A stretch of 64,000 bases of DNA from Thermoleophilia bacterium (GTDB taxonomy: Bacteria > Actinomycetota > Thermoleophilia > RBG-16-64-13). Below, piece after piece: positions 1-64,000 of the stretch (positions are counted from its first letter, which is position 1; the number at the start of each line of letters is the position of its first letter). Under the pieces are notes generated by a model, which worked only from the letters and a program-made list of their open reading frames with translations, did not search any database and had not been told where the DNA came from. The translations under genes were made by a program, and so were the position numbers. The stretch spans positions 70,149-134,148 of the forward strand of contig JAXGXJ010000005.1 in the NCBI GenBank assembly GCA_040772905.1, read 5' to 3'.

Positions 1-290
1 TCGACCGCGGTCACGGCGGACTCCATCGCCGTCTTGGAGTATAGCAAGCGACGTGCAGCGATTCTTCGGCCGGTTCGAGGATCGGCTCATCACGCGGCGA
101 CTCTCCGGCACCCTGCCCTATCAGATAATGACCGGCGTCGATATGACCTGGGTGGGCGAGACCGCCGCGGCCGTCACCACCGTCACCGCGGTCAAGGGCT
201 ATCGCTCGGCTGCCTGGCCCAGATGGCCGAGACCGGGGCGCCGCTCGACCAGCCCGGCCCCGGAAGACGTGGCCTCAGAACCTCGCCTCG

Positions 291-1037
291 TCACCGCGCC
301 ATGAGCGCGAACACGCCCCAGCCCAGGTACTCACGCGTGTAGGCGGCGTACTGCTCGGGTCCCGAGGCCAGTCTTTCTCGGACTTCTTGCGCCAACTCAT
401 CACCGGGGTTGGCGTCGAGCCAACGGCGCATGGTGAGCCACTGAGCCGCCTCGTATCGGTCCCAGCTATCCTGGTCGGCCAAGACCATCTCCACGACGTC
501 GTAGCTCAAGCGGCCGAAGGACGCAAGAAGCTTTGGAAGCAGGAGAAAGTCGGAGATCGAGTCGGCAAGGCACCCCCTGGCGACCTCTTCCGTCGGCGGC
601 AACTGCCTCCAGTAGGGCTCGCCGATGAGGATGATCCCTCCGGGGACGAGGCTCTTAGCCAGAAGCTCGATAGTGCCGGCGACTCCCCCACCGATCCACG
701 TGGCCCCGACACAGGCGGCCACATCGACCTTCTCGTCAGAGACGTAGCCCACAGCATCGCCATGGATGAACGTGACCTGATCCGCGACCCCGAGTTCTTG
801 AGCGCGACGGTTGGCGTGCTCGGTGAACAACTCGCTCATATCGACGCCGGTGCCGACGATCCCATGATCGCGTGCCCAGGTGCACAGCATCTCCCCCGAA
901 CCGCTGCCGAGGTCGAGCACTCTGGTGCCCGCTTCCAGACGCAGGGCAGCACCCAGAGTGGCGAGCTTGTCGGGTGTGAACGGGTTGTGGATGCGATGAG
1001 CGCTTTCGGTGATATTGAAGATGCGCGGGATGTCCAA
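291..1037 (-). CDS. class I SAM-dependent methyltransferase
   Basis: 248-aa ORF with glycine-rich SAM-binding motif VLDLGSGSG followed by an acidic loop, typical of Rossmann-fold methyltransferases. Confidence 0.75.
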   Translation of the reverse strand: MDIPRIFNITESAHRIHNPFTPDKLATLGAALRLEAGTRVLDLGSGSGEMLCTWARDHGIVGTGVDMSELFTEHANRRAQELGVADQVTFIHGDAVGYVSDEKVDVAACVGATWIGGGVAGTIELLAKSLVPGGIILIGEPYWRQLPPTEEVARGCLADSISDFLLLPKLLASFGRLSYDVVEMVLADQDSWDRYEAAQWLTMRRWLDANPGDELAQEVRERLASGPEQYAAYTREYLGWGVFALMAR

Positions 1038-1283
1038 TGTAGAGAATCTCCTTGTGCGTGTGCATCGACACAGATGGGCGATCAGGCGATCGCTGCCGAG
1101 GACCTCATCTCCTCAGCCGCTTCAGAGCCGGAATCGGCTCTGAGCCCCATCGGTCCATCCGCTTCTGTTGGCAGCATAGCAGCGTCCCGCTCGACCATGC
1201 GCATGCCGTCCGCCATTCTTGCGGGCTTGACCGCCCGCCGGGGACCTGCGCGTGATGACCAAGCACAGCAAAGGAGAAGTCGT

Positions 1284-1694
1284 GTGAACAAACAGCATCC
1301 CTCGCTCGAGACGTGGCTGGACGAGATCAAGAGCGCATCTGATGGCAAGGAAATCGGAGCCTTCTTCATCCATAACGGCGTGGTGCGAGGCACCACGCGC
1401 GAGGGTGTGCCGGTCTGCGCTCTCGACATCTCGTGTGACCATGAGCGTCTGGCTAAGGCCATGGCCGCAGTAGAAGAAATGCCCGGTGTGGTCGCAGCGC
1501 GTACGTGCATCAACGAAGGCACGCTGAAGGTGGGCGAAGACATGATCTATGCACTGGTGGCGGGCGACATCAGAAAGAACGTCTTCCGTGGATGGGAGAC
1601 CCCAGTGAAACGCATCAAATCAGAGGTCGTCGTGTTCTGCGAGATGCTCGAGACAGGGTCCATAAGGACCCACTCACATGGGGAGATGCTGTGA
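1284..1694 (+). CDS. hypothetical protein (weak MoaE-like pattern)
   Basis: C-terminal 137 codons of track ORF 387..1694. The upstream part of that ORF is antisense to the methyltransferase. GTG at 1284 is preceded by AAGGAGAAG. Function unknown. Confidence 0.4.
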   Translation: MNKQHPSLETWLDEIKSASDGKEIGAFFIHNGVVRGTTREGVPVCALDISCDHERLAKAMAAVEEMPGVVAARTCINEGTLKVGEDMIYALVAGDIRKNVFRGWETPVKRIKSEVVVFCEMLETGSIRTHSHGEML

Positions 1695-1891
1695 CGAAAC
1701 GACGTACCGCCACGACCCGTCGGTTAGGGGAGCCCTGCACGCCTGATGCCGACGGTGTTGCAGGTCGACGAGCCACGATGGACCGAGATCGCGGCAATAT
1801 CCCGCGACATAGTGTCGGCTGTTCGTGAGCAGGATCCTGTGAGCCATTCGAAGGTCTGCACCGTTGAATTCACCGACTCCTGGCGTCAATC

Positions 1892-2824
1892 TCACTCGCG
1901 CGAAGCCGCCTCCTGTATGGACGCTTCATAGCGTTTGACCTCGCTGTCAATGTCGACTCGGCCGTCAAGACCCGCCCGTATCGCGAAATAGAGCCATAGG
2001 TGCGCACGCAGCAGATCCGTACGATCGTATTTGTCATCCCACGATGCTCGTAGTTGCGTGTTGTCGAAAGCACCTACGACACTGTAGGCCAGTAGTTCAA
2101 TGGGAACGCTGATCGTGGATCCCGACGGCTGCATCGCCTGGATGTCGGCTGCCACGCGCTCGACGATTCCTGTGTAGGTTTGGACCAACGTGTCGAACAC
2201 ATCACTGTTCTCAGTAGACTTCGCCCGAATCAGTGAAACAGCCTCGGCCCGCAATGTGTGGCGCATCGGGTCGGAGGCAAGACGAGCGAGGAGCCGTTCG
2301 GCCGGGTTGGTTTCTGTCTCCAACGGGGGCTCGACAGACTCAAAACTGGACTTCATCACGACCTTGAAGCACTCCGCGAGAAGGTGGAGTTTGCTGTCCA
2401 CGTGGCTGTAGAAAACGTGACGAGTCGTGCCAACCTTCTTGATGATGGTGGACAAGTGGGTGTCTTCGTATCCGTTGACCGCGAACTCGCGCGCCGCCGT
2501 CTCGATTATCGCCGCATGGATGCGTTCGTACTCGCGGGCCGCCAGGTCCGCGTCGTTGTCGCTCGCATCTGCGATATCAGGCTCAAGTTCGTCCCTGATC
2601 TCGGCAAGCGACAGCCCCGACTCCTTGAGCTCGGTGATCCGACGCAGCAGTTCGACGTGCTTCTCGGTATAGAGAGAGCGGCTCACGGCCGTCTTGGCGG
2701 GCCGCGGCAACAGCTCTTCGCCGATGTAGAAATGGATGGTGCTTCGCGGGACACCCGTCGCGCGCTCGAGCGCTGATATGGAGAATGTGGTGACACTCCC
2801 TCCTTGTGTCGAGACGGTTTCCAT
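1892..2824 (-). CDS. transcriptional regulator with N-terminal MerR-type HTH fused to a TetR-type HTH plus ligand domain
   Basis: Residues ~13-80 (FSISALERATGVPRSTIHFYIGEELL...LAEIRDEL) match the MerR HTH. Residues ~95-150 (AAREFAVNGYEDTHLSTIIKKVGTTRHVFYSHVDSK) match the TetR N-terminal HTH, followed by a helical C-terminal domain. Confidence 0.7.
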   Translation of the reverse strand: METVSTQGGSVTTFSISALERATGVPRSTIHFYIGEELLPRPAKTAVSRSLYTEKHVELLRRITELKESGLSLAEIRDELEPDIADASDNDADLAAREYERIHAAIIETAAREFAVNGYEDTHLSTIIKKVGTTRHVFYSHVDSKLHLLAECFKVVMKSSFESVEPPLETETNPAERLLARLASDPMRHTLRAEAVSLIRAKSTENSDVFDTLVQTYTGIVERVAADIQAMQPSGSTISVPIELLAYSVVGAFDNTQLRASWDDKYDRTDLLRAHLWLYFAIRAGLDGRVDIDSEVKRYEASIQEAASRE

Positions 2825-3020
2825 CTAGATCTGTCCTTTCTTCGCCTCGCTACAACAGTAGCACTGCGCGAGGGGCCTTGCCAATCGAATTAATAACTCG
2901 GATTCCACAGTCGAGACATTGACAAGAACAACGAGCATCGTTAGCATGTCCTGGTGTGAGCCATCGGTCGCAACGGAACTGAACCAGCAAGCGCGGAGAG
3001 ATGATCCAGGGAGTCGGCGA

Positions 3021-4022
3021 ATGACTAACGGGGTGTGCGAGAGGCTGGGAATCACCCATCCGATAATACAAGGCCCAATGGCATGGGCGTCCGACAGCAA
3101 TCTCGTCGCCGCCGTCTCGAACGCCGGAGGGTTGGGGATTCTCGGCATCGGGTCGGTCCCCGTCGAGGTCGCTCGCACCGAGATCAGAAAGACCAAGGCA
3201 TTGACCGACCGGTCTTTCGGTTTCAACCTGTATCCCTTCGTTCCCACCATCGACGACATGATCGGCGTGCTCCTTCAGGAGCGAGTGCGGGTGGTCGAAA
3301 TAAGCACGATCCCTGGGCTGCTCGAGCCATTGCCAGGATGTGTAGCCACATTGAAGGCGGGCGAGACAGTCGTGATCGGGAAGGCGGCCACCGTGGACGA
3401 AGCCGTGGCATTCGAGCGCGCGGGCGCCGACTTCATCGCCATCAAGGGCGCGGACGGCGGCGGACACGTCTACGGCTTCACGGGCACGTTCTCCCTTCTT
3501 CCTCAAGTTGTCGACGCGGTCTCCGTGCCTGTCATTAACGGCGGTGGAGTCGCGGACGGGCGAGGGATGGCGGCATCGTTCATGCTCGGGGCGGTGGCAG
3601 TGGAAATCGGAAGCAGGTTCCTCTTGGCCCATGAATGCCCCGTCCACGAGAACTACAAGCAGGCGGTGCTGCGGGCGGCGGAAGGAGAGACGGTGCTGAC
3701 CGGAGTCATTTGCGGTGACGCGGTGCGGCAGTTGCCCAACCGCCTCTCCGAAAGACTCCAATCGATCGAGCGCGAGTGCACTGTCGAGGAGGCTACCAGC
3801 AGGATACGGGAGATGGCCACCGATTCCCTGCGGAAAGCAGCCGTGGACGGCGACATTCGGGACGGCTGCGTAGTGGTCGGGCAGATCGCCGGGATGCTGA
3901 ACAAGACGCAAAGCGCCAAAGAGATCATCGATGAGATCGTGACGGAGTGCGCGTCAGCTCTCGCTGCAGCCGACCGTCTCATCCAGCGCCGAGGATACGG
4001 GGAGAGTCTCATTGCTGGATGA
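3021..4022 (+). CDS. nitronate monooxygenase (NMO / 2-nitropropane dioxygenase family)
   Basis: ATG at 3021 in frame with track ORF 2919..4022. Motifs THPIIQGPMAWASD and VSNAGGLGILG are typical of the FMN-dependent NMO TIM barrel. Confidence 0.8.
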   Translation: MTNGVCERLGITHPIIQGPMAWASDSNLVAAVSNAGGLGILGIGSVPVEVARTEIRKTKALTDRSFGFNLYPFVPTIDDMIGVLLQERVRVVEISTIPGLLEPLPGCVATLKAGETVVIGKAATVDEAVAFERAGADFIAIKGADGGGHVYGFTGTFSLLPQVVDAVSVPVINGGGVADGRGMAASFMLGAVAVEIGSRFLLAHECPVHENYKQAVLRAAEGETVLTGVICGDAVRQLPNRLSERLQSIERECTVEEATSRIREMATDSLRKAAVDGDIRDGCVVVGQIAGMLNKTQSAKEIIDEIVTECASALAAADRLIQRRGYGESLIAG

Positions 4023-4165
4023 AGTGATCGAGCTGGCGAGTAGGCTCAACCTGACTTTGGTGGGTTTCGCTCGTCTGGGCCGCATCAACGTCTACAGCGC
4101 AGCGGACAGGATCGCTGCCGGTGCAGCGGTCAAATACCTGGCATGAAACCAAGGGAGGAGGGCCC

Positions 4166-5023
4166 ATGAAGTTATGTCTTCTGAATGTTGCTTCCGCTGA
4201 GGAGCCCAACGCATTTCTCGATCAGCTTCATGCCCTCTGGAGTAGGAACTTCGCGCTCGTGAAGCAACAGAACACCCAGATTACCTCGCGGGTCAGCACC
4301 TGGGGGATCGAGGGCATGGACGGTTTCTTCTACCACAGCATCGACACGCTGAATGCCCAAGCTGTCTTTCAGGCGGCCGTCTCCGCGGAAAGGGACGGGT
4401 TCGACGCCTTGCTCATTACCTGTTTCGGCGATCCCATGCTGCCTCAGATCCGGCAGGCGGTGAATATTCCGGTCGCGAGCATCGGGGAGGCCTCCCTGTT
4501 GACGGCAGCGATGATGGGGAACTCATTCGGGGTTGTACACATCTCCGAGTACAACATCATCGAAACGAAGCACAAGATCCACCAGTACGGCTTGTCGGAA
4601 CGCCTCGCCAATGTCCGGCCGATCGATGAGGGCCCCATGGAACAGGGCGAGGCGATCTTCAACGCCGCCCGCGCAATCCAGTCCTTTTCGAAGGTCGGAC
4701 GGGAGTTGATAGCCGACGGCGCAGAGGTACTCATCCCCGCCTGCGGGCTGATGTCCCCTGCGCTCCGCCTGGCACCCGGTCTGGAAGAGGACTACCCGAA
4801 CGGCTTCACCGAACTGGACGGAGTCCCCATCCTGGACGTCATGGCCTGCGGGATCAAGGCAGCCGAAACGCTCTACGCGTTGAAGGACTGCGGCTCCTCT
4901 TGGATCAGCCGTCGGAACCTGTACGCGCAGCCGACCCCTGCAGCCCGGGAGTCAGGAAGAGTGGTGTTGAAGGACGATCGGATGCGGTTCTGGGATACCC
5001 CCTTGCGTGTGAACGAAGCGTGA
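4166..5023 (+). CDS. Asp/Glu/hydantoin racemase family protein (arylmalonate decarboxylase / maleate isomerase-like)
   Basis: ATG at 4166 after AAGGGAGGAGGG. Overall pattern and the paired Cys-containing segments CFGDP and IPACG suggest the family. Confidence 0.6.
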   Translation: MKLCLLNVASAEEPNAFLDQLHALWSRNFALVKQQNTQITSRVSTWGIEGMDGFFYHSIDTLNAQAVFQAAVSAERDGFDALLITCFGDPMLPQIRQAVNIPVASIGEASLLTAAMMGNSFGVVHISEYNIIETKHKIHQYGLSERLANVRPIDEGPMEQGEAIFNAARAIQSFSKVGRELIADGAEVLIPACGLMSPALRLAPGLEEDYPNGFTELDGVPILDVMACGIKAAETLYALKDCGSSWISRRNLYAQPTPAARESGRVVLKDDRMRFWDTPLRVNEA

Positions 5024-5063
5024 GAACAACGGTGATCAGAGGCTCGATAGGAGGGTCGGAGCT

Positions 5064-5741
5064 GTGAGTAGATGGGGAATGGTGATTGACCTGAGACGGT
5101 GTGTTTCTTGCTACGCCTGTGTCTTGGCATGCAAGCAGGAACACTTCCTCCCGCCAAAGGTATTCAGATGCGAGCTGCTGATAGGTGAGAAGGGAGAGTA
5201 TCCGAACGCCAAGAAGTTCGTCTACCCCGTCCAATGCAATCAATGCGGTGAAGCGATATGTGTCGAGGTATGCCCGACAGGAGCAACCAGCAAGAGAGAA
5301 GACGGCATCGTGACGGTTGACCCGGACAAATGCACGGGATGCCAGCAATGCATCCTCGCCTGCCCATACCAGCACCGCACCTGCTACTACGGGGAGGAAA
5401 GGGAGTACTTTCCGGGACAGGGCCAGACCGCACTGGAAGAGATCGGCGAGAAGCTCTATCCGCATCAGAGTGGCACTGCCGTCAAGTGTGAATTCTGTGT
5501 TGAACGGATCGACGAGGGTCTCAAGCGGGGGCTCAAACCTGGAGTCGATCGGGACGCGACGCCCGCCTGCGTGAACGTCTGCATGGGCAAAGCGCGGGTC
5601 TTCGGAGATCTGGACGACCCGGAAAGCGAAGTCTCGAAGCTGATCAGGGAGAAGCTTCCCTATTGCCTTCACCCTGAGTTTGCCACTCTGCCCTCGATCT
5701 ACTACTTCGAGTCCACCGAGAAGCAAGAGGCCTTGCGATGA
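5064..5741 (+). CDS. 4Fe-4S ferredoxin-type electron-transfer subunit of a molybdopterin oxidoreductase (DmsB/PsrB/NrfC-like)
   Basis: Four Cys clusters (CVSCYACVLAC, CNQCGEAICVEVCP, CTGCQQCILACP, CEFC...CVNVC). No Tat or Sec signal. GTG start after AGGAGGG. Confidence 0.8.
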   Translation: MSRWGMVIDLRRCVSCYACVLACKQEHFLPPKVFRCELLIGEKGEYPNAKKFVYPVQCNQCGEAICVEVCPTGATSKREDGIVTVDPDKCTGCQQCILACPYQHRTCYYGEEREYFPGQGQTALEEIGEKLYPHQSGTAVKCEFCVERIDEGLKRGLKPGVDRDATPACVNVCMGKARVFGDLDDPESEVSKLIREKLPYCLHPEFATLPSIYYFESTEKQEALR

Positions 5742-7039
5742 GCGACTACGACCTGATCATACTTGGTGGCGGGCCCGGCGGATATGCGGCCGCGGTCAGG
5801 GCCGGCCGGTTGGGGCTGAAGACCGCGCTGGTGGAGAAGGAACTCGTCGGGGGCACCTGTATCAACTGGGGATGTGTGCCTACCAAGGCTTTGCTTCGCT
5901 ACGCCAAGGCGGTCCGATCGAGATCCACCGCTGATGGCGCTCCGCCCGTAGAGTACAGCGCCGCCCACGCGCAGAGCTCGAAGATCGCCGTAGAGCGGCG
6001 CGAACGACTGGAGGCGCTGCTGAAGGCCTGTCAGGTAGCGCTCTATTCCGGAAAGGCGCACCTACTGAGCGATGAAGAGGTGCGGATGGACCGCACAGGG
6101 GACAGGCTCAGCGCCAGGAACATCATCATCGCGACGGGTTCGGCGCCCAGGCAGATTCCCGGCGCCGAATGGGACGGCGTCAACATCATCAACACGCGGC
6201 AGGCTCTCGCCCTGCGCGAGGCCCCCTCGTCTGCGGTCATCGTCGGCTCCGGCTCCACCGGGATGGAGTTCGCCACCATATGGAACCGGTTCGGGACCAA
6301 GGTGACGGTGCTCGAAATGATGCCGACTATCCTCGGGACCGACGACGCCGCGATGTCGTCAGAAGCGGCGGCCCACTTCAGGGAGGTGGGCGTGCATATA
6401 CAAACCGGGGTAACCGTCGACGGCATCTCGAGCACCCCCGCCGGGGTCGAGGTGAAGTTCGGCGACGCCCACAGCGAGGAGACAGTGCTCGCCGACAAGG
6501 TGTTGATCGCCGCCGGCATCATACCCAACAGCGACAACCTGGGTCTGGAAGCACTAGAAGTGGAGCTGGAGTGCGGCAACCACATAAGGATCGACCGGCA
6601 GATGCGTACGAACATTCCCAGCATCTACGCGGTGGGCGACGTGACCGGGAAGCTACCCCTTGCTTTTGCAGCTACTGAGCAGGCGATGATCGCAGTGGAG
6701 GCGATAGCCGGCCACGACACAAGAGATCTTGTCTACGAGAACATCCCGCGGTGCGTCTATTCCGACATCGAAATGGCTACGGTCGGCTTGACCGAAAAAC
6801 AGGCAAGAGAGCGCGGCTACCCGGTCACCATCGTCAGGGAAGCCATACCGGCAAGAGCGCCTGCCCCCGGCAAGAGCGACGGATCCATCAAACTGATCGC
6901 TCACGAGACGACCCAGAAGGTACTGGGGGCCGCAATGCTGGGCGGCGACGCCACCGGGCAGATAGCCGTCCCGGCGCGGATGATCAGCCTCGGGGTCACG
7001 GTTCCGGAACTACTGGATGTTGTACGTGGTGGGAGATAG
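5738..7039 (+). CDS. FAD-dependent pyridine nucleotide-disulfide oxidoreductase (Lpd/MerA/GR class I-like)
   Basis: N-terminal DLIILGGGPGGYAAA FAD fold. Redox-active disulfide GGTCINWGCVPTK. Second GSGSTG NAD(P) fold. The start overlaps the upstream stop (ATGA). Lacks the C-terminal HPT motif of true Lpd. Confidence 0.8.
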   Translation: MSDYDLIILGGGPGGYAAAVRAGRLGLKTALVEKELVGGTCINWGCVPTKALLRYAKAVRSRSTADGAPPVEYSAAHAQSSKIAVERRERLEALLKACQVALYSGKAHLLSDEEVRMDRTGDRLSARNIIIATGSAPRQIPGAEWDGVNIINTRQALALREAPSSAVIVGSGSTGMEFATIWNRFGTKVTVLEMMPTILGTDDAAMSSEAAAHFREVGVHIQTGVTVDGISSTPAGVEVKFGDAHSEETVLADKVLIAAGIIPNSDNLGLEALEVELECGNHIRIDRQMRTNIPSIYAVGDVTGKLPLAFAATEQAMIAVEAIAGHDTRDLVYENIPRCVYSDIEMATVGLTEKQARERGYPVTIVREAIPARAPAPGKSDGSIKLIAHETTQKVLGAAMLGGDATGQIAVPARMISLGVTVPELLDVVRGGR

Positions 7040-7041
7040 CC

Positions 7042-9666
7042 ATGCAGACAGCGACACTGAACAAAGACGAGCAGATCTGGGAAGACGTCTGGGTCTACAC
7101 CCAGTGCCACCGGTGCCAGGGCGAATGTGGACTCCGCGCCCACCGCGTCAACGGCGTGGTAGTGAAGCTGGAAGGCGTTCCTGAATCGAGCGTGGGGTCC
7201 AGGGGCGGCCTCTGCCCCCGAGGCATGGCGGGCCTGCAGGTGCTCTACGATCCAAACCGGCTGAATACGCCTCTGAAACGCACCAATCCCGAGAAGGGAA
7301 TCGGGGTCGACCCGAAATGGGAGAAGATCTCCTGGGAAGAGGCCTTGGACGAGATCAGCACCAGACTACGGACGGCGCTGGACGAGGATCCTTCCAGGGT
7401 GGTGATTCAACACGGGATCGTTCCAGGAAATCAGATCATCCCATACTTCCTTGTCCCCATGCTGGCCTGCCTGAACAGCGAACGGGGGCAGGTCGAGCAC
7501 ATCACTTCGGCGGGCTCGCACTGCGGCAGCGCGGGACACTTCGTCAATGCTCTCAACTATGCCGCGTTCGTCATCATGCCCGATTTCAACTACTGCAACT
7601 ACCAGATCGTCTTTGGAACGAACACGGGAAACGGTGGTTTCCAGCAGTACACATCCATGCAGGGAGCGGCAGCACGGGCGCGTGGCATGAAGCTGGTGGT
7701 GTTCGATCCGGTGTGCAACAACGCGGCAAGCAAGGCGGACGAGTGGGTGCCGCTGATTCCGGGGACGGACGGCATCGTGGCGCTGGCGATGCTGCACGTG
7801 ATCGCCAACGAGTTGGGCATGATCGACACGGACTATCTGAAGAACCGGTCGAATGCATCCTACCTGATCGCCCCTGACGGCCATTACGTGAGAGACAGGG
7901 AAACCAACAAGCCGATGATCTGGGATGAGACGGCGGGCAAGGCAAAGACCTTCGACGATCCTACCATCGGTGAGATCGCGCTCGACGGCTCATTCCAGGT
8001 GCAGGGCACCGAAGCCAGGCCGGCCTGGGTACTGTTGAAAGAGCGCTTCCAGGAATACCCGCCCGAGAAAGCGGCTCCCATCAGCGGGGTCCCGGCGAAG
8101 ACGATCCGCCGCATCGCTACCGAGTTCGCTCAGGCGGCGCAGATCGGCGCGACCATAACCATAGATGGCAAGGAGATGCCTTTCCGACCCGTCTCGACCT
8201 TCAACATCCGCTCCGCAGGCACGCACAAGAACGGGACACAGACCCTGTTTGCCATCGACCTGCTGAACCATGTGGTGGGCGCAGTGAACGTTCCGGGAGG
8301 TTGCGCGACCGTCTCGATGGAGTGCCATGGACATCCCGCAACGCACCAACCGTATCTGGGAGCCGCCAGTTGTCCCGACGGCCTGTTGAGGACCGGAGGC
8401 AGATGGCTTTTCCCGGAAGGCGGCCCTTGGCCGCTGCGGGACATCAGCTACCCGGAGCACTGTCTTGAAGAGCTCTTCCCGTGCGCCCTGGAAATCCCGA
8501 TGATCAACGCGGCGGACCGGGAGGAAGTCCTAGCCAAGGTCGGCTTGGAGAAGGAGCATGATGTTCTCATCAATTATGCTTCCAACGCGGCTGTGAACGG
8601 AGCCAACCCGGCCGACAGGGAACGCTTCTACAAGAAGATCCCGTTCGTCGTTGACATCGACCTGTTCTCCAACGAATTCAACGAAGCCTTCGCCGACATC
8701 CTGCTGCCCGATGCCTGCTATCTGGAGCGGTCGGACTGGATGGGCATCCAGCACACCTATCACAACCAGCCCGTGGGATTGGACTATCCCTGGTGCTGCC
8801 ACATCACCCAAGCGGTGGTGGAACCCATGTACGAGCGCAGAGACTCGGCCCAGGTTGTGATCGACATCCTCAACCGGGTAGGGCTCGGTCCTAAGCTCAA
8901 CATGGTGTTCAACGATCTGTTCGGCCTGCGCGCGGACAAGAAGCTCGCCCCGGGTGACACCATCGTGTGGGAGGACCTGTGCAACAGGGCCGTCACCTCG
9001 GTCTTCGGCGACGAATACGACTGGGAGTGGTTCAAGAAGAACGGCTTCATCTCATGGCCGAAGAAGGTCGAGGAAGTGTATTGGGGAGCGTTCAGAGAAG
9101 GTATCCGGCGGCAGGTCTATTGGGAATTCATGCTCGATGTCGGACAGAAGATCGAGCACATCGCCAAGGACGCCGGCCTAGAAGGCTATCTGGATCTGAA
9201 GCAGTACGATCCGCTGCCCATGTGGACGCCTATCCCCGCGCATGAGGTGGGGGACGCATCCTACGATCTGTATGCGTTCTCGTGGGGCGATGCTATGCAC
9301 GGCAATGCGAATTGCCAGCAGCAGCCGTGGATCGACGAAGTGAGCACATCGAATCCCTTCACCTACTACGTCAACATCAACGAGGACACCGCGAAGGCCA
9401 AGGGACTGAAGGCCGGAGATGTGGTCGAGATCGAATCCTCCAGCGGACTCAAGACCAAGGGCGTGCTGCAGACGAGAAAAGCGCAGCATCCCTCCACTCT
9501 CACCGTCATGGGTGTGTCCGGCCACTGGGCCAAGGGAAAGCCGATCGCCAGAGGGAAAGGCGTCAACTTCAACTCACTGATCGATTTCCGGTTCAGCGAT
9601 ATGGACCCCATCTCCGGCAGTATCGATGTGTGTGTGAAGGTGAGAGTCCAAAAGGCTCAGGCCTGA
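7042..9666 (+). CDS. molybdopterin (bis-PGD) oxidoreductase catalytic subunit, cytoplasmic
   Basis: ATG at 7042 after GGGAGA. N-terminal 4Fe-4S motif CHRCQGECGL...GGLCPRG. Length ~875 aa. No twin-arginine signal. In frame within track ORF 6751..9666. Confidence 0.85.
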   Translation: MQTATLNKDEQIWEDVWVYTQCHRCQGECGLRAHRVNGVVVKLEGVPESSVGSRGGLCPRGMAGLQVLYDPNRLNTPLKRTNPEKGIGVDPKWEKISWEEALDEISTRLRTALDEDPSRVVIQHGIVPGNQIIPYFLVPMLACLNSERGQVEHITSAGSHCGSAGHFVNALNYAAFVIMPDFNYCNYQIVFGTNTGNGGFQQYTSMQGAAARARGMKLVVFDPVCNNAASKADEWVPLIPGTDGIVALAMLHVIANELGMIDTDYLKNRSNASYLIAPDGHYVRDRETNKPMIWDETAGKAKTFDDPTIGEIALDGSFQVQGTEARPAWVLLKERFQEYPPEKAAPISGVPAKTIRRIATEFAQAAQIGATITIDGKEMPFRPVSTFNIRSAGTHKNGTQTLFAIDLLNHVVGAVNVPGGCATVSMECHGHPATHQPYLGAASCPDGLLRTGGRWLFPEGGPWPLRDISYPEHCLEELFPCALEIPMINAADREEVLAKVGLEKEHDVLINYASNAAVNGANPADRERFYKKIPFVVDIDLFSNEFNEAFADILLPDACYLERSDWMGIQHTYHNQPVGLDYPWCCHITQAVVEPMYERRDSAQVVIDILNRVGLGPKLNMVFNDLFGLRADKKLAPGDTIVWEDLCNRAVTSVFGDEYDWEWFKKNGFISWPKKVEEVYWGAFREGIRRQVYWEFMLDVGQKIEHIAKDAGLEGYLDLKQYDPLPMWTPIPAHEVGDASYDLYAFSWGDAMHGNANCQQQPWIDEVSTSNPFTYYVNINEDTAKAKGLKAGDVVEIESSSGLKTKGVLQTRKAQHPSTLTVMGVSGHWAKGKPIARGKGVNFNSLIDFRFSDMDPISGSIDVCVKVRVQKAQA

Positions 9667-9727
9667 CGTGGGCGGGGCGGACACCGCGCAGGGCCACAAC
9701 ACGGGAAGGAGGCCATCTCGAGGTCCC

Positions 9728-11740
9728 TCAGGCTATCGCCAGCGCCGCCCGGTAAGCGGATTCGGTGGCGTTGGCCACCTTGCCCACGCAGTTACAGTCG
9801 CCGATTTCGAAAACCGGAACGCCGGGGAGGGCGTTCTTTAGTGAGATGACCGTCTCCGAGTTCGCTTTCATGCCGACGCTGCAGCAAACCGTGTCCGCTT
9901 CAACCAGCAGCTGCGCGCCCGTATCGTCGCTGAGCTTGACGCCTTCGGGGAGTATCTCGATGCACCTGTAGCCGAGCAACTGGTCGACGCCCCGCCTTTC
10001 CATCTCGTCAAGCAGCGCTGCGCGCGGCATGCTGAAGGTCTCTTGAGCGATCCTTTCCAGCATCTCGACGACCGTCACCTCGTGCCCGGTGGCGGCAAGA
10101 TGAAGAGCGGTCTCGCAACCGACCAAGCCGCCGCCGATAACCACCACCCGCCTGCCGACCTTATCGAGGTTGTCGTAGAGCGTAAGGGCATCGACAGCAC
10201 GCTCGATCCCGGGGATGGACGGCACCAGCGGGGACGACCCCACCGCCAGGATGACCGCCTCGGGCTCGAACTCGCTCAAGAACCGAGGAGTCACCTCTGT
10301 ATCGAGCAGCACGGTGATCCCCCTCGTCTCCACCTCACGTATGAGCACGTCCTTGAACGCGCGCAGATCGGTCTTGTAGAAGTCGTGATCGGTGAAGGTC
10401 AAGATGCCGCCCAGAGCCCCAGACTGCTCGGCCAAGGTCACCGCGTGACCTCGTTCGCTCGCCGTTATGGCCGCCTGCATGCCGGCTACGCCACCTCCCA
10501 CCACGAGCACCCTGCGGCTCCGGGTAGGGGCCGGGAACTCCTCGGGGTTGATATGGAAGTTCGAAACCGGATTGATGGCGCACTGGCCGACCTGTGCCAA
10601 CATCTTGGGCATGACGAAGGGAACGAACTGCTCCGGCGGCAGCTCTGTGTCGTGTTCTCGGTAGCCACCCGGGTAGCAGTGGAAGCAGCGCACACACCGC
10701 CTGATGAGGTCCTCGCGCCCCGCGGCAGCCTTGTTCGGAAACTCGGGGTCTGCGAAGGCTTGGCGGCCAAGCACCACGAAGTCGGCCTGGCCGCTGGCAA
10801 TGATCTCCTCGGCGAGTTCGGGGCTGTTGATGCCGCCGATAACGGCCACCTTCGACTCCTTGACCGCATTCTTGATGCGGGCGGCGAAGGGGACGTTGTA
10901 GCCGTGCTTCTCGTAGATGCTCGTGAAGCAATGGGTTCGATATCCCAGCCATTTAAGACCGTTGGAGACGTGGATGATGTCCACCTTCCCGTCGATGAGC
11001 GTGCAGAACTCCACGCAGTCCTCGATGGTCATGCCCCCCTGCAGACCGTCCTCGGCACTGAAGCGGAGTTCGAGGATCATGTCCTCGCCGCCGGCCTCGC
11101 GCAGCGCTTTCAGCACCCGGAGCGGGAAGCGGGCTCGGTTCTCCATGCTCCCGCCATATTGGTCGGTCCTCGTGTTGAAGCGCGGCGAGATGAATTGCTG
11201 GAACAAGAAGCCGTGACCGCCGTGTAGAAGAACGCCGTCGAAGCCCGCGGCCATCATGAACCGGGCGGCTCGGGCGACGTCGTTGGCGATCTTGTCCATG
11301 ACCGCTTCATCCATGGCGAAGACTTCCACGCCGTCTTCGCGGATGAACGCCACCGGGCCGTAGGGGTGATAGGGCGGCTTGACCTCGGCGTACGAGACGT
11401 CATGCCCGAACTCCACCATAGCGATGGCCCCGTGCTTCTTGATTCTATTGGCGTACTCCTTGAAGCCCGCGAAGTAGACACCCTCGTGCTCGGAGTAGTC
11501 GACGGGAACGTTCATGAGGCAATCGCCCTCTTCGCGGTTAACGGCCGTCTCGCCGGTCGTGACTGCGGCGGCGCCTCCCTTCGCCCTGCGCTCGACCATG
11601 CTGAGGACGCCCTCTCCAAACCCCGGGAGGAAGGCGGCGGCGGCGAACATGGTAGGGCCGGTGATGATGCGGTTGCGGTAGGTGCGATCACGGATCGTGA
11701 TCGGGCTGAATAGATTCGGGTAATTGGTCATCTGAGGCAC
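9728..11740 (-). CDS. Old Yellow Enzyme-family NADH:flavin oxidoreductase fused to FAD/NAD(P)-binding domain (2,4-dienoyl-CoA reductase FadH-like)
   Basis: 670 aa. N-terminal OYE TIM-barrel signature (HGGHGFLFQQFISPRFNTRTDQYGGS), central CVRCFHC cluster motif, and two C-terminal Rossmann GxGxxG folds (VLVVGGGVAGMQAA, VVVIGGGLVGCE). Confidence 0.85.
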   Translation of the reverse strand: MPQMTNYPNLFSPITIRDRTYRNRIITGPTMFAAAAFLPGFGEGVLSMVERRAKGGAAAVTTGETAVNREEGDCLMNVPVDYSEHEGVYFAGFKEYANRIKKHGAIAMVEFGHDVSYAEVKPPYHPYGPVAFIREDGVEVFAMDEAVMDKIANDVARAARFMMAAGFDGVLLHGGHGFLFQQFISPRFNTRTDQYGGSMENRARFPLRVLKALREAGGEDMILELRFSAEDGLQGGMTIEDCVEFCTLIDGKVDIIHVSNGLKWLGYRTHCFTSIYEKHGYNVPFAARIKNAVKESKVAVIGGINSPELAEEIIASGQADFVVLGRQAFADPEFPNKAAAGREDLIRRCVRCFHCYPGGYREHDTELPPEQFVPFVMPKMLAQVGQCAINPVSNFHINPEEFPAPTRSRRVLVVGGGVAGMQAAITASERGHAVTLAEQSGALGGILTFTDHDFYKTDLRAFKDVLIREVETRGITVLLDTEVTPRFLSEFEPEAVILAVGSSPLVPSIPGIERAVDALTLYDNLDKVGRRVVVIGGGLVGCETALHLAATGHEVTVVEMLERIAQETFSMPRAALLDEMERRGVDQLLGYRCIEILPEGVKLSDDTGAQLLVEADTVCCSVGMKANSETVISLKNALPGVPVFEIGDCNCVGKVANATESAYRAALAIA

Positions 11741-11959
11741 TCCGTTCCGGTAGATTGCTTATTCGCTTCGTGTTCGCCAGTGGCTGGCTTCAGTCGAGGC
11801 CACTTCTCGCGGCTGCGCGTAGTGCGCTGTCGTTACCAGCAAGTGGCTGCCGAAACAGCGCCGCGTCGAGGACAACATGCGAGCCATGGAGGCGCCGCGA
11901 CGGAAGGTCGAGACACGCCCAAAGCGGCCGCCAGACGACGAGCCTCGAGAGGTCCCGCG

Positions 11960-12186
11960 ATGATATTCGGCGTTGGTACCAATCCACCCGGTTCGCCGCC
12001 AAGGAGGCCGTCTTCAAGTCTCTCAGGCCGTCCAGTGACTCCAGCTGCGACCCGCGGGAGGCTAAGATACTCGACGACGCGTCCGGCCTCGCCTGCGCGG
12101 TGCTGCGCGGCCGTCTGCAGGAGCTTGCCGACCGGGAGCACGTTTCGTCATCCATGTCTCGGTCTCCGATGAAGACGACTACGTGA
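11960..12186 (+). pseudogene. acpS: holo-ACP synthase (AcpS) remnant with internal deletion and frameshift
   Basis: MIFGVGTN (AcpS N-terminus) in one frame is followed at once, in another frame, by the PPTase signature RFAAKEAVFKSL and an AcpS-like C-terminus (PREAKILDDASG...LQELADREHV). About 40 codons between the two motifs are missing. Confidence 0.4.
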
Positions 12187-12560
12187 TTGTGTCCGCCACT
12201 GCCGAAGTCAGGGCCTGAGACCATCACCGGGCCGTCTCTTTCAGGTTGAGCGTATGCAGGTGCACCTGCCTATACACGCCCTTGATGCCGGTATCTTCGT
12301 GGAGGTCGACCCTGGATTGATTGCGAAGACCCTATACATACGCACTCCCCTGAGCGCGCGCGCACGAGATGGCGATGCCGCAGATGATATCTGCCGCGGA
12401 AGCGCCTCGCGAACAGTCGCTGACCATCTTTCTCCGTCCTTGCAGGAACCGGCCGTAGGCATCCGCGCGCCCGAACGCCGCCTCCAGTATCGTATGGCCG
12501 CGTCGGGCTTCCAGCATCCGTCCGTCTACTGCAATATGAGACGACACGCTCGCCACCGGT

Positions 12561-14345
12561 TTACCGGAAGACGTAGCCCTTGTGCTCGTACTTCGGCGGC
12601 ACGACCGGAACCACCAGATACGAATCGAACCGGCCACCGGTGTGGATGATGTGCCGCCCCTCGTTCCTGGTCTCGTAGACGAGAGGCAGGAACCATGTCG
12701 CATCACGCACCAGCCGCGGCGCCACGTTTACCCGCAGCGTCTCCCCCTTGTGCCAGATCCGGCTCGAGGGCCAGATCTCCACGTCGACCGCGACGATCTC
12801 CCCTTTCTCGAGAAGCTGCTCGCTGCGATGGGTGTGGATGGGAAGGTAGTCCGTGCTCTTCTCGGCGTCCAGTTCTCGGTGTGAGACACGCAGTTTGCCG
12901 GGAGCACCCGGGTCGTTCTCTCCAAACACCGTGACTGGGATGATCGTACCGTCGTCCCGCACCTTCTGAAGATAGACGAACAGATCCATGTCGCTGGACC
13001 CATCGGCCTCGACCCATAGCCGCAGCTTCGCGAAGCCGGTGATCTCGGTCTCTTCCTCCATGACCAGGTCGAAGTTGGCCTCGCCGGTGTTGGCGTCATA
13101 GGAGATGCTGGCCTCCTGGTCTACAGGCTCGCGGTTCAGAGAGCCGTCGTCCGCGTTCAGGTAGAGGCGGGTGTAGGTGGTTCTCTCCGGAGGATACTCG
13201 CCCTCGGGCCGATCGATCTGGTAGTCGTAGTCGAATGCGTCCATGACTCCGAGCCTCACACGCGGCGTCATCTCCCAACCGTTGTGGATCTCTTTCAGGT
13301 ACCGATCGAAGAACAACTTGAGATCCGCCATGTACTTGGGATTGTTGAAGTCCGGCCACTCGAAATCACGGTGCATGCGCATCCACTTCTGCCGCGAGCG
13401 GATCTTGAGGTACGACTGGATCGTGCCCCTCAGATGTAACGGGTGTGTGTAGCCGGCCGTGGCGTATACCGGGATGCGGATGTTCTCGACCTTGGCCTTG
13501 TAGTCGTTCCAGTAAGTGTCGAAGAGCGGGTGGACTTTCATGTCCTCGACCGGGTCTTGGATGAGACCGTTCCCGCGTAGCGAAAGGTGGATCATGCCGG
13601 CAAAAGCCGCATAGGGTATGCCGCCGGGGAACATGGACTCGCGGTAGAAGTCGGCCGTCCCTTCCCAAGGCGCGATGCACTTGAGAGAGGGAGGACATTC
13701 GGCCGCCACGAACCATTGAGCGATGGCGAGGCCAGAATTACCGGCCATCCCCACGTTGCCGTTGCACCACTTCTGTTTGGCCAGCCACTCGACGATGTCG
13801 GCACCATCTCGCCCGTACTGGCTGTTCATGCCCTGGAAGTCGCCCTCGGAGTACCCGACCCCCGCCGCGTCTACGTTGGCCACCGCGTACCCGTTGCGAC
13901 ACCAGTAAGAAGGGTCGGGGGCTTCGAACGCCGCTAGAACCGAGATCGTCCCCTTGGGCACCCCCATGGCCTGATGAAGCCCGGGAGCGATACCCTGGCC
14001 ATACCAATGCCGCTTGCCGAAAGGGGTATAGGCAACGATGACAGGGACGTCGACCTGGTCTTTCGGCCGGTAGATGTCCACGTACAGCCTGCGACCGTCT
14101 CGCGTGGGGGCAGCCACATCCCGCTCGTAGATGATGTCTCCGGCGACCACCTCAGTGCCCGGCTCGAGCGGGGCGTAATAGTTGGTGATGAAGCCGGCTT
14201 CGAGAGGCTGCCGCCGGAAGTTGACGACTATGTCCTGTCCGTCGATTGTTATGGTCTTCTGGACCTTCTCGAAGGGGTTCTCGGTGCCACGAGTGTGGAA
14301 CTCGCGCATCTTCTCCTCTTCGGCGCTCTTCTCGTACTTCGCCAA
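12561..14345 (-). CDS. CocE/NonD family hydrolase (S15 / Xaa-Pro dipeptidyl-peptidase-like alpha/beta hydrolase)
   Basis: 594 aa. Nucleophile elbow GMAGNSGLAIAQW and C-terminal beta-sandwich domain. TTG start at 14345 after GAAAGGAGG. Confidence 0.8.
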   Translation of the reverse strand: MAKYEKSAEEEKMREFHTRGTENPFEKVQKTITIDGQDIVVNFRRQPLEAGFITNYYAPLEPGTEVVAGDIIYERDVAAPTRDGRRLYVDIYRPKDQVDVPVIVAYTPFGKRHWYGQGIAPGLHQAMGVPKGTISVLAAFEAPDPSYWCRNGYAVANVDAAGVGYSEGDFQGMNSQYGRDGADIVEWLAKQKWCNGNVGMAGNSGLAIAQWFVAAECPPSLKCIAPWEGTADFYRESMFPGGIPYAAFAGMIHLSLRGNGLIQDPVEDMKVHPLFDTYWNDYKAKVENIRIPVYATAGYTHPLHLRGTIQSYLKIRSRQKWMRMHRDFEWPDFNNPKYMADLKLFFDRYLKEIHNGWEMTPRVRLGVMDAFDYDYQIDRPEGEYPPERTTYTRLYLNADDGSLNREPVDQEASISYDANTGEANFDLVMEEETEITGFAKLRLWVEADGSSDMDLFVYLQKVRDDGTIIPVTVFGENDPGAPGKLRVSHRELDAEKSTDYLPIHTHRSEQLLEKGEIVAVDVEIWPSSRIWHKGETLRVNVAPRLVRDATWFLPLVYETRNEGRHIIHTGGRFDSYLVVPVVPPKYEHKGYVFR

Positions 14346-14426
14346 GATGTGCCTCCTTTCAATCGGCCCGGATCAGGAGCGGGCCGCAGCGTTCTCGCCG
14401 GCTATGCGGCCGAATCTTCTGGGCGA

Positions 14427-14777
14427 TCAGGCGAAAGCCTTGTCGTGGCTGGGGCCCACCCGCTCCTCGAGCGTCTTCAGTTGGCCGATGGGGGACTTCT
14501 CGTAGATGGGCGAGCCCAGGATGAGGCCGTCACAGTCCATGACGAGCTCGTCGATGAAGGCGAAGTCGTCGTCCTTGATGGTGCAGGCCCCGCCACCGCC
14601 TCTCTCCATAATATCGAGCGTGCAGGAGCTGCAGCCGGTACAGGGTTTGATGTAGTAGTCCTGCAGGCGAAGGAACTGTACCTCGGCACCCACCTCCTCC
14701 GCGCCCATGAGCGCTTCCTTGACCAAGATCCCTGTGTCGCTCATACGGCGGCCGCAGGAGATGCCGAGGACTTTCAT
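14427..14777 (-). CDS. truncated iron-sulfur flavoprotein (Isf)/NADPH-FMN-reductase-like flavodoxin-fold protein; probable 3'-deleted pseudogene
   Basis: 116 aa matching only the N-terminal ~60 percent of Isf-type proteins (MKVLGISCGRR...KPCTGCSSC...GLILGSPIY). A stop follows, then 80 bp of non-coding DNA before the next gene. Confidence 0.5.
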   Translation of the reverse strand: MKVLGISCGRRMSDTGILVKEALMGAEEVGAEVQFLRLQDYYIKPCTGCSSCTLDIMERGGGGACTIKDDDFAFIDELVMDCDGLILGSPIYEKSPIGQLKTLEERVGPSHDKAFA

Positions 14778-14812
14778 CGGTTCCTCTCTGCTTCGTCCCT
14801 TGGGTGAGTCCT

Positions 14813-16078
14813 TCAGAGCACCCCGAATTCGTCCGCGGCCTCCCGCATTGCCAGCACGTTCTCCGGCTTGGCCTCGTCGGGAATGCCCTGATTGCCGTCG
14901 ATGATGAGCGCACCGGTGTCCCCGAACAGCTCGATCAGCTCCCGGACGTCATCCTTGACCTGTTGAGGAGTGCCTGTGCAGAGGAGCGAAGCCGGCACGT
15001 TGCCCCAGAAGCACATGACGTCCCCGCACACTTCCTTGAACTTCTTGCGATCGATGTGATCGAAGTGTGCGGCCACCTTGCCGGCCGGTAACTGCGCAAG
15101 GTATTTGAGTCTGGAGTTATAGCCGCCTTCGAAGAGCGGCTCAGGCGTGAGTCCTTCTGCGATGAGCGCGTGGATCAGCCGCGAGAAGCTGGGCCAGTAG
15201 AACTTCTCGAACGCCTCCTCGCTCATGAAATTGTCCGCTCCCCGGTGCATGGGGATGAAGACCCGCGGATTGCCGGACATCTTGGCTGCGCCGACCGCGG
15301 AGGCGATGGACACGGGCTCCATGAGTTCGACAGCGGCGAGCAACTTGTCCGGGTTGCGATAGATGTCCAGGCTGCCACCACGCAGCCCGCGGAAGAAGTC
15401 CGAGACCATGTCGAACGGCGGCACGGTGACCGAAACATGCGCGTAGGGGTAGCCAAGCGCAGACATCTCGCCGATATATGCGCCCATGACCTGGTTGTGC
15501 CGGTCCGTCGCATCTGCCAGCTGCAGCAGCGCTTCGAGCACCGCCCGCAGGGGCGGAGCAGCCAGTACGTTGCCTCCCAGCGCTATCAGGTTGTACGAGT
15601 TCGATAGCCAGTAGAGCGGTGGAAGCGGCATCTGGCCGAGCCCTCCCAGACCTCCTGCCATCCGGGGCAGCAACTGGGTGAGGGTGAAGCCGTTGGGGTC
15701 GGCAAGGAACCCGTCGTATTCATCCTCGGCCAGCCACTCGTTCTCGACGAACTGGAAGGGAGCGTCGTCAGGAAGGTCGCCACCGGGCCACCGGATCTGC
15801 TTGACTCCGACGGCCTCAAGGGTTTCCGAGGGAAACATGCCGTTGGGTACCGCCCAATCCCAGCCGAACTCAAGCACGGCTTCCTTCATGCAGCGGTAGC
15901 GCAGAGCGTTGTCGTAGCCCGCGTCCTTGTTGGATACGCCCTTGATCCGCGTGGGAAAGTAGTGAACCACCTGGGGCATCACCGGGATGCGATCGGGCTT
16001 CCGGAGGGCGACGATGTCGTTGAAGCGCTTCTCCCGCTCGGCGAACAGTCTTTCGGGTGCCTTGCTTGCAGCGGTCAT
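14813..16078 (-). CDS. uroporphyrinogen decarboxylase (URO-D) family protein, MtaA/CmuA-type corrinoid methyltransferase-like
   Basis: 421 aa with overall URO-D family pattern. Confidence 0.7.
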   Translation of the reverse strand: MTAASKAPERLFAEREKRFNDIVALRKPDRIPVMPQVVHYFPTRIKGVSNKDAGYDNALRYRCMKEAVLEFGWDWAVPNGMFPSETLEAVGVKQIRWPGGDLPDDAPFQFVENEWLAEDEYDGFLADPNGFTLTQLLPRMAGGLGGLGQMPLPPLYWLSNSYNLIALGGNVLAAPPLRAVLEALLQLADATDRHNQVMGAYIGEMSALGYPYAHVSVTVPPFDMVSDFFRGLRGGSLDIYRNPDKLLAAVELMEPVSIASAVGAAKMSGNPRVFIPMHRGADNFMSEEAFEKFYWPSFSRLIHALIAEGLTPEPLFEGGYNSRLKYLAQLPAGKVAAHFDHIDRKKFKEVCGDVMCFWGNVPASLLCTGTPQQVKDDVRELIELFGDTGALIIDGNQGIPDEAKPENVLAMREAADEFGVL

Positions 16079-16079
16079 C

Positions 16080-16292
16080 TCACGCCCCTCCTGCTGTCTT
16101 GTTCGCGAACGCCATCGCCTCCATGGCGTTGTCGCCGTAGGCGTCGGCGCCGGCGTACTTGCGCGCGGTGTCGTCCATCTGGCCGCCGCCGTTGATCACC
16201 TTCGGGTCTTCACCCTGCGCCAGCAGGTCGTCGACGATCTGAAGGGCTCCCTTCTCCTTCATGTCGGCCATGGCTTCTACGACTTCATGCAT
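16080..16292 (-). CDS. small protein resembling the B12-binding N-terminal cap (B12-binding_2) domain only
   Basis: 70 aa (LQIVDDLLAQGEDPKVINGG...MEAMAF) resembling the helical cap of corrinoid proteins. No Rossmann DxHxxG domain follows. Its stop abuts the start of the methyltransferase. Confidence 0.35.
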   Translation of the reverse strand: MHEVVEAMADMKEKGALQIVDDLLAQGEDPKVINGGGQMDDTARKYAGADAYGDNAMEAMAFANKTAGGA

Positions 16293-16366
16293 GTTTCGCT
16301 CCTCGGACTCTCACTCGTACCGAACCGGCTGGTTGCCCTTCGTCTCCCGAACCGGAGCGATGTGAC

Positions 16367-16395
16367 GGCCGGGGCTGACTATGCCAGCCCCGGCC
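16367..16395 (-). terminator. GC-rich hairpin downstream of livK-like gene
   Basis: Inverted repeat GGCCGGGGCTG-actatg-CAGCCCCGGCC, 50-75 bp after the stop of the substrate-binding protein. No T-tract, as is common in high-GC bacteria. Confidence 0.4.
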
Positions 16396-16441
16396 AGACA
16401 CCACGACCGGCCCCAGGGGGAAAGGGCGGTCCGTAGAGTTG

Positions 16442-17767
16442 CTAGTTGAGAGGTGTGACAAACTCGAACTGCCCGTTCTTGATCTGCCAGAGCACCATGC
16501 TGCCTCTCGCCCCCATGGAGTTGTCGTCCGGGGAGAAGTTCATGGGGCCTTCGAGAGTCGGAATGTTCTTAAGGTTGTTGAGGGCTTCAGCCACTTTGGC
16601 TTGATCTAACTCGCCGGCCTGGTTCATCGCCGCGACCAGTACCGTCACCAGGTCTGAGCCGTCAGCGGCAAAGAAGTCAGGGGGTGCGTTGTACTTATCC
16701 TGGTAGATCTTGGCGAAATCGAGCAGGAGGGGCTTGGTGGGGAAGTCGTCCGGCAGACCTTGCGGGTTGGCATTGCCTCCCGGATCGGGAACGTAGACAC
16801 CATCCACAGCCTCCGGGCCCATGCTGAAGACCGCCGGATGAGCGCAGGAACTACCGGCGACGATGGGTAGTGTCACACCCAGACCCTTCAGTCCCTTCGA
16901 CACGGCCGGGAACCCGAGGGGGTTCAGGAAGGCGATGATGGCGTCCGGTTTCAGGCTATCGATCTGCTGCATCATCTTGTTGAGGATGGGCTGAAAGTCG
17001 GACTGGGTCAACTCCACGGTGTCCGGCATGAGGGTGAACTTGAAGCCGTTGGCCGCCGCCGCATCGCCGGTCAGCTTGAGGGTCTCCTGATCGATCGACA
17101 GTGTGTCGCCGAGCGCGAGGATGTTCTTCCACCCGAAGTGGGCAATCATCTTCACCAGGGCATCAGCCTGCACGGGGCCGCCGGCAGTCGTCATCACGCT
17201 CCACTCATACTTGGGGCCATTCATCTGATCGATGGTGGCGGGACCGTTCAATACCGCCGGGACTTTGTACTGCTCGGCAATCTGGCGAGCCGCTGCTTGC
17301 ATCTGCTGGGCCCACGGGCCGATAGTCGCGAACACCTTGTCCTGCTGGATGAGCTTGTTCAGGTTCGCGACGGCTTGCGCAACGTCTGTCTTATCGTCGT
17401 ACTCGATGATCTGAAGCGGACGGCCGTTGACGCCTCCATTGGCGTTGACATACTCCACCCGTACCGCGACGCCCTGAGTGAACGTCTTGCAAGGAGCGGC
17501 ACCCACCCCGGTCTCGCTGATCGAGAGGCCGATCTTTATCGGCTCTCCGGTTGCGGGACCGACAGCCGCGGTCGTATCGGTGGAGACGGCCGCAGTTGTT
17601 TCGGTCCCCGCAGGCGCGGTGGTGTCGGTGGCCGGCGCAGCAGTGGTGCCTGTGCTGTTCGGAGCTGCTGCCGTCGTGGTGGTCGTCGCATCGCCGCAGG
17701 CAGCTGCCACAACCGCGACCAGCAGCAGAAGCACAAGAAGGCATGCCACCATATAGCGTTTGCTCAT
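16442..17767 (-). CDS. livK: ABC transporter substrate-binding lipoprotein (branched-chain amino acid LivK family)
   Basis: ATG at 17767 after AAAGGAGGAAGGGA. Lipobox-like VVAAACGD followed by a Thr/Ala-rich linker. Type-I periplasmic binding fold pattern. Confidence 0.8.
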   Translation of the reverse strand: MSKRYMVACLLVLLLLVAVVAAACGDATTTTTAAAPNSTGTTAAPATDTTAPAGTETTAAVSTDTTAAVGPATGEPIKIGLSISETGVGAAPCKTFTQGVAVRVEYVNANGGVNGRPLQIIEYDDKTDVAQAVANLNKLIQQDKVFATIGPWAQQMQAAARQIAEQYKVPAVLNGPATIDQMNGPKYEWSVMTTAGGPVQADALVKMIAHFGWKNILALGDTLSIDQETLKLTGDAAAANGFKFTLMPDTVELTQSDFQPILNKMMQQIDSLKPDAIIAFLNPLGFPAVSKGLKGLGVTLPIVAGSSCAHPAVFSMGPEAVDGVYVPDPGGNANPQGLPDDFPTKPLLLDFAKIYQDKYNAPPDFFAADGSDLVTVLVAAMNQAGELDQAKVAEALNNLKNIPTLEGPMNFSPDDNSMGARGSMVLWQIKNGQFEFVTPLN

Positions 17768-17831
17768 CTGTCCCTTCCTCCTTTTGGTGCCTCGCACCGT
17801 GTCCAGTTTTCCGTGCCCCTGAAAGCGTGCG

Positions 17832-20561
17832 TCAGGCCAGGGCCGCCCCCAGATAGCTAGCCCGCACGCGATCATCCGATCTGAGAGCGTCTGACAGTCC
17901 CGAGACCACGACGTCCCCGGTCTGCAGCACCAACCCGCGATGGGCGAGCGAGAGGGCCATTTCGGCACTCTGCTCCACCATCAACATGGTCAGCCCATCT
18001 TTGTTCAGCTTGGCGAGGGCTTCGAAGATGCGCTCCACGACGAGGGGAGCCAGCCCCATGGAAGGTTCGTCCAGAAGTAGGAGCTCCGGGTGTCCGACCA
18101 GCGCCCGCGCGATAGCGAGCATCTGCTGCTCGCCACCCGAAAGGGTTCCGGCCAGCTGCTTGCGCCGGTCCCCAAGCACAGGGAACAGTTCGTAGACGTA
18201 GGCGATGTCGTCGTTCAGCGTGCCGCGCCAGTCCTTGCGCCCCGCCGTGCCGACGACGAGGTTGTCCTGCACGGAGAGCTCGCGAAACAGCCGGCGGCCT
18301 TCCGGCACCTGGCACAGACCTCGCGCCGCGACCTTGTCGGGGCTCAGCCGGGTGATGTCGACTCCCTTGTAGGAGACATGCCCGCCCTTAGGCCGCAAGA
18401 GTCCGGATATCGTATGCAGCAACGTGGTCTTGCCCGCGCCGTTGGCGCCCAGTACGGCCACCACTTCGCCTTTGGGAACCGCGAAGGAAACCCTGCGCAG
18501 CGCTTGGATCGAGCCGTAGGCCGTCGTCAGTCCTTCGACCACCAACAGGTTCTCGGGCTCCGGACAGGAGACGGAGGTGCGCTCACGCGTCTGACAGAGG
18601 TCGACTCCGCGCTCCCGCTTGACCCCGAGGTAGGCCTGGATCACGTCTTCGTTCTTCTGCACCTCTTCCGGACGCCCCTCGGCGATGAGCCGGCCGTAGT
18701 CGAGCACATAGACCTTCTCTGAGATGCCCATCACCAACTCGATGTCGTGCTCGACTAGGAGCACCGTCACGCCGGAATCGTTGATGTGGCGGATGCGGTG
18801 CACGAGGTCCGCGCGTTCGCTCGCGTTCATGCCGGCGGCCGGCTCGTCGAGCAGCAGCAGTCGCGGGTCGGAGGCGAGTGCCCTGGCGATCTCGGCGAGT
18901 CGCTGGGAACCGTAAGGCAGGCTGGCGGCGGGGAGATGAGCCGCGGTTTCCAGCCCAACGACCGACAGGGCCCGCATGGCCCGTTCTTGTGACCGTTTCT
19001 CTTCTTTGCGTTGATGAGGCAAGCCCAGCCCACCGGCCCAGAGACCTGAACGTTCGTGCCGGTGACACCCCACGAGAACGTTCTCAAGCACCGTCATGTT
19101 TGGATAGATCCGCAGATTCTGGAAGGTGCGCGCCAAGCCCTGGCGCGCAGTATCGGCCGTGGAGACACCGGTGACATCCTTGCCGGCGAAATGAACAGAG
19201 CCGGCGGAAAGTCTCTGGAGGCGGCTGATAGCGTTGAAGAACGTCGTCTTGCCTGCGCCATTTGGTCCGATGAGAGCTACGATGCCGCCTTCCGGCACCT
19301 GCAGCGATACTTTGTCTACCGCCTTCAGCCCGCCGAACTGAACAGACAGACCTCTGGCCTCCAGGAGAACAGCGCGGGCGGCATCGGCTGAGACGGCGTC
19401 CCGCCGGCGGCGCTCCTGCGAGGTGGCCGGAGCCTCCCTGGCGCTGTCCACCCCTTCCTCTCCCCCAAATGACGCGCCGGCCAGGGCGAGTCCCACGGAC
19501 GTTCCGCACTGGCCGAGCGGTCGATGCTCTTCGGCCGCAACCAGGCATTCCGCCGGCTCCTGTAGCTTTTCCCGCCTGAACATCGCCTTGATAAGGGCAC
19601 GCTGCTCGGGCCGCAGGGCCAGCCCGGCAGGCAAGAAGATCAGCAGCAGAAGCATGATGACCGAGTAGGCGATGCCCGTGTACTGCTGGATGCTGGTGAA
19701 ACCGTTCACCACCCAGGTCATGATGATGGCCCCCACGAGTCCGCCCCACACGGAGCCCCCACCAAGAATCATCATCACAATCGGGAGGATGGCGCTGGCA
19801 AAGGTGAACGAGCCGGGGGTGACCGCCATCGTCACAAAGGCGTATAGACCGCCAGCCAGACCGCATAGGATCGCACTGGTGACAAAGGCGAGCAGTTTCC
19901 AGTTGGCTGTCCGCACACCCAAGGACGAAGAGGCGATCTCGCTGGTGGCTATACCCCGCAGAGCTCGCCCCACCCTGTGCTTCAGCGCCCGCGCGACGAA
20001 GAGCGTGATCAGGATGGCGACCACCCACACAAGGTAATACTGGCGCAGGTTCGTATTGAAGTCGAACCCGAAGAGGTTCAGAGTGGGGGTAGGGGCAAGA
20101 CCCAGTTCGGAACTGGTAATGTCGCGTAGTTGTATGACGAGGACCAGGAAGATCTGCCCGAGCCCGATGGTCGCCAAGGCCAGGTAGAAGTAGCGCAACT
20201 TGAGTACCGGCCGGCCGATGATGAGCGCGATAGTCCCTGGCACCAAGGCACCGATGACCAGAGCCGGTAGGGTGGGTACCGAGACCCTCATGGAAAGGAG
20301 AGCCGCCGTGTAGGCGCCGATCCCGTAGAAGGCCGAGTGAGCGAACGAGAGTTGCCCTGCCTGGCCCAGCACCACGACCACGGCCACTGTGAGTATGGTG
20401 TACAAGCCACCCGTCGTCATGATCCGCATCGCGTAACCACTCTGATAGATGAGCGGCCACACGATCAAGATCGCAAGCAACGACGCCTTGAGAATCGTCC
20501 CCCTCCTGGCCGCCAAGAAGGAGACGGAGCCGGCCTGCGTTTTGGCTTCCGGCGTCTTCAT
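17832..20561 (-). CDS. fused ABC transporter permease-ATPase-ATPase (LivM-LivG-LivF in one reading frame)
   Basis: Within track ORF 17832..20900; start MKTPEAK at 20561 overlaps the livH stop (TGATG). Permease domain ~320 aa, then Walker A GPNGAGKTT / LSGGQ-like / LLLDEP. A second ATPase follows (GANGAGKTT, LSGGEQQ, LLLDEPS). There are no in-frame stops between the domains. Confidence 0.65.
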   Translation of the reverse strand: MKTPEAKTQAGSVSFLAARRGTILKASLLAILIVWPLIYQSGYAMRIMTTGGLYTILTVAVVVVLGQAGQLSFAHSAFYGIGAYTAALLSMRVSVPTLPALVIGALVPGTIALIIGRPVLKLRYFYLALATIGLGQIFLVLVIQLRDITSSELGLAPTPTLNLFGFDFNTNLRQYYLVWVVAILITLFVARALKHRVGRALRGIATSEIASSSLGVRTANWKLLAFVTSAILCGLAGGLYAFVTMAVTPGSFTFASAILPIVMMILGGGSVWGGLVGAIIMTWVVNGFTSIQQYTGIAYSVIMLLLLIFLPAGLALRPEQRALIKAMFRREKLQEPAECLVAAEEHRPLGQCGTSVGLALAGASFGGEEGVDSAREAPATSQERRRRDAVSADAARAVLLEARGLSVQFGGLKAVDKVSLQVPEGGIVALIGPNGAGKTTFFNAISRLQRLSAGSVHFAGKDVTGVSTADTARQGLARTFQNLRIYPNMTVLENVLVGCHRHERSGLWAGGLGLPHQRKEEKRSQERAMRALSVVGLETAAHLPAASLPYGSQRLAEIARALASDPRLLLLDEPAAGMNASERADLVHRIRHINDSGVTVLLVEHDIELVMGISEKVYVLDYGRLIAEGRPEEVQKNEDVIQAYLGVKRERGVDLCQTRERTSVSCPEPENLLVVEGLTTAYGSIQALRRVSFAVPKGEVVAVLGANGAGKTTLLHTISGLLRPKGGHVSYKGVDITRLSPDKVAARGLCQVPEGRRLFRELSVQDNLVVGTAGRKDWRGTLNDDIAYVYELFPVLGDRRKQLAGTLSGGEQQMLAIARALVGHPELLLLDEPSMGLAPLVVERIFEALAKLNKDGLTMLMVEQSAEMALSLAHRGLVLQTGDVVVSGLSDALRSDDRVRASYLGAALA

Positions 20562-21439
20562 CAGGCCTCGCCTTCTGCAGAGGGGACGCCCAATAGACCG
20601 CCGGGCCGAAAGTAAAGGACCAATATGAGGATTGCGTAGGCCACCGCATCCTGATAACCGGCCGGGAGCACCCCGGTGACGAGCGACGCGACTATCCCGA
20701 GGGCCAGCCCGCCGACCACCGCACCTGTGCTGGAACCCCAGCCTCCGAGGATGGCGGCGACGAACCCTCCGAGCCCGTAGATGCCTCCAGACAGGTAGTT
20801 GATGGAATTGATCGGCGATACGGCGATACCCCCGAGTGCCCCGATCGCCGCCGAGATCGCGAAAGCGAGGAGGATCATCCTGCCTGTGTTGACCCCACAC
20901 AGACTGGCCGCCGCAGGGTCGTTCGCCGTCGCGGTCATCTTCTTGCCGACCCGGGTGCGACTCGTCAGGATGTACAGGCCGATCAGCACCGCGATCATGA
21001 GACCGATCACCCAGAGACTCTGCGGAAAGACCGCTACTTTGCCGACGAAGATCGCGTTGTTCCCGGTGAACGCCGGTACGCTCTTGCCGTATCCGCCCCA
21101 GCGTACGAGCGCGAAGTTCTCGAAGAGGATGCTCAGGGCCATGGTCGCCAGGATGATCGACACCAGAGAGACGTTGACGAGCGGCCGGAGCACAACCAGG
21201 TACACGAGGGCAGAGACGATCACGACACCCACGATGGATCCCACGGCGGCCAGCCAGTAGGGTAGCCCGAGCTCAGAGAGAAATGAGTACGCGAAGAAGC
21301 CACCGAACATCACGAAAGCGCCCTGCGCCATGTTGACGATGCGTGAAGTGCGGTATATCGTGACGTACCCCAGAGCGATGAGCGAGTAGATACTGCCGAC
21401 CGTGATCCCGGTCACAAGCAACTGGATCCACCTGGCCAC
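20561..21439 (-). CDS. livH: branched-chain amino acid ABC transporter permease
   Basis: 292 aa with multiple TM helices and LivH family pattern. Confidence 0.85.
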   Translation of the reverse strand: MARWIQLLVTGITVGSIYSLIALGYVTIYRTSRIVNMAQGAFVMFGGFFAYSFLSELGLPYWLAAVGSIVGVVIVSALVYLVVLRPLVNVSLVSIILATMALSILFENFALVRWGGYGKSVPAFTGNNAIFVGKVAVFPQSLWVIGLMIAVLIGLYILTSRTRVGKKMTATANDPAAASLCGVNTGRMILLAFAISAAIGALGGIAVSPINSINYLSGGIYGLGGFVAAILGGWGSSTGAVVGGLALGIVASLVTGVLPAGYQDAVAYAILILVLYFRPGGLLGVPSAEGEA

Positions 21440-22145
21440 GCGCTTCCCCCCTATCCACCTTCACGACGTCTGCTGCCGGCATGGTTCTGCCACGTTTGGC
21501 TGCTCAAGCTCTGCCAGATAACCGTAGATACCTTCAGTCGAAGATCGAGAAGAATGCGTCAACTCAAGTCCCTGCAGCAGCATCGTAGGTTTCATTTGCG
21601 ACGATTCCGAATCCGTCTCGTCGGGGTGTGGCGGCTCGCTCGACGGCGACACAGTCGCAGAACCGGAGAAGGGCGTTGAGGGCTCGGACACAGGAAGGAC
21701 TGTCTCGGCACAACATGCTTGCCCAGATTCCTGTCGCCAACCGAGATGACATGCTCGTGCACGGCACTCTAGATCTCCCCCTCGTCCGGTGTGCCCCTTC
21801 GGGGCCTGGACGGACCACCACACACTACAAGACCCAACGTTCTCTGTCAATAACTCGGGTTCCAGATTCTTTTCGTCAAGTTCCCGCATGCAAAGCACCA
21901 AGATGGCGGCGCTCCAGGCCCTGGTCGAGTGTGAGGTCCAAGGCACGACAAAGGCGCCCGCAGGGACTCTGGTGGGTCTGCGACCGCCGCAATCTCGCCG
22001 ATCTTCCCCGTACCTGAGGGCATGCAAAGGGTCGGTGCACCCGTTCGGGCGTACCCCCTTCGTTACTCTGCAAGGCAGGTTGGACTTGCCCCAAAATGGC
22101 GGACAGCCCGGATGAGAAGATTGTCTTCTCACGAAGGAGGTTCAC

Positions 22146-22430
22146 ATGCGGGTGAGACGATCGTTTACCCCCGAGTTCAAGGCCGAGGTGGTGGCGCTCG
22201 CCAGACGGGGCGACCGCAGCATCGCTCAGATCTCTCAGGATATGGATCTGGTGGAATCGGTCATCAGGCGCTGGGTGGCGCAGGCAGAAGTAGATGAGGG
22301 CAGACGCCCAGGCACGACCAGTGTCGAGCACGACGAGATCATGGCTCTGCGCAAGCGGGTGCGCGTGCTCGAAGAGGAGCGCGAGATCCTGAAGAAGGCC
22401 GCCCGTTTCTTCGCGACGGAGACCCGGTGA
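22146..22430 (+). CDS. IS3-family transposase OrfA (HTH)
   Basis: 94 aa (RSFTPEFKAEVVALARRGDRSIAQISQDMDLVESVIRRW...ILKKAARFFA), typical IS3 OrfA. Confidence 0.85.
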   Translation: MRVRRSFTPEFKAEVVALARRGDRSIAQISQDMDLVESVIRRWVAQAEVDEGRRPGTTSVEHDEIMALRKRVRVLEEEREILKKAARFFATETR

Positions 22431-23308
22431 GCCGGTATCGGTTCATCGAGGCGGAGAAACAGATGCACCCGGTCAATCTGCTGTGTCGAGTGCTTGAGGT
22501 CTCCCGTGCCGCCTACTACCGCTGGAAGGCCTGTCCGGTCTCACCCCGGGCCGCCGCCAATCTGGTGCTCCTTGACCACATCAAGCGGGCCCACACCGAC
22601 TCGAACGGCACCTACGGCTCGCCTCGCATCCACGCCGAGCTTCAAGACCAAGGGGTGAGGGCCGGCCGCGGTCGTATCGCCCGCCTCATGGCCTCCGCAG
22701 ACATCGTCGGTCGCCGAGGCCGCCGGCGCGTGCGTACCACCATCGCGGCCAAGCGCCCGGCACCATTCGCCGATCTGGTCAGGCGCCGTTTCTACGCCGA
22801 TCATCCCAACGAGATCTGGTGCGGCGACCTCACCTACGTGCACACCCACCAAGGGTTCCTCTACCTGGCCTCGGTCATCGACGTCTATAGCCGCCGGGTG
22901 ATCGGGTGGGCTATCGCCACTCACATGCGGGCCGAGTTGGTCTGTGATGCCCTGCGCATGGCTATAGCCAACCGTCGCGGGCAGGTGCGTGGAGTGGTAT
23001 TCCATTCGGATCGTGGCGCGCAGTATGGAGCCAAGAGCTTCATGGACTTGGCCGACCGGGCAGGAATTCGTCAGTCCATGGGGCGCGTAGCTGATTGCTT
23101 TGACAACTCTCTCGCGGAGTCGTTCTTCGCCACACTCAAGGGCGAGTTGCTCTACAGGCGCTCGTGGCCGACACGGGGGGAAACCAGAAGTGCACTCGTT
23201 CACTGGATCGAGGCCGTCTACAACCGTCGGCGTCGACACAGCTCCATCGGCATGCTCGCTCCCGTGGTCTATGAGGAGCGACATCAGGTACAGTGCCATG
23301 CAGCCTAA
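22427..23308 (+). CDS. IS3-family transposase OrfB (DDE integrase core)
   Basis: 293 aa with rve core (WCGDLTYV...HSDRGAQY...DNSLAESFF). GTG start overlaps the orfA stop; no clear A6G slippery site was seen. Confidence 0.85.
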   Translation: MSRYRFIEAEKQMHPVNLLCRVLEVSRAAYYRWKACPVSPRAAANLVLLDHIKRAHTDSNGTYGSPRIHAELQDQGVRAGRGRIARLMASADIVGRRGRRRVRTTIAAKRPAPFADLVRRRFYADHPNEIWCGDLTYVHTHQGFLYLASVIDVYSRRVIGWAIATHMRAELVCDALRMAIANRRGQVRGVVFHSDRGAQYGAKSFMDLADRAGIRQSMGRVADCFDNSLAESFFATLKGELLYRRSWPTRGETRSALVHWIEAVYNRRRRHSSIGMLAPVVYEERHQVQCHAA

Positions 23309-23593
23309 CAATGCTGTCTGTCAAAACGGGGCAAGCCCAGTGCAAGTCTGGTTGGTGTTCGAAGACACCGAGAGTCAACAACCGGCCTACAGTCTCACGG
23401 TCATGATCGAGGCAGGTGCGGCAACCGTAACGGGCATCGACCCGGGGTTGGTCGCGGGCCCGCAGGGTGGGTGACAGCCCATAGGGCGCGCGGGCATGCG
23501 GGCAAGCGGATGTCAAGTTCCGGTACCCGTGTTACACCCTGGCTCCGGTACCTTTGTTACAGTGAATTCGGCCCGGGCGCGAAGTGTCGCTTT

Positions 23594-24226
23594 TCATGAG
23601 GCCTTCTGCTTTCTGGGCCGGCCCCCGGGATTGGCGAAGGCTCCGTGTTCCTTCTGCGGGTCATGCCGGGCGGCGTGCGTGCGGATGAGCTTGCCGCCGA
23701 AACGGATCTGGACCGTGTCCCCGACGAGCGAGACCTCCACCTCCTTGCGGATGTGCCCGTTGCCCACCCGGTAGGCGGTACCTGCGAAGCTGATGTCGCC
23801 GTGCAGATCGACCTTGCGCATCACCGGGATCCCCACTGCTCGGGCCTGGGCCTTTCTCGGCAGGGGCCTTCTCTGCCAGGAGGCAGGTTCGGCTTCGATG
23901 GGGTGCCGGCGGGCGTGGGTGGCGACCAGCACGCCCCGGTGAAAGACCTGGACCAGGCGGTCGTCGATCTCCACATCGACGGTCTCCCCCGCCAAGAAAC
24001 GACCCACGTGATAGTTGAAGGTGGCCAGGCTGATCTTCCCGTCCCCTCCCACTGACCGGGTGATCCGCCTCACGTCTGACGCTGTGCTCTCGGCCTCACC
24101 GGCCGGGTCCGGAGGACCAGGGATGACCACATCGGTCGCCTCGGCTTGAGCTAGAGCGAAGCGCACCTTCGGCGGCACCATGCCGATGCCCTGATGGGGC
24201 CGTTCCTGGTTATAGGAGCCCACCCA
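23594..24226 (-). pseudogene. IS481-family transposase, C-terminal fragment (separated from N-terminal part by nested IS)
   Basis: Begins W-VGSYNQERPHQGIG (integrase-core C-terminal motif) and continues ~200 aa. Joins in frame to ...AQAELDAW at 26251 once the nested element and one CCAGG copy are removed. Confidence 0.7.
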
Positions 24227-24228
24227 GG

Positions 24229-26250
24229 CCGGCGTTCCGCAGCTACTCCCCTTCCTAGACCACGTCTGACGGCGCTTGCACCAGAAAGTGCCCGCATATA
24301 GCGTTTTGTCCTCTTCGCAGGAGGTCGAAAACTGGTCAGAAACGCGATTTCACCTAGGCACACGTTTCATGCAAGAGTTCTTGCTTGCAAATGGTCTGGT
24401 GTGAAATACTCTAGGCATGTACCTACGCACCACCAGCCAGACCCGCAAGGACGGCACCGTCGTCCGCTACCTGCAACTGGCGCACAACGTGTGGAACGCC
24501 GAGAAAGGGCGGGCGGAGGCGACTGTCCTTTACAACTTCGGCCGGGAGGATCCCCAGAGCCGAGACACGCTTGAGCGTCTGGTCCGCTCCATCGGTCGGT
24601 ATCTGCACCCGGGAGAGTCGGAGATGGGTGAGCCGGCGCTTCCCGACTTCACCTTCACCGAGTCCCGGCCCCTGGGCGGGGCGTATGTCCTTGACGCCCT
24701 CTGGCAGGCCCTCGGGATCGGCGAGACCGTCACTCGGCTTCTGGCCAAGCGCCACCGGGACCGCCGGGCGGAGCGCTCACTCTTTGCCCTCGTGGCCAAC
24801 CGGGCTCTCTGCCCGTCTTCCAAGCTGGCCGCGTCAGAGTGGGTGGAGAGAGACGCGGAGATCCCCGGACTGCCTGAGATCTCCGACGACGCCCTCTACC
24901 GCTCCATGGACTTCCTTCTGGATATCGCCCCAGCTCTGGAGGAAGCGGTCTTTCACCAGGTGGCCAACCTGCTCAACCTGGAGGTCGATCTTCTCTTCTT
25001 CGACACCACCTCCACCTACTTCTGCATAGATGAGGCCGACGAAGCGGTCAAGAGAGACGGACGGGGGCGGCCGGTCCCCAGCGACGGTGACGACACGCCG
25101 GCCGCCGCCACCACCGGGTTCCGTACCTACGGCAAGAGCAAGGACCACCGAGACGACCTGCCGCAGATCGTGGTGGGACTCGCGGTCACGAGAGAGGGCA
25201 TCCCGGTGCGCGTGTGGTCCTGGCCGGGCAACACCTCAGACAGTGCTCTCATCCGCCAGGTGAAAGCCGATCTAAGGGAGTGGACCCTCTCCCGGGTCAT
25301 CTGGGTGGCCGACCGGGGGTTCACCTCCCGGGAGAACCGCCGCTACCTCCGGCGCGGGGACGACCACTACATCATGGGGGAGAAGCTGCGGTCGGCTTCC
25401 AAGGAAGCCCAAGCCGCCCTTTCCCGGGCGGGCCGTTACAAGGAAGTGACCGGCAACCTCAAGGTGAAAGAAGTGAAACTGGCGGAAGACGAGCGCTTTA
25501 TCATCTGTGCGAATCCCGAGGCGGCGGAGCGCGACGCGGCTGTGCGAGCCCGCCTGGTCTCCCACCTCACCGAGATCATCAAGGACTCCGACCGTCTCCC
25601 GGCCCTGAAGCGGGCGGAACTGAAAGGGGTTATCTCCACTAAGCCGGGGCTCTCCCGGTTCCTGCGCACAACGGCCGGCGGGCTTCTGCGCATCGACGCG
25701 GAAGCCATCGCCGCCGATGAGAAGCTGGACGGCAAGTATCTTTTGCGCTCCAGCGACCCCTCCCTCTCCCCCGAGGACATCGCCCTCGGCTACAAGCAGC
25801 TTTCCGAAGTGGAGCGGGGCTGGCGGGACCTCAAGCATGTACTTGATCTTCGCCCCGTCTATCACCGCAAAGAAGAGCGCATCCGGGCCCATGTCGTCCT
25901 CTGCTGGCTGGCTCTGCTCCTGGTGCGCGTCGCCGAGACCAAGACTGGTGAGAACTGGCCTGCCCTGCGTCGCGAACTCGAGCGCCTGCAGGTCGGCACG
26001 TTCGAAGGACCCACGGGATTCTTTCGGAAAAGAACGGCTCTCACGGCCGCCCAGAAGACCATCTTCCGCAAGCTCCAAATCCCGGAACCTGCGGAAATGC
26101 AGGCGATTCGGCCAAGAGCCAAGGCTTCCTAGCCCCTTTTCGGGCCTCAAATCCCATAGGCACACGGCGCCTTCGCGCCAGAACACGGCTTTCCGCTGCT
26201 AAACCGCTACTTTTATCGGCCTATGGGTGAGAGCTGCTGCGGAACGCCGG
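24229..26250 (+). mobile_element. IS1634-family (IS4-like) insertion sequence, 2022 bp, nested in the IS481-like transposase gene
   Basis: 20-bp inverted repeats CCGGCGTTCCGCAGCTACTC (24229-24248) and the reverse complement of CCGGCGTTCCGCAGCAGCTC (26231-26250). Flanked by a 5-bp direct repeat CCAGG (24224-24228 and 26251-26255). Confidence 0.8.
24417..26132 (+). CDS. IS1634-family transposase
   Basis: 571 aa; N-terminus MYLRTTSQTRKDGTVVRYLQLAHNVWNAEKG is characteristic of IS1634-group transposases. Intact ORF. Confidence 0.8.
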   Translation: MYLRTTSQTRKDGTVVRYLQLAHNVWNAEKGRAEATVLYNFGREDPQSRDTLERLVRSIGRYLHPGESEMGEPALPDFTFTESRPLGGAYVLDALWQALGIGETVTRLLAKRHRDRRAERSLFALVANRALCPSSKLAASEWVERDAEIPGLPEISDDALYRSMDFLLDIAPALEEAVFHQVANLLNLEVDLLFFDTTSTYFCIDEADEAVKRDGRGRPVPSDGDDTPAAATTGFRTYGKSKDHRDDLPQIVVGLAVTREGIPVRVWSWPGNTSDSALIRQVKADLREWTLSRVIWVADRGFTSRENRRYLRRGDDHYIMGEKLRSASKEAQAALSRAGRYKEVTGNLKVKEVKLAEDERFIICANPEAAERDAAVRARLVSHLTEIIKDSDRLPALKRAELKGVISTKPGLSRFLRTTAGGLLRIDAEAIAADEKLDGKYLLRSSDPSLSPEDIALGYKQLSEVERGWRDLKHVLDLRPVYHRKEERIRAHVVLCWLALLLVRVAETKTGENWPALRRELERLQVGTFEGPTGFFRKRTALTAAQKTIFRKLQIPEPAEMQAIRPRAKAS

Positions 26251-27084
26251 CCAGGCATCCAGTTCGGCCTGGGCTTCCTCGAGCGAGGCAAAGACACGTT
26301 CGGCCAGGAACTCGCGTCTGAGCGTCTTGTGGAAGCGCTCCACCTTGCCGGTGGTTGTCGGTGAGTGGGGAGCGGTGAGCAGGTGCTTTATGCCGTTCTC
26401 CCGGCAGATACGGTCAAAGAGCACTTCCCCTGTGCCTGGGCCGAACCGGTTCGTGAACACCTTGCCGTTGTCGGTGAGGATCTGATCGGGCACCCCGTGG
26501 GTGCGCAGAGCCAGGGCCAGGGCTTCGCATACCGGTCGAGCAGTGGCCCGAAAGACAAGGAGAGCCGAGACGCAGAAGCGGGAGTGATCGTCCAGGCCGG
26601 TGACGATCTTGAGCTCCCGGTCTCCTTCCAGCTTCACCCCACCCATGATGTCCATCTGCCAAAGCTCCATAGAGCGGCTCCTTTCCCAGCGACGATACTC
26701 CTCGCGCTTGCGACGCCTCTTCTGCGGATCGACCAGACCGTGACGGACGAGACAGCGATAGATGGAAGAGCGCCCGGGGAGAGGATCGACCCCTTCGCGG
26801 GCCAGGTGGTGACGGATGGTCCGCGGACCCCAGAGAGGATGCGAACGCCGGAGGTCCACGATCCGAGCCTCGACCGCAGGCGGCATCTGATGGGGACAGC
26901 TGTCCGGCCGGGAAGGATGGTCGACGAGACCGCCCAGGCCTTGGCGGGCATAGCTCTTCAGCCAGCGGTGCACGGTCTGGCGGGTCACGCCATACCTGAG
27001 AGCGACGTCGGTGACGGTCGCTCCGCCTAAGACCTCGAGCACTGCTTTGTGTCGTTGTTCCACCAGTCCCAGCCTGACGAGCAT
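26251..27084 (-). pseudogene. IS481-family transposase, N-terminal fragment (HTH plus DDE core), truncated by the nested IS
   Basis: ATG at 27084 after GGGGGAGG. HTH (VTDVALRYGVTRQTVHRWLK) and rve core (WQMDIMG...LTDNGKVF). The frame runs into the IS1634 IR and stops at 26221. Confidence 0.7.
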
Positions 27085-27158
27085 GGCGTCGACCTCCCCC
27101 GATAAGAGCCATTTCTGACCGTATCGGAAGGATTGGGACCGGAGGCCAAGACGGGGGA

Positions 27159-27261
27159 AAGTGTCACATAGGTACCGGAGCCAGTGTCGCCCAGGTACCG
27201 GAGCCGCGTCCCAGAGTGTCACATAGCTACCGGAGCCAATGTGTCAACTATGTACCGGGAC
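27159..27261. repeat. four tandem ~23-bp subterminal repeats at the right end of the IS481-like element
   Basis: AGTGTCACATAGGTACCGGAGCC, AGTGTCGCCCAGGTACCGGAGCC, AGTGTCACATAGCTACCGGAGCC and ATGTGTCAACTATGTACCGGGACC, read directly from the sequence. Confidence 0.7.
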
Positions 27262-27323
27262 CGCACAAACGGTGCGTTGGCAGCCCGTTGGATTTGGCCC
27301 GATTTGGGCCAGTGCTGGCGCGG

Positions 27324-27361
27324 CTTCCCAAAAGTAAAGCCCTGCAGATTTGCAGGGCTTT
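27324..27361 (-). terminator. rho-independent terminator downstream of the displaced tRNA 3' fragment (original tRNA-fMet terminator)
   Basis: On the minus strand: AAAGCCCTGCA-aatc-TGCAGGGCTTT followed by TACTTTTGGG. Confidence 0.6.
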
Positions 27362-27365
27362 AAGA

Positions 27366-27410
27366 TGGTAGCGGGGGCAGGATTTGAACCTGCGACCTTC
27401 GGGTTATGAG
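27366..27410 (-). repeat. 45-bp displaced 3' end of tRNA-fMet, identical to 59480-59524; left attachment-site core of the integrative island
   Basis: TGGTAGCGGGGGCAGGATTTGAACCTGCGACCTTCGGGTTATGAG is identical at both loci. The sequences diverge immediately 3' of it. Confidence 0.8.
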
Positions 27411-27538
27411 GCGCCACGATGGGGCTTCTGCCGGGCTTTCTCTGTTGCTCGACATATGCCTATACCGCGTCGAAAACGGGCTTGCGAGCGTTGAGGCCAG
27501 GCGAGCCGAAACTGAAGGAGACCACTCTCGACGCATTT

Positions 27539-27560
27539 TCGTGGGCAGCCCGTGGGCAAG
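27539..27560 (+). repeat. tandem CGTGGGCAG / CGTGGGCAAG motifs, candidate integrase arm-type sites (left end of island)
   Basis: TCGTGGGCAGCCCGTGGGCAAG lies ~130 bp inside the island from the core. The same motif family recurs at 50549-50573 and 59382-59412, all on the plus strand. Confidence 0.45.
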
Positions 27561-27590
27561 CTGCGGGCGCGAAGCCGGCTCATTTGTAGT

Positions 27591-28289
27591 CTAGTCGCCT
27601 GTTAGGAATCGGACCAGGAGGGAGATCCCAAGAAGAACGAAGAAGATGACCGCAAGGAAGAAGAACCCAAGGACGTAATCACCGATGAACACCAACGGGA
27701 ACCACCACGGAATCGACTTGTGCTTGCGAAGCCAGTCGTGCTGTGCCCATTCATACCGAGATTTGCCATTCGCCCAGTAGTAACCACCTCGATAGCCCCG
27801 TCTCAACTCTGGCTTGGGCTTGGGCAGGCTGTCCCTATATGCCTTGTCCCCCTTCCTGTCTGCGGCATTGCCCAAGTTCAGGCACGCGAACACCAGTACT
27901 GGGAAGCCCACGAGGAGAGAGGGGACAAGAGCATCCCTTGAAGAGGGAAAGAGCAGCGTACCCACCCACGGGCCGACGAGGACGGTGAGGAAGAAGACTC
28001 CCGATAGTGACAACCAAATCTTCTGCCCGAGGGTCCGACTAGGAACGCATCTTTCCAAGTCAGTGACTGGCTCCGCTAATTGACGGATCTCATCCGCGCC
28101 CGCGGGAGCTCTTGCCGCTATGCCTTCCGTTCGCGATGCCGATTCTTCCCGATAGCTGCGAGTGCCCCGACATGCGGCCGAAGAGTAGCCGGTACAGCCC
28201 CAGAACTGGCCGCCTGCATTCGACCCTCGGCGAGCGGTCCTGAGGACCATTGGTCTTCCGCACCGTGGACAGGCTGGAGCTTCAGGCAA
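27591..28289 (-). CDS. membrane protein with N-terminal topoisomerase-type C4 zinc ribbon
   Basis: CPRCGRPMVLRTARRGSNAGGQFWGCTGY matches the zf-C4_Topoisom pattern. The C-terminal half has 3-4 hydrophobic helices. Confidence 0.55.
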   Translation of the reverse strand: MPEAPACPRCGRPMVLRTARRGSNAGGQFWGCTGYSSAACRGTRSYREESASRTEGIAARAPAGADEIRQLAEPVTDLERCVPSRTLGQKIWLSLSGVFFLTVLVGPWVGTLLFPSSRDALVPSLLVGFPVLVFACLNLGNAADRKGDKAYRDSLPKPKPELRRGYRGGYYWANGKSRYEWAQHDWLRKHKSIPWWFPLVFIGDYVLGFFFLAVIFFVLLGISLLVRFLTGD

Positions 28290-28522
28290 GACGAACTCTT
28301 CTCCCCGGGTTGCTCACGAGTTCGACCAGCGCCTTTGAAGAACACGGGGCCAGGCAGAATACGACGAGTCGTGACCGGTGCCTCTGCTCCTTGTCGAACG
28401 CCTGGCTGCAAGACTCGAGCGGCAGATGCTCTCGTTCATGGTACGCACCACATCCCACGGTAAGCCGCTGGGAAACTCCATTTCGATCTCCAGCGTTCTT
28501 GGCTCGCCACCATAGCGCGCTC

Positions 28523-29539
28523 CTAACCCGCGGCCGGCCAGTAGAGCCGGATCAGTGGCACGAGTGCTCGTGTGTCCGTATCCAGCTGCTCGTAGTTCTC
28601 GACTAGTAGGCTGACCACCTCGTCCACATCCAGAAGCGTAACCGGCACAGTAGCTCGATCGGCCTCGTACTTGGCCTCCTTGCTGAACCCGCCGATGCTG
28701 ACATACAGGCCCCGGTCGCCCGAACGAAGCCCACCGAGGAAGGAACGAAGACCTGGGGCGCCTATCTGCTCCTTGGGCCGGTGTTTGACTTCAACAACAA
28801 TGCGAGGCGATTCCAGGCCCAAGCCGTCGGGAGAGGCCACGATATCTCGGCCCTGATCGCTGCCTCGAGGCGAGACACGCGTCTTGTAGCCCATCGCGCG
28901 CAATATGCCGGCAACAAGCTCCTGCATCTGCTCCCAGTCCAGAGCCACCACTTTGTCCTTGATGAACTCGTGCGCTTTTAGTGCGGTCTCTTCACGAAGG
29001 AGTTCAAGTTCATCCTTGGGGGTCTCTTCTCCATTTGCCGGCTTCTCCTCCCCCTCACCACTCAATCGACGCTCAAGTTCAGAGGCGATCTCCGCTGGCA
29101 CAAGGAAGATCGTGCTGATGGCTCCCAGGCTGTTCTTGGCCCCGGTCGAGAGCTCGTCTCGGGGCACGGAACCGAGCCACTCAACCTCGCGGACATGAGG
29201 GTAGGGGTCTTGTCCGATCTTCACGGTCTCTGGCCGGTACTGATACGAGCCGACTATCGAGCCAATCGAGTACTCGCGCTTCTCGGGATCATATGTGACC
29301 ACTCGGTCTCCAGGAGCAAACTCGAGCAGGAACCGAGAGAGTTGGCCTGCAGAAGCAGCCACCTGGCCGGGCCGAAACTCGGGGAACTCTGCACGAACAA
29401 GGTCGCGAAGCTCTTTCGAGGTCTTCACGGTCGAAAGATCTGTGTAGTCGAGGAACCCCACGGCTACCAATGAATGCTGCCTGAAGTCGTCAACAAGCGC
29501 TCCGTCGCGCCCGGCGCGAACCATCCAAGTCTTGCTCAA
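28523..29539 (-). CDS. mrr: Mrr-like type IV restriction endonuclease
   Basis: 338 aa with an Mrr N-terminal winged-helix domain and C-terminal Mrr_cat pattern (DWEQMQELVAGILRAMGY...GSDQGRDIVA...VVEVKH). Confidence 0.75.
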   Translation of the reverse strand: MSKTWMVRAGRDGALVDDFRQHSLVAVGFLDYTDLSTVKTSKELRDLVRAEFPEFRPGQVAASAGQLSRFLLEFAPGDRVVTYDPEKREYSIGSIVGSYQYRPETVKIGQDPYPHVREVEWLGSVPRDELSTGAKNSLGAISTIFLVPAEIASELERRLSGEGEEKPANGEETPKDELELLREETALKAHEFIKDKVVALDWEQMQELVAGILRAMGYKTRVSPRGSDQGRDIVASPDGLGLESPRIVVEVKHRPKEQIGAPGLRSFLGGLRSGDRGLYVSIGGFSKEAKYEADRATVPVTLLDVDEVVSLLVENYEQLDTDTRALVPLIRLYWPAAG

Positions 29540-29578
29540 CTCATCTCACCTCCGGATGGGCAACTCGTTCGCTGACTC

Positions 29579-31741
29579 TCAGGACCCGAAATGCTCCGCC
29601 ACATACTGCAGCGCGTCCTGTGTGTTGAGCAGCCGCGTCGAGTTGTTGAACCTTACGTAGAGATCGGTCTCGATGCCTCTCTTCACGAAGACCGCCGTAC
29701 GGCTGGGTTCGAGGTCGACCCGGCAGACGTCATGGCCCTCGATTGTCTGGAACGTGACGCTCAGATTCGCCAAGGCCGGCTTGCCCACGGCGATCTCAAG
29801 CAGATCAGTCAACCAGTTCTCGAAGCCGTCGCGGCCGCGGCCCTTGACCAGCTTGTAGTCATTCTCGAGGCCGATCGGCTCTCCGTCGTCCTTCACACCG
29901 ATCAGCAGCGTGCCGCCCTCGGCGTTGAGGAAGCCGGCGATCGTCCGCACGATGGTCCGCTCGATCTCTTCGTCTCGGTCGCCCTTCTTGTAGCTCCAGC
30001 GAGCCGACGACTTGAACTCGACTCTCTTCCCCTCCCCCGCCGCTATCAGCTCGACGATGCCGGGGCGTGCCGCTCCGGACGACGGCGCATGGGATCCGTC
30101 TTCAGATTCGCCCGGATGCTCAACATCTGGCAGCTCTGCTTCGCCGTCGGCCGCCTGATGGTCGCCTGGCGCAGCCCCGACCCGCAGTCGCGGGCTGGCA
30201 TACTCGGGGTACTCGCGCTCTTCGGGCGTCAGGACCGTCGTGTCAACGCCACCGTCAACCCCCCGATACACGAAGTCATGCCGAGCAAAGGTGTCATCGA
30301 GGCGCAGGATGTGTTCCCGTACCCGCCGGCGCGATTCCATGGCCAGGGCCAGTAGCTCTTCGATTTCCTCTGCGGTCGCGTCCCCGTGCGGATACAGCAG
30401 CTTCATCAAGCCGGAGAAAGTCTTCTCCAGTCCGGTCTGATCGCGGGTCGATAGCTCCGACACCAGCTCAAAGCGATCGTTGTAGGCGCTCGTGAAGTCC
30501 TCGGTGCGCTGGTGTTTCAGGATCTCGGCCAGATAGTCGACGATGAAGCCGTAGCCACTGGTGAACAGGTCGCTGCTAACGGGCGACACCTCCCACCCGG
30601 GCAGGTAGGCGTGGAGCCGGTCCAGGAACGCCGAGTCGATGTACTTGTCGGGGAGCGGCTCGAAGAAGTGGGAGTGCCGCAGCATATAGGGCATGGGCTT
30701 CTTCGTGTTGCCCATGAAGACCATCGACGCCTCGGCGGTGAGCTGTTCGATGCCCCGCGAGAAAGACTTGTTGGCCATGAAGTTCTTCATGATGTCGACC
30801 AGGTTCTTGTCGACGTTCTTGTCCTTGCCGGCGAATTCATCGAAGCAGATGCAGTCCCAGTAGCCGACGAGCCCGATCTTGCCGGTGGCGTTGTTCACGA
30901 AGAGCTTGGCCACGCTCACCTCGGCCCCGGAGATGAGGATCCCGTGGGGCGAGAACTCGGCGTAGATGTGGGACTTGCCGGTGCCCTTGGGCCCCAGCTC
31001 GATGAGGTTGTAGTTGCGCTCGCAGTAGGGCACTAGCCGCATCAGCTGCAAGAGCTTCCCGCGACGGCTGAACGCATCCGGGTTGAGGCCGATGCTCTGG
31101 AGGAGGACACCCATCCACTCCTCGGTGGAGAAGTTGGCCCGGGCGGCCAGGAACTCCTCGTAGTCGGCCCGTGAGACTTGGATGGGTTTCAGGCTCTCTA
31201 TGTGCCATGGGCAGGCCTTGGGCTCCTCGCTCAGCTCGTAGGCAAGCTCCGTGATGCACCAGATCCCCCCCACCAACAGCTTCGGATGCCGGCGGATGAG
31301 GTCGTCGGCGATGGGGACGTTCTTGAGCCCGAGATTGCTGAACTTGGCTTCGTAGAAGCCGCCCTTGTCGTTCAGCTCGGCGGCCACCTTGTCGATGACC
31401 TTGTGGCTGCCGCGCTCCTTGATAGTCGACTTGACCAGCTCAGCTTGATTGCGGTGGACGTAGTGCTTGGCGAGGATGCGTTGCACCGACTCCAGCCCGG
31501 CCTTAAGAGCATCGAGATCGTCGGTGGCGCAGTGCTGCCCCAGCAGGTATTCGAGCACATAGGTGGGCACCACCGCGTTCTGCTTCAGGCCCTTGGTCAG
31601 GTCCTTGCGCACCACCAACCCGGGGAACTGCTCGAGGATCTTGCGATCCAGCGGCCCCAGCGTCACCGGGGTCGAAACGGCGGCTTCCAGCGGGTCGATG
31701 ATCCTCTCTTCAGGGTTCTCAGACATCGAAATCACTCTCAA
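29579..31741 (-). CDS. brxL: BREX BrxL-like AAA+ protein with C-terminal AlbA_2/Schlafen-like domain in place of the Lon-protease domain
   Basis: N-terminal ~520 aa show BrxL family signatures (LDRKILEQFPGLVVRKDL, VVPTYVLEYLLGQ, ELGPKGTGKSHIY, LVGYWDCICFDEFAGK). After a low-complexity linker the last ~170 aa read EFKSS...IAGFLNAEGGTLLIGVKDDGEPIG, typical of AlbA_2. Confidence 0.65.
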   Translation of the reverse strand: MRVISMSENPEERIIDPLEAAVSTPVTLGPLDRKILEQFPGLVVRKDLTKGLKQNAVVPTYVLEYLLGQHCATDDLDALKAGLESVQRILAKHYVHRNQAELVKSTIKERGSHKVIDKVAAELNDKGGFYEAKFSNLGLKNVPIADDLIRRHPKLLVGGIWCITELAYELSEEPKACPWHIESLKPIQVSRADYEEFLAARANFSTEEWMGVLLQSIGLNPDAFSRRGKLLQLMRLVPYCERNYNLIELGPKGTGKSHIYAEFSPHGILISGAEVSVAKLFVNNATGKIGLVGYWDCICFDEFAGKDKNVDKNLVDIMKNFMANKSFSRGIEQLTAEASMVFMGNTKKPMPYMLRHSHFFEPLPDKYIDSAFLDRLHAYLPGWEVSPVSSDLFTSGYGFIVDYLAEILKHQRTEDFTSAYNDRFELVSELSTRDQTGLEKTFSGLMKLLYPHGDATAEEIEELLALAMESRRRVREHILRLDDTFARHDFVYRGVDGGVDTTVLTPEEREYPEYASPRLRVGAAPGDHQAADGEAELPDVEHPGESEDGSHAPSSGAARPGIVELIAAGEGKRVEFKSSARWSYKKGDRDEEIERTIVRTIAGFLNAEGGTLLIGVKDDGEPIGLENDYKLVKGRGRDGFENWLTDLLEIAVGKPALANLSVTFQTIEGHDVCRVDLEPSRTAVFVKRGIETDLYVRFNNSTRLLNTQDALQYVAEHFGS

Positions 31742-34208
31742 ACGGCTTCTGCAGTTTCACCTTGTGGGTCTTGTAGATGGCGGTCTGGCTGGTGCCGGGG
31801 ATGGTCTCCTCCAAGCGGACCTCGACCTCCTTGCCATTGTAGTCATCGGCGGCCCGGGACAAAGTCAGGCCCACCTTCTTCTCCCGCAGACGCGGCTCCT
31901 CATCGGCCAGGTCGAAGGTGAAGGAGTGGACATCAGAGATGATCTTACCGTCGGACGCGTACACGCCCACCGTCAGGATCCTGGGCAAGGTCTTCTCGGC
32001 CACGGGCTGCAGTTGGTAGAGCGCCAGCGTGAGCTGCCCGGTCGTGATCTTGCTGGGGGCACGGAGAATATCCACCTCCACCCGTTCGGTGTCATCCGAC
32101 CGAGCTTTATGGATGCGTACCACCGGCACCACTACTTCCTGCAGGCTCAGTCCGCCATGCACGTAGCGCTTGCCCGAGCCGCTCAGGGGGAAGCGCCCCA
32201 GCGAGAGCGGGAAGGTCGCCTGCCAGTCCCCGCTCAAGCCCAGGTCGGTCGCGGCGAACGTCTTCAGCGCCGGGTTCTTGGCGATGTTGCGGCCGATAGC
32301 GAAGCGCCGGTTCCTCATGAGCCACTCACCAGCCGCAGGCAGCGGCAGGTCATCGGCTTCGGCAACCTCCGACTGCTGGAAGAGGAAGCCGTGATCGGCG
32401 GTCAGCAGCATGTTGTTGCCGTTGGCGTTGGCGATCTTGCGAAGGATCTGCATGAGCTCCTGCAGTGCCGTCTCCACCGCCTCAGCGGTCTTGGCCTCAG
32501 TAGCCGATGAGTCGCCCACCTTGTCGATGGTGTTATGGAAGATGTAGATGACATCGTGGTCGCGCATGAGCGCGCGCCCCTCGGTCTTGGTGTTCATCTC
32601 GAGGAAGGTCTCTGCCTGGATGGCCGTCGCCCTCCCCCCCACAGCGGCCGCCAGAATCTGTCTGCGTGCCTCGGTTCCGGAGGCCGGTTTGCCGTCCATG
32701 AGCGCGGTTCCGTCGGCCGGCTGGATGGTGCGTTCATTTCCGGGCAGAAGCGAGGCCATGCCCAGTTGTGTGTATGAGGGGAGCGAGGCGAGTACCACCT
32801 CCAGCTGCGCCGTCCAACGGTTCTCGCTCTGGATGCGGGCGACTAACTCCGCCGCTGCCTCGTAGCGCAGGCCGTCAGACACCACCACGAACACCTTCTG
32901 ACCCTTGTCCAGGAAGGGCTTCACGTGTCGCTCGAAGAACGCGGTCTGCGGCACCAGACGATCACCCCGCCAGGTGGTCAAATCGCGCACCCGGTCGCCC
33001 CACCGATCAGCGAGAGGCAGCAGGAAGGTGTTGACATACGCCTTCTCCACCCAATCGGTCACGCACTTGGTCACAGCCACCTGACCATAGCGCCGCTGGT
33101 GATAGCAGAAGCGCCGGTAGGCGTTGTCTATCTGCTGCCAAGTGGCGACGTAGCGGGAGACTCCGGCATCCACGCTGTCCACGTGAAGCTCGGTGGCATC
33201 GAGGAGCTCGCGCAGCCGGATGGCCTGGGTAAGAGCTTCGTAGCCATCTGCGTGGTCGCCGAACCAGAAGGACTTGCGCCGAGCCTCTAACGTCGCCGAG
33301 AGAGCCGCGCTCGCCCCTCCCTTCTCGAAGCTCCCACACGCTCGGTGGATGATGAAGCGTTCGAAGGCGGCGAAGGTATCCGAGTGCTCGATCTGCCGGA
33401 GGTCGTCCAGGGCGTCCAATTGACCACTGATGTGAAGATCCGCCTCCAGTGCGCCGGACCATCGCCGGAAGGCGGGCCCGTGGCTCTGGCTGTCCTTCCA
33501 TCTCTGGAGAAACACGCGCGCATGAAGATCGAGAGAGACCCCCGAATCGAGCGGATTAGCCCACCGGAAAAGCATCGTGGCGAAATCACGGAGGGTCGGC
33601 TTGTCGCTTGCGTATCCGAAACGAAGGCCCACCTCCTTCCAGAAGGCCCCGACCAGGTTGGCCTGTCCGAAACGCTCCTCAACCGGATCGAGCAGGGCAT
33701 CGCCGGCGTCCCGGCTAAGGAAGGCTAGAAGCAGCGAGTCCACATCGGCTTCGGTGCCGGCCAGGACAGCCATCATCTTGAGACGGAGGCTGCGGGCTTC
33801 CTCCGCGGCTGTGAGCATCGGTTTCAGCATTTGGATCTGCTTGGCGTTGAAGAACCCGATATGCTCCTCGATCACGGGACGAAACTCATAGGGCAGACCG
33901 ACGTCCTGGAGGATGAGAGAAGCCCGGTCAGCTTTGAACTCATGGCCTTGGAGGCGCAGGTCGAGAAGCCAGTCCTCCATGTCTCTGGGGCGCTCACTGG
34001 GGAAGTAGAGAAGATACCGCGCGCCGCGGTCGGGATCGCCGTGGATGGCTACCTTGACCGAGAACTCGTCACCCTCGACCCTGAGCTTTGTCACCCCCGC
34101 GCTCTCGAATTCCTCGAAGGCGCTCGACCACTCCCGCTTGGGGTCGTACCAGAACACCAGGCGATGGCGCAGGAACACACGCTCGAGGCTGTCGGCGACG
34201 CGACTCAC
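31719..34208 (-). CDS. pglZ: BREX alkaline-phosphatase-superfamily protein PglZ
   Basis: 829 aa. N-terminal LVFWYDP signature and PglZ domain (VVVSDGLRYE, TADHGF). Confidence 0.85.
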   Translation of the reverse strand: MSRVADSLERVFLRHRLVFWYDPKREWSSAFEEFESAGVTKLRVEGDEFSVKVAIHGDPDRGARYLLYFPSERPRDMEDWLLDLRLQGHEFKADRASLILQDVGLPYEFRPVIEEHIGFFNAKQIQMLKPMLTAAEEARSLRLKMMAVLAGTEADVDSLLLAFLSRDAGDALLDPVEERFGQANLVGAFWKEVGLRFGYASDKPTLRDFATMLFRWANPLDSGVSLDLHARVFLQRWKDSQSHGPAFRRWSGALEADLHISGQLDALDDLRQIEHSDTFAAFERFIIHRACGSFEKGGASAALSATLEARRKSFWFGDHADGYEALTQAIRLRELLDATELHVDSVDAGVSRYVATWQQIDNAYRRFCYHQRRYGQVAVTKCVTDWVEKAYVNTFLLPLADRWGDRVRDLTTWRGDRLVPQTAFFERHVKPFLDKGQKVFVVVSDGLRYEAAAELVARIQSENRWTAQLEVVLASLPSYTQLGMASLLPGNERTIQPADGTALMDGKPASGTEARRQILAAAVGGRATAIQAETFLEMNTKTEGRALMRDHDVIYIFHNTIDKVGDSSATEAKTAEAVETALQELMQILRKIANANGNNMLLTADHGFLFQQSEVAEADDLPLPAAGEWLMRNRRFAIGRNIAKNPALKTFAATDLGLSGDWQATFPLSLGRFPLSGSGKRYVHGGLSLQEVVVPVVRIHKARSDDTERVEVDILRAPSKITTGQLTLALYQLQPVAEKTLPRILTVGVYASDGKIISDVHSFTFDLADEEPRLREKKVGLTLSRAADDYNGKEVEVRLEETIPGTSQTAIYKTHKVKLQKPFESDFDV

Positions 34209-35100
34209 TCGTCAGATTCCTTCGCCGCCAGTCCCGGGATGGGCGCCAGAGCAGGTCCCAGCTTGAGGTAGTTCACCTTGACCCCATCATCCAGGTCCAG
34301 CTCGATACGCTCCTGGGCCAGCGGCAGGAGCACCTCCCTTTCATACTCCTCGCACTCGCGGATGGTCTTGCCGAGCGCGTCGGCTTCTTTGCGATACCGA
34401 GCCTTGTCATGAGGCGAGGTGGACTCGCTGGCCAGGAGGTGCTCCAGGTGCTCCAGGCGATAGTGCATCTTGGAGATGTACTCGCGCAGGTAGCGGTTGA
34501 GCACGCGGTTGGCCGTGTCGCGGGTGTAGCGGTGGAGGTAGACGAGGCACTGGAAGCCCTTCTTGGGACTCTGGAACATCCAGTAGATGGGCCGCTTCTT
34601 GTGAGTCTGGAGATGGTCCTTGTAGAAGTCGGTGGCAAAGTACTTGCGCAGGTCCTTGCCCAATGACTCCTCGATGAAGCGCAGGTTCTCATCCAGGGTC
34701 GAATCCCCAAACGTGACCCGCAGGAAGTTCCGCGTGCGAGCCACGATGTCATCCTCGAACCATTCTCCGCTTAAGACCGGGATGATGGCATCTTCATCGG
34801 GGACAAAGCTGAGCTCATCCAGGGGCCTCCCCACTCTTGCCAGGTAGCCCTCCAGAGTGTCGCCGGCATCGGCCAGGATGAGGCCGGGCTTATCCAGGGA
34901 GTAGCGGCCCATCATGCAACCCACGGCGTGGGAGAGGAATCCAGCGATGTCCTTACGTCTGTCGGGACGAGCCAGGGTGATCTCCTCTTCCGGGACCTCA
35001 GGAGTGAGCTCATCCTGAAGGCCATAGGCTTCGATCCACAGGCGGTTGTTCTCCGTCTCTAGCTGCTGCATACGGGCAATGTTGTCCCTGTCGTTGCCGA
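34205..35100 (-). pseudogene. pglX: BREX methyltransferase PglX, C-terminal fragment (gene split by IS21 insertion)
   Basis: Contains the PglX C-terminal signature KRPIYWMFQSPKKGFQCLVYLHRYTRDT. Overlaps the pglZ start by 4 bp. Upstream coding continuity is broken at the IS21 left IR (35101). Confidence 0.75.
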
Positions 35101-35199
35101 TGTGAAACTGACCCATTAGTGCCGGTCTGAAACTGACCCACCTTGAAATGACGTAGGCTTCTCGGTTGGTTCTCTTGGAATCTGCCGAGGAGGGGTCAG

Positions 35200-36192
35200 T
35201 TGATCAAACTGGAGGAATGGGTGGACATCGTTTCCCTTCATAGGCAGGGTCTTTCTATTCGCGCGATCGCTCGCAGACTGGGCGTCTCCCGCAACACGGT
35301 ACGAGCCGCGCTTCGTCGGCCGGGTCCGCCGACGAGAGCCCCACAACAGCGGCCGCCGTCCAAGCTGGATCCCTATCGGGACTATCTCCTGGCCCGGCTG
35401 GCCGAGTTCCCGGAACTGCCGGCGGAAGCGCTCTTCGAGGAGATCCAGGCTCTCGGCTATTCCGGCGGCCGCACCATCCTCAAGGAGTTCACCCGGCCTT
35501 ATCGCATCCGCAGGAAAGAGCCAGTGGTGCGCTTTGAGACCCCGCCCGGCCGCCAGGCCCAGTGTGACTGGGCTCACCTCGGCACTCACGTCATCCGCGG
35601 CGAGCTCACAGCGCTCTATCTCTTCGTGATGATCCTCGGCTTCTCCCGGGTCCTCTATGCCGAAGTGGTCACCCGCACCGACATCGACACGTTCCTGGAA
35701 CTCCACGTGCACGCCTTCCGCGCCTTCGGGGGCATGCCCGAGGAGATCCTCTATGACAACCAGAAGGTGGTGGTGCTCAGCCGCTCATCTGACGGCCCGG
35801 TCTTTCATCCCGCTCTTCTTGCCTTCGCTGGCCAGTTCGGCTTCAAGCCGCGCCTCTGCCGGCCCTATCGGGCCCGCACCAAGGGGAAGGTGGAGCGCTC
35901 CATCGGCTATATCCGGGACCGCTTCTTCTGTGGAAGGACGTTCATCGATATCCCCGATCTCAACCACCAGCTCGCGATGTGGCTTGAGACCGCCAACGCC
36001 CGGGAGCATAAGACCACCGGTGAACGGCCCTGTGATCGGCTGCTCAGGGAGAAGCTCCTGCCCTTCGCCGCCGCCCGGCCCTGGCGGGGTTCAGAGGCGC
36101 CGATCGTGCCTCCCCGGCGCCCCTCCTTCCGTTTCGCCTCTCCCGAGGTCGAGCGGCGTTCTCTCTCGGTCTATGAGGAGGTGTGCTCGTGA
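35200..36192 (+). CDS. istA: IS21-family transposase IstA
   Basis: 330 aa. N-terminal HTH (LSIRAIARRLGVSRNTVR), rve core (CDWAHLG...YDNQKVVV...KGKVERS). TTG start after GAGGAGGGG. Confidence 0.8.
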   Translation: MIKLEEWVDIVSLHRQGLSIRAIARRLGVSRNTVRAALRRPGPPTRAPQQRPPSKLDPYRDYLLARLAEFPELPAEALFEEIQALGYSGGRTILKEFTRPYRIRRKEPVVRFETPPGRQAQCDWAHLGTHVIRGELTALYLFVMILGFSRVLYAEVVTRTDIDTFLELHVHAFRAFGGMPEEILYDNQKVVVLSRSSDGPVFHPALLAFAGQFGFKPRLCRPYRARTKGKVERSIGYIRDRFFCGRTFIDIPDLNHQLAMWLETANAREHKTTGERPCDRLLREKLLPFAAARPWRGSEAPIVPPRRPSFRFASPEVERRSLSVYEEVCS

Positions 36193-36974
36193 ACCTGGAG
36201 ATGGAGCGCATCGCACTTCTCGCCGACCGGCTGCACCTGCCCCAGCTCACCGCCAGCCTGCCGCTTCTGGCCGAGGAGGCCGCCCGCAAAGAGCAGAGCT
36301 ACAGCGAGTTTCTGCTGGGGCTCTTGGAAGAGGAGGTCCGGGCCGCGGACGTCCGAGCCCAGGAGATGATGCTCAGGCTCGCGTCGTTCCCCTTCCGGCG
36401 CACCCTCGATGACTTCGACTTCTCCTTTCAGCCCTCGGTCAGCAAAAAGCAGCTCAGGGAGCTTGCGAGTTGCGCCTATGTGGAGCGGGCGGAGAACGTC
36501 ATCCTCCTCGGGCCGCCGGGCGTGGGCAAGACGCACCTGGCCGTCGCTCTCGGCCTCGCTGCCATCCACAAGCGCCTGCACGTGAAGTTCACCACCGTGG
36601 CCGCCATGGTCGCCAACCTCACCCAGGCGCTGAAGGCCGGCACCTATCCCGCCCGGCTTCGCACCTATCTTCGGCCCAGCGTCCTCATTCTTGATGAGAT
36701 CGGCTTTCTTCCTCTGGAAGCGGGGCAGGCCAGTCTGCTCTTCGAAGTCATCTCCCGCCGATACGAGCGCGGCTCCATCATCCTCACCTCGAACAAGAGC
36801 TATGCCGAATGGGCAGAGATCTTCTCCGGCGACGAGGTGATCGCCACAGCCATGCTCGACCGGCTCCTTCACCACGCGACCACCATCATCATCAAGGGCC
36901 AGAGCTACCGGCTCAAAGACAAACAGCGGGCCGGCCTGGTTGCTCGAAGAAAGGGGAACGAGGCAAGCGAATGA
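36183..36974 (+). CDS. istB: IS21-family helper ATPase IstB
   Basis: 263 aa. Walker A GPPGVGKTHLAVALG, Walker B LILDEIGF. Overlaps the istA stop. Confidence 0.85.
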   Translation: MLVNLEMERIALLADRLHLPQLTASLPLLAEEAARKEQSYSEFLLGLLEEEVRAADVRAQEMMLRLASFPFRRTLDDFDFSFQPSVSKKQLRELASCAYVERAENVILLGPPGVGKTHLAVALGLAAIHKRLHVKFTTVAAMVANLTQALKAGTYPARLRTYLRPSVLILDEIGFLPLEAGQASLLFEVISRRYERGSIILTSNKSYAEWAEIFSGDEVIATAMLDRLLHHATTIIIKGQSYRLKDKQRAGLVARRKGNEASE

Positions 36975-37055
36975 CGCAAAGGGGGTCAGATTTCGATCGG
37001 CACTGAACCTTAGGGTGGGTCAGTTTCAGACCGGCAGAAAAGGGTCAACTACACA

Positions 37056-39689
37056 CCGGCATTGACAGTCCCGGAGGTAGCGCTCCCATTTCTGCCACGA
37101 TGCTTCTAGCGTAGGCCCTTTGAGTTCGGGGCGCAGGAGAGGGAGGTCTTGGAAGTCCCAGGAGGTCTCGAAGTTATTCCAATCGGTGCGGGCGAGGGAG
37201 GTCAAGGAACGGGCGAGGGCCGAAGTCCCCTTGGCCACGTGGGCCAGGGGAATCTTCGCAACGTCTCCAGGTACGTAGTTCATTGTTGGAGCCAGAGCGC
37301 CCAGACAGGCTCGTGCCACGACGGAGTTGAGAACCAACAGGATCAGTTCAAGATTCTCCTCGCAGAACATTGACGAACCACCTGAACTGAAGAGAAAGCC
37401 AGGCGGCGTATGACGGAAACTCGCGGGCCCAGTCGTGACAGAGCTCCAAGTAATATTGGGTTTGAAGTAGTATTCCTCGCTCCGTATCTCCTTCGTGTAG
37501 CTTCCTCCGCCGTATCGGGCGACGATGAATGATTTCAGCTCTTTGCCATCATCTTTCCAGTTGATCAGCGTCTCGTTGAGCCCAAACCACCTTCGGTTGC
37601 CGCCGCCCTTGTTGAGAGGGAACCATTTTCCAGGGGACTCGCGGCTCATGTTGCGGCCGGCGACGCCGAATTCCGTGCTGCTCCATCCGACCTCAAACCA
37701 AAGTCGGACAAAGCTTGCGTCGTCCAGTGTAACTAGCCCTTTTCGCACGACAGCGGCACTCGCGAGGGGCGGGAATCCTTCAAAGGCAGCGACGAGCGCG
37801 GGACCGCACCAGTAGGCGACCGGACTCCCGGGAATCTTGTCCATGTCTCTGGCCGCAATATCAAACCGGAGGCCCCCTCCTGACGCGTTGGCCAACCTGA
37901 AGAGACCTTCTTTGGCTGCCTCGCTGTCGCCGTCGACCAAGCGGAAGTAGCGGCCGCGCCCGTTCCGCAAGGACCCTTTGAACGCGACGAACGCAGTCGC
38001 CTGGACTACCTCACCGCCAATAGTGTCGAACGCGCGTGGGCCCAGATGCGCCATGGTTACGATGAACTTCGACGAGAGCAACTGCCGTCGCAATGCTTCA
38101 TAGCTCGAGAGAAACATCCAGTTCTGCATAGTGATTAGGGCGAAATAGGCGTTATCACGAGCCAGAGTGGCGCATCGTTCGATGAACATGGCGAACAGGT
38201 CGGATTTCGAGTCGGGGAACCTCTCAGAACTGAAGCGGCGAACACAGTCGTTCATCGCCCCACCCCCCAGATACGGCGGGTTGGTAACCACCACGTGGTA
38301 GCGCTGGGTGAGCATCTCCGCTTGGGTGAGGGCGAGGAGAACCTTGCGCTGGGTCTCTGCAAGGAGGAGGTCAGCGGGAGCGGGAGCGTTCGCTATTTCG
38401 GTCTTGAGCTGGATGATCTCCGGCTCAGTGAGGATGGGCTGGACGAGCGAGCCGAAGGTGGAGGTGTTCTCCCGGAACTGATAGACCTGTTGGAGGACCT
38501 TAGCGGTGAAGAGACGGGTGAGGCCGCTTGAGCTGAGCCAGGCCTTGAGCTCCTCAGCCTCGAAGGGAACGTCTTCCAGGCACACGACTTGCGGTTGGAT
38601 CGCTCCCCGGAAGGCGTTTCTCGACTTCTCCCGAGCTTTGGCGAGGAGAGCGAACTGGGCGAGCTGGGTAGCCCGAGGGCAGATCTCCAGGCCATAGAGG
38701 TTGTGGGTGAGGATCTTTGTAGGGATATCGGCGGGGGCGTAGCCCTCCTCCTCATAGATCTGATAGAGAAGGTCGAAGGCGTAGGTGAGCATGTGCCCGG
38801 AGCCGCAGGCGGGGTCGAGAAGCCGGATGTCTTCTGGACGCTCAACGGTGAGGGAGTCAGCCGGAGCTTGCCCGTCCGGGTCTTCGACATAGTACGGCAT
38901 GGAGGCGCGAAGAGATGAGCGGGGACGGGAGCGAAGCCACAGCCGCCCCAGGGAGTTCTCGACGAGATAGCGCACGATCCAGTGCGGGGTGAAGAGCTGG
39001 GTGACGGCGGGGATGTCCTCGCTGGGGACGGCCGTCTTGCGGGCCATCACCTGGTCTTTCTTCTCGGAGATGTAGAACTGATAGAGCCAGCCGAGGATCT
39101 CCACCTCAGCGCAGTCCTCGTCAGTGATCTCGCTCCGGAAACCGTGGGCCACGGAGTGGTCGGTGAGGAGGTCATCGGGAAGAAGGAGTTCGGTCTCGTC
39201 ATCGAGGCGCTCAAAGAGAAGGGGCAAGAGCGCGTGGTAGTAGCGGCAGGCGGCGAGCACCAGGTGGCGATAGACCTCGCCCTGGGGATCGGACGAAGGC
39301 AGGCGGCCATCGAGAAGATCTCCGAGCCGAGCGGGATCGGTATAGGGCCTCAGCTGATCGGGGATAACCTCGGTCCGAACCAGACGCAGAATCTCAGGCT
39401 GGGTCTCGGAAGCCGAAGCGGGCGTGACGATCCGCACCCGGAAAGGGTGCCAGCCGCGGGCGTCTAGGAATCGCAGGGCCGCCAGGCGGTTGAACCAAGT
39501 GTAGGCGACTCGCTCGATGAGCTGAGAGCGGTTCTGTACGGACTGGGCCCGGAGGCGCTCCACCTGTGCCGACGCAGCCCGCAGATCGGGTGTGTCGGCA
39601 GTGAGGACGTAGTCAAGCTTGCGTTCGACGGCCTCCAGCAGGTCGCGGCGGGCCTGTTGGGCGAAGGGCTTGAGGGAGGAGGTATCCAT
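37056..39689 (-). pseudogene. pglX: BREX methyltransferase PglX, N-terminal ~870-aa fragment (split by IS21)
   Basis: N-terminal hallmark VAYTWFNRLAALRFLDARGW, then an N6-adenine methyltransferase core (VVTNPPYLGGG). The reading frame runs into the IS21 right IR and stops at 37026. Confidence 0.75.
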
Positions 39690-39694
39690 GGCGC

Positions 39695-42600
39695 TCAGAG
39701 TGTGACCTTGTTGCCTTTGGCAAGCTCAACCGCGATGACCGACCGGAGTGCATCCAGCCAGCGCTCCAGTTCCGCTTCGGTCGAAATGAACGCCAAGTCC
39801 AAGTGCGGCTTCAGGCTTGTCACGGGAACATACCGGACTGGAGGCGGAGGCGGTTCATCCTCCGGCGTCTCTGGTGTTGTCAGAGCAGCCACGAGCGCAA
39901 GCTGGGCAGGGTACTCCTCGGAGAGATAGCGCGCGAGCCGGTTGCGGACTCCGCTGATGTATTCCTCCGCATCTATCGCCTCGCGAGCCGCGGCGGATTT
40001 CTGCATCACCTGCGCCTGCTGAGTGTCGCTGAGCTGCGAGTGTTCCGGCAGGGCTCTGATCTTCGCCTCGCATTCCGCGATGGCGGTCAGTGCCTTGTGA
40101 CACTCGTCGGTGAGCAGGGCATCGATGAGACGCTTCACATCCGCCATAGCCACTCTAGCCTTGGGCAGCAGCTCGCCTCGATAGGGGGCACCCGATTCCG
40201 CGACGGCCCTCAGAGGCTCGAGATTCTCCGGCGGGACGTCTCCGAAGTTCGCCCTCTCGGTCGCCAGGAAGGTGATGACCTCGTCATAGGCGATGCGCTG
40301 CTTGCCGTGCATGAAGCCCTTGATAGGAGCGATGGTCTCCTGCTTGGCCGTGAGCAGCTCTTGGGAGAACTCATCCAGCTGGTTGAGGAGATACGGGTAG
40401 TCCTTCTGAGAAATGGCTTTGAGCCGGTTCTTCACGGGCTCTAGGTCGCTCAGGAACGGGTACGTCGCCTTCTGATCGAGCAGCAATTCCAGGTCACGCG
40501 CCTCGCACGCAAGCGCCTCCAGGGTCAGCTGGGCGACCGACCGGGCATCGGTCCCGTCGTTCGGGCGATCAAAGAAGTCGTGATGGAAGTTCTTGAGCGC
40601 CGCGACCACCTCGGGCGGCCACTGCTCCTGCAGACTGATGCGCACCGTTCCATGATGCTTGGAGTTCCGAAATGCGTCGAAAGCCCCTTGCGCATCGAGC
40701 AGCTCCGCCTGCCTGAGTTCCAGCTTCCCCATGCGGAATAGCCGAGCTACTTGCACGAGAACACCCATGACAGGCCAGCCGTACGGCCGCTTCCCGAAGT
40801 CGCGCACCATCTCCTCGACGGTGACCCGTTCCTTGTCCGTCTTCTGAGTGCGAAGCACGTTCGTGAGGACCTCTTGTTCAGCCTCGGAGAGCGTGTGCCC
40901 GCCGCCGGCCATGAGATCGTCGGGGTCGAGCAGGGTCTTTCTTAATTGCTCTTCGTTGTAGGTGCCCCTGAGCATCCGCAGGCTGGGGTAGGCGAACGAG
41001 ATCAGCTCCTGGCCGGCCTTCTGGAAGCGCGTCCGTGCTTCACCCTCCCCAATGTCGGTGAGCTTCGAGCCGTTCAGGTAGAGGACGGCTTTCCCCATAA
41101 GATCCTCGCAACGCTTCTGCAGCTCGCTCCTGTTGGTGCTGTTCTGCTGACTGCGGCGATCGAGGATCTCGCGACGGGTGGAATCGAAGTGCGTCCCCGG
41201 GTTCTGCTGGATGTACTTGCGCGTCTTGATGAACAGACGAGCGTCGTCTATCACGCGAGCATCAGCGGGCAGCACGGCCAGGAGTTCAGCCTTACCCGTA
41301 TTCTGCGCCGCCAGCGTGTACAGATCGCCGTGATGGGGATGGTCGGCGGTGATCACATTGACGGAGAGCTCCGCATCCTTGCCCACCAGGTGGTCGTCCA
41401 GGCGACGGGCGTAGGAGTAGTCCTGGCCGTTCACGTCGTAGCGGATCTTGGGGTCGCGCAGGATGTCGGCGAAGAAGATGTCGGACAGGAGCTTGGTCTG
41501 CTCGGACTCGTCGATCTCCGTGCCCTTGATCTCTGTCTCGATGTCCTTCTCGGTGTCGGTCAGGAACTCGTAGAGCTCGCCGTTCCGCTGCAGGTAGGAC
41601 TGCTGCTCGAGGAGGTTGAGGGCCTCCCGCACCGCCTTCTCGTGAGCCTGCATGTTGATGTCCGGCCGGTCGATCAGCAGGATGGCCACGTTTCGCGGAC
41701 TGGGCTTAAACGATGTGACCCATTTGAGCAAGAAGAGCGCCTTGAGGATGCGGGCAGCGAGCGGATCGTCCAGGTGATCCTCCGCCTGTTGTACGGAGGT
41801 CTGCATGTCGCCGCGGATGGTCGCCGACATGCCGTCGAACATCTTGTCGAAGGTGGCCAGACCACCCACGTCCTGTCCACTCAGATATACGACCACATCT
41901 TGAAACACCTCGAGCATCGACCGCTCGCCCACAGACGTCTGCCTGCCGGTGAACGCATCGTGGCGAGAGAGCTGCTCAATGGCCCGCTGGAAGAGGTCGA
42001 ACTGATAGGGGACGAAGGGGTAGTAACTGCAGAACTCATCGCTCCCACGCCAGGTTCGGTAGGGCATCGAGCCATCGCCGAACCGATACATGGTCTGCAG
42101 GTTCTCCTTCTCCCTGTCGTAGACGCTGGTGAGAGCCTCGGGCTCCGCTTCAGTCTTGGCCAGCAGGCGCCTCTGGATGACCTCGCGCACGTCGGCGCTC
42201 GTAAGATTCACGCGGCTCTTGAAGCGCCCCTGGATCTTGGTGAAGTCGTCACCCTCTCCCCTGCGCAGCTCTCCCAGGACGTTCTTGAGATCGCCCTGGG
42301 AGGTGACGAACACCCAGGCCCTGCCCTGGCAGATGGTGGCCAATGACTCGGCAATGGTCTGCAGGTTGAGCATGAGCCGAGAGTCCTGACCGATGAACTG
42401 CCCCACCTCGTCGGCGAAGAAGTTGAGGCGGAAGTCCGGCCCCTGTCTGTCGATGTAAGCCTTCACCCGCCTGGCGAAGTCCTCGGGCGAGACCTTGTAA
42501 CCCTCACGCTGCCGATCGAAGAGCTTCAGGCCCTCGTCGTACGATTTGCCGAAGAACTCAGCGTAGACCTTGGCGAACGTCTCGTTCTCCAGGGTCTCCA

Positions 42601-43191
42601 GCACCGGCAGGTCCTGTTCCCAACTCCGACCGCTCACCGCCGCGTAGGTCTGCTTGAAGGCCTCAAGCTCGCCTCGAGAGTCAAGGTCGTACTCGAACTG
42701 GGCGATGTGACCCTGCTTGGCGTAGTAGCCCTGGAGCTCGTTGAGGACCTTGACGAACACCTCGAGTACGGCCGACTCGCGATCGCCACCGATGGCATCG
42801 GACTTCTGGTCGATGTTGAAGAGGATGCTGCGCGAGGGAATCTTGATGGCCTTCTGGAGATCCGCCCGCAGGAACTCGTCGTCGAGCTTGGGTATGAGGA
42901 TGTCGGCGGCCTGAGCTCCGCTGGGCAGCGTCCGGTTCTCCAGCACCAGCGAGAGGATCGCGAGGAGGTGCGACTTTCCGGAGCCGAAGAAGCCCAGCGA
43001 GATCGAACTCCGTTGGCCTTCGTCCTCTCCTGGCTCACGTACTGCTCCATGAGGGCAGTTAGACCCTTCGAGATCTCCCCGGTGACGACGCCATTCCTCG
43101 ACCTCGTTTTCGAGATTGCGATCGTCATCGGCTTTGATGACCCCTTCGATGGACGGTAGCCAGGTTTACTGAACAGGTCACGTATCTTCAT
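39695..43191 (-). pseudogene. brxC: BREX P-loop ATPase BrxC with three apparent frameshifts in the first ~180 nt
   Basis: ATG at 43191 gives MKIRDLFSKP. Expected continuation PSIEGVIKADDDRNLENEVEEW is in another frame. VVTGEISKGLTALMEQYVSQERTKANGV is back in the first frame. ISLGFFGSGKSHLL... and the remaining 1080 aa are again in the second frame. Confidence 0.65.
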
Positions 43192-43198
43192 GGGCCCC

Positions 43199-43795
43199 TC
43201 ACGGTCGATAGTGAGCCAGATTGAACGCGCGGTAGTACGGGCGATAGAGCGGCGGCGTGGCCTGCGATCCGAAGAGCCTGAGCACGGAGGCACCATTCTC
43301 TTCCTGCCTGTACTCCCCGGGAAAGAACATCACGACAGGCCGCTTGACCATCGCGGGCTGGAGCGACTCCAAGATGGTGTGGGTGCGCAGGAACGGGAAC
43401 ACCCTGCCCACACCTAGCAGTAGCGCCAGCTGTACGCCGTCGTCCCCTACCTTCTTCATGAGCCGGGGGATGAGCCGGGTCTTCGGGTCGGCCAGGTTGG
43501 ACATCATGTCAAGGAGCTTCTGCTTGCCGATGGAGCGCTCCTTCTCCAGGATCGGCTGAAGTCGGCCCTCCTCCTCTAGTTGCTCGAGGATGAGATCGAA
43601 GAGGTCCACCACGGCCACCGAAACGCCGTGAGTGCGAAGCCGCGTGGCCAGGTGGTCGATCATGATCCGCACCTTGTCCTCGTCCTGAGGCTCGTAGGTC
43701 TCGATGAAGATGGGGACCTCGTTCGCGAGTCCCTTCATGGACAGGAAGTGCGGATGGCTGAGAATGCGGAACAGGCGCTCGCTCTGGTCAGCCAC
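43199..43795 (-). CDS. brxB: BREX protein BrxB (DUF1788 family)
   Basis: 198 aa; position between brxA and brxC and family-like pattern (NEVPIFIETYEPQDE...VAVVDLFDLILEQL). Confidence 0.65.
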   Translation of the reverse strand: MADQSERLFRILSHPHFLSMKGLANEVPIFIETYEPQDEDKVRIMIDHLATRLRTHGVSVAVVDLFDLILEQLEEEGRLQPILEKERSIGKQKLLDMMSNLADPKTRLIPRLMKKVGDDGVQLALLLGVGRVFPFLRTHTILESLQPAMVKRPVVMFFPGEYRQEENGASVLRLFGSQATPPLYRPYYRAFNLAHYRP

Positions 43796-43797
43796 CG

Positions 43798-44442
43798 TTA
43801 AGCCCCTATCCTGCCGATTTCGTCATCGGGAATGAGAAACCCCGCGAGCCAGCACCGATCCTCGGCAATGATGGCCGAGCGGACCTCCGGGGGGAGCAGA
43901 GCCCGACGCAAGTCGAAGTCCTTCGGACCCTCACCCAGGATGCCGACCTCGCGGAGCATCCTGAAGAGCACCTGGCGGATCTTGGCTTTCGTGCTGGCTG
44001 TCAACTCCTGCACCTCGGGATGGGCCAGGCCCTCCGTCGCCAGGAAGTCCTCGTAATCCGAGGGCCGGAGCACCCGGTCATGGCCCTCCATCTTGGCACG
44101 AAGCGATTCGGAGGCGAAGGCATAGATGAACGGATTCAGCTTGAGCACCGACAGCCACGCGATGGCCCTGCGGGCGTCTGCCGAGCCTTGAGCGAGGATC
44201 TCCAACTGCCCACGCGAGAGTGTCTGCAGGCGCTGACGCACCTCCCGCTCCATACGCACACCACTTGCCGGATTCTTCGCTTGCAGCAGATTCTCAGACA
44301 GCGCTCGCCGGCGGGTCTCGTCCCAGTCACCGGACTCGAGGTACAACTCAGCGACGATCCGGGCCAGTTCTGGACGCAGCGAGGCGGCCGTGAAGGCCAG
44401 CGAGTACTTCTGGGTGCCGCAAGAATTAGGAAGCATCCGCAC
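43798..44442 (-). CDS. brxA: BREX protein BrxA (DUF1819 family)
   Basis: 214 aa; first gene of the cluster; KYSLAFTAASL...IVAELYLESGDWDE pattern typical of BrxA. Confidence 0.65.
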   Translation of the reverse strand: MRMLPNSCGTQKYSLAFTAASLRPELARIVAELYLESGDWDETRRRALSENLLQAKNPASGVRMEREVRQRLQTLSRGQLEILAQGSADARRAIAWLSVLKLNPFIYAFASESLRAKMEGHDRVLRPSDYEDFLATEGLAHPEVQELTASTKAKIRQVLFRMLREVGILGEGPKDFDLRRALLPPEVRSAIIAEDRCWLAGFLIPDDEIGRIGA

Positions 44443-44616
44443 CCCGCGCGTTGGCAGTGTTCACCCGTATCCTACTCAGGCGAGACTAGACGGTGAGTCT
44501 CCTCCCCTTGCCTCAGATATCGGCGACTTGTGCCTTATGGTACAACGTTGGTCGGACAGACGGGAGGCTGACCTCAACCAGCACTGTGCGGATGCACAGG
44601 ATGTCCGGCTGCCTGG

Positions 44617-45052
44617 GCCGGAGGACCCATGAGGGACTCGGGTGACTAGCGGCCAGTATCCATCCGGCATGCTCCGGTACGCGGCAACTGAGCACGGCGC
44701 ATCGCTGCCTCCAGGCTGATCGTCCAAATGCCTCTCCGCGTGCACAGAAGGTACCTTCCTGGAGGTCAGGCGTACGCGACAGGCATTGGCTTGCCCGAGC
44801 CGATCCGCGGAGACGACGGTGGCGACCACGGTCTTCGCCGCCTCCGCCTTGCGCGCCGGAACCGAGCAGAACTTCCGGGGACCCGCGCCGGAGGACCCGT
44901 CAGATGCTCGGGCAACTAGCTCCCCGTACTGGGGCTCCGGTAGTCCCCTGGTCCCGTAGGTGACCCGGCCCGTGCTCAGACGAGGCGCTGCGTTGCAGAT
45001 ATCGCGTCCGAATACCTCTCCGCGTGCACGGAAGGTATCGTCCTGAAGTCAG
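44617..45052. repeat. two imperfect ~160-bp direct repeats (44617-44770 and 44887-45052) in a 750-bp ORF-free region
   Basis: Shared blocks GCCGGAGGACCC-N-T-N-AG...CTCGGG-NN-ACTAGC, CTCCGGTA, and (A/T)CCTCTCCGCGTGCAC(A/G)GAAGGTA(C/T)C-N-TCCTG(G/A)AGGTCAG. The region lies between the brxA start and the prim-pol gene end. Confidence 0.6.
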
Positions 45053-45192
45053 ATTGGGCGGAAAAGTATCAGAGCGCGTCGACCGAATCGAGGTCAAGGG
45101 AAAGACCTCTCTGCACTCTGGTCGCTGAAGGAGGGCCATTTGCCGCGTGACAGCGCGATAGGGGCTAGCAGGACGAACGTCTTGCACACTTG

Positions 45193-48018
45193 CTATGTGT
45201 CACACAGGAACCGTGCAAAGCACTCCCGGTCCTCGAGCAGGGCCATGATTCGCTCGCCGTCACCTGCCGCGAACGCTTCTTCCAGTCTGCGCTGGTAGCT
45301 GTCCCACCGGGGCACCCCCTTATCGTAGAGGTTGTACTCCGGCCCCGCCTCCGCCAATATCGAACTTACCCTGTTCATCGATCCGTGCATGGCGGTCCTC
45401 GCACTCGCCTCCCAGCGCAGTCTTGCTAGGAGCTCCTCCTTACACTTCTGAACCCTGCTTCTGACTCCCCTCGGTAGGCGGCACCCCTCGTAGGTGTGTC
45501 GCGTCAGTAGCTTGATCTCCTCCCCTCTTACTACCATACCGAACCCTGCGGAGTGGACCCTCGCCGTCACCTCACGTGCCGACTCACTCATCTCGGCGAT
45601 TGCTGGGCCACGACCAATCCCAAGCCCTCCACCATCCGTCCTCTCCGCCACGCCGCCACGTGTCGCCTCCGACGCCACTTCGGTAAGTGACGGAGCCGCC
45701 ACGGAGCCATCGGGTGTGGCGGGGGATCCCATGGCCTCCACCGTTTCGTCAGCGCACTGTGGCGGTGTGGCGGGGAGATAGCGGTCAAAGGCGTCCTCGA
45801 ACTGCTCGCGGAGGTAGCCCTTGTGATTGCAGTTCTCTCCCTCGCGGATGCTGCGAGGTCGGATCCCGAAGGGCTTGAGGAGCCGCGCCAGGCCAGCCGG
45901 ACTGAGCTCGCGCCCACGGCTCCATTCCGGCCACGGTCTTTCGTCCATTGCGTTTAGGGCGGCGAGGATCTCCTGCGTTGAAAGTCGATCGTGGGCTTCG
46001 AACAAGGTGCGTAGGTCTTCAAGCACCATGATGCCGGCTGTCTCCTCCTCGGCTGCGCCGCTCAGCAGGAGAGCCGAGTTCCGCGCCCGCTCTGGCCACG
46101 AGCCGCCTACGACCTCGGCGATAGCAAGAAGTGGGCGCCAGTTGTCTGCCAATCGATTGCCAAAGCCGGGTGGTATGTAGGGCTCATGCAGCCGCAGCAC
46201 CTCGAGGTGATCCAGGGCCCACCGCGCCATCTTTCGCCGCAGTGGCAAGAGCTCATCTAGCTGATGGAGGCGCAAGGGCATCACGTCCTCGCCCTGGGTT
46301 TTACGCTGAAGACGGACGTGGACGCTCCGGGAAGCCAGCGTTGCCGGCAACTTGCCGATCATGGCAATCGCCTTGGGAGCCCAGGTACTAAACCGGGCAG
46401 GCTCATGGTCTTCCCCTACGGTGCGAACGATGGACGCGGAGCGCCTCGCGTGGCCACAATTAAGTACCCCGCGGAGCTCGTCGTTGTCATTGAGGAACGT
46501 GTCCGCCTCATCGATGAGCAGAGTGGGGCTGTACCTGTCCATGGTCCGAAAGACAGCGGCGGCGGTGATATTGCTGGCCGGAAGGGCACGAGGGACCACC
46601 GCCCCCAAGAAGGTCATAGCGACTGTCTTGCCGCACTCGGGCGTCGGAGATGTGATTCCGAGGATGGGCGAGATGTCGGCCGCATCGTGCGCGTGAGCGT
46701 GGACGCACCATAACGCCATGCCTTCGGCCGCGCCGGGGGGAAGCCACACATGTCGGCGAATGACGGCGCACAGCTCGTTCAGCAGGTCTTCCCCGTCCAC
46801 CTCGTCTGGATAGGGCTCCGGTTCGTCTGGGAAGAGCTCTCCGCTGTGCGACCGACTGTGGCGACGAGCGCTGACCAGTTTGTCCAGCCGGGTGACCCTC
46901 ATCCCCAGTTCCTTGGCCGCCTGGATCCGTTCCCGCTCGTAGGCGGTCTCGCTCAGCGCTGCGAGCCGGGCCAACTCGGCCTCGAACCGGCCGCTGTCAT
47001 CCTGGCTCTGGTCGCTGCCACGTTCGTACTCGTCCCGGAGCTGTCGCCAGCCCCACGTACACGAGTCGTGGTGGCATCCGGCGCTCAACGCGCCGTTTGG
47101 CAGTTGCAGGATGAAGGCCTCCCCGCGGTTGTGATCCGAATTGAAGGGGCAGGTGGCCAGTTCGTACAGATCCCCACTCTCGTCGCGCTTCACCTTGCGC
47201 ACCTCAAGCCCATTACGCTCGATGAAGGCTTCCACGTCGAACCAGGGGCCCTCGGGGACACCGCCCGTGGAGCTGCCAAGGCCAAGCGCGAGCCCGGCCA
47301 CTTTTTCGAGGAGGGCATCCGAGACCGTCTCCAATTCCACCGGAGCGGAAAGGACACGTGAGCGTCGATGCGGTCGCTCGGCAAGGTTCTCCCCTTTACA
47401 CGCCATAGTCCCCGGTACCTTGACGATGCGAGCGGCGTTGTAGACGCCCGTGTCTACATGCAGGCCACCCTCGTCGAATCGAGCGGCCAGGGCAGTCAGC
47501 AACCGCTTCACCAGATCGCGGCCGGCTTCATCATTCGCGAGGTCGATACGATAGAACAGATGAGCGCCGTTCCCGCTCATGACAGCGGCGCCTTCCGGCC
47601 AGCCGCACTCGTCCTCGAGAAACAGCCGAATCCGCTGCGCGACGGCCAGGCAGGACTCGAGCTCTTCATCTGTGGCGGATGTCCCGGAAGGACGCTGATA
47701 GTCGACGTCAATGAGCAAAGCTCGACGGCGCAGGATGTCCCTGTCGGCGGAGGTGGTGTGGACCAGCTCCTCGAGGCGATTAAGAGCGCCTGCGTTTGCG
47801 GGCGGCCTCACCGGATTGAGGGTCAGGTAGATGCCGGGAACCCGCCCATCGTAAGAGGCTAGGGCAGCCGCGGCGGCCTCGGCATCGTCAAAGTAGCCGG
47901 AGACAGTTCCGCTGCGTCTTGCTCGGGGTATTCTGATTTCGAAGACTTCGCCGGGCCGGTGCAGCAGGGAGATCGCCTGCCGGGCGATCTGGGTATCGTA
48001 GCCGTTGTGACTCTCCAT
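45193..48018 (-). CDS. replication protein: bifunctional primase-polymerase (prim-pol) N-terminal domain fused to P-loop NTPase (DUF3987-like) domain
   Basis: 941 aa. N-terminal prim-pol pattern (ALLIDVDYQR ... GNGAHLFYRI). Central Walker A PTPECGKTVA and Walker B LLIDEAD. Confidence 0.7.
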   Translation of the reverse strand: MESHNGYDTQIARQAISLLHRPGEVFEIRIPRARRSGTVSGYFDDAEAAAAALASYDGRVPGIYLTLNPVRPPANAGALNRLEELVHTTSADRDILRRRALLIDVDYQRPSGTSATDEELESCLAVAQRIRLFLEDECGWPEGAAVMSGNGAHLFYRIDLANDEAGRDLVKRLLTALAARFDEGGLHVDTGVYNAARIVKVPGTMACKGENLAERPHRRSRVLSAPVELETVSDALLEKVAGLALGLGSSTGGVPEGPWFDVEAFIERNGLEVRKVKRDESGDLYELATCPFNSDHNRGEAFILQLPNGALSAGCHHDSCTWGWRQLRDEYERGSDQSQDDSGRFEAELARLAALSETAYERERIQAAKELGMRVTRLDKLVSARRHSRSHSGELFPDEPEPYPDEVDGEDLLNELCAVIRRHVWLPPGAAEGMALWCVHAHAHDAADISPILGITSPTPECGKTVAMTFLGAVVPRALPASNITAAAVFRTMDRYSPTLLIDEADTFLNDNDELRGVLNCGHARRSASIVRTVGEDHEPARFSTWAPKAIAMIGKLPATLASRSVHVRLQRKTQGEDVMPLRLHQLDELLPLRRKMARWALDHLEVLRLHEPYIPPGFGNRLADNWRPLLAIAEVVGGSWPERARNSALLLSGAAEEETAGIMVLEDLRTLFEAHDRLSTQEILAALNAMDERPWPEWSRGRELSPAGLARLLKPFGIRPRSIREGENCNHKGYLREQFEDAFDRYLPATPPQCADETVEAMGSPATPDGSVAAPSLTEVASEATRGGVAERTDGGGLGIGRGPAIAEMSESAREVTARVHSAGFGMVVRGEEIKLLTRHTYEGCRLPRGVRSRVQKCKEELLARLRWEASARTAMHGSMNRVSSILAEAGPEYNLYDKGVPRWDSYQRRLEEAFAAGDGERIMALLEDRECFARFLCDT

Positions 48019-48021
48019 GGC

Positions 48022-48267
48022 TCAGACTTCGTTCTCGACGCTACGGCCCTCGATCCTCTCGATCACCTGGCGCCGGGGGATGAAGTTGCACTTGCCCATC
48101 TTGAGCACAGGGATACCAAAGAGCGTCGAATACTGCCGCACCTCGGCGTACATGGAAGGCAGACCGGGGCCATGTGGCAGAGCCTGCTTGATTTCGCGGA
48201 CCGTTGTGAGCGGCCGGTTGTCCGCCTTGAACTGCTCCCATGCCGTCATGCGTACCATGTCAACCAA
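48022..48267 (-). CDS. excisionase / AlpA-like HTH DNA-binding protein
   Basis: 81 aa (LTTVREIKQAL...LFGIPVLKMGKCNFIPRRQVIERIEG) resembling HTH_17 Xis-type proteins. Located directly upstream of the prim-pol gene and divergent from the XRE-int pair. Confidence 0.5.
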   Translation of the reverse strand: MVDMVRMTAWEQFKADNRPLTTVREIKQALPHGPGLPSMYAEVRQYSTLFGIPVLKMGKCNFIPRRQVIERIEGRSVENEV

Positions 48268-48407
48268 CCTCCTATTTCACATCATAGTAAACAGTTTATC
48301 TAAACGATGACCTTGCGTCAAGTCTTGGCCTCATGGTTTAATGTATGCATGTCTGTGGCGCGCCGGGATCGGCCGCTGCAGTGGCGAGCTGCACGAATGG
48401 AGGTACG
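48268..48407. promoter_or_regulatory. divergent intergenic control region between xis-like gene and XRE regulator/integrase
   Basis: Locally AT-richer 140 bp (CATCATAGTAAACAGTTTATCTAAACGATGACCTTGCGTCAAG) separating the divergently oriented xis-like and XRE genes, as in a lysogeny-type switch. Confidence 0.4.
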
Positions 48408-48926
48408 GTGTCGAGCGAGGATGCCGCACGAGAAGACAAGGCAAGGTCAAAGCCTCGGCGCTCATCGAAGACATTCCGGGGGAACAAGCGCACGCCGGTT
48501 GAGGGAAAGCGCTTTCCCTCCGAGATCTTCGGGGACAATGTTCGGCTTTTGAGACACAGGCGCGAATTGCGCCAGCAGGATCTGGCTGAGTGGATGAATA
48601 ACCTCGGGTTCTCCGGCTGGTCCTACGTTACGGTGTCCGATGTTGAGCGGGGCATGCGGAGCACCAGCATCGATGAACTATTCGCGCTGGCGTTCGCGCT
48701 CAAGGCGCCGGTGGTCAAGCTGCTCGACCCCTGCTTCACCGGCAATCGGGGCCAAGACATCGACCTCGGCTTTGAGCATTTCGAACAATGGGCGCCCAGG
48801 GATCCGCGGGCGTTCATCGTGCCGAGCGGTGATCCATGGGCACTGGAGCAGGGTGATGTGACCTACGACCGGTATCGGAGCCAGTTCGAGCGACTCGTGG
48901 AAGACGCCGAGCAAGGTCTCCTGTGA
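48408..48926 (+). CDS. XRE-family (Cro/CI-type HTH) transcriptional regulator
   Basis: HTH FGDNVRLLRHRRELRQQDLAEWMNNLGFSGWSYVTVSDVERG. GTG at 48408 is preceded by GGAGG. Alternative upstream ATG at 48345. Confidence 0.6.
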   Translation: MSSEDAAREDKARSKPRRSSKTFRGNKRTPVEGKRFPSEIFGDNVRLLRHRRELRQQDLAEWMNNLGFSGWSYVTVSDVERGMRSTSIDELFALAFALKAPVVKLLDPCFTGNRGQDIDLGFEHFEQWAPRDPRAFIVPSGDPWALEQGDVTYDRYRSQFERLVEDAEQGLL

Positions 48927-50095
48927 GGGGCTCCCTTCGCAAACGGGGCGGTGGCTGGGAATGGCGGGCGCGCACACCCGACGGCCGCCATGTGAGCAAG
49001 GCAGGCTTCGAGACCCGAAAGGCGGCCCAAGAGGCGCTCACCAAAGCGCTGGCCGCCATGGCTGACCAGCGGTTCGTCCGTCCCGATCGGCTGACGGTCG
49101 AGGACTATCTCACCGACACCTGGCTCCCGGCCGCCAAGCCGACCGTGGCCTACACCAGCTATATCAACTATGCGAGCGTCATCGCCAACCACATCGTCCC
49201 GAATATAGGGGACATCCCTTTGCAGAAGCTCACGCCGGGCCACGTGAAGGCCATGTACGCCGAACTGTCTCAATCGGGGCACCGGGCCAGCACGAAGAAG
49301 AAGCCCAAAGGGCTCTCGCCCAAGAGCATCCGCAACGTGCACACCACACTGCATCGAGCCCTCAGCGACGCCGTCGAGTGGGGATACGTGGCCGGCAACG
49401 TGGCCAGCCGCGTGAAACCACCCAAGCTGAACGCCGAGCTTCACATGAAGGCGTGGACCGCCGCCCAGCTGCAGACCTTCCTCGCCCACACGAGCAAGGA
49501 CCGCTGGTATCCGCTGTGGCGCCTCCTTGCCCTGACCGGCATGCGCCGGGGTGAGGCCATGGGACTGCGCTGGTCGGATGTCGATCTCGAGGCCGCTCGC
49601 ATCTCCATAGTCCAAGCACGCAGCATCTGGGGGATCTCCTCCCCCAAGACGCCCCGCAGCCGCCGGTCTCTCGACCTGGATCCGGAGACGGTGGCCGTGC
49701 TTAGACGGTGGCGGCGCCAGCAGCTCGAGGAACGCATGCTCTGGGGAGAACTCTGGACTGACACCGGCCTGGTCTTCACACGCGAGGACGGCCGGGCCGG
49801 GCACAGCGACACCGTGACCGGCGTCTTCGTCCGTGAGCAGGCCCGGGTCAACAAGCAGCTGGCCGAGGAGGCCCTTAAGGCTGACACGGAACCAGTCCTC
49901 CTTCCCCAGATCCGGCTGCATGACCTCCGACACACCCACGCCACGCTGCTGCTCGCCAACGGCGTGAATGCCAAGGTCATCTCAGAACGGCTTGGCCATG
50001 CATCCGTCGCCTTCACGCTCACGACCTATGCCCATGTCCTTCCCGGACAGCAGATGGAGGCGGTCACACGCTTGGCCGCTGTCATCGACGGGTAG
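48923..50095 (+). CDS. int: tyrosine site-specific recombinase (phage-type integrase)
   Basis: 390 aa. C-terminal catalytic signature LHDLRHTHATLLLANGVNAKVISERLGHASVAFTLTTYAHV with the conserved R...HxxR...Y residues. N-terminal arm-binding-like domain. Confidence 0.9.
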   Translation: MRGSLRKRGGGWEWRARTPDGRHVSKAGFETRKAAQEALTKALAAMADQRFVRPDRLTVEDYLTDTWLPAAKPTVAYTSYINYASVIANHIVPNIGDIPLQKLTPGHVKAMYAELSQSGHRASTKKKPKGLSPKSIRNVHTTLHRALSDAVEWGYVAGNVASRVKPPKLNAELHMKAWTAAQLQTFLAHTSKDRWYPLWRLLALTGMRRGEAMGLRWSDVDLEAARISIVQARSIWGISSPKTPRSRRSLDLDPETVAVLRRWRRQQLEERMLWGELWTDTGLVFTREDGRAGHSDTVTGVFVREQARVNKQLAEEALKADTEPVLLPQIRLHDLRHTHATLLLANGVNAKVISERLGHASVAFTLTTYAHVLPGQQMEAVTRLAAVIDG

Positions 50096-50120
50096 CCAAG
50101 GCGCTATCCTCTTCTGAGCT

Positions 50121-50486
50121 ATGTGCGAGGAGCCTACCCAGATGACCTACGCCGAAGCCTGCGCGCTTCTGGGCTACGCCACGCCACCGCTCCTCTCGAG
50201 GGAGGATCGTCGGGAGCTCGTAGAGCGCGTCGTTGGAGCGAGCGAGCAGGGGACGAGATCTATTCCGCCCGAGACGGCCAAAGAACTCCGCGACGAGTAC
50301 GAGCCCTCACACATGACCTACGAGGATGCCTGCGCGCTTCTCGGCTTCGACCATCCGCCCGACTTGGACGCCTGGTCCCGGGATCTCGTCCTTCGCTTCG
50401 TCAAGGTGAAGAGCGAGAACGGCAGGTGCTCCATCGATCCACGCCTGGCAACCTTGTATCGCGCCGAGATCGAGGAGTTCGGTTAG
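50121..50486 (+). CDS. hypothetical protein with internal ~55-aa tandem duplication
   Basis: MTYAEACALLGYATPPLL... repeated as MTYEDACALLGFDHPPDL... within 121 aa. Immediately downstream of int on the same strand. Confidence 0.4.
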   Translation: MCEEPTQMTYAEACALLGYATPPLLSREDRRELVERVVGASEQGTRSIPPETAKELRDEYEPSHMTYEDACALLGFDHPPDLDAWSRDLVLRFVKVKSENGRCSIDPRLATLYRAEIEEFG

Positions 50487-50548
50487 CCCGACCGACGAGA
50501 TCCCCGATCGGTCCCCGCATGCCCCTCTGGAGGCTATCTTCGGACCTG

Positions 50549-50573
50549 CCCGTGGGCAGCCGTGTGGGCAGAC
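50549..50573 (+). repeat. CGTGGGCAG / CGTGTGGGCAG tandem motif (internal copy of the island-end motif)
   Basis: CCCGTGGGCAGCCGTGTGGGCAGAC; the same family as at 27539-27560 and 59382-59412. Confidence 0.45.
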
Positions 50574-50811
50574 GACATGCAGCTCGCTACTATCCTCGGA
50601 TATAGCGCTGCGTGCGGAGCGGGTTCGAAGCATCTGACATGGCCGCCGATGGCCACCGCACCTTCGGGCCCCAAACCCGAAGGCACACCCGGCGACTCAC
50701 CGCTTCTTGGCTCTCGCACGCTTCACCTTGAGGCTGTCAATCCGACAGGCTAGGTCAAACTCGAGCCCCAGCGGTGTGGAGATCTGACCCGTGCCAGGGG
50801 GTTCCAGCCTG

Positions 50812-51618
50812 TCACGTGGCCACTGGCGGAGCTGCCACAAACACGGACTGGAATACCTTCTGCACCCCTCGCACCAACTCCTCAGCATCGGACTCGTCAG
50901 GCTCCTGGGCTCGCGCATGGCTGAACTTGTTGCGGAGGCTTGTTAGGCGGAAAAGAAGCGCCGCGTCATCTTCCGACAGGGCCTCAGCATCCCGAAGAGC
51001 CACCACAAGATCGCCCAATGCCGGCTTGCGCTTGTCCAAGATCACACCGTTGTCGGTGCAAGCCGCACTGAGCTTGTGCTCGAGCACCACGCCGGCAACA
51101 GCGCCGGCAGCCCGCACAAAACCCTTGGCCAGCAACTCACGTGACTCTTCAAGCTCATCCGCAAACAGATCGGCGCGGAGTAGTCCTTTGATATTCGCGA
51201 CTGCGCTCCTGAGTACTTCGCCAATGGAGTCGAAGATCTGATATTGCAGATTGAAGAGTATGAACATGCGTCGGTTGAAGTCATCCCAGGTCATGCTCTC
51301 CGGCTTGCGACCCAGAATCCAGTCTTGAATGGTCATCGTCTGGTCGTCTATGAAGATCCGGGAACCCGGCGCGTAATACAGACTTTCGAACTCCAGGGAC
51401 CGGTGGGGGATAACCTGCTGCACGAGGAGAGAGGCACGAGTGAACCAATCACTATAGTGCGATTCCAGTTCAAACTCTTCCTCGATACCGACCACTCGGT
51501 CATTGTTGCCCTCGGGGTCAAGGAAAGCGGCTTCGCTTGCGTCACAGTGAAGCTCGACGGCCTTTCGACGCAGCTGCTCGTATTCTGCCAGGATGCTGTC
51601 CGCCGTCTGATGCTTCAT
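50812..51618 (-). CDS. HEPN-motif protein (Rx4H), Abi-like
   Basis: 268 aa. The C-terminal segment LFRLTSLRNKFSHARAQ carries an R-x4-H motif in a helical context typical of HEPN RNases. Confidence 0.45.
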   Translation of the reverse strand: MKHQTADSILAEYEQLRRKAVELHCDASEAAFLDPEGNNDRVVGIEEEFELESHYSDWFTRASLLVQQVIPHRSLEFESLYYAPGSRIFIDDQTMTIQDWILGRKPESMTWDDFNRRMFILFNLQYQIFDSIGEVLRSAVANIKGLLRADLFADELEESRELLAKGFVRAAGAVAGVVLEHKLSAACTDNGVILDKRKPALGDLVVALRDAEALSEDDAALLFRLTSLRNKFSHARAQEPDESDAEELVRGVQKVFQSVFVAAPPVAT

Positions 51619-52089
51619 CGAATCTTGCCCTCCCTCCCAAGTTCACTGCGGAAGCCCCACATTTATATCGATAGTCACCGATGACAACTTGAGCGTGGGA
51701 TGCACATGATCACTGGTTGGATGAGTGATAGGAGGCTCATCCTGGGCATGGCCGAGTTGAGGGACACGCATCCTGAGTAGGTTCGATATCTGACCAATAG
51801 ATTCGTCTGAGAGCTGGCCGGCTGGAACGGTCAGCCTGCGGCTAACCGGGAATCAGCCGAAAGAGACTTGCATTCTCGGCTGAAGCCCGAGGACATGTGG
51901 CGTTTCGTGGACGAGAGTTGTCCCTCCCGAGCTGCTGAGGGTCATGCCGCTTTTTCACTGTGAGTGTTTCATGCACATGGACTCACGTCGCGTGCCCACT
52001 CGGGCGTCATCAGCGGGCTCTGGATATGTCAGGCCTCTTTCATCCGTGGTCGACTTCTCGGCGTGCTACGCGGCTCTGCACGCGGGGAT

Positions 52090-52974
52090 TCACCGTCCCT
52101 CCTGCGTGAACTCGACCAACCGATACATCGGCTGACCGTGGACCATGATGACCGCGCCCTCTTGAGCTTGGAGACCGCCAGCCTTCATCAGCCCCTTGGC
52201 GATGGGAGACTCCCAAGTGATGATGCCCGCCGCCGGGTCTGGCCCCCGTCGGACGATCTGGCGTGTCACCTTCTGTCCCGACTCGATCTCAATCAGTCCC
52301 ACCGTAAGGCCGATCAGCTCTTCACCTGGCCGCGGCCGAAGATCCCCAACGTCCGGTTCATAAGGACACTCTGAGCGCAGCACATCGATTCCAACGGTTC
52401 TCTTGATGACCGTACGCACCGTGCGACAGAAGTCACAGCGCCGGTCATATCCGCGACCGGAGACGGTCATCATGACCCCATCGAAATCGACACGGGCGCG
52501 CGGTCGTTTCACTCTGGCCCAGTGTTCGAGGATCGCCCGCATCTGCGACTGGACCTCCCCTGAAGTCCCCTCGAACCAGGTGTCACACTCGATCAATTCG
52601 CCGTCGTCGTACTGTCTCTCGGGAATGCCATCGAAGACTAAGTCGCTGTTGACAGTGCGTAGTCGCCCCCTGTCGTCTGCCGATACGGCGACCGGGACAG
52701 GAGCTGGCGCGGGTGGCGACGCGTCGTGACGACGAGCGGACTCGGTCGGTCGGCGTACGGGTCGTGCCGGCGCACTGGCCGCATGCCGTGAGACGCGGGG
52801 GGTCTGCGTTCCGCCCGACCCGGCCGAAGCCGAGATCAGGTTACGCATGAGACGTGTGATGTCCTCCTCGAGTCGCTCCGACGGCACATTCTCCAATGCA
52901 GCGGCCAGCATGCTGTCGTTGAGCAAAACATTGATGTAGACGAGCCCCGTCTCCTTGTCGACTATGACGGGCAA
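52090..52974 (-). CDS. protein with C-terminal GreA/GreB-C-terminal-like (FKBP-fold) domain
   Basis: The last ~70 aa (VGLIEIESGQKVTRQIVRRGPDPAAGIITWESPIAKGLMKAGGLQAQEGAVIMVHGQPMYRLVEF) follow the GreA_C pattern ISxxSPlgxALlGkxxGDxV. The N-terminal 220 aa are uncharacterised. Confidence 0.45.
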   Translation of the reverse strand: MPVIVDKETGLVYINVLLNDSMLAAALENVPSERLEEDITRLMRNLISASAGSGGTQTPRVSRHAASAPARPVRRPTESARRHDASPPAPAPVPVAVSADDRGRLRTVNSDLVFDGIPERQYDDGELIECDTWFEGTSGEVQSQMRAILEHWARVKRPRARVDFDGVMMTVSGRGYDRRCDFCRTVRTVIKRTVGIDVLRSECPYEPDVGDLRPRPGEELIGLTVGLIEIESGQKVTRQIVRRGPDPAAGIITWESPIAKGLMKAGGLQAQEGAVIMVHGQPMYRLVEFTQEGR

Positions 52975-53086
52975 TTTGGACCTCCTGCTCGTGATGGTGC
53001 GTCAGTCCACATGCGTCGGCGCCCGAGCATTTACCACAAGTCTGCCCGTGCTAGTAGTTGCCGCGTGCGCCACTAACCGCCGGGGG

Positions 53087-53725
53087 CTAGAGCTGTGGAT
53101 CCTCCTCGTCGGAATAGGTCTCATCATAGATTTCTTTGAGGATGCGGCCCTCGTAGGTCCAGTAAGGAGAAGGCTGGACCTGGTAGTCGGTTCCCATGAG
53201 CTCAGTCGTGACTCGGGTCAGTGAGCTGACTTCGCCATCGCGCTGAACCCGACGTTCGTCCACCACAACAACACGTACGTCTGGGTCATTGCGGTAGGTG
53301 AGGACCGAGCCTGCAGGAATCCCCATCTCCGTGAAGTTCATGCGCGGACGCTTGTTGCGTTTCATCGTTTCTCGAGACTCGCGCTCGTCATTGTCGAGGC
53401 CTTCCGACAGCTGCTGCTCGACCTGAGGTGTGACGTCACTGACCGAAGGAAGGCGCAGGATCGCGATGACCCGTTCGGGTTCGATGCGAAAGAACTCACG
53501 CTTTGGGTTCACGCGGTGGTCCCCGAAGGCGGTATGGAACGCTGCCTCGACCTTGCCGCAGTCATCGACTTCGCAGGCATACACACACTCGAAAGGAACC
53601 GGAACGCCAGTGGTGTAGAGCTGAGCGAGGCGGGCGGAGAGCTCCACCTGTGACGTCTTGCCGATCTTGGTCAAGCCGGGCATGGCGGGGTTGGTCAGCA
53701 CGTATACGATCTCACGAAGACTCAC
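53087..53725 (-). CDS. T5orf172 (GIY-YIG-like) domain protein
   Basis: N-terminus IVYVLTNPAMPGLTKIGKT...RLAQLYTTGVPVPFECVYACEVDD...REFF matches the T5orf172/MUG113 pattern. C-terminal half unknown. Confidence 0.55.
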   Translation of the reverse strand: MSLREIVYVLTNPAMPGLTKIGKTSQVELSARLAQLYTTGVPVPFECVYACEVDDCGKVEAAFHTAFGDHRVNPKREFFRIEPERVIAILRLPSVSDVTPQVEQQLSEGLDNDERESRETMKRNKRPRMNFTEMGIPAGSVLTYRNDPDVRVVVVDERRVQRDGEVSSLTRVTTELMGTDYQVQPSPYWTYEGRILKEIYDETYSDEEDPQL

Positions 53726-53818
53726 AGCACATGGCCTCCACAGTCGCTATCACCTCTGGCGCGGCAGGCGCGCTCGCTGTCCATGGTAGCTGACAAGGTC
53801 CGCACACCAAGGGCGCCA

Positions 53819-54646
53819 CTAGCTGGGGCCAAGCAGCCCAGGGGCCACCTTAGCGACCCAGTGCGCGTGCAGCCTGCTCCATAGAGCCGAGTGACTTCCC
53901 AGCCGCCCGGCCTGCCGCGGATGTACCAGCGGCAGCAACTTCAGGGCGTGGCCGGCAATCTCCATGTCACGGGGCCGACCGTAAGTCTCCGGCGTCTCGC
54001 CGTACAAGCCGAGTGCTGGCTGAGACCCGTAATACTGGGCAAACCACTTGAGGGGCTGGTCTCCGAGTGTGACCAGTACATCCGGCGAAGCGGACAGAAT
54101 CTCGCCCTCAATCTCAAGTCGCCTCGCCGCCGAAGCCAGGATGGAGGGGACCGAGGGAAAGTCGTAGGCAGGAAGGCCGAGTGCCTCCCGCCGTGGGTCG
54201 TATTCCCGCTCGATGGCCGCCCGCTGACGGGGGTTGCAGCGACTCTCCGGGAGAAGGTCGCAAAGCCAAGCATCGCTGCGGGTGACGCCGAGCGGTTCAA
54301 GGAACAGCGAATCCAGGGTCACCCCAGACGGGCCGTTCAGCGTCTTACTCGCGGGTATCAAGCGTCCCGCTCCGGGCGGCATTGGTATCTGCTTGATGAG
54401 CGCGTCGCCATCGTCACCGCGCCAGAAGATCTCGGGCTCAGAGGCAACCGCGAGAGCGTTGATGATCGTCTTGCCGTCCTCAGAAACCCAACGAGCATGC
54501 ACAGCACTTGCATACACGCCGAGGACGAAGATGCGCTTGGGATTAATGTCGGCCTGTCGGACCGGCACAATCGGCATGCCGAATGGGTAGGTGTACACGT
54601 GTGACCTCTCCGTCCGTCGAGTATCTAGGCGTTTCTCGACAGCCAT
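53819..54646 (-). CDS. hypothetical protein
   Basis: 275 aa from the internal ATG of track ORF 53819..54700. No confident domain; distant resemblance to the HPxxxxR motif of uracil-DNA-glycosylase-superfamily proteins (LPLVHPRQAGR). Confidence 0.35.
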   Translation of the reverse strand: MAVEKRLDTRRTERSHVYTYPFGMPIVPVRQADINPKRIFVLGVYASAVHARWVSEDGKTIINALAVASEPEIFWRGDDGDALIKQIPMPPGAGRLIPASKTLNGPSGVTLDSLFLEPLGVTRSDAWLCDLLPESRCNPRQRAAIEREYDPRREALGLPAYDFPSVPSILASAARRLEIEGEILSASPDVLVTLGDQPLKWFAQYYGSQPALGLYGETPETYGRPRDMEIAGHALKLLPLVHPRQAGRLGSHSALWSRLHAHWVAKVAPGLLGPS

Positions 54647-54984
54647 GCTTGAGGATCCTCGGGCCCCAGAATGGTCACGCCGAAGTGCTCTCTGAGCCAC
54701 GCGCTGGTCATGGGGTAGATGAGCATCAGTCGTACCGGACTGTGTGACAAGGAGCGAGCCAAGATGAACGCCCCGTTACGTTCTATCGTCTCCAGCTCAT
54801 ATACCTTGTCGCGGACACCCTCGGGGTAGTTGGCCTGGTAGAAGGCCAGTGAGAACTTGCGTCCACCTTTCGGTGCGATCTCTTCGACCCGTGCCGGCGA
54901 ATAGGACCGCATCTCCGTCCCGAATTCTTCCCCAAGCAGTTCCATTGCGTACCAGTGTCCGGGTTCTAGCGATAGTCTGTCCAT
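54625..54984 (-). CDS. hypothetical protein
   Basis: 119-aa ORF in the same orientation as its neighbours, overlapping the next gene start. No recognisable motif. Confidence 0.3.
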   Translation of the reverse strand: MDRLSLEPGHWYAMELLGEEFGTEMRSYSPARVEEIAPKGGRKFSLAFYQANYPEGVRDKVYELETIERNGAFILARSLSHSPVRLMLIYPMTSAWLREHFGVTILGPEDPQAWLSRNA

Positions 54985-55033
54985 GGTTCCGCCTGCCGTC
55001 GATGCGTGTCAGCAGACCCCGAGCGCTTGCATC

Positions 55034-55678
55034 TCAGTCTGCATCTCGGTCTTCCTCGCGGCGTTCCGCAGGACGCGCTTGTTGGTTCGCTTCATCCCGT
55101 CTTCCAACGTGGAGATCAACGTCCACGACGTGTTCTTCAGAAAACCGGAATGCCTTTGGGACGAGAGATTGATCCCGTTCGAGCACGGCTTCAACCAGGG
55201 TCGCGAGGTCGTTCCGACGCTCCTTCGGAAGTGCAGCGAGCCGTTTATCCTCGTCCATCTGATGACGAATCCGCTTGCGAGTCTCCCGGGCATGCAGGCC
55301 TTGTTCCAAGTTGTCGTAAGCCTTCGTTAGCGACTCAACTGCAGGCGGAAGGTACTTTAGACACAACCAGACGATCGAGATCAGCGGCACGTTTTGGAGG
55401 ATTTCAGGGATGACAAGCTCGACCGACCCGGGGCGGACCCGTTCAACGCGAAGATACTCAGTCGGTCGCATTGCGTAGGATCGGAAGCCGCTGGGTTGCA
55501 GCCGCCCGTAGATGTGGTCAATGAGCTGAAGGTACGCAGCCATGTCGCGAAGCGGAAGATCGCAGCAGTCGGTGCGAACTATCAGTTCAAGGCGGTCACC
55601 TTCCCGTGCCCCCGGGACAAGCAACGACTGGAGTTCCCTCAGAGCGATGACTGGCATTCGCACCACAAGGTCGCGCAT
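55034..55678 (-). CDS. hypothetical protein
   Basis: ~214 aa from the internal ATG of track ORF 55034..55729. No recognisable motif. Confidence 0.35.
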   Translation of the reverse strand: MRDLVVRMPVIALRELQSLLVPGAREGDRLELIVRTDCCDLPLRDMAAYLQLIDHIYGRLQPSGFRSYAMRPTEYLRVERVRPGSVELVIPEILQNVPLISIVWLCLKYLPPAVESLTKAYDNLEQGLHARETRKRIRHQMDEDKRLAALPKERRNDLATLVEAVLERDQSLVPKAFRFSEEHVVDVDLHVGRRDEANQQARPAERREEDRDAD

Positions 55679-55754
55679 GAATCTCCCCTTCGTCGAGCTA
55701 ACGTGTGAGCGCAACAGTGGCGCGCCCACCCCCTGCAGTTCACTCTAGCGCTTA

Positions 55755-56465
55755 TCAGACCCGCTGTTGCGGTACCAGTTCATACAGCAGATACTCCGGA
55801 GACAGGGAATCCCAGCGAGTCACGGATATCAGCAGAAGCCTCATGCACTCCGGCGAACTTCCGGACTTCAGCCGGAAGTTCGTCTGCTGGAGCATCACGT
55901 CAAGCCTATCCGGAAACTCGGCCTTCATCCGGCGAACGTGCTCGAAGCTGTTGGTCGGGTCGCTGCCGTCTTCCGCCTGGAGAGAGCCGGTTGGCACCCC
56001 CGCCAACTCCACCAGGAGCGGGGCCGGAGACACATCAAGGAGCTGGAACAACCTACGGTGTCGTCTGTACAGACTGTCCGTGACAGCTGGGACGCCCTTG
56101 TCGACTAGTACCTGAAGAAGATCCAATGTGTAGGTGAGCAATTCTGAACCGTAGCGCTTGTTCACGGCATATCGCACTGCGGTCCCGGGAGACGGCGACA
56201 CGTACGTTTGCCCATGCTGGAAGTTCCGTGAGCCAGCCCGCTGCTGAATCATTAACTCAAAAGAGTGGCGCCTACGCTTGTATATGGCATGGTCCGCCGC
56301 GTGCTCATCGAGCAAGGGCTGAATATCTCGGGCGAGATCCAACACTCCCAGCTCCTCGAGAGGATCCTTCGCTCCCAGACCGAGCCGGCGGATATCCTCA
56401 AGGAACAAGGTCGAAGTGCCGTGATACAGCGGCAAGTCGAACACTTCGCCAGCGGTCTGGGCCAT
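55755..56465 (-). CDS. hypothetical protein with ADP-ribosyltransferase/Tpt1-like H-G-T ... Y-x10-Y motif pair
   Basis: From the internal ATG (MAQTAGEVFDLPLYHGTSTLF...GQTYVSPSPGTAVRYAV). The LYHGT and Y-x10-Y motifs match the first two signature motifs of H-Y-E-class ART/Tpt1 folds. A catalytic Glu was not identified. Confidence 0.35.
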   Translation of the reverse strand: MAQTAGEVFDLPLYHGTSTLFLEDIRRLGLGAKDPLEELGVLDLARDIQPLLDEHAADHAIYKRRRHSFELMIQQRAGSRNFQHGQTYVSPSPGTAVRYAVNKRYGSELLTYTLDLLQVLVDKGVPAVTDSLYRRHRRLFQLLDVSPAPLLVELAGVPTGSLQAEDGSDPTNSFEHVRRMKAEFPDRLDVMLQQTNFRLKSGSSPECMRLLLISVTRWDSLSPEYLLYELVPQQRV

Positions 56466-56544
56466 CGAGATAGATCCCCCTTCGCCGGTGTGCCTTGCGT
56501 GTTTCGGCTTCAATGTGGGCGCAGCGCGCCAAGTGGAAGCCGGG

Positions 56545-57129
56545 TTAGGCACCTACTTGTTTGATCCAGTCCCGTATGTTCACACCGAGGCGCTCGATGT
56601 CGGGCTTCGACAAGGTGCCGCTGTGCATGATCACGTTTCGCGATCTCTCCACGACGTCAAACAGGCTTTGAACCCACTCGATGGACGGAATGTAGGGTTC
56701 AAAGAGCGTGTCGTTCTTGCGAATGATGCTCACTAGATCGCCGAATTCCGTGTAGTTCAGCGGGTCGTCGCCACGCGGAGTATGCCAACGGTTCTTCTGC
56801 TCATCGTCCCGGCGACCCTCTGCGCGCTTGCGCACATGCTCACTGGTGCCTTGCGTCCACCAGTTTTCACCGAACTCCGCAATGAGCGCATCCTTCACCA
56901 AGTCCCGGGCGGAGTTCTCGAAAGCCGCCACGGCCGTGTATACGGCCGCCATCTGTTTCGCCTCTGCCACCAAGTCGTCGTCAAGAAGCTCGATGGACAA
57001 CGTCGCCGCGATATCGGCGTCGAAGAATCCCTGAACGCACGGTCTGGGACGGCCGGCGCGATCAAGGGACTCTTCAGACAGAAGCCCCTTGAAGACGAAC
57101 TCGTAGATGTCGCCCAATCGGCCGCTCAC
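56545..57129 (-). CDS. Swt1-like HEPN-domain protein
   Basis: 194 aa with C-terminal ...EWVQSLFDVVERSRNVIMHSGTLS (R-x4-H). Its start overlaps the stop of the upstream gene (ATGA). Confidence 0.5.
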   Translation of the reverse strand: MSGRLGDIYEFVFKGLLSEESLDRAGRPRPCVQGFFDADIAATLSIELLDDDLVAEAKQMAAVYTAVAAFENSARDLVKDALIAEFGENWWTQGTSEHVRKRAEGRRDDEQKNRWHTPRGDDPLNYTEFGDLVSIIRKNDTLFEPYIPSIEWVQSLFDVVERSRNVIMHSGTLSKPDIERLGVNIRDWIKQVGA

Positions 57130-57746
57130 CTAAGATGGGTTCGCAGGCTTGCGAATATCGCATCGTAAACTGCTGGGTCACGAGACTCAGGCAGGACAAT
57201 CTGGATATTGTAGACCAGGCCATCAAGCACCAGTTCTGGTGGTGCTGTTGGCTCAATCGTTACGCTTCCCGATCCGGTCCTGACCTCCGGGACTGGCGTC
57301 TGATGAGTCTTCGGGGCCGAGGATTTGAAGTCAGCGTGTTTTGCCAGAGCCAGGAAAGTCATCGCCATCTTGTCCACAACCGAATCCGATAGCTTGCCTT
57401 CGCCCAGAGTCTTGAGCTTATTCATCACATCCTGTTTGGTCATGGTATGCGCGCTCTTGTTCACTCTGAACAAGTCTGCATAGGCTTCACGCACTCCGTC
57501 CGCCAGTACTCGGGCGGACTGAGACTGATCGAGGTACTCGAAGTAGCGTTTCGTGGGCCGACCAGCGTCATCCAGGAAGCCCAGGGACTTGAGTACGTTG
57601 ATGATGAGTCGGTCGTTGCTGCTGGTGAACCCGAGATCCTCAAGGTACTTCTGCGTGAACTTGTCTGGAGCCTGTGCGTTGCGCATGGCTGCCAGGATGC
57701 CGTCGAGGTTCTTCTGGGTGGTCAAGTACGCTGTTGGCAGTGCCAT
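57126..57746 (-). CDS. DUF5343-like protein
   Basis: Starts MALPTAYLTTQKNLDGILAAMRNAQAPDKFTQKYLEDLGF..., which I recall as the DUF5343 N-terminal pattern. First gene of an overlapping four-gene operon. Confidence 0.45.
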   Translation of the reverse strand: MALPTAYLTTQKNLDGILAAMRNAQAPDKFTQKYLEDLGFTSSNDRLIINVLKSLGFLDDAGRPTKRYFEYLDQSQSARVLADGVREAYADLFRVNKSAHTMTKQDVMNKLKTLGEGKLSDSVVDKMAMTFLALAKHADFKSSAPKTHQTPVPEVRTGSGSVTIEPTAPPELVLDGLVYNIQIVLPESRDPAVYDAIFASLRTHLR

Positions 57747-58031
57747 TCGATCCCCCCTATCGACACGAACGCTCGTGGTCAAGGGACCCTCCATTGAGCC
57801 CCCCAGAAGTGTATCTCACCCATCTGATATCACTGGCTAGTACACAGTGTGTGGCAAGCACCCCAGAATGGAGCACAGTCGTTGGGCTCTGGCCGGACAG
57901 TGGAACGACAGGCGATGGAGACGGTTCTCCTCCGTGAACTTGCGGCCGAGCTGTATCGCGCAAACAAGAGGGACTCGTCCGTCCAACGTTGGGCACATAA
58001 CCCTCGCCTCATCACTGTAGCGTCTGCCAGC

Positions 58032-59072
58032 TCACGTCGCGCCCATTGTCTGAAGCTTCTGTAGGAAGTGCGAGAAGTCGCGCAACGTTTCCAAGTCCTC
58101 ATCTGGTATGCCGTCTGGATCGAAGTGCATGACGTCATTCCGAATCTCCCGGACCCTGTCCAACTGCGTGATGACAATTTTGCGATCGATTGCGAGGCCG
58201 AGTTTGGCCCACCTTTCAGAGTTCTGGAGCAAGCGGATGTACTCACCGAATGTCAGATCCGCGACGCTCTCGACGATACGGTCTGGATCGTCTGGGTCGC
58301 GTGCTGCTTGAAGCTCCGCTGTTCCGAACCGCTCACCGATAAGCCGCCTGACATGGTTCTCGATCTCTCCGAGAAGCAGGAAGGGTTCGGTCAGTTGACG
58401 GAACTGTAGACTCAGATCGCTAGACGTCACAATCCCACTAATTACCCGATCGGCGCCTCGCACAAGTACATGGTCGTGCTCGGCGATGACGTTGATGACA
58501 TCGAACAGTGAGGCAGTCGCGTACACTTCGACGTGCGAGTCCATGAAGTCCCGCACGGGCCCAATCGGCTTCGCCAGCGCCAGCCGCGTTCCTATTCCTG
58601 AGAGAGTGATCATGCCCTTCACATCACGCTCATTGGTCATGACTGGCAACTGCGAGAAGTCATTCGTCAGCATCTTGGTCAGAGCCGTCTCTAGCAAATC
58701 GTCAGGCTTCACAGATTCCGGCGTATGATTAGCGGCCTGCAGCTTGGAGACGCGGTATGTCGGATCTTGGTAGGTGTCATGTAACGAGGGGCCTTCCTCC
58801 GGAGCTCCCTCCTCCTGCGGCGGCTCCGGTTCGCTTGCATGGCTGGCGAGCTTGAATACAATGGGTGAATCGATGTATGCGGATTCGAAGTCAGGCTCGG
58901 TGACCAACCCATATGTGGTCAGGCCCTTGCGCAACGCATAGACGATCCAGTAGCCTCTACGCTTGGCATCAATCCACGAGAGGAACTCACGGATCGTGGG
59001 CGCCGGAGATGGCTCTCCCTTGCGCAGGTCGATAGCAATCTGCTCAAGACGCTCATGGAAATCCTCGTGCAT
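58032..59072 (-). CDS. CBS-pair plus C-terminal Swt1-like HEPN domain protein
   Basis: 346 aa. Two CBS-like repeats (LTKMLTNDFSQLPVMTNERDVKGMITLSGI; VRDFMDSHVEVYATASLFDVINVIAEHDHVLVRGADRVISGIVTSSDL). C-terminal LDRVREIRNDVMHFDPDG carries R-x4-H. Confidence 0.55.
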   Translation of the reverse strand: MHEDFHERLEQIAIDLRKGEPSPAPTIREFLSWIDAKRRGYWIVYALRKGLTTYGLVTEPDFESAYIDSPIVFKLASHASEPEPPQEEGAPEEGPSLHDTYQDPTYRVSKLQAANHTPESVKPDDLLETALTKMLTNDFSQLPVMTNERDVKGMITLSGIGTRLALAKPIGPVRDFMDSHVEVYATASLFDVINVIAEHDHVLVRGADRVISGIVTSSDLSLQFRQLTEPFLLLGEIENHVRRLIGERFGTAELQAARDPDDPDRIVESVADLTFGEYIRLLQNSERWAKLGLAIDRKIVITQLDRVREIRNDVMHFDPDGIPDEDLETLRDFSHFLQKLQTMGAT

Positions 59073-59381
59073 GACACCCCCTCGTGTCCGTCTAACGTCT
59101 CAGCGCTTCGGCCTAGCGCTTTGTCCATGGTATCGGACAATGCGGCCAGTCAGCTGCACGGGCTAGTTAGACGGCGCCCGAGAAGGTTACGGGCTCGACC
59201 CAGAGCAGATAAGCCTCCCACACTCCCCAGCAGAGCCAACGCAATCTTCGGCGACGGTCGATTCACGGCGCGATTGCATACCCCTCTCGCAGGCCGTCAG
59301 GGTCCGTGGGCTAGTCCGGTCCAAGGGTTAGGTGACAATGGACGCAGACGCGGATGGGCGGACGCGCACAGCGCGCATCGG

Positions 59382-59412
59382 CACGTGGGCACGTGGGCAG
59401 CGTGTGGGCAAG
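59382..59412 (+). repeat. three tandem ACGTGGGCAG-like motifs, candidate integrase arm-type sites (right end of island)
   Basis: CACGTGGGC ACGTGGGCAG CGTGTGGGCAAG, 68-98 bp from the tRNA-derived core. Confidence 0.45.
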
Positions 59413-59440
59413 ACCTGGAAGAGAGCGTTTGGAAGATTGC

Positions 59441-59476
59441 TTCCCAAAAGTAAAGCCCCGCTTGTGACGGGGCTTT
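59441..59476 (-). terminator. rho-independent terminator immediately downstream of tRNA-fMet (island-borne copy)
   Basis: On the minus strand: AAAGCCCCGtcacaagCGGGGCTTT + TACTTTTGGG. It has the same architecture as 27324-27361 but a different stem sequence (compensatory changes). Confidence 0.6.
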
Positions 59477-59479
59477 AGA

Positions 59480-59556
<77 letters not shown>

Positions 59557-59768
59557 CCGCTTGGAGACGGGAGTATAACACACCTGTGGACGCACAGCGC
59601 CAAGATCAGTCCAAAGTCCAACCCACAGCCATCGCACCAGGCGGCCCGGACCGCTACAATCGACCGGACAGGTAGCGGACTCTCCACACAGTGTCTATTG
59701 AGGTATTCCGGTGATCCTGCCGATACATATGTGGAGTCCGCGTTCAGGAAGGATCGAATAGGGAGCAG

Positions 59769-60950
59769 ATGATCCGTCGCACGCTGAAATGGTCCGTCTC
59801 CGCAGGGCTGGTGACACTGGCCTTTGTCTTGACGGCGGCGGTCCTCATCTTCGCCGGACCGGCCCACGCTACTCCTCTGGCGGATGCCACCACCAGTACC
59901 ACCACCCCCCTCGTCCTGCAGGGGGAGGCGCTCGACCGGGTCAACGGCCTCATCGGTCAGGCGACCGACGTCCAGTCCCAGATAGATGCGCTCGACGTCG
60001 AGCTGGAGAGGCGGACTGAAGCGTACAACGAACTGGCCGTCAAGCTCGACCGCACCAACTCGCAGCTCACCGAACTCCGACGCCGGCTCACCCAAGCGCA
60101 AGCCGATTATGCGCGTCACGTGGAGAAGCTTGAAGAGCGCATCCGCGGTGTCTACAAGTCCGGCGGCCGGGACACCCTGCTGCCCATGCTCTTCCTGGCC
60201 GACGGGCTCGAAGATCTCTATAACCGCATCGTGCTCATCTCGCAGCTGGCTGAGCAGGACACTCAGCTGGTCGAGGGGCTGCATAAGAGCAAGAGCGAGC
60301 TCGACGGTCTCCTGCTGGACATAGAGGCACAAAAACAGGCCCAGCTCAGCCTACGCCGCGAACAACAACGCGAGCGAGAGCAGATCCAGACACAACTGCT
60401 TGAGCGCAAGGCCATGCTCAGCAGCATCGATACCCAGGTGGCACAGGTCCTGGCCCACGAGCGGCAGCGACAGGCTCAGGAGGAGGAGCAGGTCCGCCTG
60501 GCCATGCTCGCCCTGCTCGGTGGCAGCCATGACTACACGGGGCCGCTGCCTCGTAACGGCGATATGGTCATCGATCAGCTCATCGAGACGGCGGCGTTCT
60601 ATCAGGGTGTGCCTTACGTGTGGGCCGGAGACCGGCCCTCCACCGGGTTCGACTGCTCCGGCTTCACCCAGTTCATCTTCGCCCAACACGGCGTGCAACT
60701 GCCCCATTACTCCGGCTACCAAGCTCAGATGGGTCTGCCTGTCAACCTGCCCGACCTGCAGGCCGGCGACCTCCTCTGCTTCGGATCGCCCGTACATCAC
60801 GTAGGCATCTACATCGGTGACGGCCTGTTCATCCACGCTCCCCGTACCGGCGACGTGGTGAGGATCCAACCATTGGCCGAGCGCACCAATCTCAGCGAGA
60901 TCCGCCGCTTTCAGCTTCAGTTCAGAGTCGGAGCGCCGTTAGTCCGCTAA
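59769..60950 (+). CDS. NlpC/P60 family peptidoglycan endopeptidase with N-terminal coiled coil (RipA-like)
   Basis: Signal peptide, long coiled-coil region, and a C-terminal C40 peptidase core (YVWAGDRPSTGFDCSGFTQFIF ... H ... H). Confidence 0.85.
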   Translation: MIRRTLKWSVSAGLVTLAFVLTAAVLIFAGPAHATPLADATTSTTTPLVLQGEALDRVNGLIGQATDVQSQIDALDVELERRTEAYNELAVKLDRTNSQLTELRRRLTQAQADYARHVEKLEERIRGVYKSGGRDTLLPMLFLADGLEDLYNRIVLISQLAEQDTQLVEGLHKSKSELDGLLLDIEAQKQAQLSLRREQQREREQIQTQLLERKAMLSSIDTQVAQVLAHERQRQAQEEEQVRLAMLALLGGSHDYTGPLPRNGDMVIDQLIETAAFYQGVPYVWAGDRPSTGFDCSGFTQFIFAQHGVQLPHYSGYQAQMGLPVNLPDLQAGDLLCFGSPVHHVGIYIGDGLFIHAPRTGDVVRIQPLAERTNLSEIRRFQLQFRVGAPLVR

Positions 60951-60959
60951 GATGGGAGC

Positions 60960-61274
60960 ATGAGCAGTACCGTCATCATGATCATCATGATCTGCCTGGG
61001 TTGCGCTGCGGCCCTGGGTGGGTTGGCGGTGCTGGCGGTGCGAGGGTTCGGTACCGTGAAGACAGCCCAACGCATGGGCAGCGAAGCGCTTCCCCAGATC
61101 CGCGACCTCAACCGAAAGGTGGAGGAACTCACTCCCCGGCTGGAGCAGATGGCGTCCAAACAGAAAGAAGTGGCCGAAAGGTTGGAGAACCTCTCGGCCA
61201 CAGCTGCGAAGCTGGATTATCTTCGCGACGAACTGGACGCGGCCACCGGCCACGTGTCCAGTCTCAAGTCTTAG
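60960..61274 (+). CDS. small membrane-anchored coiled-coil protein
   Basis: 104 aa. N-terminal TM helix then a coiled coil. Starts 10 bp after the peptidase gene. Confidence 0.45.
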   Translation: MSSTVIMIIMICLGCAAALGGLAVLAVRGFGTVKTAQRMGSEALPQIRDLNRKVEELTPRLEQMASKQKEVAERLENLSATAAKLDYLRDELDAATGHVSSLKS

Positions 61275-61311
61275 TCGACAGCGCCCCGCGGGGCGTATCG
61301 GCATTCAGACC

Positions 61312-61536
61312 TCAGACAGCCACCACCTCGGCGATATCGGGGATCTCCTCGCGGAGAACGCGCTCCACACCCATGCGCAAGGTCAACTGCGACATGGGAC
61401 AACTCCCGCAGGCGCCGGTGAGTTTGACTTTGACTATCTTCGTCTCTTCGTCCACGTCCACCAGCTCGACGTTGCCGCCATCGGCCTGCAGAGCGGGGCG
61501 GATGAGGTCTAGAGCCTTTTCAACCTGCTCTTTCAC
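61312..61536 (-). CDS. NifU-like (Nfu-type) Fe-S cluster assembly domain protein
   Basis: GTG at 61536 after GGAGGAA. Sequence [28 protein letters not shown]...[16 protein letters not shown] matches the NifU C-terminal domain (CxxC). Confidence 0.65.
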
Positions 61537-61707
61537 CTGGTTCCTCCATGTTGGTCGTGCGGCCCGGCCGCGCTGTGATTTGTTGCTCGCTAGTGTCTCA
61601 CGTTTCGCCGAAGTGAAGCGGCGGCGCCCCGGAGGGCGCCGCCGCGTCGCTGCAACTCGTGTCTCGCTGCCGGCCGCCGCTCCGCGGCGCCGTTTCAAGG
61701 CAGACGA

Positions 61708-62889
61708 TCAGACTTTGATGATGGTAGCCACACCCTGGCCGCCGCCGATGCACATGGTGGCCAGACCGTAGGTGCCACCCTCCTGCTTCAGCGTGTAGAT
61801 GAGCGTGTTCAGGATGCGCGCGCCCGAGGCGCCGATGGGATGGCCCAGAGCGATGGCGCCGCCGCGGACGTTGGTCTTGTCGTTGTCGAAGTTCAGCAGG
61901 TCGGCGATGGCGCCGCACTGCGAGGCGAACGCCTCGTTGGACTCGATGAAGTCCATCTGCTCGACGCTCATGCCCGACTTCTCCATGACCTTCAGCGTGG
62001 CGTAGTAGGGACCCATGCCCATGTACGCGGGGTCGAGAGCGGCGGTGGCATAGTCGACGATGGTGCACAGCGGTTTGATGCCGCGTTTGTCGGCCCACTC
62101 CTTGGACGTCACCACGAAGGCACCGGCGGCGTCGTTGATACCGGAGGCGTTGCCGGCAGTGACAGTGCCGTCTTTCTTGAAGGCCGGAGCCAGTTTGGCC
62201 AAGCCCTCGAGCGTGGTGTCGGCGCGACCATGCTCGTCAGTATCGAAGATCTTGGGATCGCCTTTACGCTGCGGGATCTCCACGGGGACGATCTCGTCCT
62301 TGAACTTGCCCTCGGCGATGGCCTTGGCAGCCCTCATCTGGCTCTGGTAGGCGATCTGGTCCTGACGCTCGCGGGTGATGCCGTACTTCTCGGCGATGTT
62401 CTCCGCGGTCATACCCATGTGGTAGTTGTTGAACGCACACCACAGGCCGTCCTTGATCATCTCGTCGACCAGGACACCGTCACCCATGCGGTAACCCGAG
62501 CGGGCCTTGGGCACGAGGTAGGGAGCGATGCTCATGTTCTCCATGCCACCGGCGACCACGACTTCCGCGTCGCCGGCTTTGATGGACTGAGCTGCCGAAT
62601 GGACCGACTTCATGCCCGATCCACACACGATGTTGAGAGTCCAGGAAGGGATCTCCTGAGGGACGCCCGCCAGAATGGCGGCCTGACGAGCGGGGTTCTG
62701 CCCCTGTCCGGCCTGGAGGACGTTGCCCATGACGACTTCATCGACCTCGGTGGCTTCCACACCGGCCCGCTTGAGGGCCTCGGCGATGACGATGGCGCCC
62801 AGCTTGGCCGCAGGTACGTCGGCCAGGGTGCCCAGGTAGCGGCCCACGGGCGTGCGGACAGCACTCAGGATGACGACTTCTCGAGACAA
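61708..62889 (-). CDS. acetyl-CoA C-acetyltransferase (thiolase II)
   Basis: 393 aa. Thiolase signatures ([12 protein letters not shown]; active-site Cys in NIVCGSG; C-terminal [10 protein letters not shown]). Confidence 0.9.
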
Positions 62890-63012
62890 GGGATCTCCTT
62901 TCTACAGGGACGTCCCGGCGCTCGGATGTCCCCCCGGCATCCCTACGGCCGACGACGCTCCGAAATGGAAAACGTGCAGGAGAGAAGATACCACTCCGGA
63001 TACCTCTCCGAC

Positions 63013-63297
63013 TCACTCATCTGGGAACGCGTCGGAATCGGGATGCGGGCCCGGCCAAGGACGTGGACCGGCCAGGCTTCGCGAGACGGTGATCCCGTTG
63101 TCCTCCAGAAGGGTGACGACCTCCGGTGTCATGGGCCAGAAGTCCTGTTCGCGCTCGCTGCCCCTGCCCGTCTGCCGCGAGACGAAGTGTGCGGTCACCC
63201 GCAGTTCGCCGTCCACATCGTCGGCGAAGACCTCGTATCCCTGATCCAGCCACGCGATGAGCCTCGCCTGGTATTCCTCGAAGAGCTTCTGATCCAC
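63013..63297 (-). CDS. hypothetical protein
   Basis: 94-aa ORF; no recognisable motif. Confidence 0.35.
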   Translation of the reverse strand: MDQKLFEEYQARLIAWLDQGYEVFADDVDGELRVTAHFVSRQTGRGSEREQDFWPMTPEVVTLLEDNGITVSRSLAGPRPWPGPHPDSDAFPDE

Positions 63298-63443
63298 GGG
63301 ACCCTCCTTCCTTCGCGGAGCCTTGACGGCCTTCCTTGCCTTGGGATGGGTCTGCCTTCTGGGTCTACCTCGATTCTAGCCTTTCTAACCCCGGACCTCA
63401 CGCGCGCGACGCCGCCTCTGCGCAGCCACCCTGCTGCGCGGTG

Positions 63444-63902
63444 TCAGGCGGCGTCGACCTCACGGGGACGCCACCCGGCACTGAAGAGGAAGAAGAGCGC
63501 CGACGTCCTCCCCAGATGGGTGAAGGTGTCGCTCAGACTCTGCGCGGCGGCATCGAGATCGGTGCCGGCTCCGAGGATGTCCAGATACGCGTGAAAGGAC
63601 TTGTGCTCCTTCGCCCGTTCCACGAAGGCAGCGGCGTTCCTGATCACCGCTTCGATCTTGCGGCGGTTGCGGATGACGGCAGGGTCGCCCAGCAACCGGG
63701 CCACGTCGTCCTCACCCATCTTGTGCACCTTGGCCGGATCGAAACCGTGAAACGCCTTGGTCATCTCGGTCCAGCGGGATTCCACCACCTTGGGGCCCAG
63801 CCCCGCAGAGAACACGGCTCGGGACAGCAGGTTGAAGTACTCCTTGTCCGTACGGGGGAACTCACCCGCCCGATGCATCCAGGGCTGTTTCTCGAACATC
63901 AT
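63444..63902 (-). CDS. tag: DNA-3-methyladenine glycosylase I
   Basis: EYFNLLSRAVFSAGL...FHGFDPAKV...GDPAVIRNRRKIEAVIRNA matches the Tag family. Confidence 0.7.
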   Translation of the reverse strand: MMFEKQPWMHRAGEFPRTDKEYFNLLSRAVFSAGLGPKVVESRWTEMTKAFHGFDPAKVHKMGEDDVARLLGDPAVIRNRRKIEAVIRNAAAFVERAKEHKSFHAYLDILGAGTDLDAAAQSLSDTFTHLGRTSALFFLFSAGWRPREVDAA

Positions 63903-64000
63903 CGCCTCCGTTCGGTCGTGAGATGCGGTCGAGGCGATGGTATGGGGAGTCGGAGTCGGACCCCCTACGACTGAGGTTGAATCTTGGCGGGATGTCGGGC

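What the first reader, a model, noticed from the sequence alone, without database searches (positions are those of the whole stretch)
27539..59412. CGTGGGCAG-type tandem motif at both island ends and once internally near int
The motif occurs at 27539-27560 (~130 bp inside the left core), 59382-59412 (68-98 bp inside the right core) and 50549-50573 (450 bp downstream of int), always on the plus strand and as 2-3 tandem copies. This fits integrase arm-type binding sites. The internal copy, together with int lying ~9.4 kb from the tRNA, raises the possibility that the island is a composite of two modules (27.4-50.6 kb and 50.6-59.5 kb) with the internal core lost.
Basis: seen in the sequence. Interest (0 to 1): 0.5.

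Follow-up and report, generated by a model that had tools for sequence, protein, structure and literature searches.

The report
Integrase arm sites plus internal pseudo-att
The repeated CGTGGGCA motif is most likely the accessory ("arm") docking site of the island's integrase at both island ends, an ordinary feature; the third, internal copy belongs to a conserved, non-recombining relic of an attachment site next to the integrase gene, which is mildly unusual.

Summary
Tandem GTGGGCA copies occur only at 27541/27552(/27563), 50552/50564 and 59385/59393/59404, all on the + strand, against about 0.02 such clusters expected per window.

The arm-type reading is strongly supported, though binding was not measured.
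- Relatives of this tyrosine integrase carry 2-4 tandem copies of a lineage-specific 7-9-mer (10-12 nt period). These lie about 100 nt before the anticodon-loop crossover and again about 110-130 nt after it.
- The motif tracks residues 9, 10, 14 and 17 of the integrase N-terminal domain. It does not track the target tRNA, the replication protein or the XRE regulator.
- Three motif predictions made from the N-domain alone were all correct.

The composite reading is partly supported.
- The internal site is a diverged paralog of the int-proximal att half: an arm pair, a terminator-like hairpin, and exactly 98 nt later the palindrome CCTTCGGG-N7-CCCGAAGG, which mimics the tRNA-fMet anticodon arm.
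- It lies where simpler relatives have their real attachment site.
- It is not a recent junction. All six close relatives with enough sequence have it, with identical spacing, different 7-nt loops and unrelated cargo beyond it.
- No P' arm and no second integrase remnant follow it.

Its function is unknown. It is probably a retained integrase-binding or terminator site that cannot recombine.

The parts
27324..27410 (-). Displaced chromosomal copy of the tRNA-fMet terminator (27324-27365) and tRNA 3' half through the anticodon loop (27366-27410). This is the attL core; the identity block ends at TTATGAG|.
   Evidence: D2: 56 nt, 95% identical to 59469-59524. In every array or left end seen in relatives, the identity block ends at the same TTATGAG|.
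27540..27569 (+). P' arm: CGTGGGCAG (27540-48), CGTGGGCAA (27551-59) and a degenerate third copy CTGCGGGCG (27561-69). The period is 11 nt and the first copy starts at +130 from the core.
   Evidence: The homologous arm with three GTGGGCAA copies is present in L148, with int 79% identical. L152 has a P' pair at +131. Other lineages carry their own motif at +109 to +133.
45193..48018 (-). RepAM-type replication protein (DUF3631), part of the conserved backbone.
   Evidence: Pfam PF12307, E = 7.5e-46. The same gene is present in L001 and L002. PF12307 is used as the profile for RepAM, the pMEA300 replication initiator, in PMC3218068.
48345..48926 (+). XRE-type HTH regulator whose gene overlaps the int start.
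   Evidence: Pfam HTH_31. Its recognition region is the same in elements with three different arm motifs, so it is not the arm binder.
48923..50095 (+). Tyrosine integrase with an N-terminal beta-beta-beta-alpha domain (residues 3-47), a SAM-like core-binding domain and a catalytic domain.
   Evidence: Pfam hits. AlphaFold2 model with mean pLDDT 81. Foldseek best matches are Tn1549 Int and full-length lambda Int. Weak hit to Arm-DNA-bind_4, E = 0.004.
50121..50486 (+). Small ORF after int. It is an internally duplicated version of the 57-58-aa ORF of relatives. Its function is unknown; it may be a small DNA-binding protein.
   Evidence: (D7). Only a weak HTH_28 hit, E about 0.1.
50551..50571 (+). 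Internal arm-type pair: CGTGGGCAG ccg TGTGGGCAG, with a 12-nt period.
   Evidence: The pair is invariant in L001, L002/3, L084, L085 and L092.
50608..50622 (+). Small conserved hairpin (CTGCn-N5-nGCGG) at the position that the tRNA terminator hairpin occupies in a true attR.
   Evidence: There is no covariation, and the innermost pair is broken in the window copy.
50661..50683 (.). Core-like palindrome CCTTCGGG-CCCCAAA-CCCGAAGG. It mimics the tRNA-fMet anticodon arm (CCTTCGGG-TTATGAG-CCCGA). It lies exactly 98 nt after the second arm copy and is the last conserved element before the variable cargo.
50684..59383 (.). Variable right-hand cargo, including the candidate defence genes PDC-S57 and PDC-M34A/B, HEPN, UDG-like and CBS proteins. 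GC is lower, mostly 0.56-0.59 (up to 0.62 in 52-55 kb). The region is unrelated in every relative.
59384..59411 (+). P arm: CGTGGGCAC (59384-92), CGTGGGCAG (59392-400) and TGTGGGCAA (59403-11).
   Evidence: L001 has a pair at the same place. In fetched loci outside the window's own subfamily, 22 of 27 tRNA-fMet-type cores have an exact tandem of 7 nt or more in this zone, against 4% of random windows.
59436..59524 (-). Element-borne terminator (stem 59456-59472) and tRNA-fMet 3' half (59480-59524). This is the attR core and it restores the tRNA gene. The overlap is the anticodon loop, 59518-59524.
59480..59556 (-). Intact tRNA-Met(CAT). It is judged initiator-type from three G-C pairs in the anticodon stem and a mismatched 1:72 pair; this is my reading of the sequence, not a tool result.
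   Evidence: ARAGORN, Rfam at 65.4 bits, and sequence inspection.

Best explanation
The island (27411-59524) is an integrated element with an AICE-like backbone (RepAM, XRE regulator, tyrosine integrase) and defence cargo on both sides. It is inserted in the anticodon loop of the initiator tRNA-Met gene.

The CGTGGGCA repeats at the two ends are most likely the arm-type sites of its attachment site. In the excised circle they would lie about 95-125 nt before and 130 nt after the crossover. They would be bound by the small N-terminal domain of Int, while the core-binding and catalytic domains hold the anticodon-arm core. That bridging would assemble the intasome, as in lambda, L5 and pSAM2-type systems. 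The site layout and co-variation are shown here; binding and bridging are inferred.

The internal pair belongs to a third, incomplete att-like site. It is an ancient duplicate of the int-proximal half (arm pair, terminator-like hairpin, anticodon-arm-like palindrome), lying where the ancestral element ended. Its 7-nt spacer no longer matches the tRNA overlap, so Int can probably bind it but cannot recombine it with attL or attR. This locks the right-hand cargo into the element.

Purifying selection appears to keep the arm pair, the palindrome and their spacing. The most likely reasons are a role as an Int-binding site and/or a bidirectional terminator in the convergent gap between the int operon and the cargo genes. 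The conservation is shown; the role is inferred.
For: Shown by tool results:

1. Clusters occur only at the three sites.

2. Geometry is conserved across the family.
- The P arm carries 2-4 tandem copies, with the last one at about -96 to -111 from CTTCGGG.
- The P' arm carries a pair at +109 to +133.
- In L019, L049 and L075, in L152 and in the window, the P and P' arms of one element share the same motif.
- 22 of 27 cores have an exact tandem of 7 nt or more, against 4.1% of random windows.

3. The motif is lineage-specific and follows the Int N-domain.
- R9-G10..E14..A17 goes with GTGGGCA in 7 integrases whose arm DNA was read (P0003 has the same signature, but its DNA could not be read).
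- W9-R10..Q14..V17 goes with GTGGAAC in 4 integrases.
- H9-G10..Q14 goes with GTGTCCA in 1 integrase.
- Three blind predictions were correct.
- GTGGGCA-type integrases target tRNA-fMet, tRNA-Pro, and two other tRNAs not identified by ARAGORN (one read by eye as Arg(ACG)-like). GTGGAAC-type integrases target tRNA-Pro and tRNA-fMet.
- P0010 and P0011 group with other clades over residues 56-390 but with the window in the N-domain.

4. The Int model has beta-beta-beta-alpha at residues 3-47 followed by a flexible linker. It aligns over 384-387 columns with full-length lambda Int.

5. Other candidate binders are excluded.
- The XRE protein does not co-vary with the motif.
- RepAM is absent from L152.
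- No gene is called between int and the arm pair in L152, L154, L004 or L150, so the small ORF found in the window is absent there.

6. Internal site.
- It is present in 6 of 6 close relatives with enough sequence.
- The alignment is gapless, with exactly 98 nt of spacing, the same as the true attR of L001.
- Spacer identity to the true attR is 0.37-0.47, against 0.26 +/- 0.045 for shuffles.
- Invariant columns number 30 of 32 in the arm copies and palindrome arms, against 17 of 119 elsewhere (p = 2.5e-17).
- Similarity ends right after the palindrome.
- The site lies in a convergent intergenic gap in the window, L001 and L002.
Against: - No binding data exist.
- The Pfam Arm-DNA-bind_4 hit for this Int is below the curated cutoff (17.1 against 22.3 bits). 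Only 3 of 17 subfamily members hit at E <= 0.01.
- The co-variation rests on 12 integrases whose arm DNA was read, in three motif classes. These are partly related by descent.
- For the internal site there are only six sequences, three of which (L001, L084, L085) are close to one another. Some of the conservation may therefore be shared ancestry.
- The palindrome stems show no compensatory change, so an RNA-hairpin role is neither supported nor excluded. No consensus terminator (U tract) is predicted there.
- Distant relatives that also carry cargo between int and the tRNA have no internal site. The internal site is therefore not needed in general.
- The left arm was seen in only three GTGGGCA-type elements.
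Confidence: 0.8

Rival explanations
1. This is a recent composite island. Two elements integrated in tandem at tRNA-fMet (27.4-50.7 kb and 50.7-59.5 kb), and the internal junction is a neutral, decaying attI.
For: - Genuine tandem arrays with intact internal cores exist in the family: L067, L075 (4 cores), L049 and L082.
- The internal site is att-derived.
- It lies at the ancestral int-proximal position.
- The right module has lower GC.
Against: - The same internal site, with shared derived features (12-nt period, 8-bp palindrome, non-tRNA spacer), is present in all six close relatives. Their int identity is 74-86%, and each has unrelated cargo.
- The arm pair and palindrome are invariant while the spacer is 32-49% identical between the divergent lineages, and there is no indel.
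- No P' arm follows the site.
- There are no int, rep or HTH fragments in 50.7-59.4 kb.
Confidence: 0.12
2. The internal site is an active recombination site. Int uses it to capture or exchange the right-hand cargo module, for example by recombining internal sites that share a 7-nt spacer between elements lying in tandem.
For: - Homology between close relatives breaks within 0-3 nt of the palindrome's right edge. In L001, L084 and L085 the left spacer is 79-87% identical and the right flank is unrelated.
- The site has the full P-arm-to-core geometry (98 nt).
- Tandem arrays, which would bring such sites together, are common.
Against: - The 7-nt spacers differ between lineages (CCCCAAA, CTAAAAA, CCAAAAA, CTAACAA, CTAACAG), as expected if the spacer is unconstrained.
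- No partner site with the same spacer exists in the window.
- There is no P' arm.
- A sharp boundary is also expected if the palindrome is simply the last selected element before dispensable cargo.
Confidence: 0.08
3. The repeats are bound by a different protein: iterons for the RepAM replication protein, operators for the XRE regulator, or sites for a recombination directionality factor (the small ORF).
For: - Direct repeats with a helical period are also typical of iterons and of RDF sites.
- The XRE gene is translationally coupled to int in most relatives.
Against: - L152 has GTGGGCA arms but an AAA_25 protein instead of RepAM.
- No gene is called between int and the arm pair in L152, L154, L004 or L150, so the small ORF is absent there.
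- The XRE recognition region is nearly identical in elements with GTGGGCA, GTGGAAC and GTGTCCA arms.
- The motif lies on both sides of the core at fixed distances and tracks the Int N-domain.
Confidence: 0.05

Closest known systems
[quoted passage not shown]
   Same: - Short direct repeats, distinct from the core, lie in pairs on both sides of a tRNA-derived core.
- The integrase has an extra N-terminal domain.
- The crossover is in the tRNA anticodon loop, and the element supplies the 3' half of the tRNA.
   Different: - The motif (CGTGGGCA) and the target (initiator tRNA-Met) are specific to this clade.
- Binding has not been demonstrated.
- A third, internal pair is attached to a non-recombining core mimic.
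Actinomycete integrative and conjugative elements of the pMEA300/RepAM type (review PMC2440964; survey PMC3218068)
   Same: - The backbone combines a tyrosine integrase, an XRE-family regulator and RepAM (DUF3631).
[quoted passage not shown] That is where the internal site lies here, and where the real att lies in the 57-62% relatives.
   Different: - No FtsK/SpoIIIE-type Tra gene was found among the ORFs scanned.
- Large defence cargo (BREX, Mrr, PDC systems) lies on both sides.
- The functional att is 9.4 kb from int.
- The hosts of the relatives are Thermoleophilia and other Actinomycetota MAGs rather than Actinomycetales.
Composite islands formed by tandem accretion (ICE/CIME in streptococci; PAISt of Streptomyces turgidiscabies, whose abstract reports that it is able to excise in modules, PMC4057263, abstract only)
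   Same: - There is an att-derived site inside the island, at a module boundary.
- Real tandem arrays occur at the same tRNA in this integrase family.
   Different: - In those systems the internal site keeps the identity segment, and the modules excise separately.
- Here the overlap has diverged, so the internal site cannot recombine with the ends.
- The site is nevertheless conserved.
Integrase autoregulation through att-region binding (KplE1 IntS, P4 Int; PMC2951348)
   Same: Int-binding sites next to the int gene have a regulatory rather than a recombinational role. This is a possible function for the internal site.
   Different: - In KplE1 the sites overlap the int promoter upstream of the gene.
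- Here they lie downstream of a convergent int operon. That paper predicts this configuration ('OC') to be non-autoregulated.

Membership tests
Arm-type sites of a heterobivalent tyrosine integrase | The element encodes a tyrosine recombinase with a catalytic domain and a core-binding domain. | tested here: met
   PF00589 at E = 4.6e-20 and PF14659 at E = 2.4e-12. The PDB profile search finds Tn1549 Int at E = 1.7e-20.
Arm-type sites of a heterobivalent tyrosine integrase | The integrase has a separate N-terminal arm-binding domain. | tested here: met
   This is a prediction only. The model has three strands plus a helix at residues 3-47, then a low-confidence linker. Foldseek aligns 384-387 columns with full-length lambda Int. 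The Pfam Arm-DNA-bind_4 hit is only E = 0.004, below the cutoff.
Arm-type sites of a heterobivalent tyrosine integrase | Repeated motifs different from the core lie on both sides of the crossover, inside the element. | tested here: met
   The layout is the same in L001/L148 and L152 and in other lineages.
Arm-type sites of a heterobivalent tyrosine integrase | The motif co-evolves with the integrase arm-binding domain, independently of core specificity. | tested here: met
   12 integrases with arm DNA read, three motif classes, and 3 of 3 predictions correct.
Arm-type sites of a heterobivalent tyrosine integrase | The Int N-domain binds the repeats directly, and the repeats are required for recombination. 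| not testable with these tools
   This needs EMSA or footprinting and attP mutagenesis.
Composite island by tandem accretion with a usable internal att site | An internal copy of the att identity segment (tRNA 3' half with overlap TTATGAG) is present. | tested here: not met
   Only CCTTCGGG-CCCCAAA-CCCGAAGG remains. The tRNA 3' half has degenerated to 37-47% identity.
Composite island by tandem accretion with a usable internal att site | The second module carries its own P' arm and/or remnants of int or rep. | tested here: not met
   No tandem repeats occur at +90 to +150 after the palindrome in any of six elements. tblastn with int, HTH and RepAM finds nothing in 50.7-59.4 kb.
Composite island by tandem accretion with a usable internal att site | Close relatives exist that consist of one module only. 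| tested here: inconclusive
   Simple int-arm-tRNA elements exist only at 57-62% int identity. All relatives at 74% identity or more that have enough downstream sequence carry the internal site followed by other DNA.
AICE (actinomycete integrative and conjugative element) | An Int, replication protein and regulator module is present. | tested here: met
   The family definition is taken from PMC3218068 and PMC2440964.
AICE (actinomycete integrative and conjugative element) | An FtsK/SpoIIIE-type Tra protein for conjugative transfer is present. | tested here: not met
   No such domain was found among the 30 island ORFs scanned against Pfam. ORFs shorter than 90 aa were not scanned.

The most novel reading that the evidence does not exclude
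The internal site is a functional 'locked' attachment site. Int still binds its arm pair and its symmetric core mimic, but the diverged 7-nt spacer prevents strand exchange.

In this reading the site has been co-opted for one or both of two roles:
- fixing a hot spot for exchangeable defence cargo between itself and the true P arm;
- controlling the int operon, through termination or Int occupancy next to its own gene.

In the stronger version it remains recombination-competent with identical-spacer sites in tandem neighbours and acts as a cargo-swap site.
Probability: 0.3. Interest if true: 0.6.

Novelty: new variant of a known kind. Interest (0 to 1): 0.4.

Why it matters
The end repeats are ordinary integrase arm sites, so most of the finding is explained. 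Two points have some value.

1. The clade offers a natural specificity series for arm recognition.
- Three related motifs (GTGGGCA, GTGGAAC, GTGTCCA) pair with a four-residue signature in the first two strands of the N-domain.
- This pairing is independent of which tRNA is targeted.
- It could be tested directly and used to re-target or insulate integrase systems for high-GC Actinomycetota.

2. A conserved att-like site that cannot recombine is not a standard feature of integrative elements.
- It lies at the boundary of a rapidly exchanging defence-gene region.
- It may show how accreted cargo becomes locked into a mobile element.
- It may also show how cargo hot spots are delimited.

Tried and rejected
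- Structured RNA or tRNA-like gene at the internal site. Rfam at gathering threshold finds only the real tRNA, ARAGORN finds nothing, and RNAalifold shows no covariation.
- Intrinsic terminator or promoter at the internal site. The consensus scan of 48.0-51.5 kb predicts nothing there, although U-less hairpins are not covered by that scan.
- A second copy of the palindrome or of its spacer in the window, as a recombination partner. None was found.
- Orientation of the internal core from its loop. The loop matches the tRNA overlap about equally in both orientations (3-5 of 7), which is uninformative, so I dropped it.
- Reading the loops as anticodon loops of other tRNAs (Pro, Lys, Asn). The stems are always those of tRNA-fMet, so I rejected this.
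- An internal arm pair in distant relatives that also carry cargo between int and the tRNA. It is absent.
- IMG/VR scan for the internal pair. The 89 hits are roughly what I estimate chance would give. None has the palindrome; one unrelated prophage (L218) has GGTGGGCAGC x2 before a tRNA 3' half that I read as tRNA-Lys.
- Left end of the L001 element. The P' arm was found, but the core was not reached, because the contig ends in an IS21-like end.
- DNA for P0003 (int 83% identical) was not available.
- The look-up of the window's own integrase to name the genome failed. The host is therefore inferred only as Actinomycetota-like, from the relatives.

Full report
**1. Observation**

The three sites are as described.
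- Left: 27540 CGTGGGCAGccCGTGGGCAAgCTGCGGGCG. This has an 11-nt period and a degenerate third copy.
- Internal: 50551 CGTGGGCAGccgTGTGGGCAG, with a 12-nt period.
- Right: 59384 CGTGGGCACGTGGGCAGcgTGTGGGCAA.

All copies are on the + strand. The exact heptamer GTGGGCA occurs 17 times in the window, against about 10.6 expected. Same-strand pairs within 14 nt occur only at these three places. Simulated sequences gave 0.02 such clusters per window. In 1.8 Mb of loci fetched from other genomes, all 15 tandem pairs lie in elements that encode the same integrase type.

**2. Setting**

tRNA-Met(CAT) lies at 59480-59556 on the - strand. I read it as initiator-type from three G-C pairs in the anticodon stem.

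Its 3' half through the anticodon loop, together with a terminator, is repeated at 27324-27410. The island is therefore 27411-59524, and the crossover is at the anticodon loop (TTATGAG on the + strand).

Gene content:
- a Zn-ribbon ORF and Mrr;
- a type 1 BREX system whose pglX is split by an IS21-family insertion (35088-37068);
- RepAM/DUF3631 (45193-48018, -);
- an XRE-type HTH gene (48345-48926);
- a tyrosine integrase (48923-50095, +);
- a small ORF (50121-50486);
- about 8.5 kb of - strand cargo, including the candidate defence systems PDC-S57 and PDC-M34.

**3. The end repeats behave as arm-type sites**

*Close relatives.* An element with int 79% identical (L001/L148) has the same layout.
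- Its P arm reads GTGGGCAAaccGTGGGCAAg, 98 nt before CTTCGGG of tRNA-fMet.
- Its P' arm has three GTGGGCAA copies with flanks homologous to 27470-27540.

*Simpler relatives.* A 9.2-kb element (L152, int 62%) is inserted in tRNA-Pro.
- It has CGTGGGCAAaaCGTGGGCAG starting about 13 nt after the int stop.
- It has a second pair at +131 from the core.

*The wider family (int 37-47% identical).* Here the architecture is the same but the motif is lineage-specific: CCGTTAGA, GTGTTGTAC, GTTGACA, GTTTGACA, GGTAGAAG, CGGTAGCG, CGGCACCA or GTGTAGAAG.
- The period is 10-12 nt, mostly 11-12 nt.
- The last P-arm copy lies at about -96 to -111.
- The first P' copy lies at +109 to +133.
- The same motif occurs in both arms of one element.
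- 22 of 27 tRNA-fMet-type cores have an exact tandem of 7 nt or more at -170 to -80, against 4.1% of random windows.
- Every identity block ends exactly at TTATGAG|.

**4. Which protein binds the repeats**

*The integrase N-domain.*
- The Int model has three strands and a helix at residues 3-47, then a flexible linker.
- The whole chain aligns with full-length lambda Int and with Tn1549 Int.
- Pfam Arm-DNA-bind_4 is only a sub-threshold hit.

*Co-variation.* Among integrases 57-100% identical, the arm motif follows an N-domain signature and not the target tRNA.

| N-domain signature | Arm motif | Integrases | Targets |
|---|---|---|---|
| R9-G10..E14..A17 | GTGGGCA | 7 with arm DNA read (P0003 has the signature but no DNA) | tRNA-fMet, tRNA-Pro, two other tRNAs not identified by ARAGORN (one read by eye as Arg(ACG)-like) |
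| W9-R10..Q14..V17 | GTGGAAC | 4 | tRNA-Pro, tRNA-fMet |
| H9-G10..Q14 | GTGTCCA | 1 | tRNA-fMet |

I predicted the motif for P0006, P0011 and P0013 from the N-domain before reading their DNA. All three predictions were right.

P0010 and P0011 are closer to the other clades over residues 56-390, but closer to the window's Int in the N-domain.

*Other candidates.*
- The XRE protein has the same recognition region in elements of all three motif classes.
- RepAM is absent from L152.
- No gene is called between int and the arm pair in the simple elements L152, L154, L004 and L150, so the small ORF is absent there.

I therefore assign the repeats to Int. Binding remains inferred.

**5. The internal site**

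In all six close relatives with enough downstream sequence (the window, L001, L002/L003, L084, L085, L092; int 74-86% identical to the window's), the small ORF is followed by the pair GTGGGCAG-N4-GTGGGCA. Exactly 98 nt after the second copy lies CCTTCGGG-N7-CCCGAAGG.

The tRNA-fMet anticodon arm on the same strand reads CCTTCGGG-TTATGAG-CCCGA. The true attR of L001 has the same 98-nt spacing.

*Conservation.*
- The alignment from the pair to the palindrome has no gap, although the spacer is only 32-49% identical between the divergent lineages.
- The spacer is 37-47% identical to the true attR spacer (terminator plus tRNA 3' half), against 26 +/- 4.5% for shuffles.
- A small hairpin is kept where the terminator hairpin lies.
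- Invariant columns are concentrated in the arm copies and palindrome arms: 30 of 32, against 17 of 119 elsewhere (p = 2.5e-17).
- The 7-nt loops differ between lineages (CCCCAAA, CTAAAAA, CCAAAAA, CTAACAA, CTAACAG).
- Similarity stops right after the palindrome.
- No P'-type repeats follow it.
- No int, rep or HTH fragments lie in the right module.

*Comparison with relatives.*
- In relatives at 57-62% identity, int is followed directly by the arms, terminator and tRNA. This matches the AICE rule that attP lies directly downstream of int (PMC2440964).
- Distant relatives with cargo between int and the tRNA lack an internal site.
- Real arrays with intact internal cores exist (L067, L075, L049).

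**6. Interpretation**

The internal site is an old duplicate of the int-proximal att half. It most plausibly dates from an accretion or capture event in the ancestor of this subfamily.

Its overlap no longer matches TTATGAG, so it cannot recombine with attL or attR. The island therefore moves as one unit.

Three things point to selection: sequence-level conservation of the arm pair, sequence-level conservation of the palindrome arms, and their fixed spacing.

The site lies in the convergent gap between the int operon and the cargo genes in the window, L001 and L002. The simplest roles are therefore Int binding and/or termination. I could not distinguish between these.

It is wrong about its age, its state (the core is modified, not lost) and its present consequences.

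**7. Comparison and verdict**

The end repeats are a new member of a well-known kind: arm-type sites, as in lambda, L5 and actinophages (PMC10865867). The backbone is AICE-like (PMC3218068), but no Tra gene was found.

The conserved, non-recombining internal att mimic is a modest new variant. Modular islands such as PAISt (PMC4057263) are reported, in the abstract I read, to excise in modules, which implies usable internal sites.

Interest is moderate. The N-domain and motif series is directly testable, and the locked site bears on how cargo hot spots form.

Noticed in passing
window 35088-37068 (pglX parts at 34205-35116 and 37026-39689): An IS21-family element splits the BREX methyltransferase gene pglX, so the BREX system is probably inactive. 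The element has an rve/HTH transposase at 35200-36192 and IstB at 36183-36974, with 55-nt imperfect inverted repeats.
   Followed up: partly
window 26221-27242: An IS481-like transposase gene (-) abuts the displaced tRNA fragment. Three 28-nt direct repeats (27160-27242) lie between them.
   Followed up: no
window 44476-45190: There is a roughly 280-bp tandem duplication (44597-44764 and 44867-45048, 71-86% identical) in the gap between brxA and repAM. The ORFs called there look non-coding. It could be an origin or regulatory region for RepAM.
   Followed up: no
window 50121-50486: The small ORF after int is an internal tandem duplication (50130-50178 and 50301-50349, 82% identical) of the 57-58-aa ORF found once in L001 and L002. 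Each copy begins M-T-Y-x-(E/D)-A-C-A-L-L-G. It may be a small DNA-binding protein or RDF.
   Followed up: partly
window 27340-27357 and 59456-59472: The element carries its own version of the tRNA-fMet terminator. It has the same flanks (cttcccaaaagtaaag...) but a different stem sequence: CCCTGCA/TGCAGGG in the chromosome against CCCCG/CGGGG in the element.
   Followed up: no
window 50812-59072: The right-hand cargo includes the PADLOC candidate systems PDC-S57 (53087-53725) and PDC-M34A/B (57126-57794 and 56545-57129). It also has HEPN, UDG-like, GreA/B-C-like and CBS-domain proteins. GC is mostly 0.56-0.59 (up to 0.62 in 52-55 kb), against about 0.62 elsewhere.
   Followed up: partly
L148 about 21440-21560 (- strand): Five tandem units of about 23 nt (GCTGATCGGCATGGCGTGGAAT) lie between an IS21-like end and the P' arm, where the window has the att core. 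They contain the sister clade's arm-like motif CGTGGAA. This is unexplained.
   Followed up: no
L067 (cores at 11072 and 15389), L075 (2342, 7157, 11170, 15735), L049 (three cores), L082 (6560, 11152): These are genuine tandem arrays of small elements at tRNA-fMet. Each unit has its own arm motif, which shows that accretion is common for this integrase family.
   Followed up: partly
L152 1-30 and 9220-9249: This 9249-bp contig begins and ends with the same 30 nt of the tRNA-Pro 3' half. It may represent the excised circular form, or collapsed attL and attR, of a minimal GTGGGCA-type element.
   Followed up: no
L218 2735-2960: An unrelated IMG/VR prophage has GGTGGGCAGC x2 (12-nt period) just before a tRNA 3' half that I read as tRNA-Lys. 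More copies, one of them inverted, lie about 130-190 nt further on. A similar arm motif appears to have arisen in another integrase system.
   Followed up: no

What the first reader, a model, noticed from the sequence alone, without database searches (positions are those of the whole stretch)
29579..44442. Type-1 BREX locus that appears inactivated (pglX split by IS21, brxC 5' end frameshifted)
Gene order brxA-brxB-brxC-pglX-pglZ-brxL is canonical type-1 BREX. pglX is cut into 37056-39689 and 34205-35100 by a 1955-bp IS21-family element with perfect 42-bp inverted repeats. The first ~180 nt of brxC need three frame changes to give the expected N-terminus before the Walker A motif. The system is probably non-functional, though pglZ and brxL remain intact.
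Basis: partly seen in the sequence, partly recalled or inferred. Interest (0 to 1): 0.5.

Follow-up and report, generated by a model that had tools for sequence, protein, structure and literature searches.

The report
IS-broken type 1 BREX defence locus
This is an ordinary six-gene BREX anti-phage system on a mobile island; a jumping gene inserted in its methylase gene has switched it off, and a tight cluster of reading-frame errors at the start of its ATPase gene probably has too.

Summary
The finding is essentially right, but some details are wrong.

**The locus.** Window 29579-44442 (minus strand) carries a canonical type 1 BREX operon: brxA-brxB-brxC-pglX-pglZ-brxL. Curated models confirm each gene.

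**The pglX break is certain.**
- pglX is split by one intact IS21-family element, istA plus istB.
- The element spans 35089-37067 (1979 bp). It has TG...CA ends, imperfect 54-nt inverted repeats (45/54) and a 5-bp target duplication, GTCCC.
- Removing 35089-37072 restores an 1166-aa PglX. The repaired junction is colinear with the uninterrupted pglX of the closest relative, L087 (85-87% nt identity).

**The brxC frameshifts are in the sequence, but may not be real.**
- The brxC 5' end carries frame-breaking indels at about 43151 (-1), 43092 (+1) and 42999 (+2).
- Three intact relatives show none of these.
- They are the only frame-breaking indels across the BREX genes, apart from the IS.
- As assembled, no ORF joins a start codon to the Walker A motif.
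- Whether they are real mutations or a local assembly artefact cannot be settled without reads.

**Everything else is intact.** brxA, brxB, pglZ and brxL are full length.

**Context and side note.** The locus sits in a roughly 32-kb defence island at tRNA-Met. Separately, BrxL carries a Schlafen/AlbA_2 C-terminus in place of the Lon-like domain.

The parts
43798..44442 (-). brxA (214 aa from GTG 44442; ATG at 44436 is an alternative start)
   Evidence: Pfam BrxA PF08849, E=1.9e-42. 85.5% aa identity, full length, to L087 BrxA.
43199..43795 (-). brxB (198 aa)
   Evidence: Pfam BrxB PF08747, E=3.4e-29. 92.9% aa identity, full length, to L087 BrxB.
39695..43191 (-). brxC, frameshifted as assembled. 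ATG at 43191. The body ORF (stop to stop 39695-43165) has its first canonical start at GTG 42946.
   Evidence: The body carries BrxC 4th, wHTH and helical domains. After three repairs the 1165-aa product matches NF033441 BrxC end to end at 1023 bits. The truncated 1083-aa product is in the protein collection from an NCBI contig of 420,686 bp (P0001).
42995..43155 (-). Indel cluster at the brxC 5' end: -1 at ~43151-43154, +1 at 43092, in-frame +3 at ~43021-43027, net +2 at ~42999
   Evidence: DNA alignments to three intact relatives, L087, L081 and L082. These are the only internal indels in 4.75 kb of brxA-brxC aligned to L087.
42968..42994 (-). Walker A (P-loop) codons GFFGSGKSH of BrxC. They are out of frame with ATG 43191 and lie upstream of the first in-frame start at 42946.
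   Evidence: Read directly from the sequence and its translations. Conserved in all relatives.
37068..39689 (-). pglX N-terminal fragment, residues 1-~873, including the methyltransferase domain with NPPY. The ORF runs on into the IS to a stop at 37026.
   Evidence: NF033452 BREX-1 PglX model positions 1-918 at 884 bits. Eco57I/N6_Mtase domains.
35089..37067 (+). IS21-family insertion sequence, 1979 bp, 5'-TGTC...GACA-3' ends, opposite in orientation to the BREX operon
   Evidence: Removing it plus one GTCCC copy restores an 1166-aa PglX. The repaired junction is colinear with L087. Single copy in the window.
35089..35142 (.). Left terminal inverted repeat, 54 nt, holding two copies of a ~21-nt TGCCG..TGAAACTGACCC motif
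   Evidence: 45/54 complementary to the right end.
37014..37067 (.). Right terminal inverted repeat, 54 nt. Three copies of the ~20-nt motif lie at 36983-37061.
35200..36192 (+). istA, the IS21-family DDE transposase (330 aa), intact
   Evidence: NF033546, 300 bits against a cut-off of 160, profile 3-286/294. HTH and rve domains. Relatives are 326-340 aa.
36183..36974 (+). istB, the helper AAA+ ATPase (263 aa), intact
   Evidence: PF01695, E=7.7e-87. NF038214, 276 bits against a cut-off of 200.
35084..35088 (.). Target-site duplication GTCCC, left copy
37068..37072 (.). Target-site duplication GTCCC, right copy
34205..35088 (-). pglX C-terminal fragment, residues ~873-1166
   Evidence: NF033452 model positions 919-1208 at 361 bits. 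The reconstructed PglX aligns over residues 43-1160 to solved BrxX/PglX structures 9EWZ, 8ZEK and 8C45.
31719..34208 (-). pglZ (829 aa), intact
   Evidence: TIGR02687 BREX-1 PglZ type A, 675 bits against a cut-off of 270. 90.6% identity with no gaps to the 829-aa L087 PglZ.
29579..31741 (-). brxL (720 aa; probable ATG at 31726 gives 715 aa), intact. N-terminal and MCM-like ATPase domains, with a C-terminal Schlafen/AlbA_2 domain instead of the Lon-like domain.
   Evidence: PF20442, PF13337 and PF04326. TIGR02688 passes; TIGR02653 is below cut-off and matches only positions 4-485/675. PADLOC BrxL matches only positions 4-496/698. L087 BrxL has the same architecture.
27363..27410 (.). Distal copy of the island attachment repeat: 48 bp identical to the 3' part of tRNA-Met, with extended similarity from 27323
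59477..59524 (.). Proximal attachment repeat inside tRNA-Met (gene 59480-59556, minus strand)

Best explanation
A type 1 BREX phage-exclusion operon (brxA-brxB-brxC-pglX-pglZ-brxL) sits inside a roughly 32-kb integrative defence island at tRNA-Met. It has been knocked out.

**Shown**
- A complete, apparently active IS21-family element (istA plus istB, 1979 bp) transposed into codon ~873 of the 1166-codon pglX. It made a 5-bp target duplication.
- This separates the methyltransferase and recognition part of PglX from its last ~294 residues.
- As assembled, the brxC 5' end has three frame-breaking indels within about 153 nt. The start codon and the Walker A P-loop cannot be translated together, and the only long ORF begins after the P-loop.

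**Inferred**
- PglX is the BREX methyltransferase and specificity subunit. The BrxC N-terminal ATPase is needed for methylation and restriction. The locus should therefore neither methylate its motif nor exclude phage.
- The intact, conserved brxA, brxB, pglZ and brxL, the identical target duplications and the intact IS genes all indicate recent inactivation.
- The conserved peptide is still readable in each brxC segment, so those indels, if real, are also recent.
For: - **Family assignments.** Pfam, NCBIfam and PADLOC hits are all far above curated cut-offs.
- **pglX split.** The fragments match BREX-1 PglX model positions 1-918 and 919-1208.
- **IS boundaries.** Deleting 35089-37072 restores one 1166-aa ORF, while three other boundary choices do not.
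- **Empty site.** L087 (GCA_964528375.1) has an uninterrupted brxA-brxL operon at 85-87% nt identity. Its pglX is colinear across the empty site, WERCLKTNIARMQ against WERYLRDNIARMQ.
- **brxC indels.** L087, L081 and L082 all keep one frame through the brxC start. The window deviates at 43151, 43092, 43021 and 42999 and nowhere else in 4.75 kb.
- **Recent events.** In their native frames the segments stay close to P0121, for example IEGVIKADDDRNLENEVEE against IDGVIKADDDRNLETEVEE.
- **Other genes intact.** The other BREX proteins are full length against L087.
- **Assembly quality.** No other frameshifted genes were seen in the 64 kb by ORF and GC3 tiling, apart from the normal IS3 orfA/orfB pair.
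- **Gene requirements.** The BrxC N-terminus is needed for modification, and BrxC, PglX and PglZ are the principal modification components (PMC9009780). Five core components are needed for self-modification (PMC12839542).
Against: - No reads, methylome or phenotype are available, so loss of function is inferred.
- The brxC indels are so tightly clustered that neutral decay does not explain them (P of about 5e-4 under a uniform model). A local consensus or assembly error remains possible.
- No second copy of this strain was found to compare. The exact-protein look-ups failed, and a metagenome scan for the strain's brxC 5' sequence found nothing.
- An in-frame ATG at 35116 inside the IS end could in principle express the PglX C-fragment. 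It has no Shine-Dalgarno-like sequence (my reading).
Confidence: 0.85

Rival explanations
1. Only pglX is really broken. The three brxC frameshifts are a local consensus or assembly artefact, for example mixed strains or a coverage dip in a long-read assembly, and the true brxC is intact.
For: - Four indels fall within about 153 nt, and none in the remaining ~3.3 kb of brxC or in brxA and brxB when aligned to L087.
- Every segment still encodes the conserved peptide in its native frame.
- The site-3 change looks like a local rearrangement of the same bases: GTCTGGATCTCGGGC against GTTCGATCTCGCTGGGC.
- The contig is long (420,686 bp) and runs through several IS elements. This hints at long-read data; that inference is mine.
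Against: - The other ~55 kb of coding sequence shows no frameshifts. It includes ORFs of 1146, 995, 942, 830, 725 and 676 codons, so the overall consensus accuracy is high.
- None of the three sites lies in a homopolymer of three or more bases, apart from the GGG beside site 3. Two of the sites are multi-base changes.
- The locus is already dead through the IS, so further real lesions are plausible.
Confidence: 0.35
2. The brxC lesions are real and were selected. After pglX was lost, or before, the remaining BREX proteins were costly or toxic, so brxC knock-outs were favoured. The -1/+1 pair records a frameshift and its nearby suppressor, meaning the system was toggled off, on and off again.
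For: - The -1 at ~43151 and +1 at 43092 compensate each other when read from ATG 43191. The +1 and +2 also sum to +3.
- Suppressors of frameshifts must lie close by, which would explain the clustering (established genetics).
- In Salmonella StySA BREX, a pglX deletion could not be recovered in three backgrounds. A lab strain also carried multiple clustered mutations in brxC and pglZ, and the authors discuss toxic states (PMC9009780).
Against: - The scrambled stretch between the paired sites covers strongly conserved motifs, so a 'suppressed' protein may not have worked.
- The third hit still has to fall within the same 150 nt by chance.
- No population data and no repeats or tracts suggest programmed switching.
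- Relatives show no such feature.
Confidence: 0.12
3. The locus still works in part: the PglX N- and C-fragments are made separately and reassemble, or a P-loop-less BrxC starting at GTG 42946 supports some activity.
For: - ATG 35116 in the IS end is in frame with the C-fragment (ORF 34205-35116).
- A 1083-aa BrxC ORF remains.
- pglZ and brxL are intact.
Against: - I see no ribosome-binding site before ATG 35116 (my reading).
- The IS lies antisense to the operon and separates the downstream genes from the operon promoter.
- The BrxC N-terminal region is required for modification (PMC9009780).
- No split PglX turned up in what I read; this was not a systematic search.
Confidence: 0.04

Closest known systems
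Type 1 BREX (E. coli HS, Salmonella StySA and Acinetobacter systems; solved BrxX/PglX structures 9EWZ, 8ZEK, 8C45)
   Same: - The same six genes in the same order.
- PglX, PglZ type A, BrxC and BrxL (N-terminal and ATPase part) pass the curated BREX-1 models.
- The reconstructed PglX aligns over residues 43-1160 to solved BrxX chains at E of about 1e-221 to 1e-223.
   Different: - pglX is interrupted by an IS.
- The brxC 5' end is frameshifted.
- BrxL lacks the Lon-like C-terminal domain and carries a Schlafen/AlbA_2 domain instead.
- No BrxR/WYL regulator was identified next to brxA.
L087, the intact orthologous BREX locus in NCBI assembly GCA_964528375.1 (contig CAZGTF010000028.1)
   Same: - 85-87% nt identity over brxA-brxC and over the pglX 3' end through brxL.
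- The same gene order and the same BrxL-AlbA_2 architecture.
- PglZ is 829 aa in both.
   Different: - L087 has no IS and a single-frame 1163-aa BrxC.
- The centre of pglX (window ~37200-38266) does not align at DNA level, and PglX is only 68% identical overall. The likely cause is a different target-recognition region.
- The flanking genes differ.
IS21 family insertion sequences (IS21, IS408/IS1162, ISSme2 and relatives)
   Same: - istA (HTH plus DDE) followed by an overlapping istB (AAA+ helper).
- TG...CA termini and several repeated sub-terminal motifs.
- A 5-bp target duplication.
   Different: - It is a compact member: 1979 bp with a 330-aa IstA.
- It has no close DNA relative among 72,556 plasmid records; only the istB core aligns, at 64-69%.
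- The nearest IstA proteins come from metagenomes, at 81-94%.
Naturally or historically disabled BREX loci, such as Salmonella ER3625 StySA with clustered brxC and pglZ mutations
   Same: A BREX locus silenced by lesions in core genes while the other genes stay intact (PMC9009780).
   Different: - Here the lesions are an IS21 insertion in pglX plus 5' frameshifts in brxC.
- In ER3625, pglX was wild type, and the mutations lay in the C-terminal domains of BrxC and PglZ.

Membership tests
BREX type 1 | Six-gene set brxA, brxB, brxC, pglX, pglZ, brxL, co-oriented and in that order | tested here: met
   ORF map and Pfam/NCBIfam hits. Related loci L082 and L087 have the same order.
BREX type 1 | PglX: BREX-1 N6-adenine methyltransferase with an NPPY motif | tested here: met
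   NF033452: the N fragment scores 884 bits against a cut-off of 500. The C fragment (361 bits) covers the rest of the model. TNPPY is present in the reconstructed protein. Full-length match to solved BrxX. The gene is interrupted, so it is a pseudogene.
BREX type 1 | PglZ alkaline-phosphatase-fold protein of type A | tested here: met
   TIGR02687, 675.5 bits against a cut-off of 270. PF08665, E=4e-53.
BREX type 1 | BrxC: large P-loop ATPase with an N-terminal Walker A in frame | tested here: inconclusive
   After three frame repairs the protein matches NF033441 end to end at 1023 bits. As assembled, Walker A (42994-42968) is not in frame with any canonical start.
BREX type 1 | BrxL: N-terminal DNA-binding region plus MCM-like AAA+ ATPase | tested here: met
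   PF20442 and PF13337. TIGR02688, 576 bits against a cut-off of 329.
BREX type 1 | BrxL C-terminal Lon-protease-like domain (classical form) | tested here: not met
   TIGR02653 scores 569.5 against a cut-off of 628 and matches positions 4-485/675 only. PADLOC BrxL matches positions 4-496/698. Residues 570-705 hit PF04326 AlbA_2. The literature already accepts variable BrxL C-termini, LonP or HKD (PMC12839542), so this does not exclude type 1.
BREX type 1 | Function: motif-specific m6A self-methylation and phage exclusion | not testable with these tools
   This needs a methylome and phage assays. Gene integrity predicts that both are absent.
IS21 family | istA (DDE transposase) followed by istB (AAA+ helper) | tested here: met
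   NF033546 at 300 bits against 160, and NF038214 at 276 bits against 200. PF00665 and PF01695. The two genes overlap by 10 nt.
IS21 family | Terminal inverted repeats ending 5'-TG...CA-3', with repeated sub-terminal motifs | tested here: met
   The ends read TGTC...GACA. The inverted repeats are 54 nt with 45/54 matching. Two motif copies lie at the left end and three at the right.
IS21 family | Short target-site duplication (4-8 bp) | tested here: met
   GTCCC at 35084-35088 and 37068-37072. Removing the IS plus one copy restores the ORF and matches the empty site in L087.
tRNA-integrated genomic (defence) island | Direct repeats, one of them inside the 3' end of a tRNA gene, flanking the element | tested here: met
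   A 48-bp perfect repeat at 27363-27410 and 59477-59524, extending to about 88 bp imperfect. tRNA-Met lies at 59480-59556.
tRNA-integrated genomic (defence) island | Tyrosine integrase next to an attachment site | tested here: not met
   An integrase is present at 48923-50095. It lies about 9 kb from the tRNA-side repeat and about 21 kb from the distal one. The island may be composite.

The most novel reading that the evidence does not exclude
The three frame-breaking indels packed into about 153 nt at the brxC start would be real. They would record serial selection on BrxC: a knock-out, a nearby compensating frameshift, then a second knock-out. The driver would be the cost or toxicity of the remaining BREX proteins once PglX was lost to the IS. 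That would be a natural example of second-site silencing of a defence system, matching the laboratory observation that pglX deletions are hard to obtain in Salmonella BREX.
Probability: 0.1. Interest if true: 0.5.

Novelty: new member of a known kind. Interest (0 to 1): 0.2.

Why it matters
Mostly this matters for annotation.
- The locus should be called a type 1 BREX pseudo-operon, with pglX::IS21-family and brxC frameshifted. It should not be counted as an active defence system in this genome.
- It gives exact boundaries for a compact IS21-family element, supported by a clean empty-site comparison.
- If the brxC lesions prove real, the locus would be a small natural data point on how costly defence systems are shed, and on possible toxicity of BREX without PglX.
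- The BrxL-Schlafen/AlbA_2 fusion seen here and in a few relatives may be a third C-terminal variant of BrxL, beside the Lon-like and HKD forms. It deserves a separate look.

Tried and rejected
35101-37055, and two other choices, leave pglX out of frame.
- **'Perfect 42-bp' inverted repeats.** Rejected: only about 33 of those 42 positions pair, by my count from the ends shown.
- **Independent copies of the same strain.**
  - Exact look-ups of BrxB (two start variants) and of the truncated BrxC found nothing on record.
  - The 90% BrxC cluster holds only the window's protein and P0121.
  - A metagenome scan for a strain-specific brxC 5' 23-mer found nothing.
  - A scan for the IS inner repeat found only an unrelated element end, L088.
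- **Source species.** The genome-contig scan did not find it; the best PglX match was 60%.
- **Genome-wide sequencing error.** Rejected as a sufficient explanation. ORF and GC3 tiling of the 64 kb shows no other broken genes apart from the normal IS3 orfA/orfB pair.
- **Homopolymer slippage.** Not supported. The contexts have runs of two bases or fewer, apart from a GGG next to site 3, and two sites are multi-base changes.
- **A diverged recombination patch at the brxC 5' end.** Not supported. Identity to L087 there is 85-86%, dropping to 76% only where the indels disturb the alignment. That is similar to the neighbouring sequence.
- **A second copy of the IS in the window.** None.
- **A close IS relative in plasmids.** None.
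- **Promoter/terminator and Rfam scans.** The promoter/terminator scan covered only 42800-45200 (brxC start to upstream of brxA); it found one weak plus-strand promoter-like site and no terminator. The whole-window Rfam scan found only the tRNA.
- **Goldfarb 2015 BREX paper.** Not held in the library. I make no claim from it.
Full report
**1. What is there**

Six co-oriented genes fill window 29579-44442 on the minus strand. Pfam assigns them as follows:

| Gene | Coordinates | Pfam evidence |
|---|---|---|
| brxA | 43798-44442 | BrxA |
| brxB | 43199-43795 | BrxB |
| brxC (body) | 39695-42946 | BrxC 4th, wHTH and helical domains |
| pglX (N part) | 37026-39689 | Eco57I / N6_Mtase / MmeI methyltransferase |
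| pglZ | 31719-34208 | PglZ |
| brxL | 29579-31741 | BrxL_N plus BrxL_ATPase |

The curated NCBIfam models make this specifically type 1:
- The BREX-1 PglX model NF033452 is covered at positions 1-918 by ORF 37026-39689 and at positions 919-1208 by ORF 34205-35116.
- PglZ type A (TIGR02687) scores 675 bits against a cut-off of 270.
- BrxL (TIGR02688) scores 576 bits against a cut-off of 329.
- BrxC (NF033441) scores 1023 bits on the frame-repaired protein.

**2. The insertion in pglX**

Two plus-strand ORFs lie between the two pglX pieces:
- IstA, 35200-36192, 330 aa. It has HTH and rve domains and scores 300 bits on NF033546 against a cut-off of 160.
- IstB, 36183-36974, 263 aa. It matches PF01695 at E=7.7e-87 and scores 276 bits on NF038214 against a cut-off of 200.

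- Deleting 35101-37055 leaves pglX out of frame. Deleting 35089-37072 gives one 3501-nt ORF of 1166 codons.
- The element is therefore 35089-37067, 1979 bp. Its ends read 5'-TGTC...GACA-3', and GTCCC flanks it at 35084-35088 and 37068-37072.
- The terminal inverted repeats are 54 nt with 45/54 matching, and only the inner 23 nt are perfect.
- They contain a repeated ~20-nt motif, TGCCG..TGAAACTGACCC, twice on the left and three times on the right. This layout is typical of IS21-family ends (family knowledge).

An independent check comes from the closest intact relative.
- L087 is NCBI assembly GCA_964528375.1, contig CAZGTF010000028.1. I found it through the 90% BrxC cluster.
- It carries brxA-brxB-brxC-pglX-pglZ-brxL with no IS, at 85-87% nt identity.
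- Its pglX runs straight through the site. L087 reads ...WERCLKTNIARMQELETENN..., and the repaired window reads ...WERYLRDNIARMQQLETENN..., with no gap.

Other properties of the element and of PglX:
- A 330-aa IstA is the normal length in this subfamily, where relatives are 326-340 aa. Both IS genes look intact.
- The element is single-copy in the window.
- It has no close DNA relative among the plasmid records.
- The reconstructed PglX aligns over residues 43-1160 to solved BrxX/PglX structures 9EWZ, 8ZEK and 8C45.

**3. The brxC 5' end**

The brxC start codon is ATG 43191, and homologues begin with the same MKI(R/H)(D/E)LF. Reading on from it, the conserved N-terminus switches frame three times:

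| Segment | Peptide | Frame |
|---|---|---|
| 1 | MKIRDLFSKPGYRP | 0 |
| 2 | IEGVIKADDDRNLENEVEE | 2 |
| 3 | VVTGEISKGLTALMEQYVSQERTKANGV | 0 |
| 4 | ISLGFFGSGKSHLL... | 2 |

DNA alignments to three intact relatives place the changes. The relatives are L087, whose BrxC falls in the same 90% cluster; L081 (BrxC 81% aa identity); and L082 (76%).
- -1 at ~43151-43154: the third base of a Pro codon is lost.
- +1 at 43092: TAC in the relatives against TGGC here.
- An in-frame +3 at ~43021-43027, in a stretch that also varies in length between the relatives.
- A net +2 at ~42999: GTCTGGATCTCGGGC against GTTCGATCTCGCTGGGC.

Consequences and pattern:
- In 4.75 kb of brxA-brxB-brxC aligned to L087, these are the only internal indels.
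- Walker A (GFFGSGKSH, 42994-42968) is out of frame with the ATG. The first canonical start in its own frame is GTG 42946, downstream of it.
- The truncated 1083-aa product is what the protein collection records for the source, an NCBI contig of 420,686 bp (P0001).
- Three frame-breaking indels within about 153 nt of about 11.8 kb of aligned BREX coding DNA has P of about 5e-4 under a uniform model. This is my calculation, 3(d/L)^2. Simple neutral decay after the IS hit therefore does not explain the pattern.

**4. Real lesions or artefact?**

Points against a general quality problem:
- The rest of the window has long uninterrupted ORFs of 1146, 995, 942, 830, 725 and 676 codons.
- There are no same-strand frame breaks other than the normal IS3 orfA/orfB pair.
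- The sites are not in long homopolymers, and two of them are multi-base changes.

Points that keep a local artefact alive:
- The clustering is extreme.
- Each segment still encodes a near-perfect conserved peptide in its native frame.
- Site 3 looks like a local reshuffle of the same bases.

I could not find a second assembly of this strain. I put about 60-65% on the lesions being real and about 35% on a local assembly error.

A compensating-frameshift history is possible but speculative. The -1 and +1 cancel when read from the ATG, and the +1 and +2 sum to +3. This would explain why at least two of the sites lie close together.

**5. Functional reading**

- BREX type 1 needs PglX as its methyltransferase and specificity subunit.
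- In Salmonella StySA, the BrxC N-terminal region and complete PglZ are required for modification, and restriction additionally needs the BrxC C-terminus and BrxL (PMC9009780).
- With pglX cut at residue ~873 of 1166, the system should neither methylate nor restrict. This holds whether or not the brxC lesions are real.
- The IS lies antisense to the operon.
- An ATG at 35116 inside the IS end is in frame with the pglX C-fragment. I see no ribosome-binding site, so I treat it as chance.
- brxA, brxB, pglZ and brxL are full length and 85-93% identical to their L087 orthologues, with no frame problems.
- The IS genes and target duplications are undamaged, so inactivation is recent.

**6. Context**

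- A 48-bp perfect direct repeat (27363-27410 and 59477-59524) extends to about 88 bp of imperfect similarity that includes a hairpin. It duplicates the 3' part of tRNA-Met at 59480-59556.
- The BREX locus therefore lies in a roughly 32-kb island.
- The island also holds:
  - a tyrosine integrase (48923-50095) and an HTH protein;
  - a DUF3631 protein;
  - an Mrr-like PDC-S02 nuclease right after brxL (28523-29539);
  - a T5orf172 / PDC-S57 protein (53087-53725);
  - a DS-11 CBS anti-phage protein (58032-59072).
- Several other transposase genes, or fragments of them, pile up just outside the distal repeat at 22.1-27.2 kb: IS3-like, an IstA C-terminal fragment, IS4-like and IS481-like.
- Related BREX loci L082 and L087 also sit beside integrase, excisionase-like and primase-like genes. 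This BREX lineage travels on integrative elements.

**7. Comparison and novelty**

- This is a new sequence-level member of type 1 BREX. The nearest intact BrxC falls in the same 90% cluster, and the next are 81% and 76%.
- It has been hit by a new but typical compact IS21-family element.
- Defence loci broken by IS elements or frameshifts are commonplace, and a disabled BREX with clustered brxC and pglZ mutations is documented (PMC9009780).
- Two features are less ordinary:
  - the tight brxC indel cluster, which is unexplained and possibly an artefact;
  - the BrxL C-terminus.

On the BrxL C-terminus:
- The Lon-like domain is absent. TIGR02653 falls below its cut-off and matches only positions 4-485 of 675. 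PADLOC BrxL profiles match only positions 4-496 of 698.
- Residues 570-705 hit Schlafen/AlbA_2 PF04326.
- L087 shares this architecture. AlbA_2-like sequence directly follows the BrxL ATPase in L029, L047 and L056, giving 4 of 59 related loci that have a BrxL hit.
- Several metagenomic C-terminal fragments of this domain are labelled 'ATP-dependent Lon protease' by JGI. This is consistent with more such fusions.
- In the passages I read, the 2026 BREX survey describes Lon-like or HKD C-termini for BrxL. It mentions Schlafen RNases only as separate BREX-linked proteins.
- I did not pursue this further.

**8. Verdict**

- Observation: partly confirmed. The core is right; the IS size, boundaries and repeats are wrong.
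- Interpretation: supported.
- The finding is an ordinary, recently inactivated type 1 BREX locus.
- Interest is low, with a modest upside if the brxC lesions are real and selected.

Noticed in passing
window 29579-31741 (-), BrxL residues ~570-705; also L087 18853-19356, L029 17590-18042, L047 10017-10493, L056 20351-20800: BrxL lacks the Lon-like C-terminal domain and carries a Schlafen/AlbA_2 (PF04326) domain after a low-complexity linker. The closest relative and three Anaerolineae-type MAG loci share this architecture. The passages I read in the 2026 BREX survey list only Lon-like or HKD C-termini for BrxL.
   Followed up: partly
window 27323-27410 and 59439-59524; tRNA-Met 59480-59556 (-): A 48-bp perfect repeat (about 88 bp imperfect) duplicates the tRNA-Met 3' part plus a hairpin that shows compensatory changes. 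It bounds a roughly 32-kb island that carries BREX. The integrase (48923-50095) is not adjacent to either repeat, so the island may be composite.
   Followed up: partly
window 28523-29539 (-), 53087-53725 (-), 58032-59072 (-): The same island carries further defence candidates: an Mrr-like PDC-S02 nuclease directly downstream of brxL, a T5orf172/PDC-S57 protein, and a CBS-domain DS-11 anti-phage protein (NF053863, 376 bits).
   Followed up: partly
window 22116-27243: Transposase genes pile up just outside the distal island repeat: IS3-like orfA/orfB (22116-23308), an IstA C-terminal fragment (23594-24223, Mu-transpos_C_2), an IS4-like DDE_Tnp_1 (24417-26132) and an IS481-like gene (26221-27222).
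   Followed up: no
window ~37200-38266 (pglX centre): This stretch of pglX does not align at DNA level to L087, although both flanks are 85-87% identical, and PglX is only 68% identical overall. This looks like a swapped target-recognition region, meaning a different methylation motif.
   Followed up: no
window 35114-35116 (ATG on the minus strand, inside the IS left end): An ATG within the IS terminal repeat is in frame with the pglX C-terminal fragment (ORF 34205-35116). No Shine-Dalgarno-like sequence lies upstream, so this is probably chance.
   Followed up: partly
window 17832-20900 (-): A single 1022-aa ORF combines a branched-chain amino-acid permease domain with two ABC ATPase domains, a LivM-LivG-LivF-like fusion. 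I did not check whether this fusion is normal for the lineage.
   Followed up: no
L002, L027 and other related loci: In several related BREX loci, brxC ends 1-2 kb before pglX starts. This implies one or more extra genes inserted between brxC and pglX, which the window and L087 lack.
   Followed up: no

What the first reader, a model, noticed from the sequence alone, without database searches (positions are those of the whole stretch)
29579..31741. BrxL-like protein whose Lon-protease domain is replaced by an AlbA_2/Schlafen-like domain
The first ~520 aa carry BrxL-specific motifs. After a linker, the last ~170 aa (GIVELIAAGEGKRVEFKSSARW...IAGFLNAEGGTLLIGVKDDGEPIGLEN...) are AlbA_2/Schlafen-type (putative nucleic-acid-binding), not a Lon S16 protease. 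I do not know this BrxL architecture as described, and cannot check without a database.
Basis: partly seen in the sequence, partly recalled or inferred. Interest (0 to 1): 0.6.

Follow-up and report, generated by a model that had tools for sequence, protein, structure and literature searches.

The report
BREX BrxL carrying a Schlafen nuclease domain
The last gene of a BREX phage-defence operon encodes a BrxL motor protein whose usual Lon-like tail is replaced by a Schlafen-type nuclease domain with an intact active-site motif. This architecture is common in databases, is named "Lon-related" there, and is not described in the papers I could search.

Summary
The gene on the minus strand at 29579-31741 (probable ATG at 31726, 715 aa) has three Pfam domains: BrxL_N, BrxL_ATPase and SLFN_AlbA_2, the last after a ~45-residue acidic linker predicted to be disordered. 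There is no Lon hit. The C-terminal 173 residues fold confidently (pLDDT 95), and the 32 Foldseek PDB hits at E<=0.001 are all Schlafen/AlbA_2 structures. The catalytic E-x4-E-x-K motif and the downstream Asp align to SLFN11 E209/E214/D252. They are kept in all 17 close fusion homologues.

The gene sits after pglZ in a type 1 BREX operon, with an 8-nt overlap. The same arrangement occurs in intact loci elsewhere. The nearest backbones carry an HKD/PLD (MIT_C) tail. A second, large clade on a Lon-type backbone carries the Schlafen tail in all 120 best hits. One protein, seen on two contigs, has HKD and Schlafen domains in tandem.

Best reading: BrxL's C-terminus is a swappable effector slot, filled here by a Schlafen nuclease that most likely cleaves tRNA. 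This is a new variant of a known kind.

In this genome the operon looks dead. pglX is split by an IS21-family element, and the brxC 5' end is frameshifted.

The parts
29579..31726 (-). brxL-Slfn coding sequence (715 aa plus stop). The ORF listing extends it to a TTG at 31741.
   Evidence: The ATG overlaps the pglZ stop by 8 nt (ATGTCTGA).
31238..31630 (-). BrxL_N domain (ORF residues 38-168)
   Evidence: Pfam PF20442, E 8e-46
30275..31207 (-). BrxL AAA+ ATPase domain (residues 179-489). Walker A GPKGTGKS lies at 30971-30994; Walker B is ICFDE.
   Evidence: Pfam PF13337, E 3e-124. Motifs read and invariant in alignment A2.
30062..30193 (-). Acidic low-complexity linker (PRLRVGAAPGDHQAADGEAELPDVEHPGESEDGSHAPSSGAARP). 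The boundary of the domain swap lies at or in this linker.
   Evidence: pLDDT <50 in the full-length model. Homology to HKD-type BrxLs ends just before it.
29582..30061 (-). Single-lobe Schlafen/AlbA_2 nuclease-type domain (residues 561-720)
   Evidence: Pfam PF04326. AF2 pLDDT 95.4. Foldseek PDB hits with E<=0.001 are all Schlafen/AlbA_2. Profile against PDB gives SLFN14/11/13/12/5 and CbCash.
30011..30034 (-). Catalytic motif E570-G-K-R-V-E575-F-K577 (Ex4ExK)
   Evidence: Aligns to SLFN11 E209...E214-F-K. Conserved in 17/17 close fusions and in at least 90% of 121 domain homologues.
29888..29890 (-). Codon of D618, the third acidic active-site residue (GVKD)
   Evidence: Aligns to SLFN11 D252. 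Conserved in at least 90% of alignment A1 and in 17/17 fusions.
31719..34208 (-). pglZ (BREX-1 type A, 829 aa)
   Evidence: TIGR02687, 675 bits. Pfam PglZ.
34205..35088 (-). pglX 3' fragment (profile positions 919-1208 of 1210)
35089..37067 (+). IS21-family insertion sequence inside pglX (istA 35200-36192, istB 36183-36974). It has 55-nt terminal inverted repeats and a 5-bp target duplication (GTCCC at 35084-35088 and 37068-37072).
37068..39689 (-). pglX 5' fragment (profile positions 1-918)
39695..43191 (-). brxC. The first ~65 codons need three frame changes to be read (42974-43191).
43199..43795 (-). brxB
   Evidence: Pfam BrxB. PADLOC.
43798..44442 (-). brxA
   Evidence: Pfam BrxA. PADLOC.
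28523..29539 (-). Neighbouring Mrr-type restriction endonuclease (PADLOC candidate PDC-S02). This is variable cargo and is not conserved next to brxL-Slfn in other loci.
   Evidence: Other loci have different neighbours.

Best explanation
This is the BrxL component of a type 1 BREX system in which the C-terminal 'tail' position holds a single-lobe Schlafen (AlbA_2) metal-dependent endonuclease domain, tethered by a flexible acidic linker. In canonical BrxL that position holds an inactive Lon-like domain, and in about a third of BrxLs an HKD/PLD DNase. Shown here: the domain architecture; the Schlafen fold; conservation of the catalytic motif under purifying selection; the canonical operon position; and recurrence of the fusion on two different BrxL backbones, plus a tandem HKD+Schlafen form. 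[quoted passage not shown] Assembly brings the tethered Schlafen domains close enough to pair. Single-lobe prokaryotic Schlafen domains need such oligomer-driven pairing to form an active cleft (Cash and SLFN-pAgo papers). The paired domains then cleave nucleic acid. The target is most probably tRNA, as for every biochemically characterised Schlafen nuclease. This would add a translation shut-off layer to BREX. In this particular genome the operon is probably inactive, because pglX is interrupted by an IS and the brxC 5' end is frameshifted.
For: Architecture and scores. Fold: AF2 pLDDT 95.4; all 32 Foldseek PDB hits at E<=0.001 are AlbA_2/Schlafen (3LMM, SAMD9 tRNase domain, SLFN5/11/12/13/14, 2KYY); profile search hits SLFN14 at 5e-7, SLFN11 at 9e-7 and CbCash at 6e-4. 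Active site: E570/E575/K577/D618 align to SLFN11 E209/E214/K/D252. The motif is present in 17/17 close fusions, in at least 90% of 121 homologues and in at least 118/120 members of the second clade. Selection: dN/dS of the Schlafen part is 0.095 against L004 and 0.16 against L001. Operon context: intact brxB-brxC-pglX-pglZ-brxL(Slfn) loci in L002, L004, L005, an ENA contig and L006. Effector-slot logic: the nearest backbones carry MIT_C/HKD; P0368 has MIT_C and Schlafen in tandem after pglZ on two independent contigs. The same Schlafen subfamily sits at the C-terminus of GmrSD_N/DUF262 proteins (no GmrSD_C domain detected in them), and also on HsdR and Eco57I-type enzymes. Literature: Ex4(E/D)xK is essential; RorSlfn5 is a tRNase; a DUF262-Slfn fusion defends against T7 (PMC13056530). 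CbCash is a tRNase activated by oligomerisation (PMC13462974). SLFN-pAgo needs ATPase-driven dimerisation of single-lobe SLFN domains (bioRxiv 10.64898/2026.05.29.728809). BrxL rings form on dsDNA through the NTD and ATPase domains, and the CTD is peripheral (PMC10164562).
Against: There is no biochemical or genetic test of any BrxL-Slfn protein. The Ex4ExK motif is conserved across almost all AlbA_2 domains, including ones of unknown function, so its presence is necessary but not sufficient for activity. The partners of this Schlafen subfamily are mostly DNA-restriction enzymes, and the domain it displaces here is a DNase. A DNA substrate is therefore a serious alternative to tRNA. The assembly-driven activation step is pure inference. 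The full-length model was poor in the ATPase region (mean pLDDT 60), and no multimer could be modelled. The copy in this window sits in a broken operon.
Confidence: 0.55

Rival explanations
1. The Schlafen domain is a DNA endonuclease. It cuts or nicks the unmodified phage DNA on which BrxL has loaded, doing the same job as the HKD domain it replaces.
For: The nearest BrxL backbones carry the HKD/PLD DNase-type domain in the same position. Relatives 44-50% identical in this Schlafen subfamily are C-terminal modules of DNA-restriction proteins: GmrSD_N/DUF262, HsdR, Eco57I/MmeI-type methyltransferases, and a helicase with an MTES_1575 REase domain. The NAR 2026 paper interprets the BrxL C-terminal HKD as a DNA-degrading backup effector.
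Against: Every Schlafen nuclease whose substrate the retrieved papers report cleaves RNA or tRNA (SLFN11, RorSlfn5, CbCash, SLFN-pAgo), and SAMD9 is deposited as a tRNase domain (PDB 9O0D). RorSlfn5 produced no DNA damage or SOS signal. In the solved BrxL complex the C-terminal domains lie far from the DNA in the pore.
Confidence: 0.2
2. The AlbA_2 domain is non-catalytic here. It serves as a nucleic-acid-binding, sensing or ring-pairing module that takes over the structural or regulatory role of the Lon-like CTD.
For: The canonical CTD is itself catalytically dead, and it mediates tail-to-tail pairing of rings and modulates the ATPase. Several mammalian Schlafens lack catalytic residues.
Against: All catalytic residues are retained across three lineages and more than 130 sequence clusters. 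The tandem HKD+Schlafen protein argues for an add-on effector rather than a structural substitute. The long, variable, disordered linker fits poorly with a rigid ring-pairing interface.
Confidence: 0.15
3. The fusion is an artefact: a mis-assembly, a mis-called gene, or a decaying pseudogene formed by two adjacent genes.
For: The operon in this window is damaged: pglX is interrupted by an IS21-family element and brxC is frameshifted. One database protein (P0259, ROK+BrxL+AlbA_2) looks chimeric.
Against: The reading frame is uninterrupted over 715 codons. The same architecture is found in 17 clusters of clade i and in all 120 best hits of clade ii, from many independent assemblies including complete chromosomes. 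dN/dS is well below 1 in both halves.
Confidence: 0.02

Closest known systems
Canonical BrxL (Acinetobacter BrxL, PDB 8EMC/8EMH; NCBIfam TIGR02653)
   Same: The N-terminal DNA-binding region and the MCM-like AAA+ ATPase match: phmmer E 6e-139 over residues 31-482. Walker A and B are intact. It is the last gene of a type 1 BREX operon, after pglZ.
   Different: The Lon-like C-terminal domain (residues ~498-679 of 8EMC), which pairs rings tail-to-tail, is absent. It is replaced by a disordered linker plus a Schlafen domain. TIGR02653 is matched only to position 485 of 675 and scores below its cut-off.
BrxL-HKD / BrxL-MIT_C variant (noted in NAR 2025 gkaf357; 1030 of 2913 BrxL-bearing taxa in NAR 2026 gkag035)
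   Same: This is the closest backbone: up to 82% identity through residue ~512, followed by a similar variable acidic linker. The logic is the same: a predicted nuclease in the C-terminal slot.
   Different: The effector fold differs (Schlafen/AlbA_2 rather than PLD) and there is no PF16565 hit. The expected chemistry and possibly the substrate differ too.
Prokaryotic Schlafen defence proteins (pSlfn: RorSlfn5, EcoSlfn7 DUF262-Slfn; CbCash; SLFN-pAgo)
   Same: A single-lobe Schlafen domain with Ex4(E/D)xK is fused to a sensor or ATPase module. This Schlafen subfamily is also found on DUF262/GmrSD_N proteins.
   Different: The partner here is a core component of a multi-gene BREX system rather than a stand-alone sensor, and the domain is C-terminal. 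The main texts of the Schlafen papers I could read do not list BrxL as a partner.
Stand-alone Schlafen-HisKinase-wHTH genes next to BREX loci (NAR 2026 gkag035; 'cluster 2' of the Cash paper)
   Same: A Schlafen nuclease is associated with BREX as a presumed backup RNase.
   Different: Those are separate accessory genes with a GHKL ATPase. Here the Schlafen domain is covalently part of BrxL.
Human SLFN11
   Same: A Schlafen tRNase is coupled in one polypeptide to a DNA-binding NTPase. The catalytic residues align.
   Different: The domain order is reversed. The Schlafen core is bilobal in SLFN11 and single-lobed here. The NTPase is an SF1 helicase-like domain in SLFN11 and an MCM-like AAA+ domain here. 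This is an analogy, not orthology.

Membership tests
BrxL (BREX type 1 component) | BrxL_N domain plus BrxL-type AAA+ ATPase with Walker A/B | tested here: met
   PF20442 E 8e-46; PF13337 E 3e-124; TIGR02688 equivalog 576 bits against a cut-off of 329; GPKGTGKS and CFDE motifs
BrxL (BREX type 1 component) | Encoded at the 3' end of a brxA-brxB-brxC-pglX-pglZ operon | tested here: met
   All five partner genes were identified upstream on the same strand. The brxL ATG overlaps the pglZ stop. The order is the same in L002, L004, L005 and L006.
BrxL (BREX type 1 component) | Lon-like (catalytically inactive) C-terminal domain, as in TIGR02653 and 8EMC | tested here: not met
   No Lon family hit. 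TIGR02653 aligned only to position 485 of 675 and scored 569 bits against a cut-off of 628. The 8EMC match ends at residue 482. Fold search of the tail gives no Lon hit.
BrxL (BREX type 1 component) | ATP-dependent ring assembly on dsDNA; required for restriction | not testable with these tools
   Needs biochemistry or genetics. The monomer AF2 model of the ATPase region was of low confidence.
Schlafen / AlbA_2 nuclease domain | Sequence-profile membership (PF04326) | tested here: met
   57.8 bits against a gathering cut-off of 25.3, E 2e-15. The profile of 121 homologues hits SLFN14/11/13/12/5, CbCash, 3LMM and 2KYY.
Schlafen / AlbA_2 nuclease domain | AlbA_2/Schlafen C-lobe fold | tested here: met
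   AF2 pLDDT 95.4. The Foldseek hits at E<=0.001 are exclusively this fold, 31 of 32 at probability 1.00.
Schlafen / AlbA_2 nuclease domain | Catalytic Ex4(E/D)xK motif plus downstream Asp | tested here: met
   E570, E575, K577 and D618 align to SLFN11 E209, E214, K and D252. Conserved in homologues.
Schlafen / AlbA_2 nuclease domain | Metal-dependent endoribonuclease (tRNase) activity | not testable with these tools
   Inferred only from characterised relatives.
BrxL-HKD (MIT_C) variant | C-terminal PLD/HKD domain (PF16565) | tested here: not met
   No PF16565 hit in this protein. It is present in the nearest relatives P0012 and P0040, and in tandem in P0368.
Lon protease (S16) | Lon proteolytic domain with a Ser-Lys dyad | tested here: not met
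   No Lon_C or related hit at E<=0.01. The C-terminal fold is Schlafen.

The most novel reading that the evidence does not exclude
BrxL-Slfn makes BREX a DNA-sensing, tRNA-cleaving system. Loading of the BrxL AAA+ ring on unmodified phage DNA would be the signal that switches on a Schlafen tRNase. This would be a bacterial counterpart of the ssDNA-activated tRNase SLFN11. It would mean that BrxL in general acts as the sensor and actuator of BREX restriction, with an exchangeable output domain (none or Lon-like, HKD, Schlafen, or both). That would provide an enzymatic read-out for the still unknown trigger of BREX restriction.
Probability: 0.3. Interest if true: 0.75.

Novelty: new variant of a known kind. 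Interest (0 to 1): 0.5.

Why it matters
How BREX stops phage is still unresolved, and so is what BrxL contributes. BrxL binds DNA as a ring, but its canonical tail has no known activity. A natural BrxL family with a recognisable, mutable nuclease active site offers a direct handle. Together with the HKD variant and the tandem HKD+Schlafen form, it argues that the BrxL C-terminus is an output (effector) position. One can ask when the nuclease fires, on which substrate, and which BREX partners or DNA states are needed.

The finding also extends the list of Schlafen fusion partners to a core component of a multi-gene restriction system.

It exposes an annotation problem as well. In clade ii, the four NCBI-named members among the 120 best-matching protein clusters are all called "protease Lon-related BREX system protein BrxL", although they contain no Lon domain.

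Tried and rejected
- **Lon or S16 domain in the tail.** Searched with Pfam, NCBIfam, PADLOC, PDB sequences and fold search. Nothing was found.
- **Source genome.** P0001 is 100% identical but is not on record for context look-up. The genome-contig scan did not recover the source genome, so the organism remains unknown. The window is 62% G+C.
- **Full-length AF2 model.** The ATPase part is poor (mean pLDDT 60), probably because the alignment was shallow and too similar. I used it only for the linker and tail confidence.
- **Supplementary tables.** These might list a BrxL-Slfn architecture. The six NAR 2026 supplementary files held as text contain no Schlafen/SLFN/AlbA terms. The Schlafen papers' supplements are not held. 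Prior cataloguing, for example among pSlfn1-55, therefore cannot be excluded.
- **Single origin of the fusion.** Rejected. In an NJ tree of the N-terminal 480 residues (no bootstrap), clade i fusions fall in two groups among HKD-type BrxLs. C-terminal similarities are incongruent with that tree: P0010 and P0011 group with Sb. Synonymous divergence differs between the two halves: 0.50 against 1.21 versus L004.
- **Mrr-like gene as a conserved partner.** Rejected. The neighbours differ in every related locus.
- **Other PADLOC hits among adjacent ORFs.** Only a weak HTH control-protein match.
Full report
**Observation**

The minus-strand ORF at 29579..31741 is real: 720 aa from a TTG. The database protein P0001 is 100% identical and starts at the ATG at 31726, giving 715 aa. 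That ATG overlaps the pglZ stop codon by 8 nt (ATGTCTGA), the usual sign of translational coupling. Residue numbers below follow the 720-aa ORF.

Pfam gives three hits:
- BrxL_N, residues 38-168, E 8e-46.
- BrxL_ATPase, residues 179-489, E 3e-124.
- SLFN_AlbA_2, residues 570-705, E 2e-15, 57.8 bits against a gathering score of 25.3.

NCBIfam TIGR02688 (BrxL, a 449-position model without a tail) scores 576 bits against a cut-off of 329. TIGR02653, the 675-position "Lon-related" model, aligns only through position 485 and falls below its cut-off. The best PADLOC BrxL model is likewise matched only over positions 4-496 of 698. The solved Acinetobacter BrxL (8EMC) matches residues 31-482 only. No Lon family was found anywhere.

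**The C-terminal domain**

I folded residues 548-720 with an alignment of 121 homologues. The model has mean pLDDT 95.4. All 32 Foldseek matches in the PDB at E<=0.001 are AlbA_2/Schlafen structures: 3LMM, the SAMD9 DNA-binding/tRNase domain, SLFN5/11/12/13/14 and 2KYY. There is no Lon-like hit. A profile of the 121 homologues hits SLFN14 (5e-7), SLFN11 (9e-7), SLFN13 (3.5e-6), SLFN12, SLFN5 and the CRISPR-associated Schlafen CbCash (6e-4).

In the pairwise alignment, E570-x4-E575-F-K577 and D618 fall on SLFN11 E209, E214, K and D252. These are the Ex4ExK catalytic residues that the Schlafen papers show to be essential (PMC13056530; PMC13462974). The motif and the Asp are conserved as follows:
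- all 17 full-length close homologues with this architecture;
- at least 90% of the 121 domain homologues;
- at least 118 of 120 members of a second clade, by a strict regular expression.

dN/dS of the Schlafen segment is 0.095 against L004 and 0.16 against L001, so it is under purifying selection. It is less constrained than the ATPase part, where dN/dS is 0.03-0.07.

The domain is single-lobed and about 160 aa. It is joined to the ATPase by a ~45-residue acidic low-complexity segment. That segment has pLDDT <50 in a full-length model and varies in length and sequence among homologues. The rest of the full-length model was poor (mean pLDDT 60), and I do not use it.

**Context in the window**

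The gene is the last of a type 1 BREX operon on the minus strand:
- brxA, 43798-44442
- brxB, 43199-43795
- brxC, 39695-43191
- pglX
- pglZ, 31719-34208
- brxL-Slfn

The operon is damaged here in two ways. First, pglX is split into a 5' part (profile positions 1-918) and a 3' part (919-1208) by a 1979-bp IS21-family element at 35089-37067. The element carries istA and istB on the plus strand, 55-nt terminal inverted repeats and a perfect 5-bp target duplication. Second, the first ~65 codons of brxC can be read only with three frame changes relative to a 90%-identical BrxC. These may be real mutations or assembly indels. This copy of the system is therefore probably inactive, although brxL-Slfn itself is intact.

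Downstream lies an Mrr-type endonuclease gene (PADLOC PDC-S02). Upstream are a DUF3631 protein, an HTH protein and a tyrosine integrase, and several transposase genes lie nearby. This is a mobile defence island.

**Related loci**

Intact operons of the form brxB-brxC-pglX-pglZ-brxL(Slfn), with the same 8-nt pglZ/brxL overlap, occur in L002, L004, L005 and an ENA contig. L001 has an internally deleted BREX locus but an intact brxL-Slfn. Genes downstream of brxL differ in every locus.

**Distribution and evolution**

Among the 120 best matches to the whole protein, 17 clusters share the Schlafen tail. The rest, up to 82% identical over the N-terminal ~70%, carry PF16565 (MIT_C), a PLD/HKD domain. 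Homology between the two types runs to about residue 512 of the 715-aa protein (...VTVLTPEExxYPxxAxPR). It stops at the variable linker, after which the effector domain begins.

In a neighbour-joining tree of the N-terminal 480 residues (no support values), the Schlafen-bearing proteins form two groups among HKD-type proteins. The C-terminal domains fall into two types that do not follow that tree. Synonymous divergence from L004 is 0.50 in the N-terminal part but 1.21 in the Schlafen part. Together these indicate repeated exchange of the 3' module.

A scan of species-representative genomes found ten further loci, mostly Acidimicrobiia and one Thermoanaerobaculia. Their BrxL backbone is only ~43% identical to this one, yet it carries a Schlafen tail 44-56% identical to this one. 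Using one of them as query, all 120 best clusters (68-100% identity) have BrxL_N+BrxL_ATPase+SLFN_AlbA_2. The four NCBI-named clusters are all called "protease Lon-related BREX system protein BrxL". That backbone passes the TIGR02653 cut-off on its first 483 positions alone. So the Schlafen tail sits on both a Lon-type and an HKD-type BrxL backbone.

In a library clustered at 50% identity, at least six full-length representatives are Pfam-verified fusions. One protein, P0368 (858 aa), has MIT_C and Schlafen domains in tandem. It is found after pglZ on two independent contigs.

Relatives of this Schlafen subfamily (44-50% identity) are also C-terminal modules of other DNA-restriction proteins:
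- GmrSD_N/DUF262 proteins in which no GmrSD_C domain is detected, so the Schlafen domain appears to occupy the tail that nuclease normally forms
- HsdR
- Eco57I/MmeI-type methyltransferases
- a DUF4011 helicase carrying a restriction-endonuclease (MTES_1575) domain

**Mechanism**

Shown:
- A BrxL motor with intact Walker motifs.
- A flexibly tethered Schlafen domain with a conserved active site.
- The canonical operon position.
- Recurrent, exchangeable use of the C-terminal slot by nuclease domains.

From the literature:
- BrxL forms hexameric rings on dsDNA through its NTD and ATPase domains. The Lon-like CTD has no protease motif, lies away from the DNA and pairs rings tail-to-tail (PMC10164562).
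- The prokaryotic Schlafens characterised in the retrieved papers are tRNases that need the Ex4(E/D)xK motif.
- Single-lobe Schlafen domains become active when an attached module drives their oligomerisation. Examples are cA4-induced filaments of CbCash and ATP-driven tetramers of SLFN-pAgo.

Inferred: ring assembly of BrxL on phage DNA brings the tethered Schlafen domains together and switches on cleavage. The target is most likely tRNA, which would add a translation-arrest layer to BREX. I put 0.55 on "catalytic effector, most likely RNA-directed".

Three rivals remain:
- A DNA-directed nuclease (0.2). This is favoured by the DNase it replaces and by its DNA-restriction fusion partners.
- A non-catalytic binding or pairing domain (0.15).
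- An artefact (0.02), which the recurrence effectively excludes.

**Comparison with what is known**

NAR 2026 (PMC12839542) describes only two BrxL tails: inactive LonP, and HKD in 1030 of 2913 taxa. It mentions Schlafen only as separate Slfn-HisKinase-wHTH genes near BREX. Its six supplements held as text contain no Schlafen terms. The Menshen paper noted MIT_C on BrxL. The Schlafen papers list many partners, but not BrxL in their main texts, and their supplements were not available. Searches combining BrxL or BREX with Schlafen or AlbA found nothing else.

I therefore rate this a new variant of a known kind. It is real, widespread, mis-named in databases and apparently undescribed. Conceptually, though, it sits close to two recently published ideas: BrxL effector swapping, and Schlafen as a promiscuous defence effector. 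Interest 0.5.

Noticed in passing
window 35089-37067 (target duplications at 35084-35088 and 37068-37072): An IS21-family insertion sequence (istA 35200-36192, istB 36183-36974, plus strand) is inserted in pglX. It has 55-nt terminal inverted repeats and a perfect 5-bp target duplication, so the insertion looks recent. It should abolish BREX methylation and restriction.
   Followed up: yes
window 42974-43191: The 5' end of brxC needs three frame changes within ~200 nt to match a 90%-identical BrxC. This is either a real pseudogenisation or local assembly indels.
   Followed up: partly
window 28523-29539 (-): A 338-aa protein has an Mrr_cat restriction-endonuclease domain and matches the PADLOC candidate system PDC-S02 over its full length. 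It lies directly downstream of brxL. It is not conserved beside brxL-Slfn in other loci.
   Followed up: partly
window 37071-39689 versus 34208-35089: PglX is mosaic relative to the L004 homologue. The N-terminal 853 residues are 60% identical and the C-terminal 294 residues are 92% identical. BrxC is 90% and the BrxL N-terminal part 96% identical. This suggests exchange of the methyltransferase/recognition part.
   Followed up: no
window 44476-50095 and 22427-27222: There are island markers around the operon: a DUF3631 941-aa protein (45193-48018), an HTH protein (48345-48926) and a tyrosine integrase (48923-50095). On the other side lies a cluster of transposase genes (rve, DDE_Tnp_1, and an IstA-type Mu-transposase C-terminal fragment).
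   Followed up: partly
L033 6023-8599 and L034 1903-4479: An 858-aa BrxL has both a MIT_C (HKD/PLD) domain and a Schlafen domain in tandem. It lies after pglZ, on two independent contigs. In L033 a GmrSD gene sits before pglZ.
   Followed up: partly
L001 6723-12148: This BREX locus has brxC cut to 172 aa, no pglX and pglZ cut to 494 aa. brxL-Slfn is intact and is followed by a HEPN_Swt1 gene. It is the second decayed BREX locus that keeps this gene.
   Followed up: no
ENA contig of P0009 (no DNA held): There are two tandem full-length pglX genes in one BREX operon. Downstream of brxL-Slfn is a block of NERD/TBP-TOTE, TIR, TIR with a faint AlbA_2 signal, and Macro genes.
   Followed up: no
P0389, P0426, P0470, P0475: NCBI (and UniRef for P0389 and P0426) name clade ii BrxL-Slfn proteins 'protease Lon-related BREX system protein BrxL'. 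TIGR02653 passes its cut-off on the first 483 of 675 positions alone, so the name hides the missing Lon domain.
   Followed up: yes
P0165, P0166, P0179, P0187 and others: Many ~260-aa relatives of this Schlafen domain are named, or in one case carry a Pfam hit, as YeaQ/YmgE-type (transglycosylase-associated) membrane proteins, presumably through an N-terminal segment. This suggests membrane-anchored Schlafen proteins, mostly in Actinobacteria.
   Followed up: no
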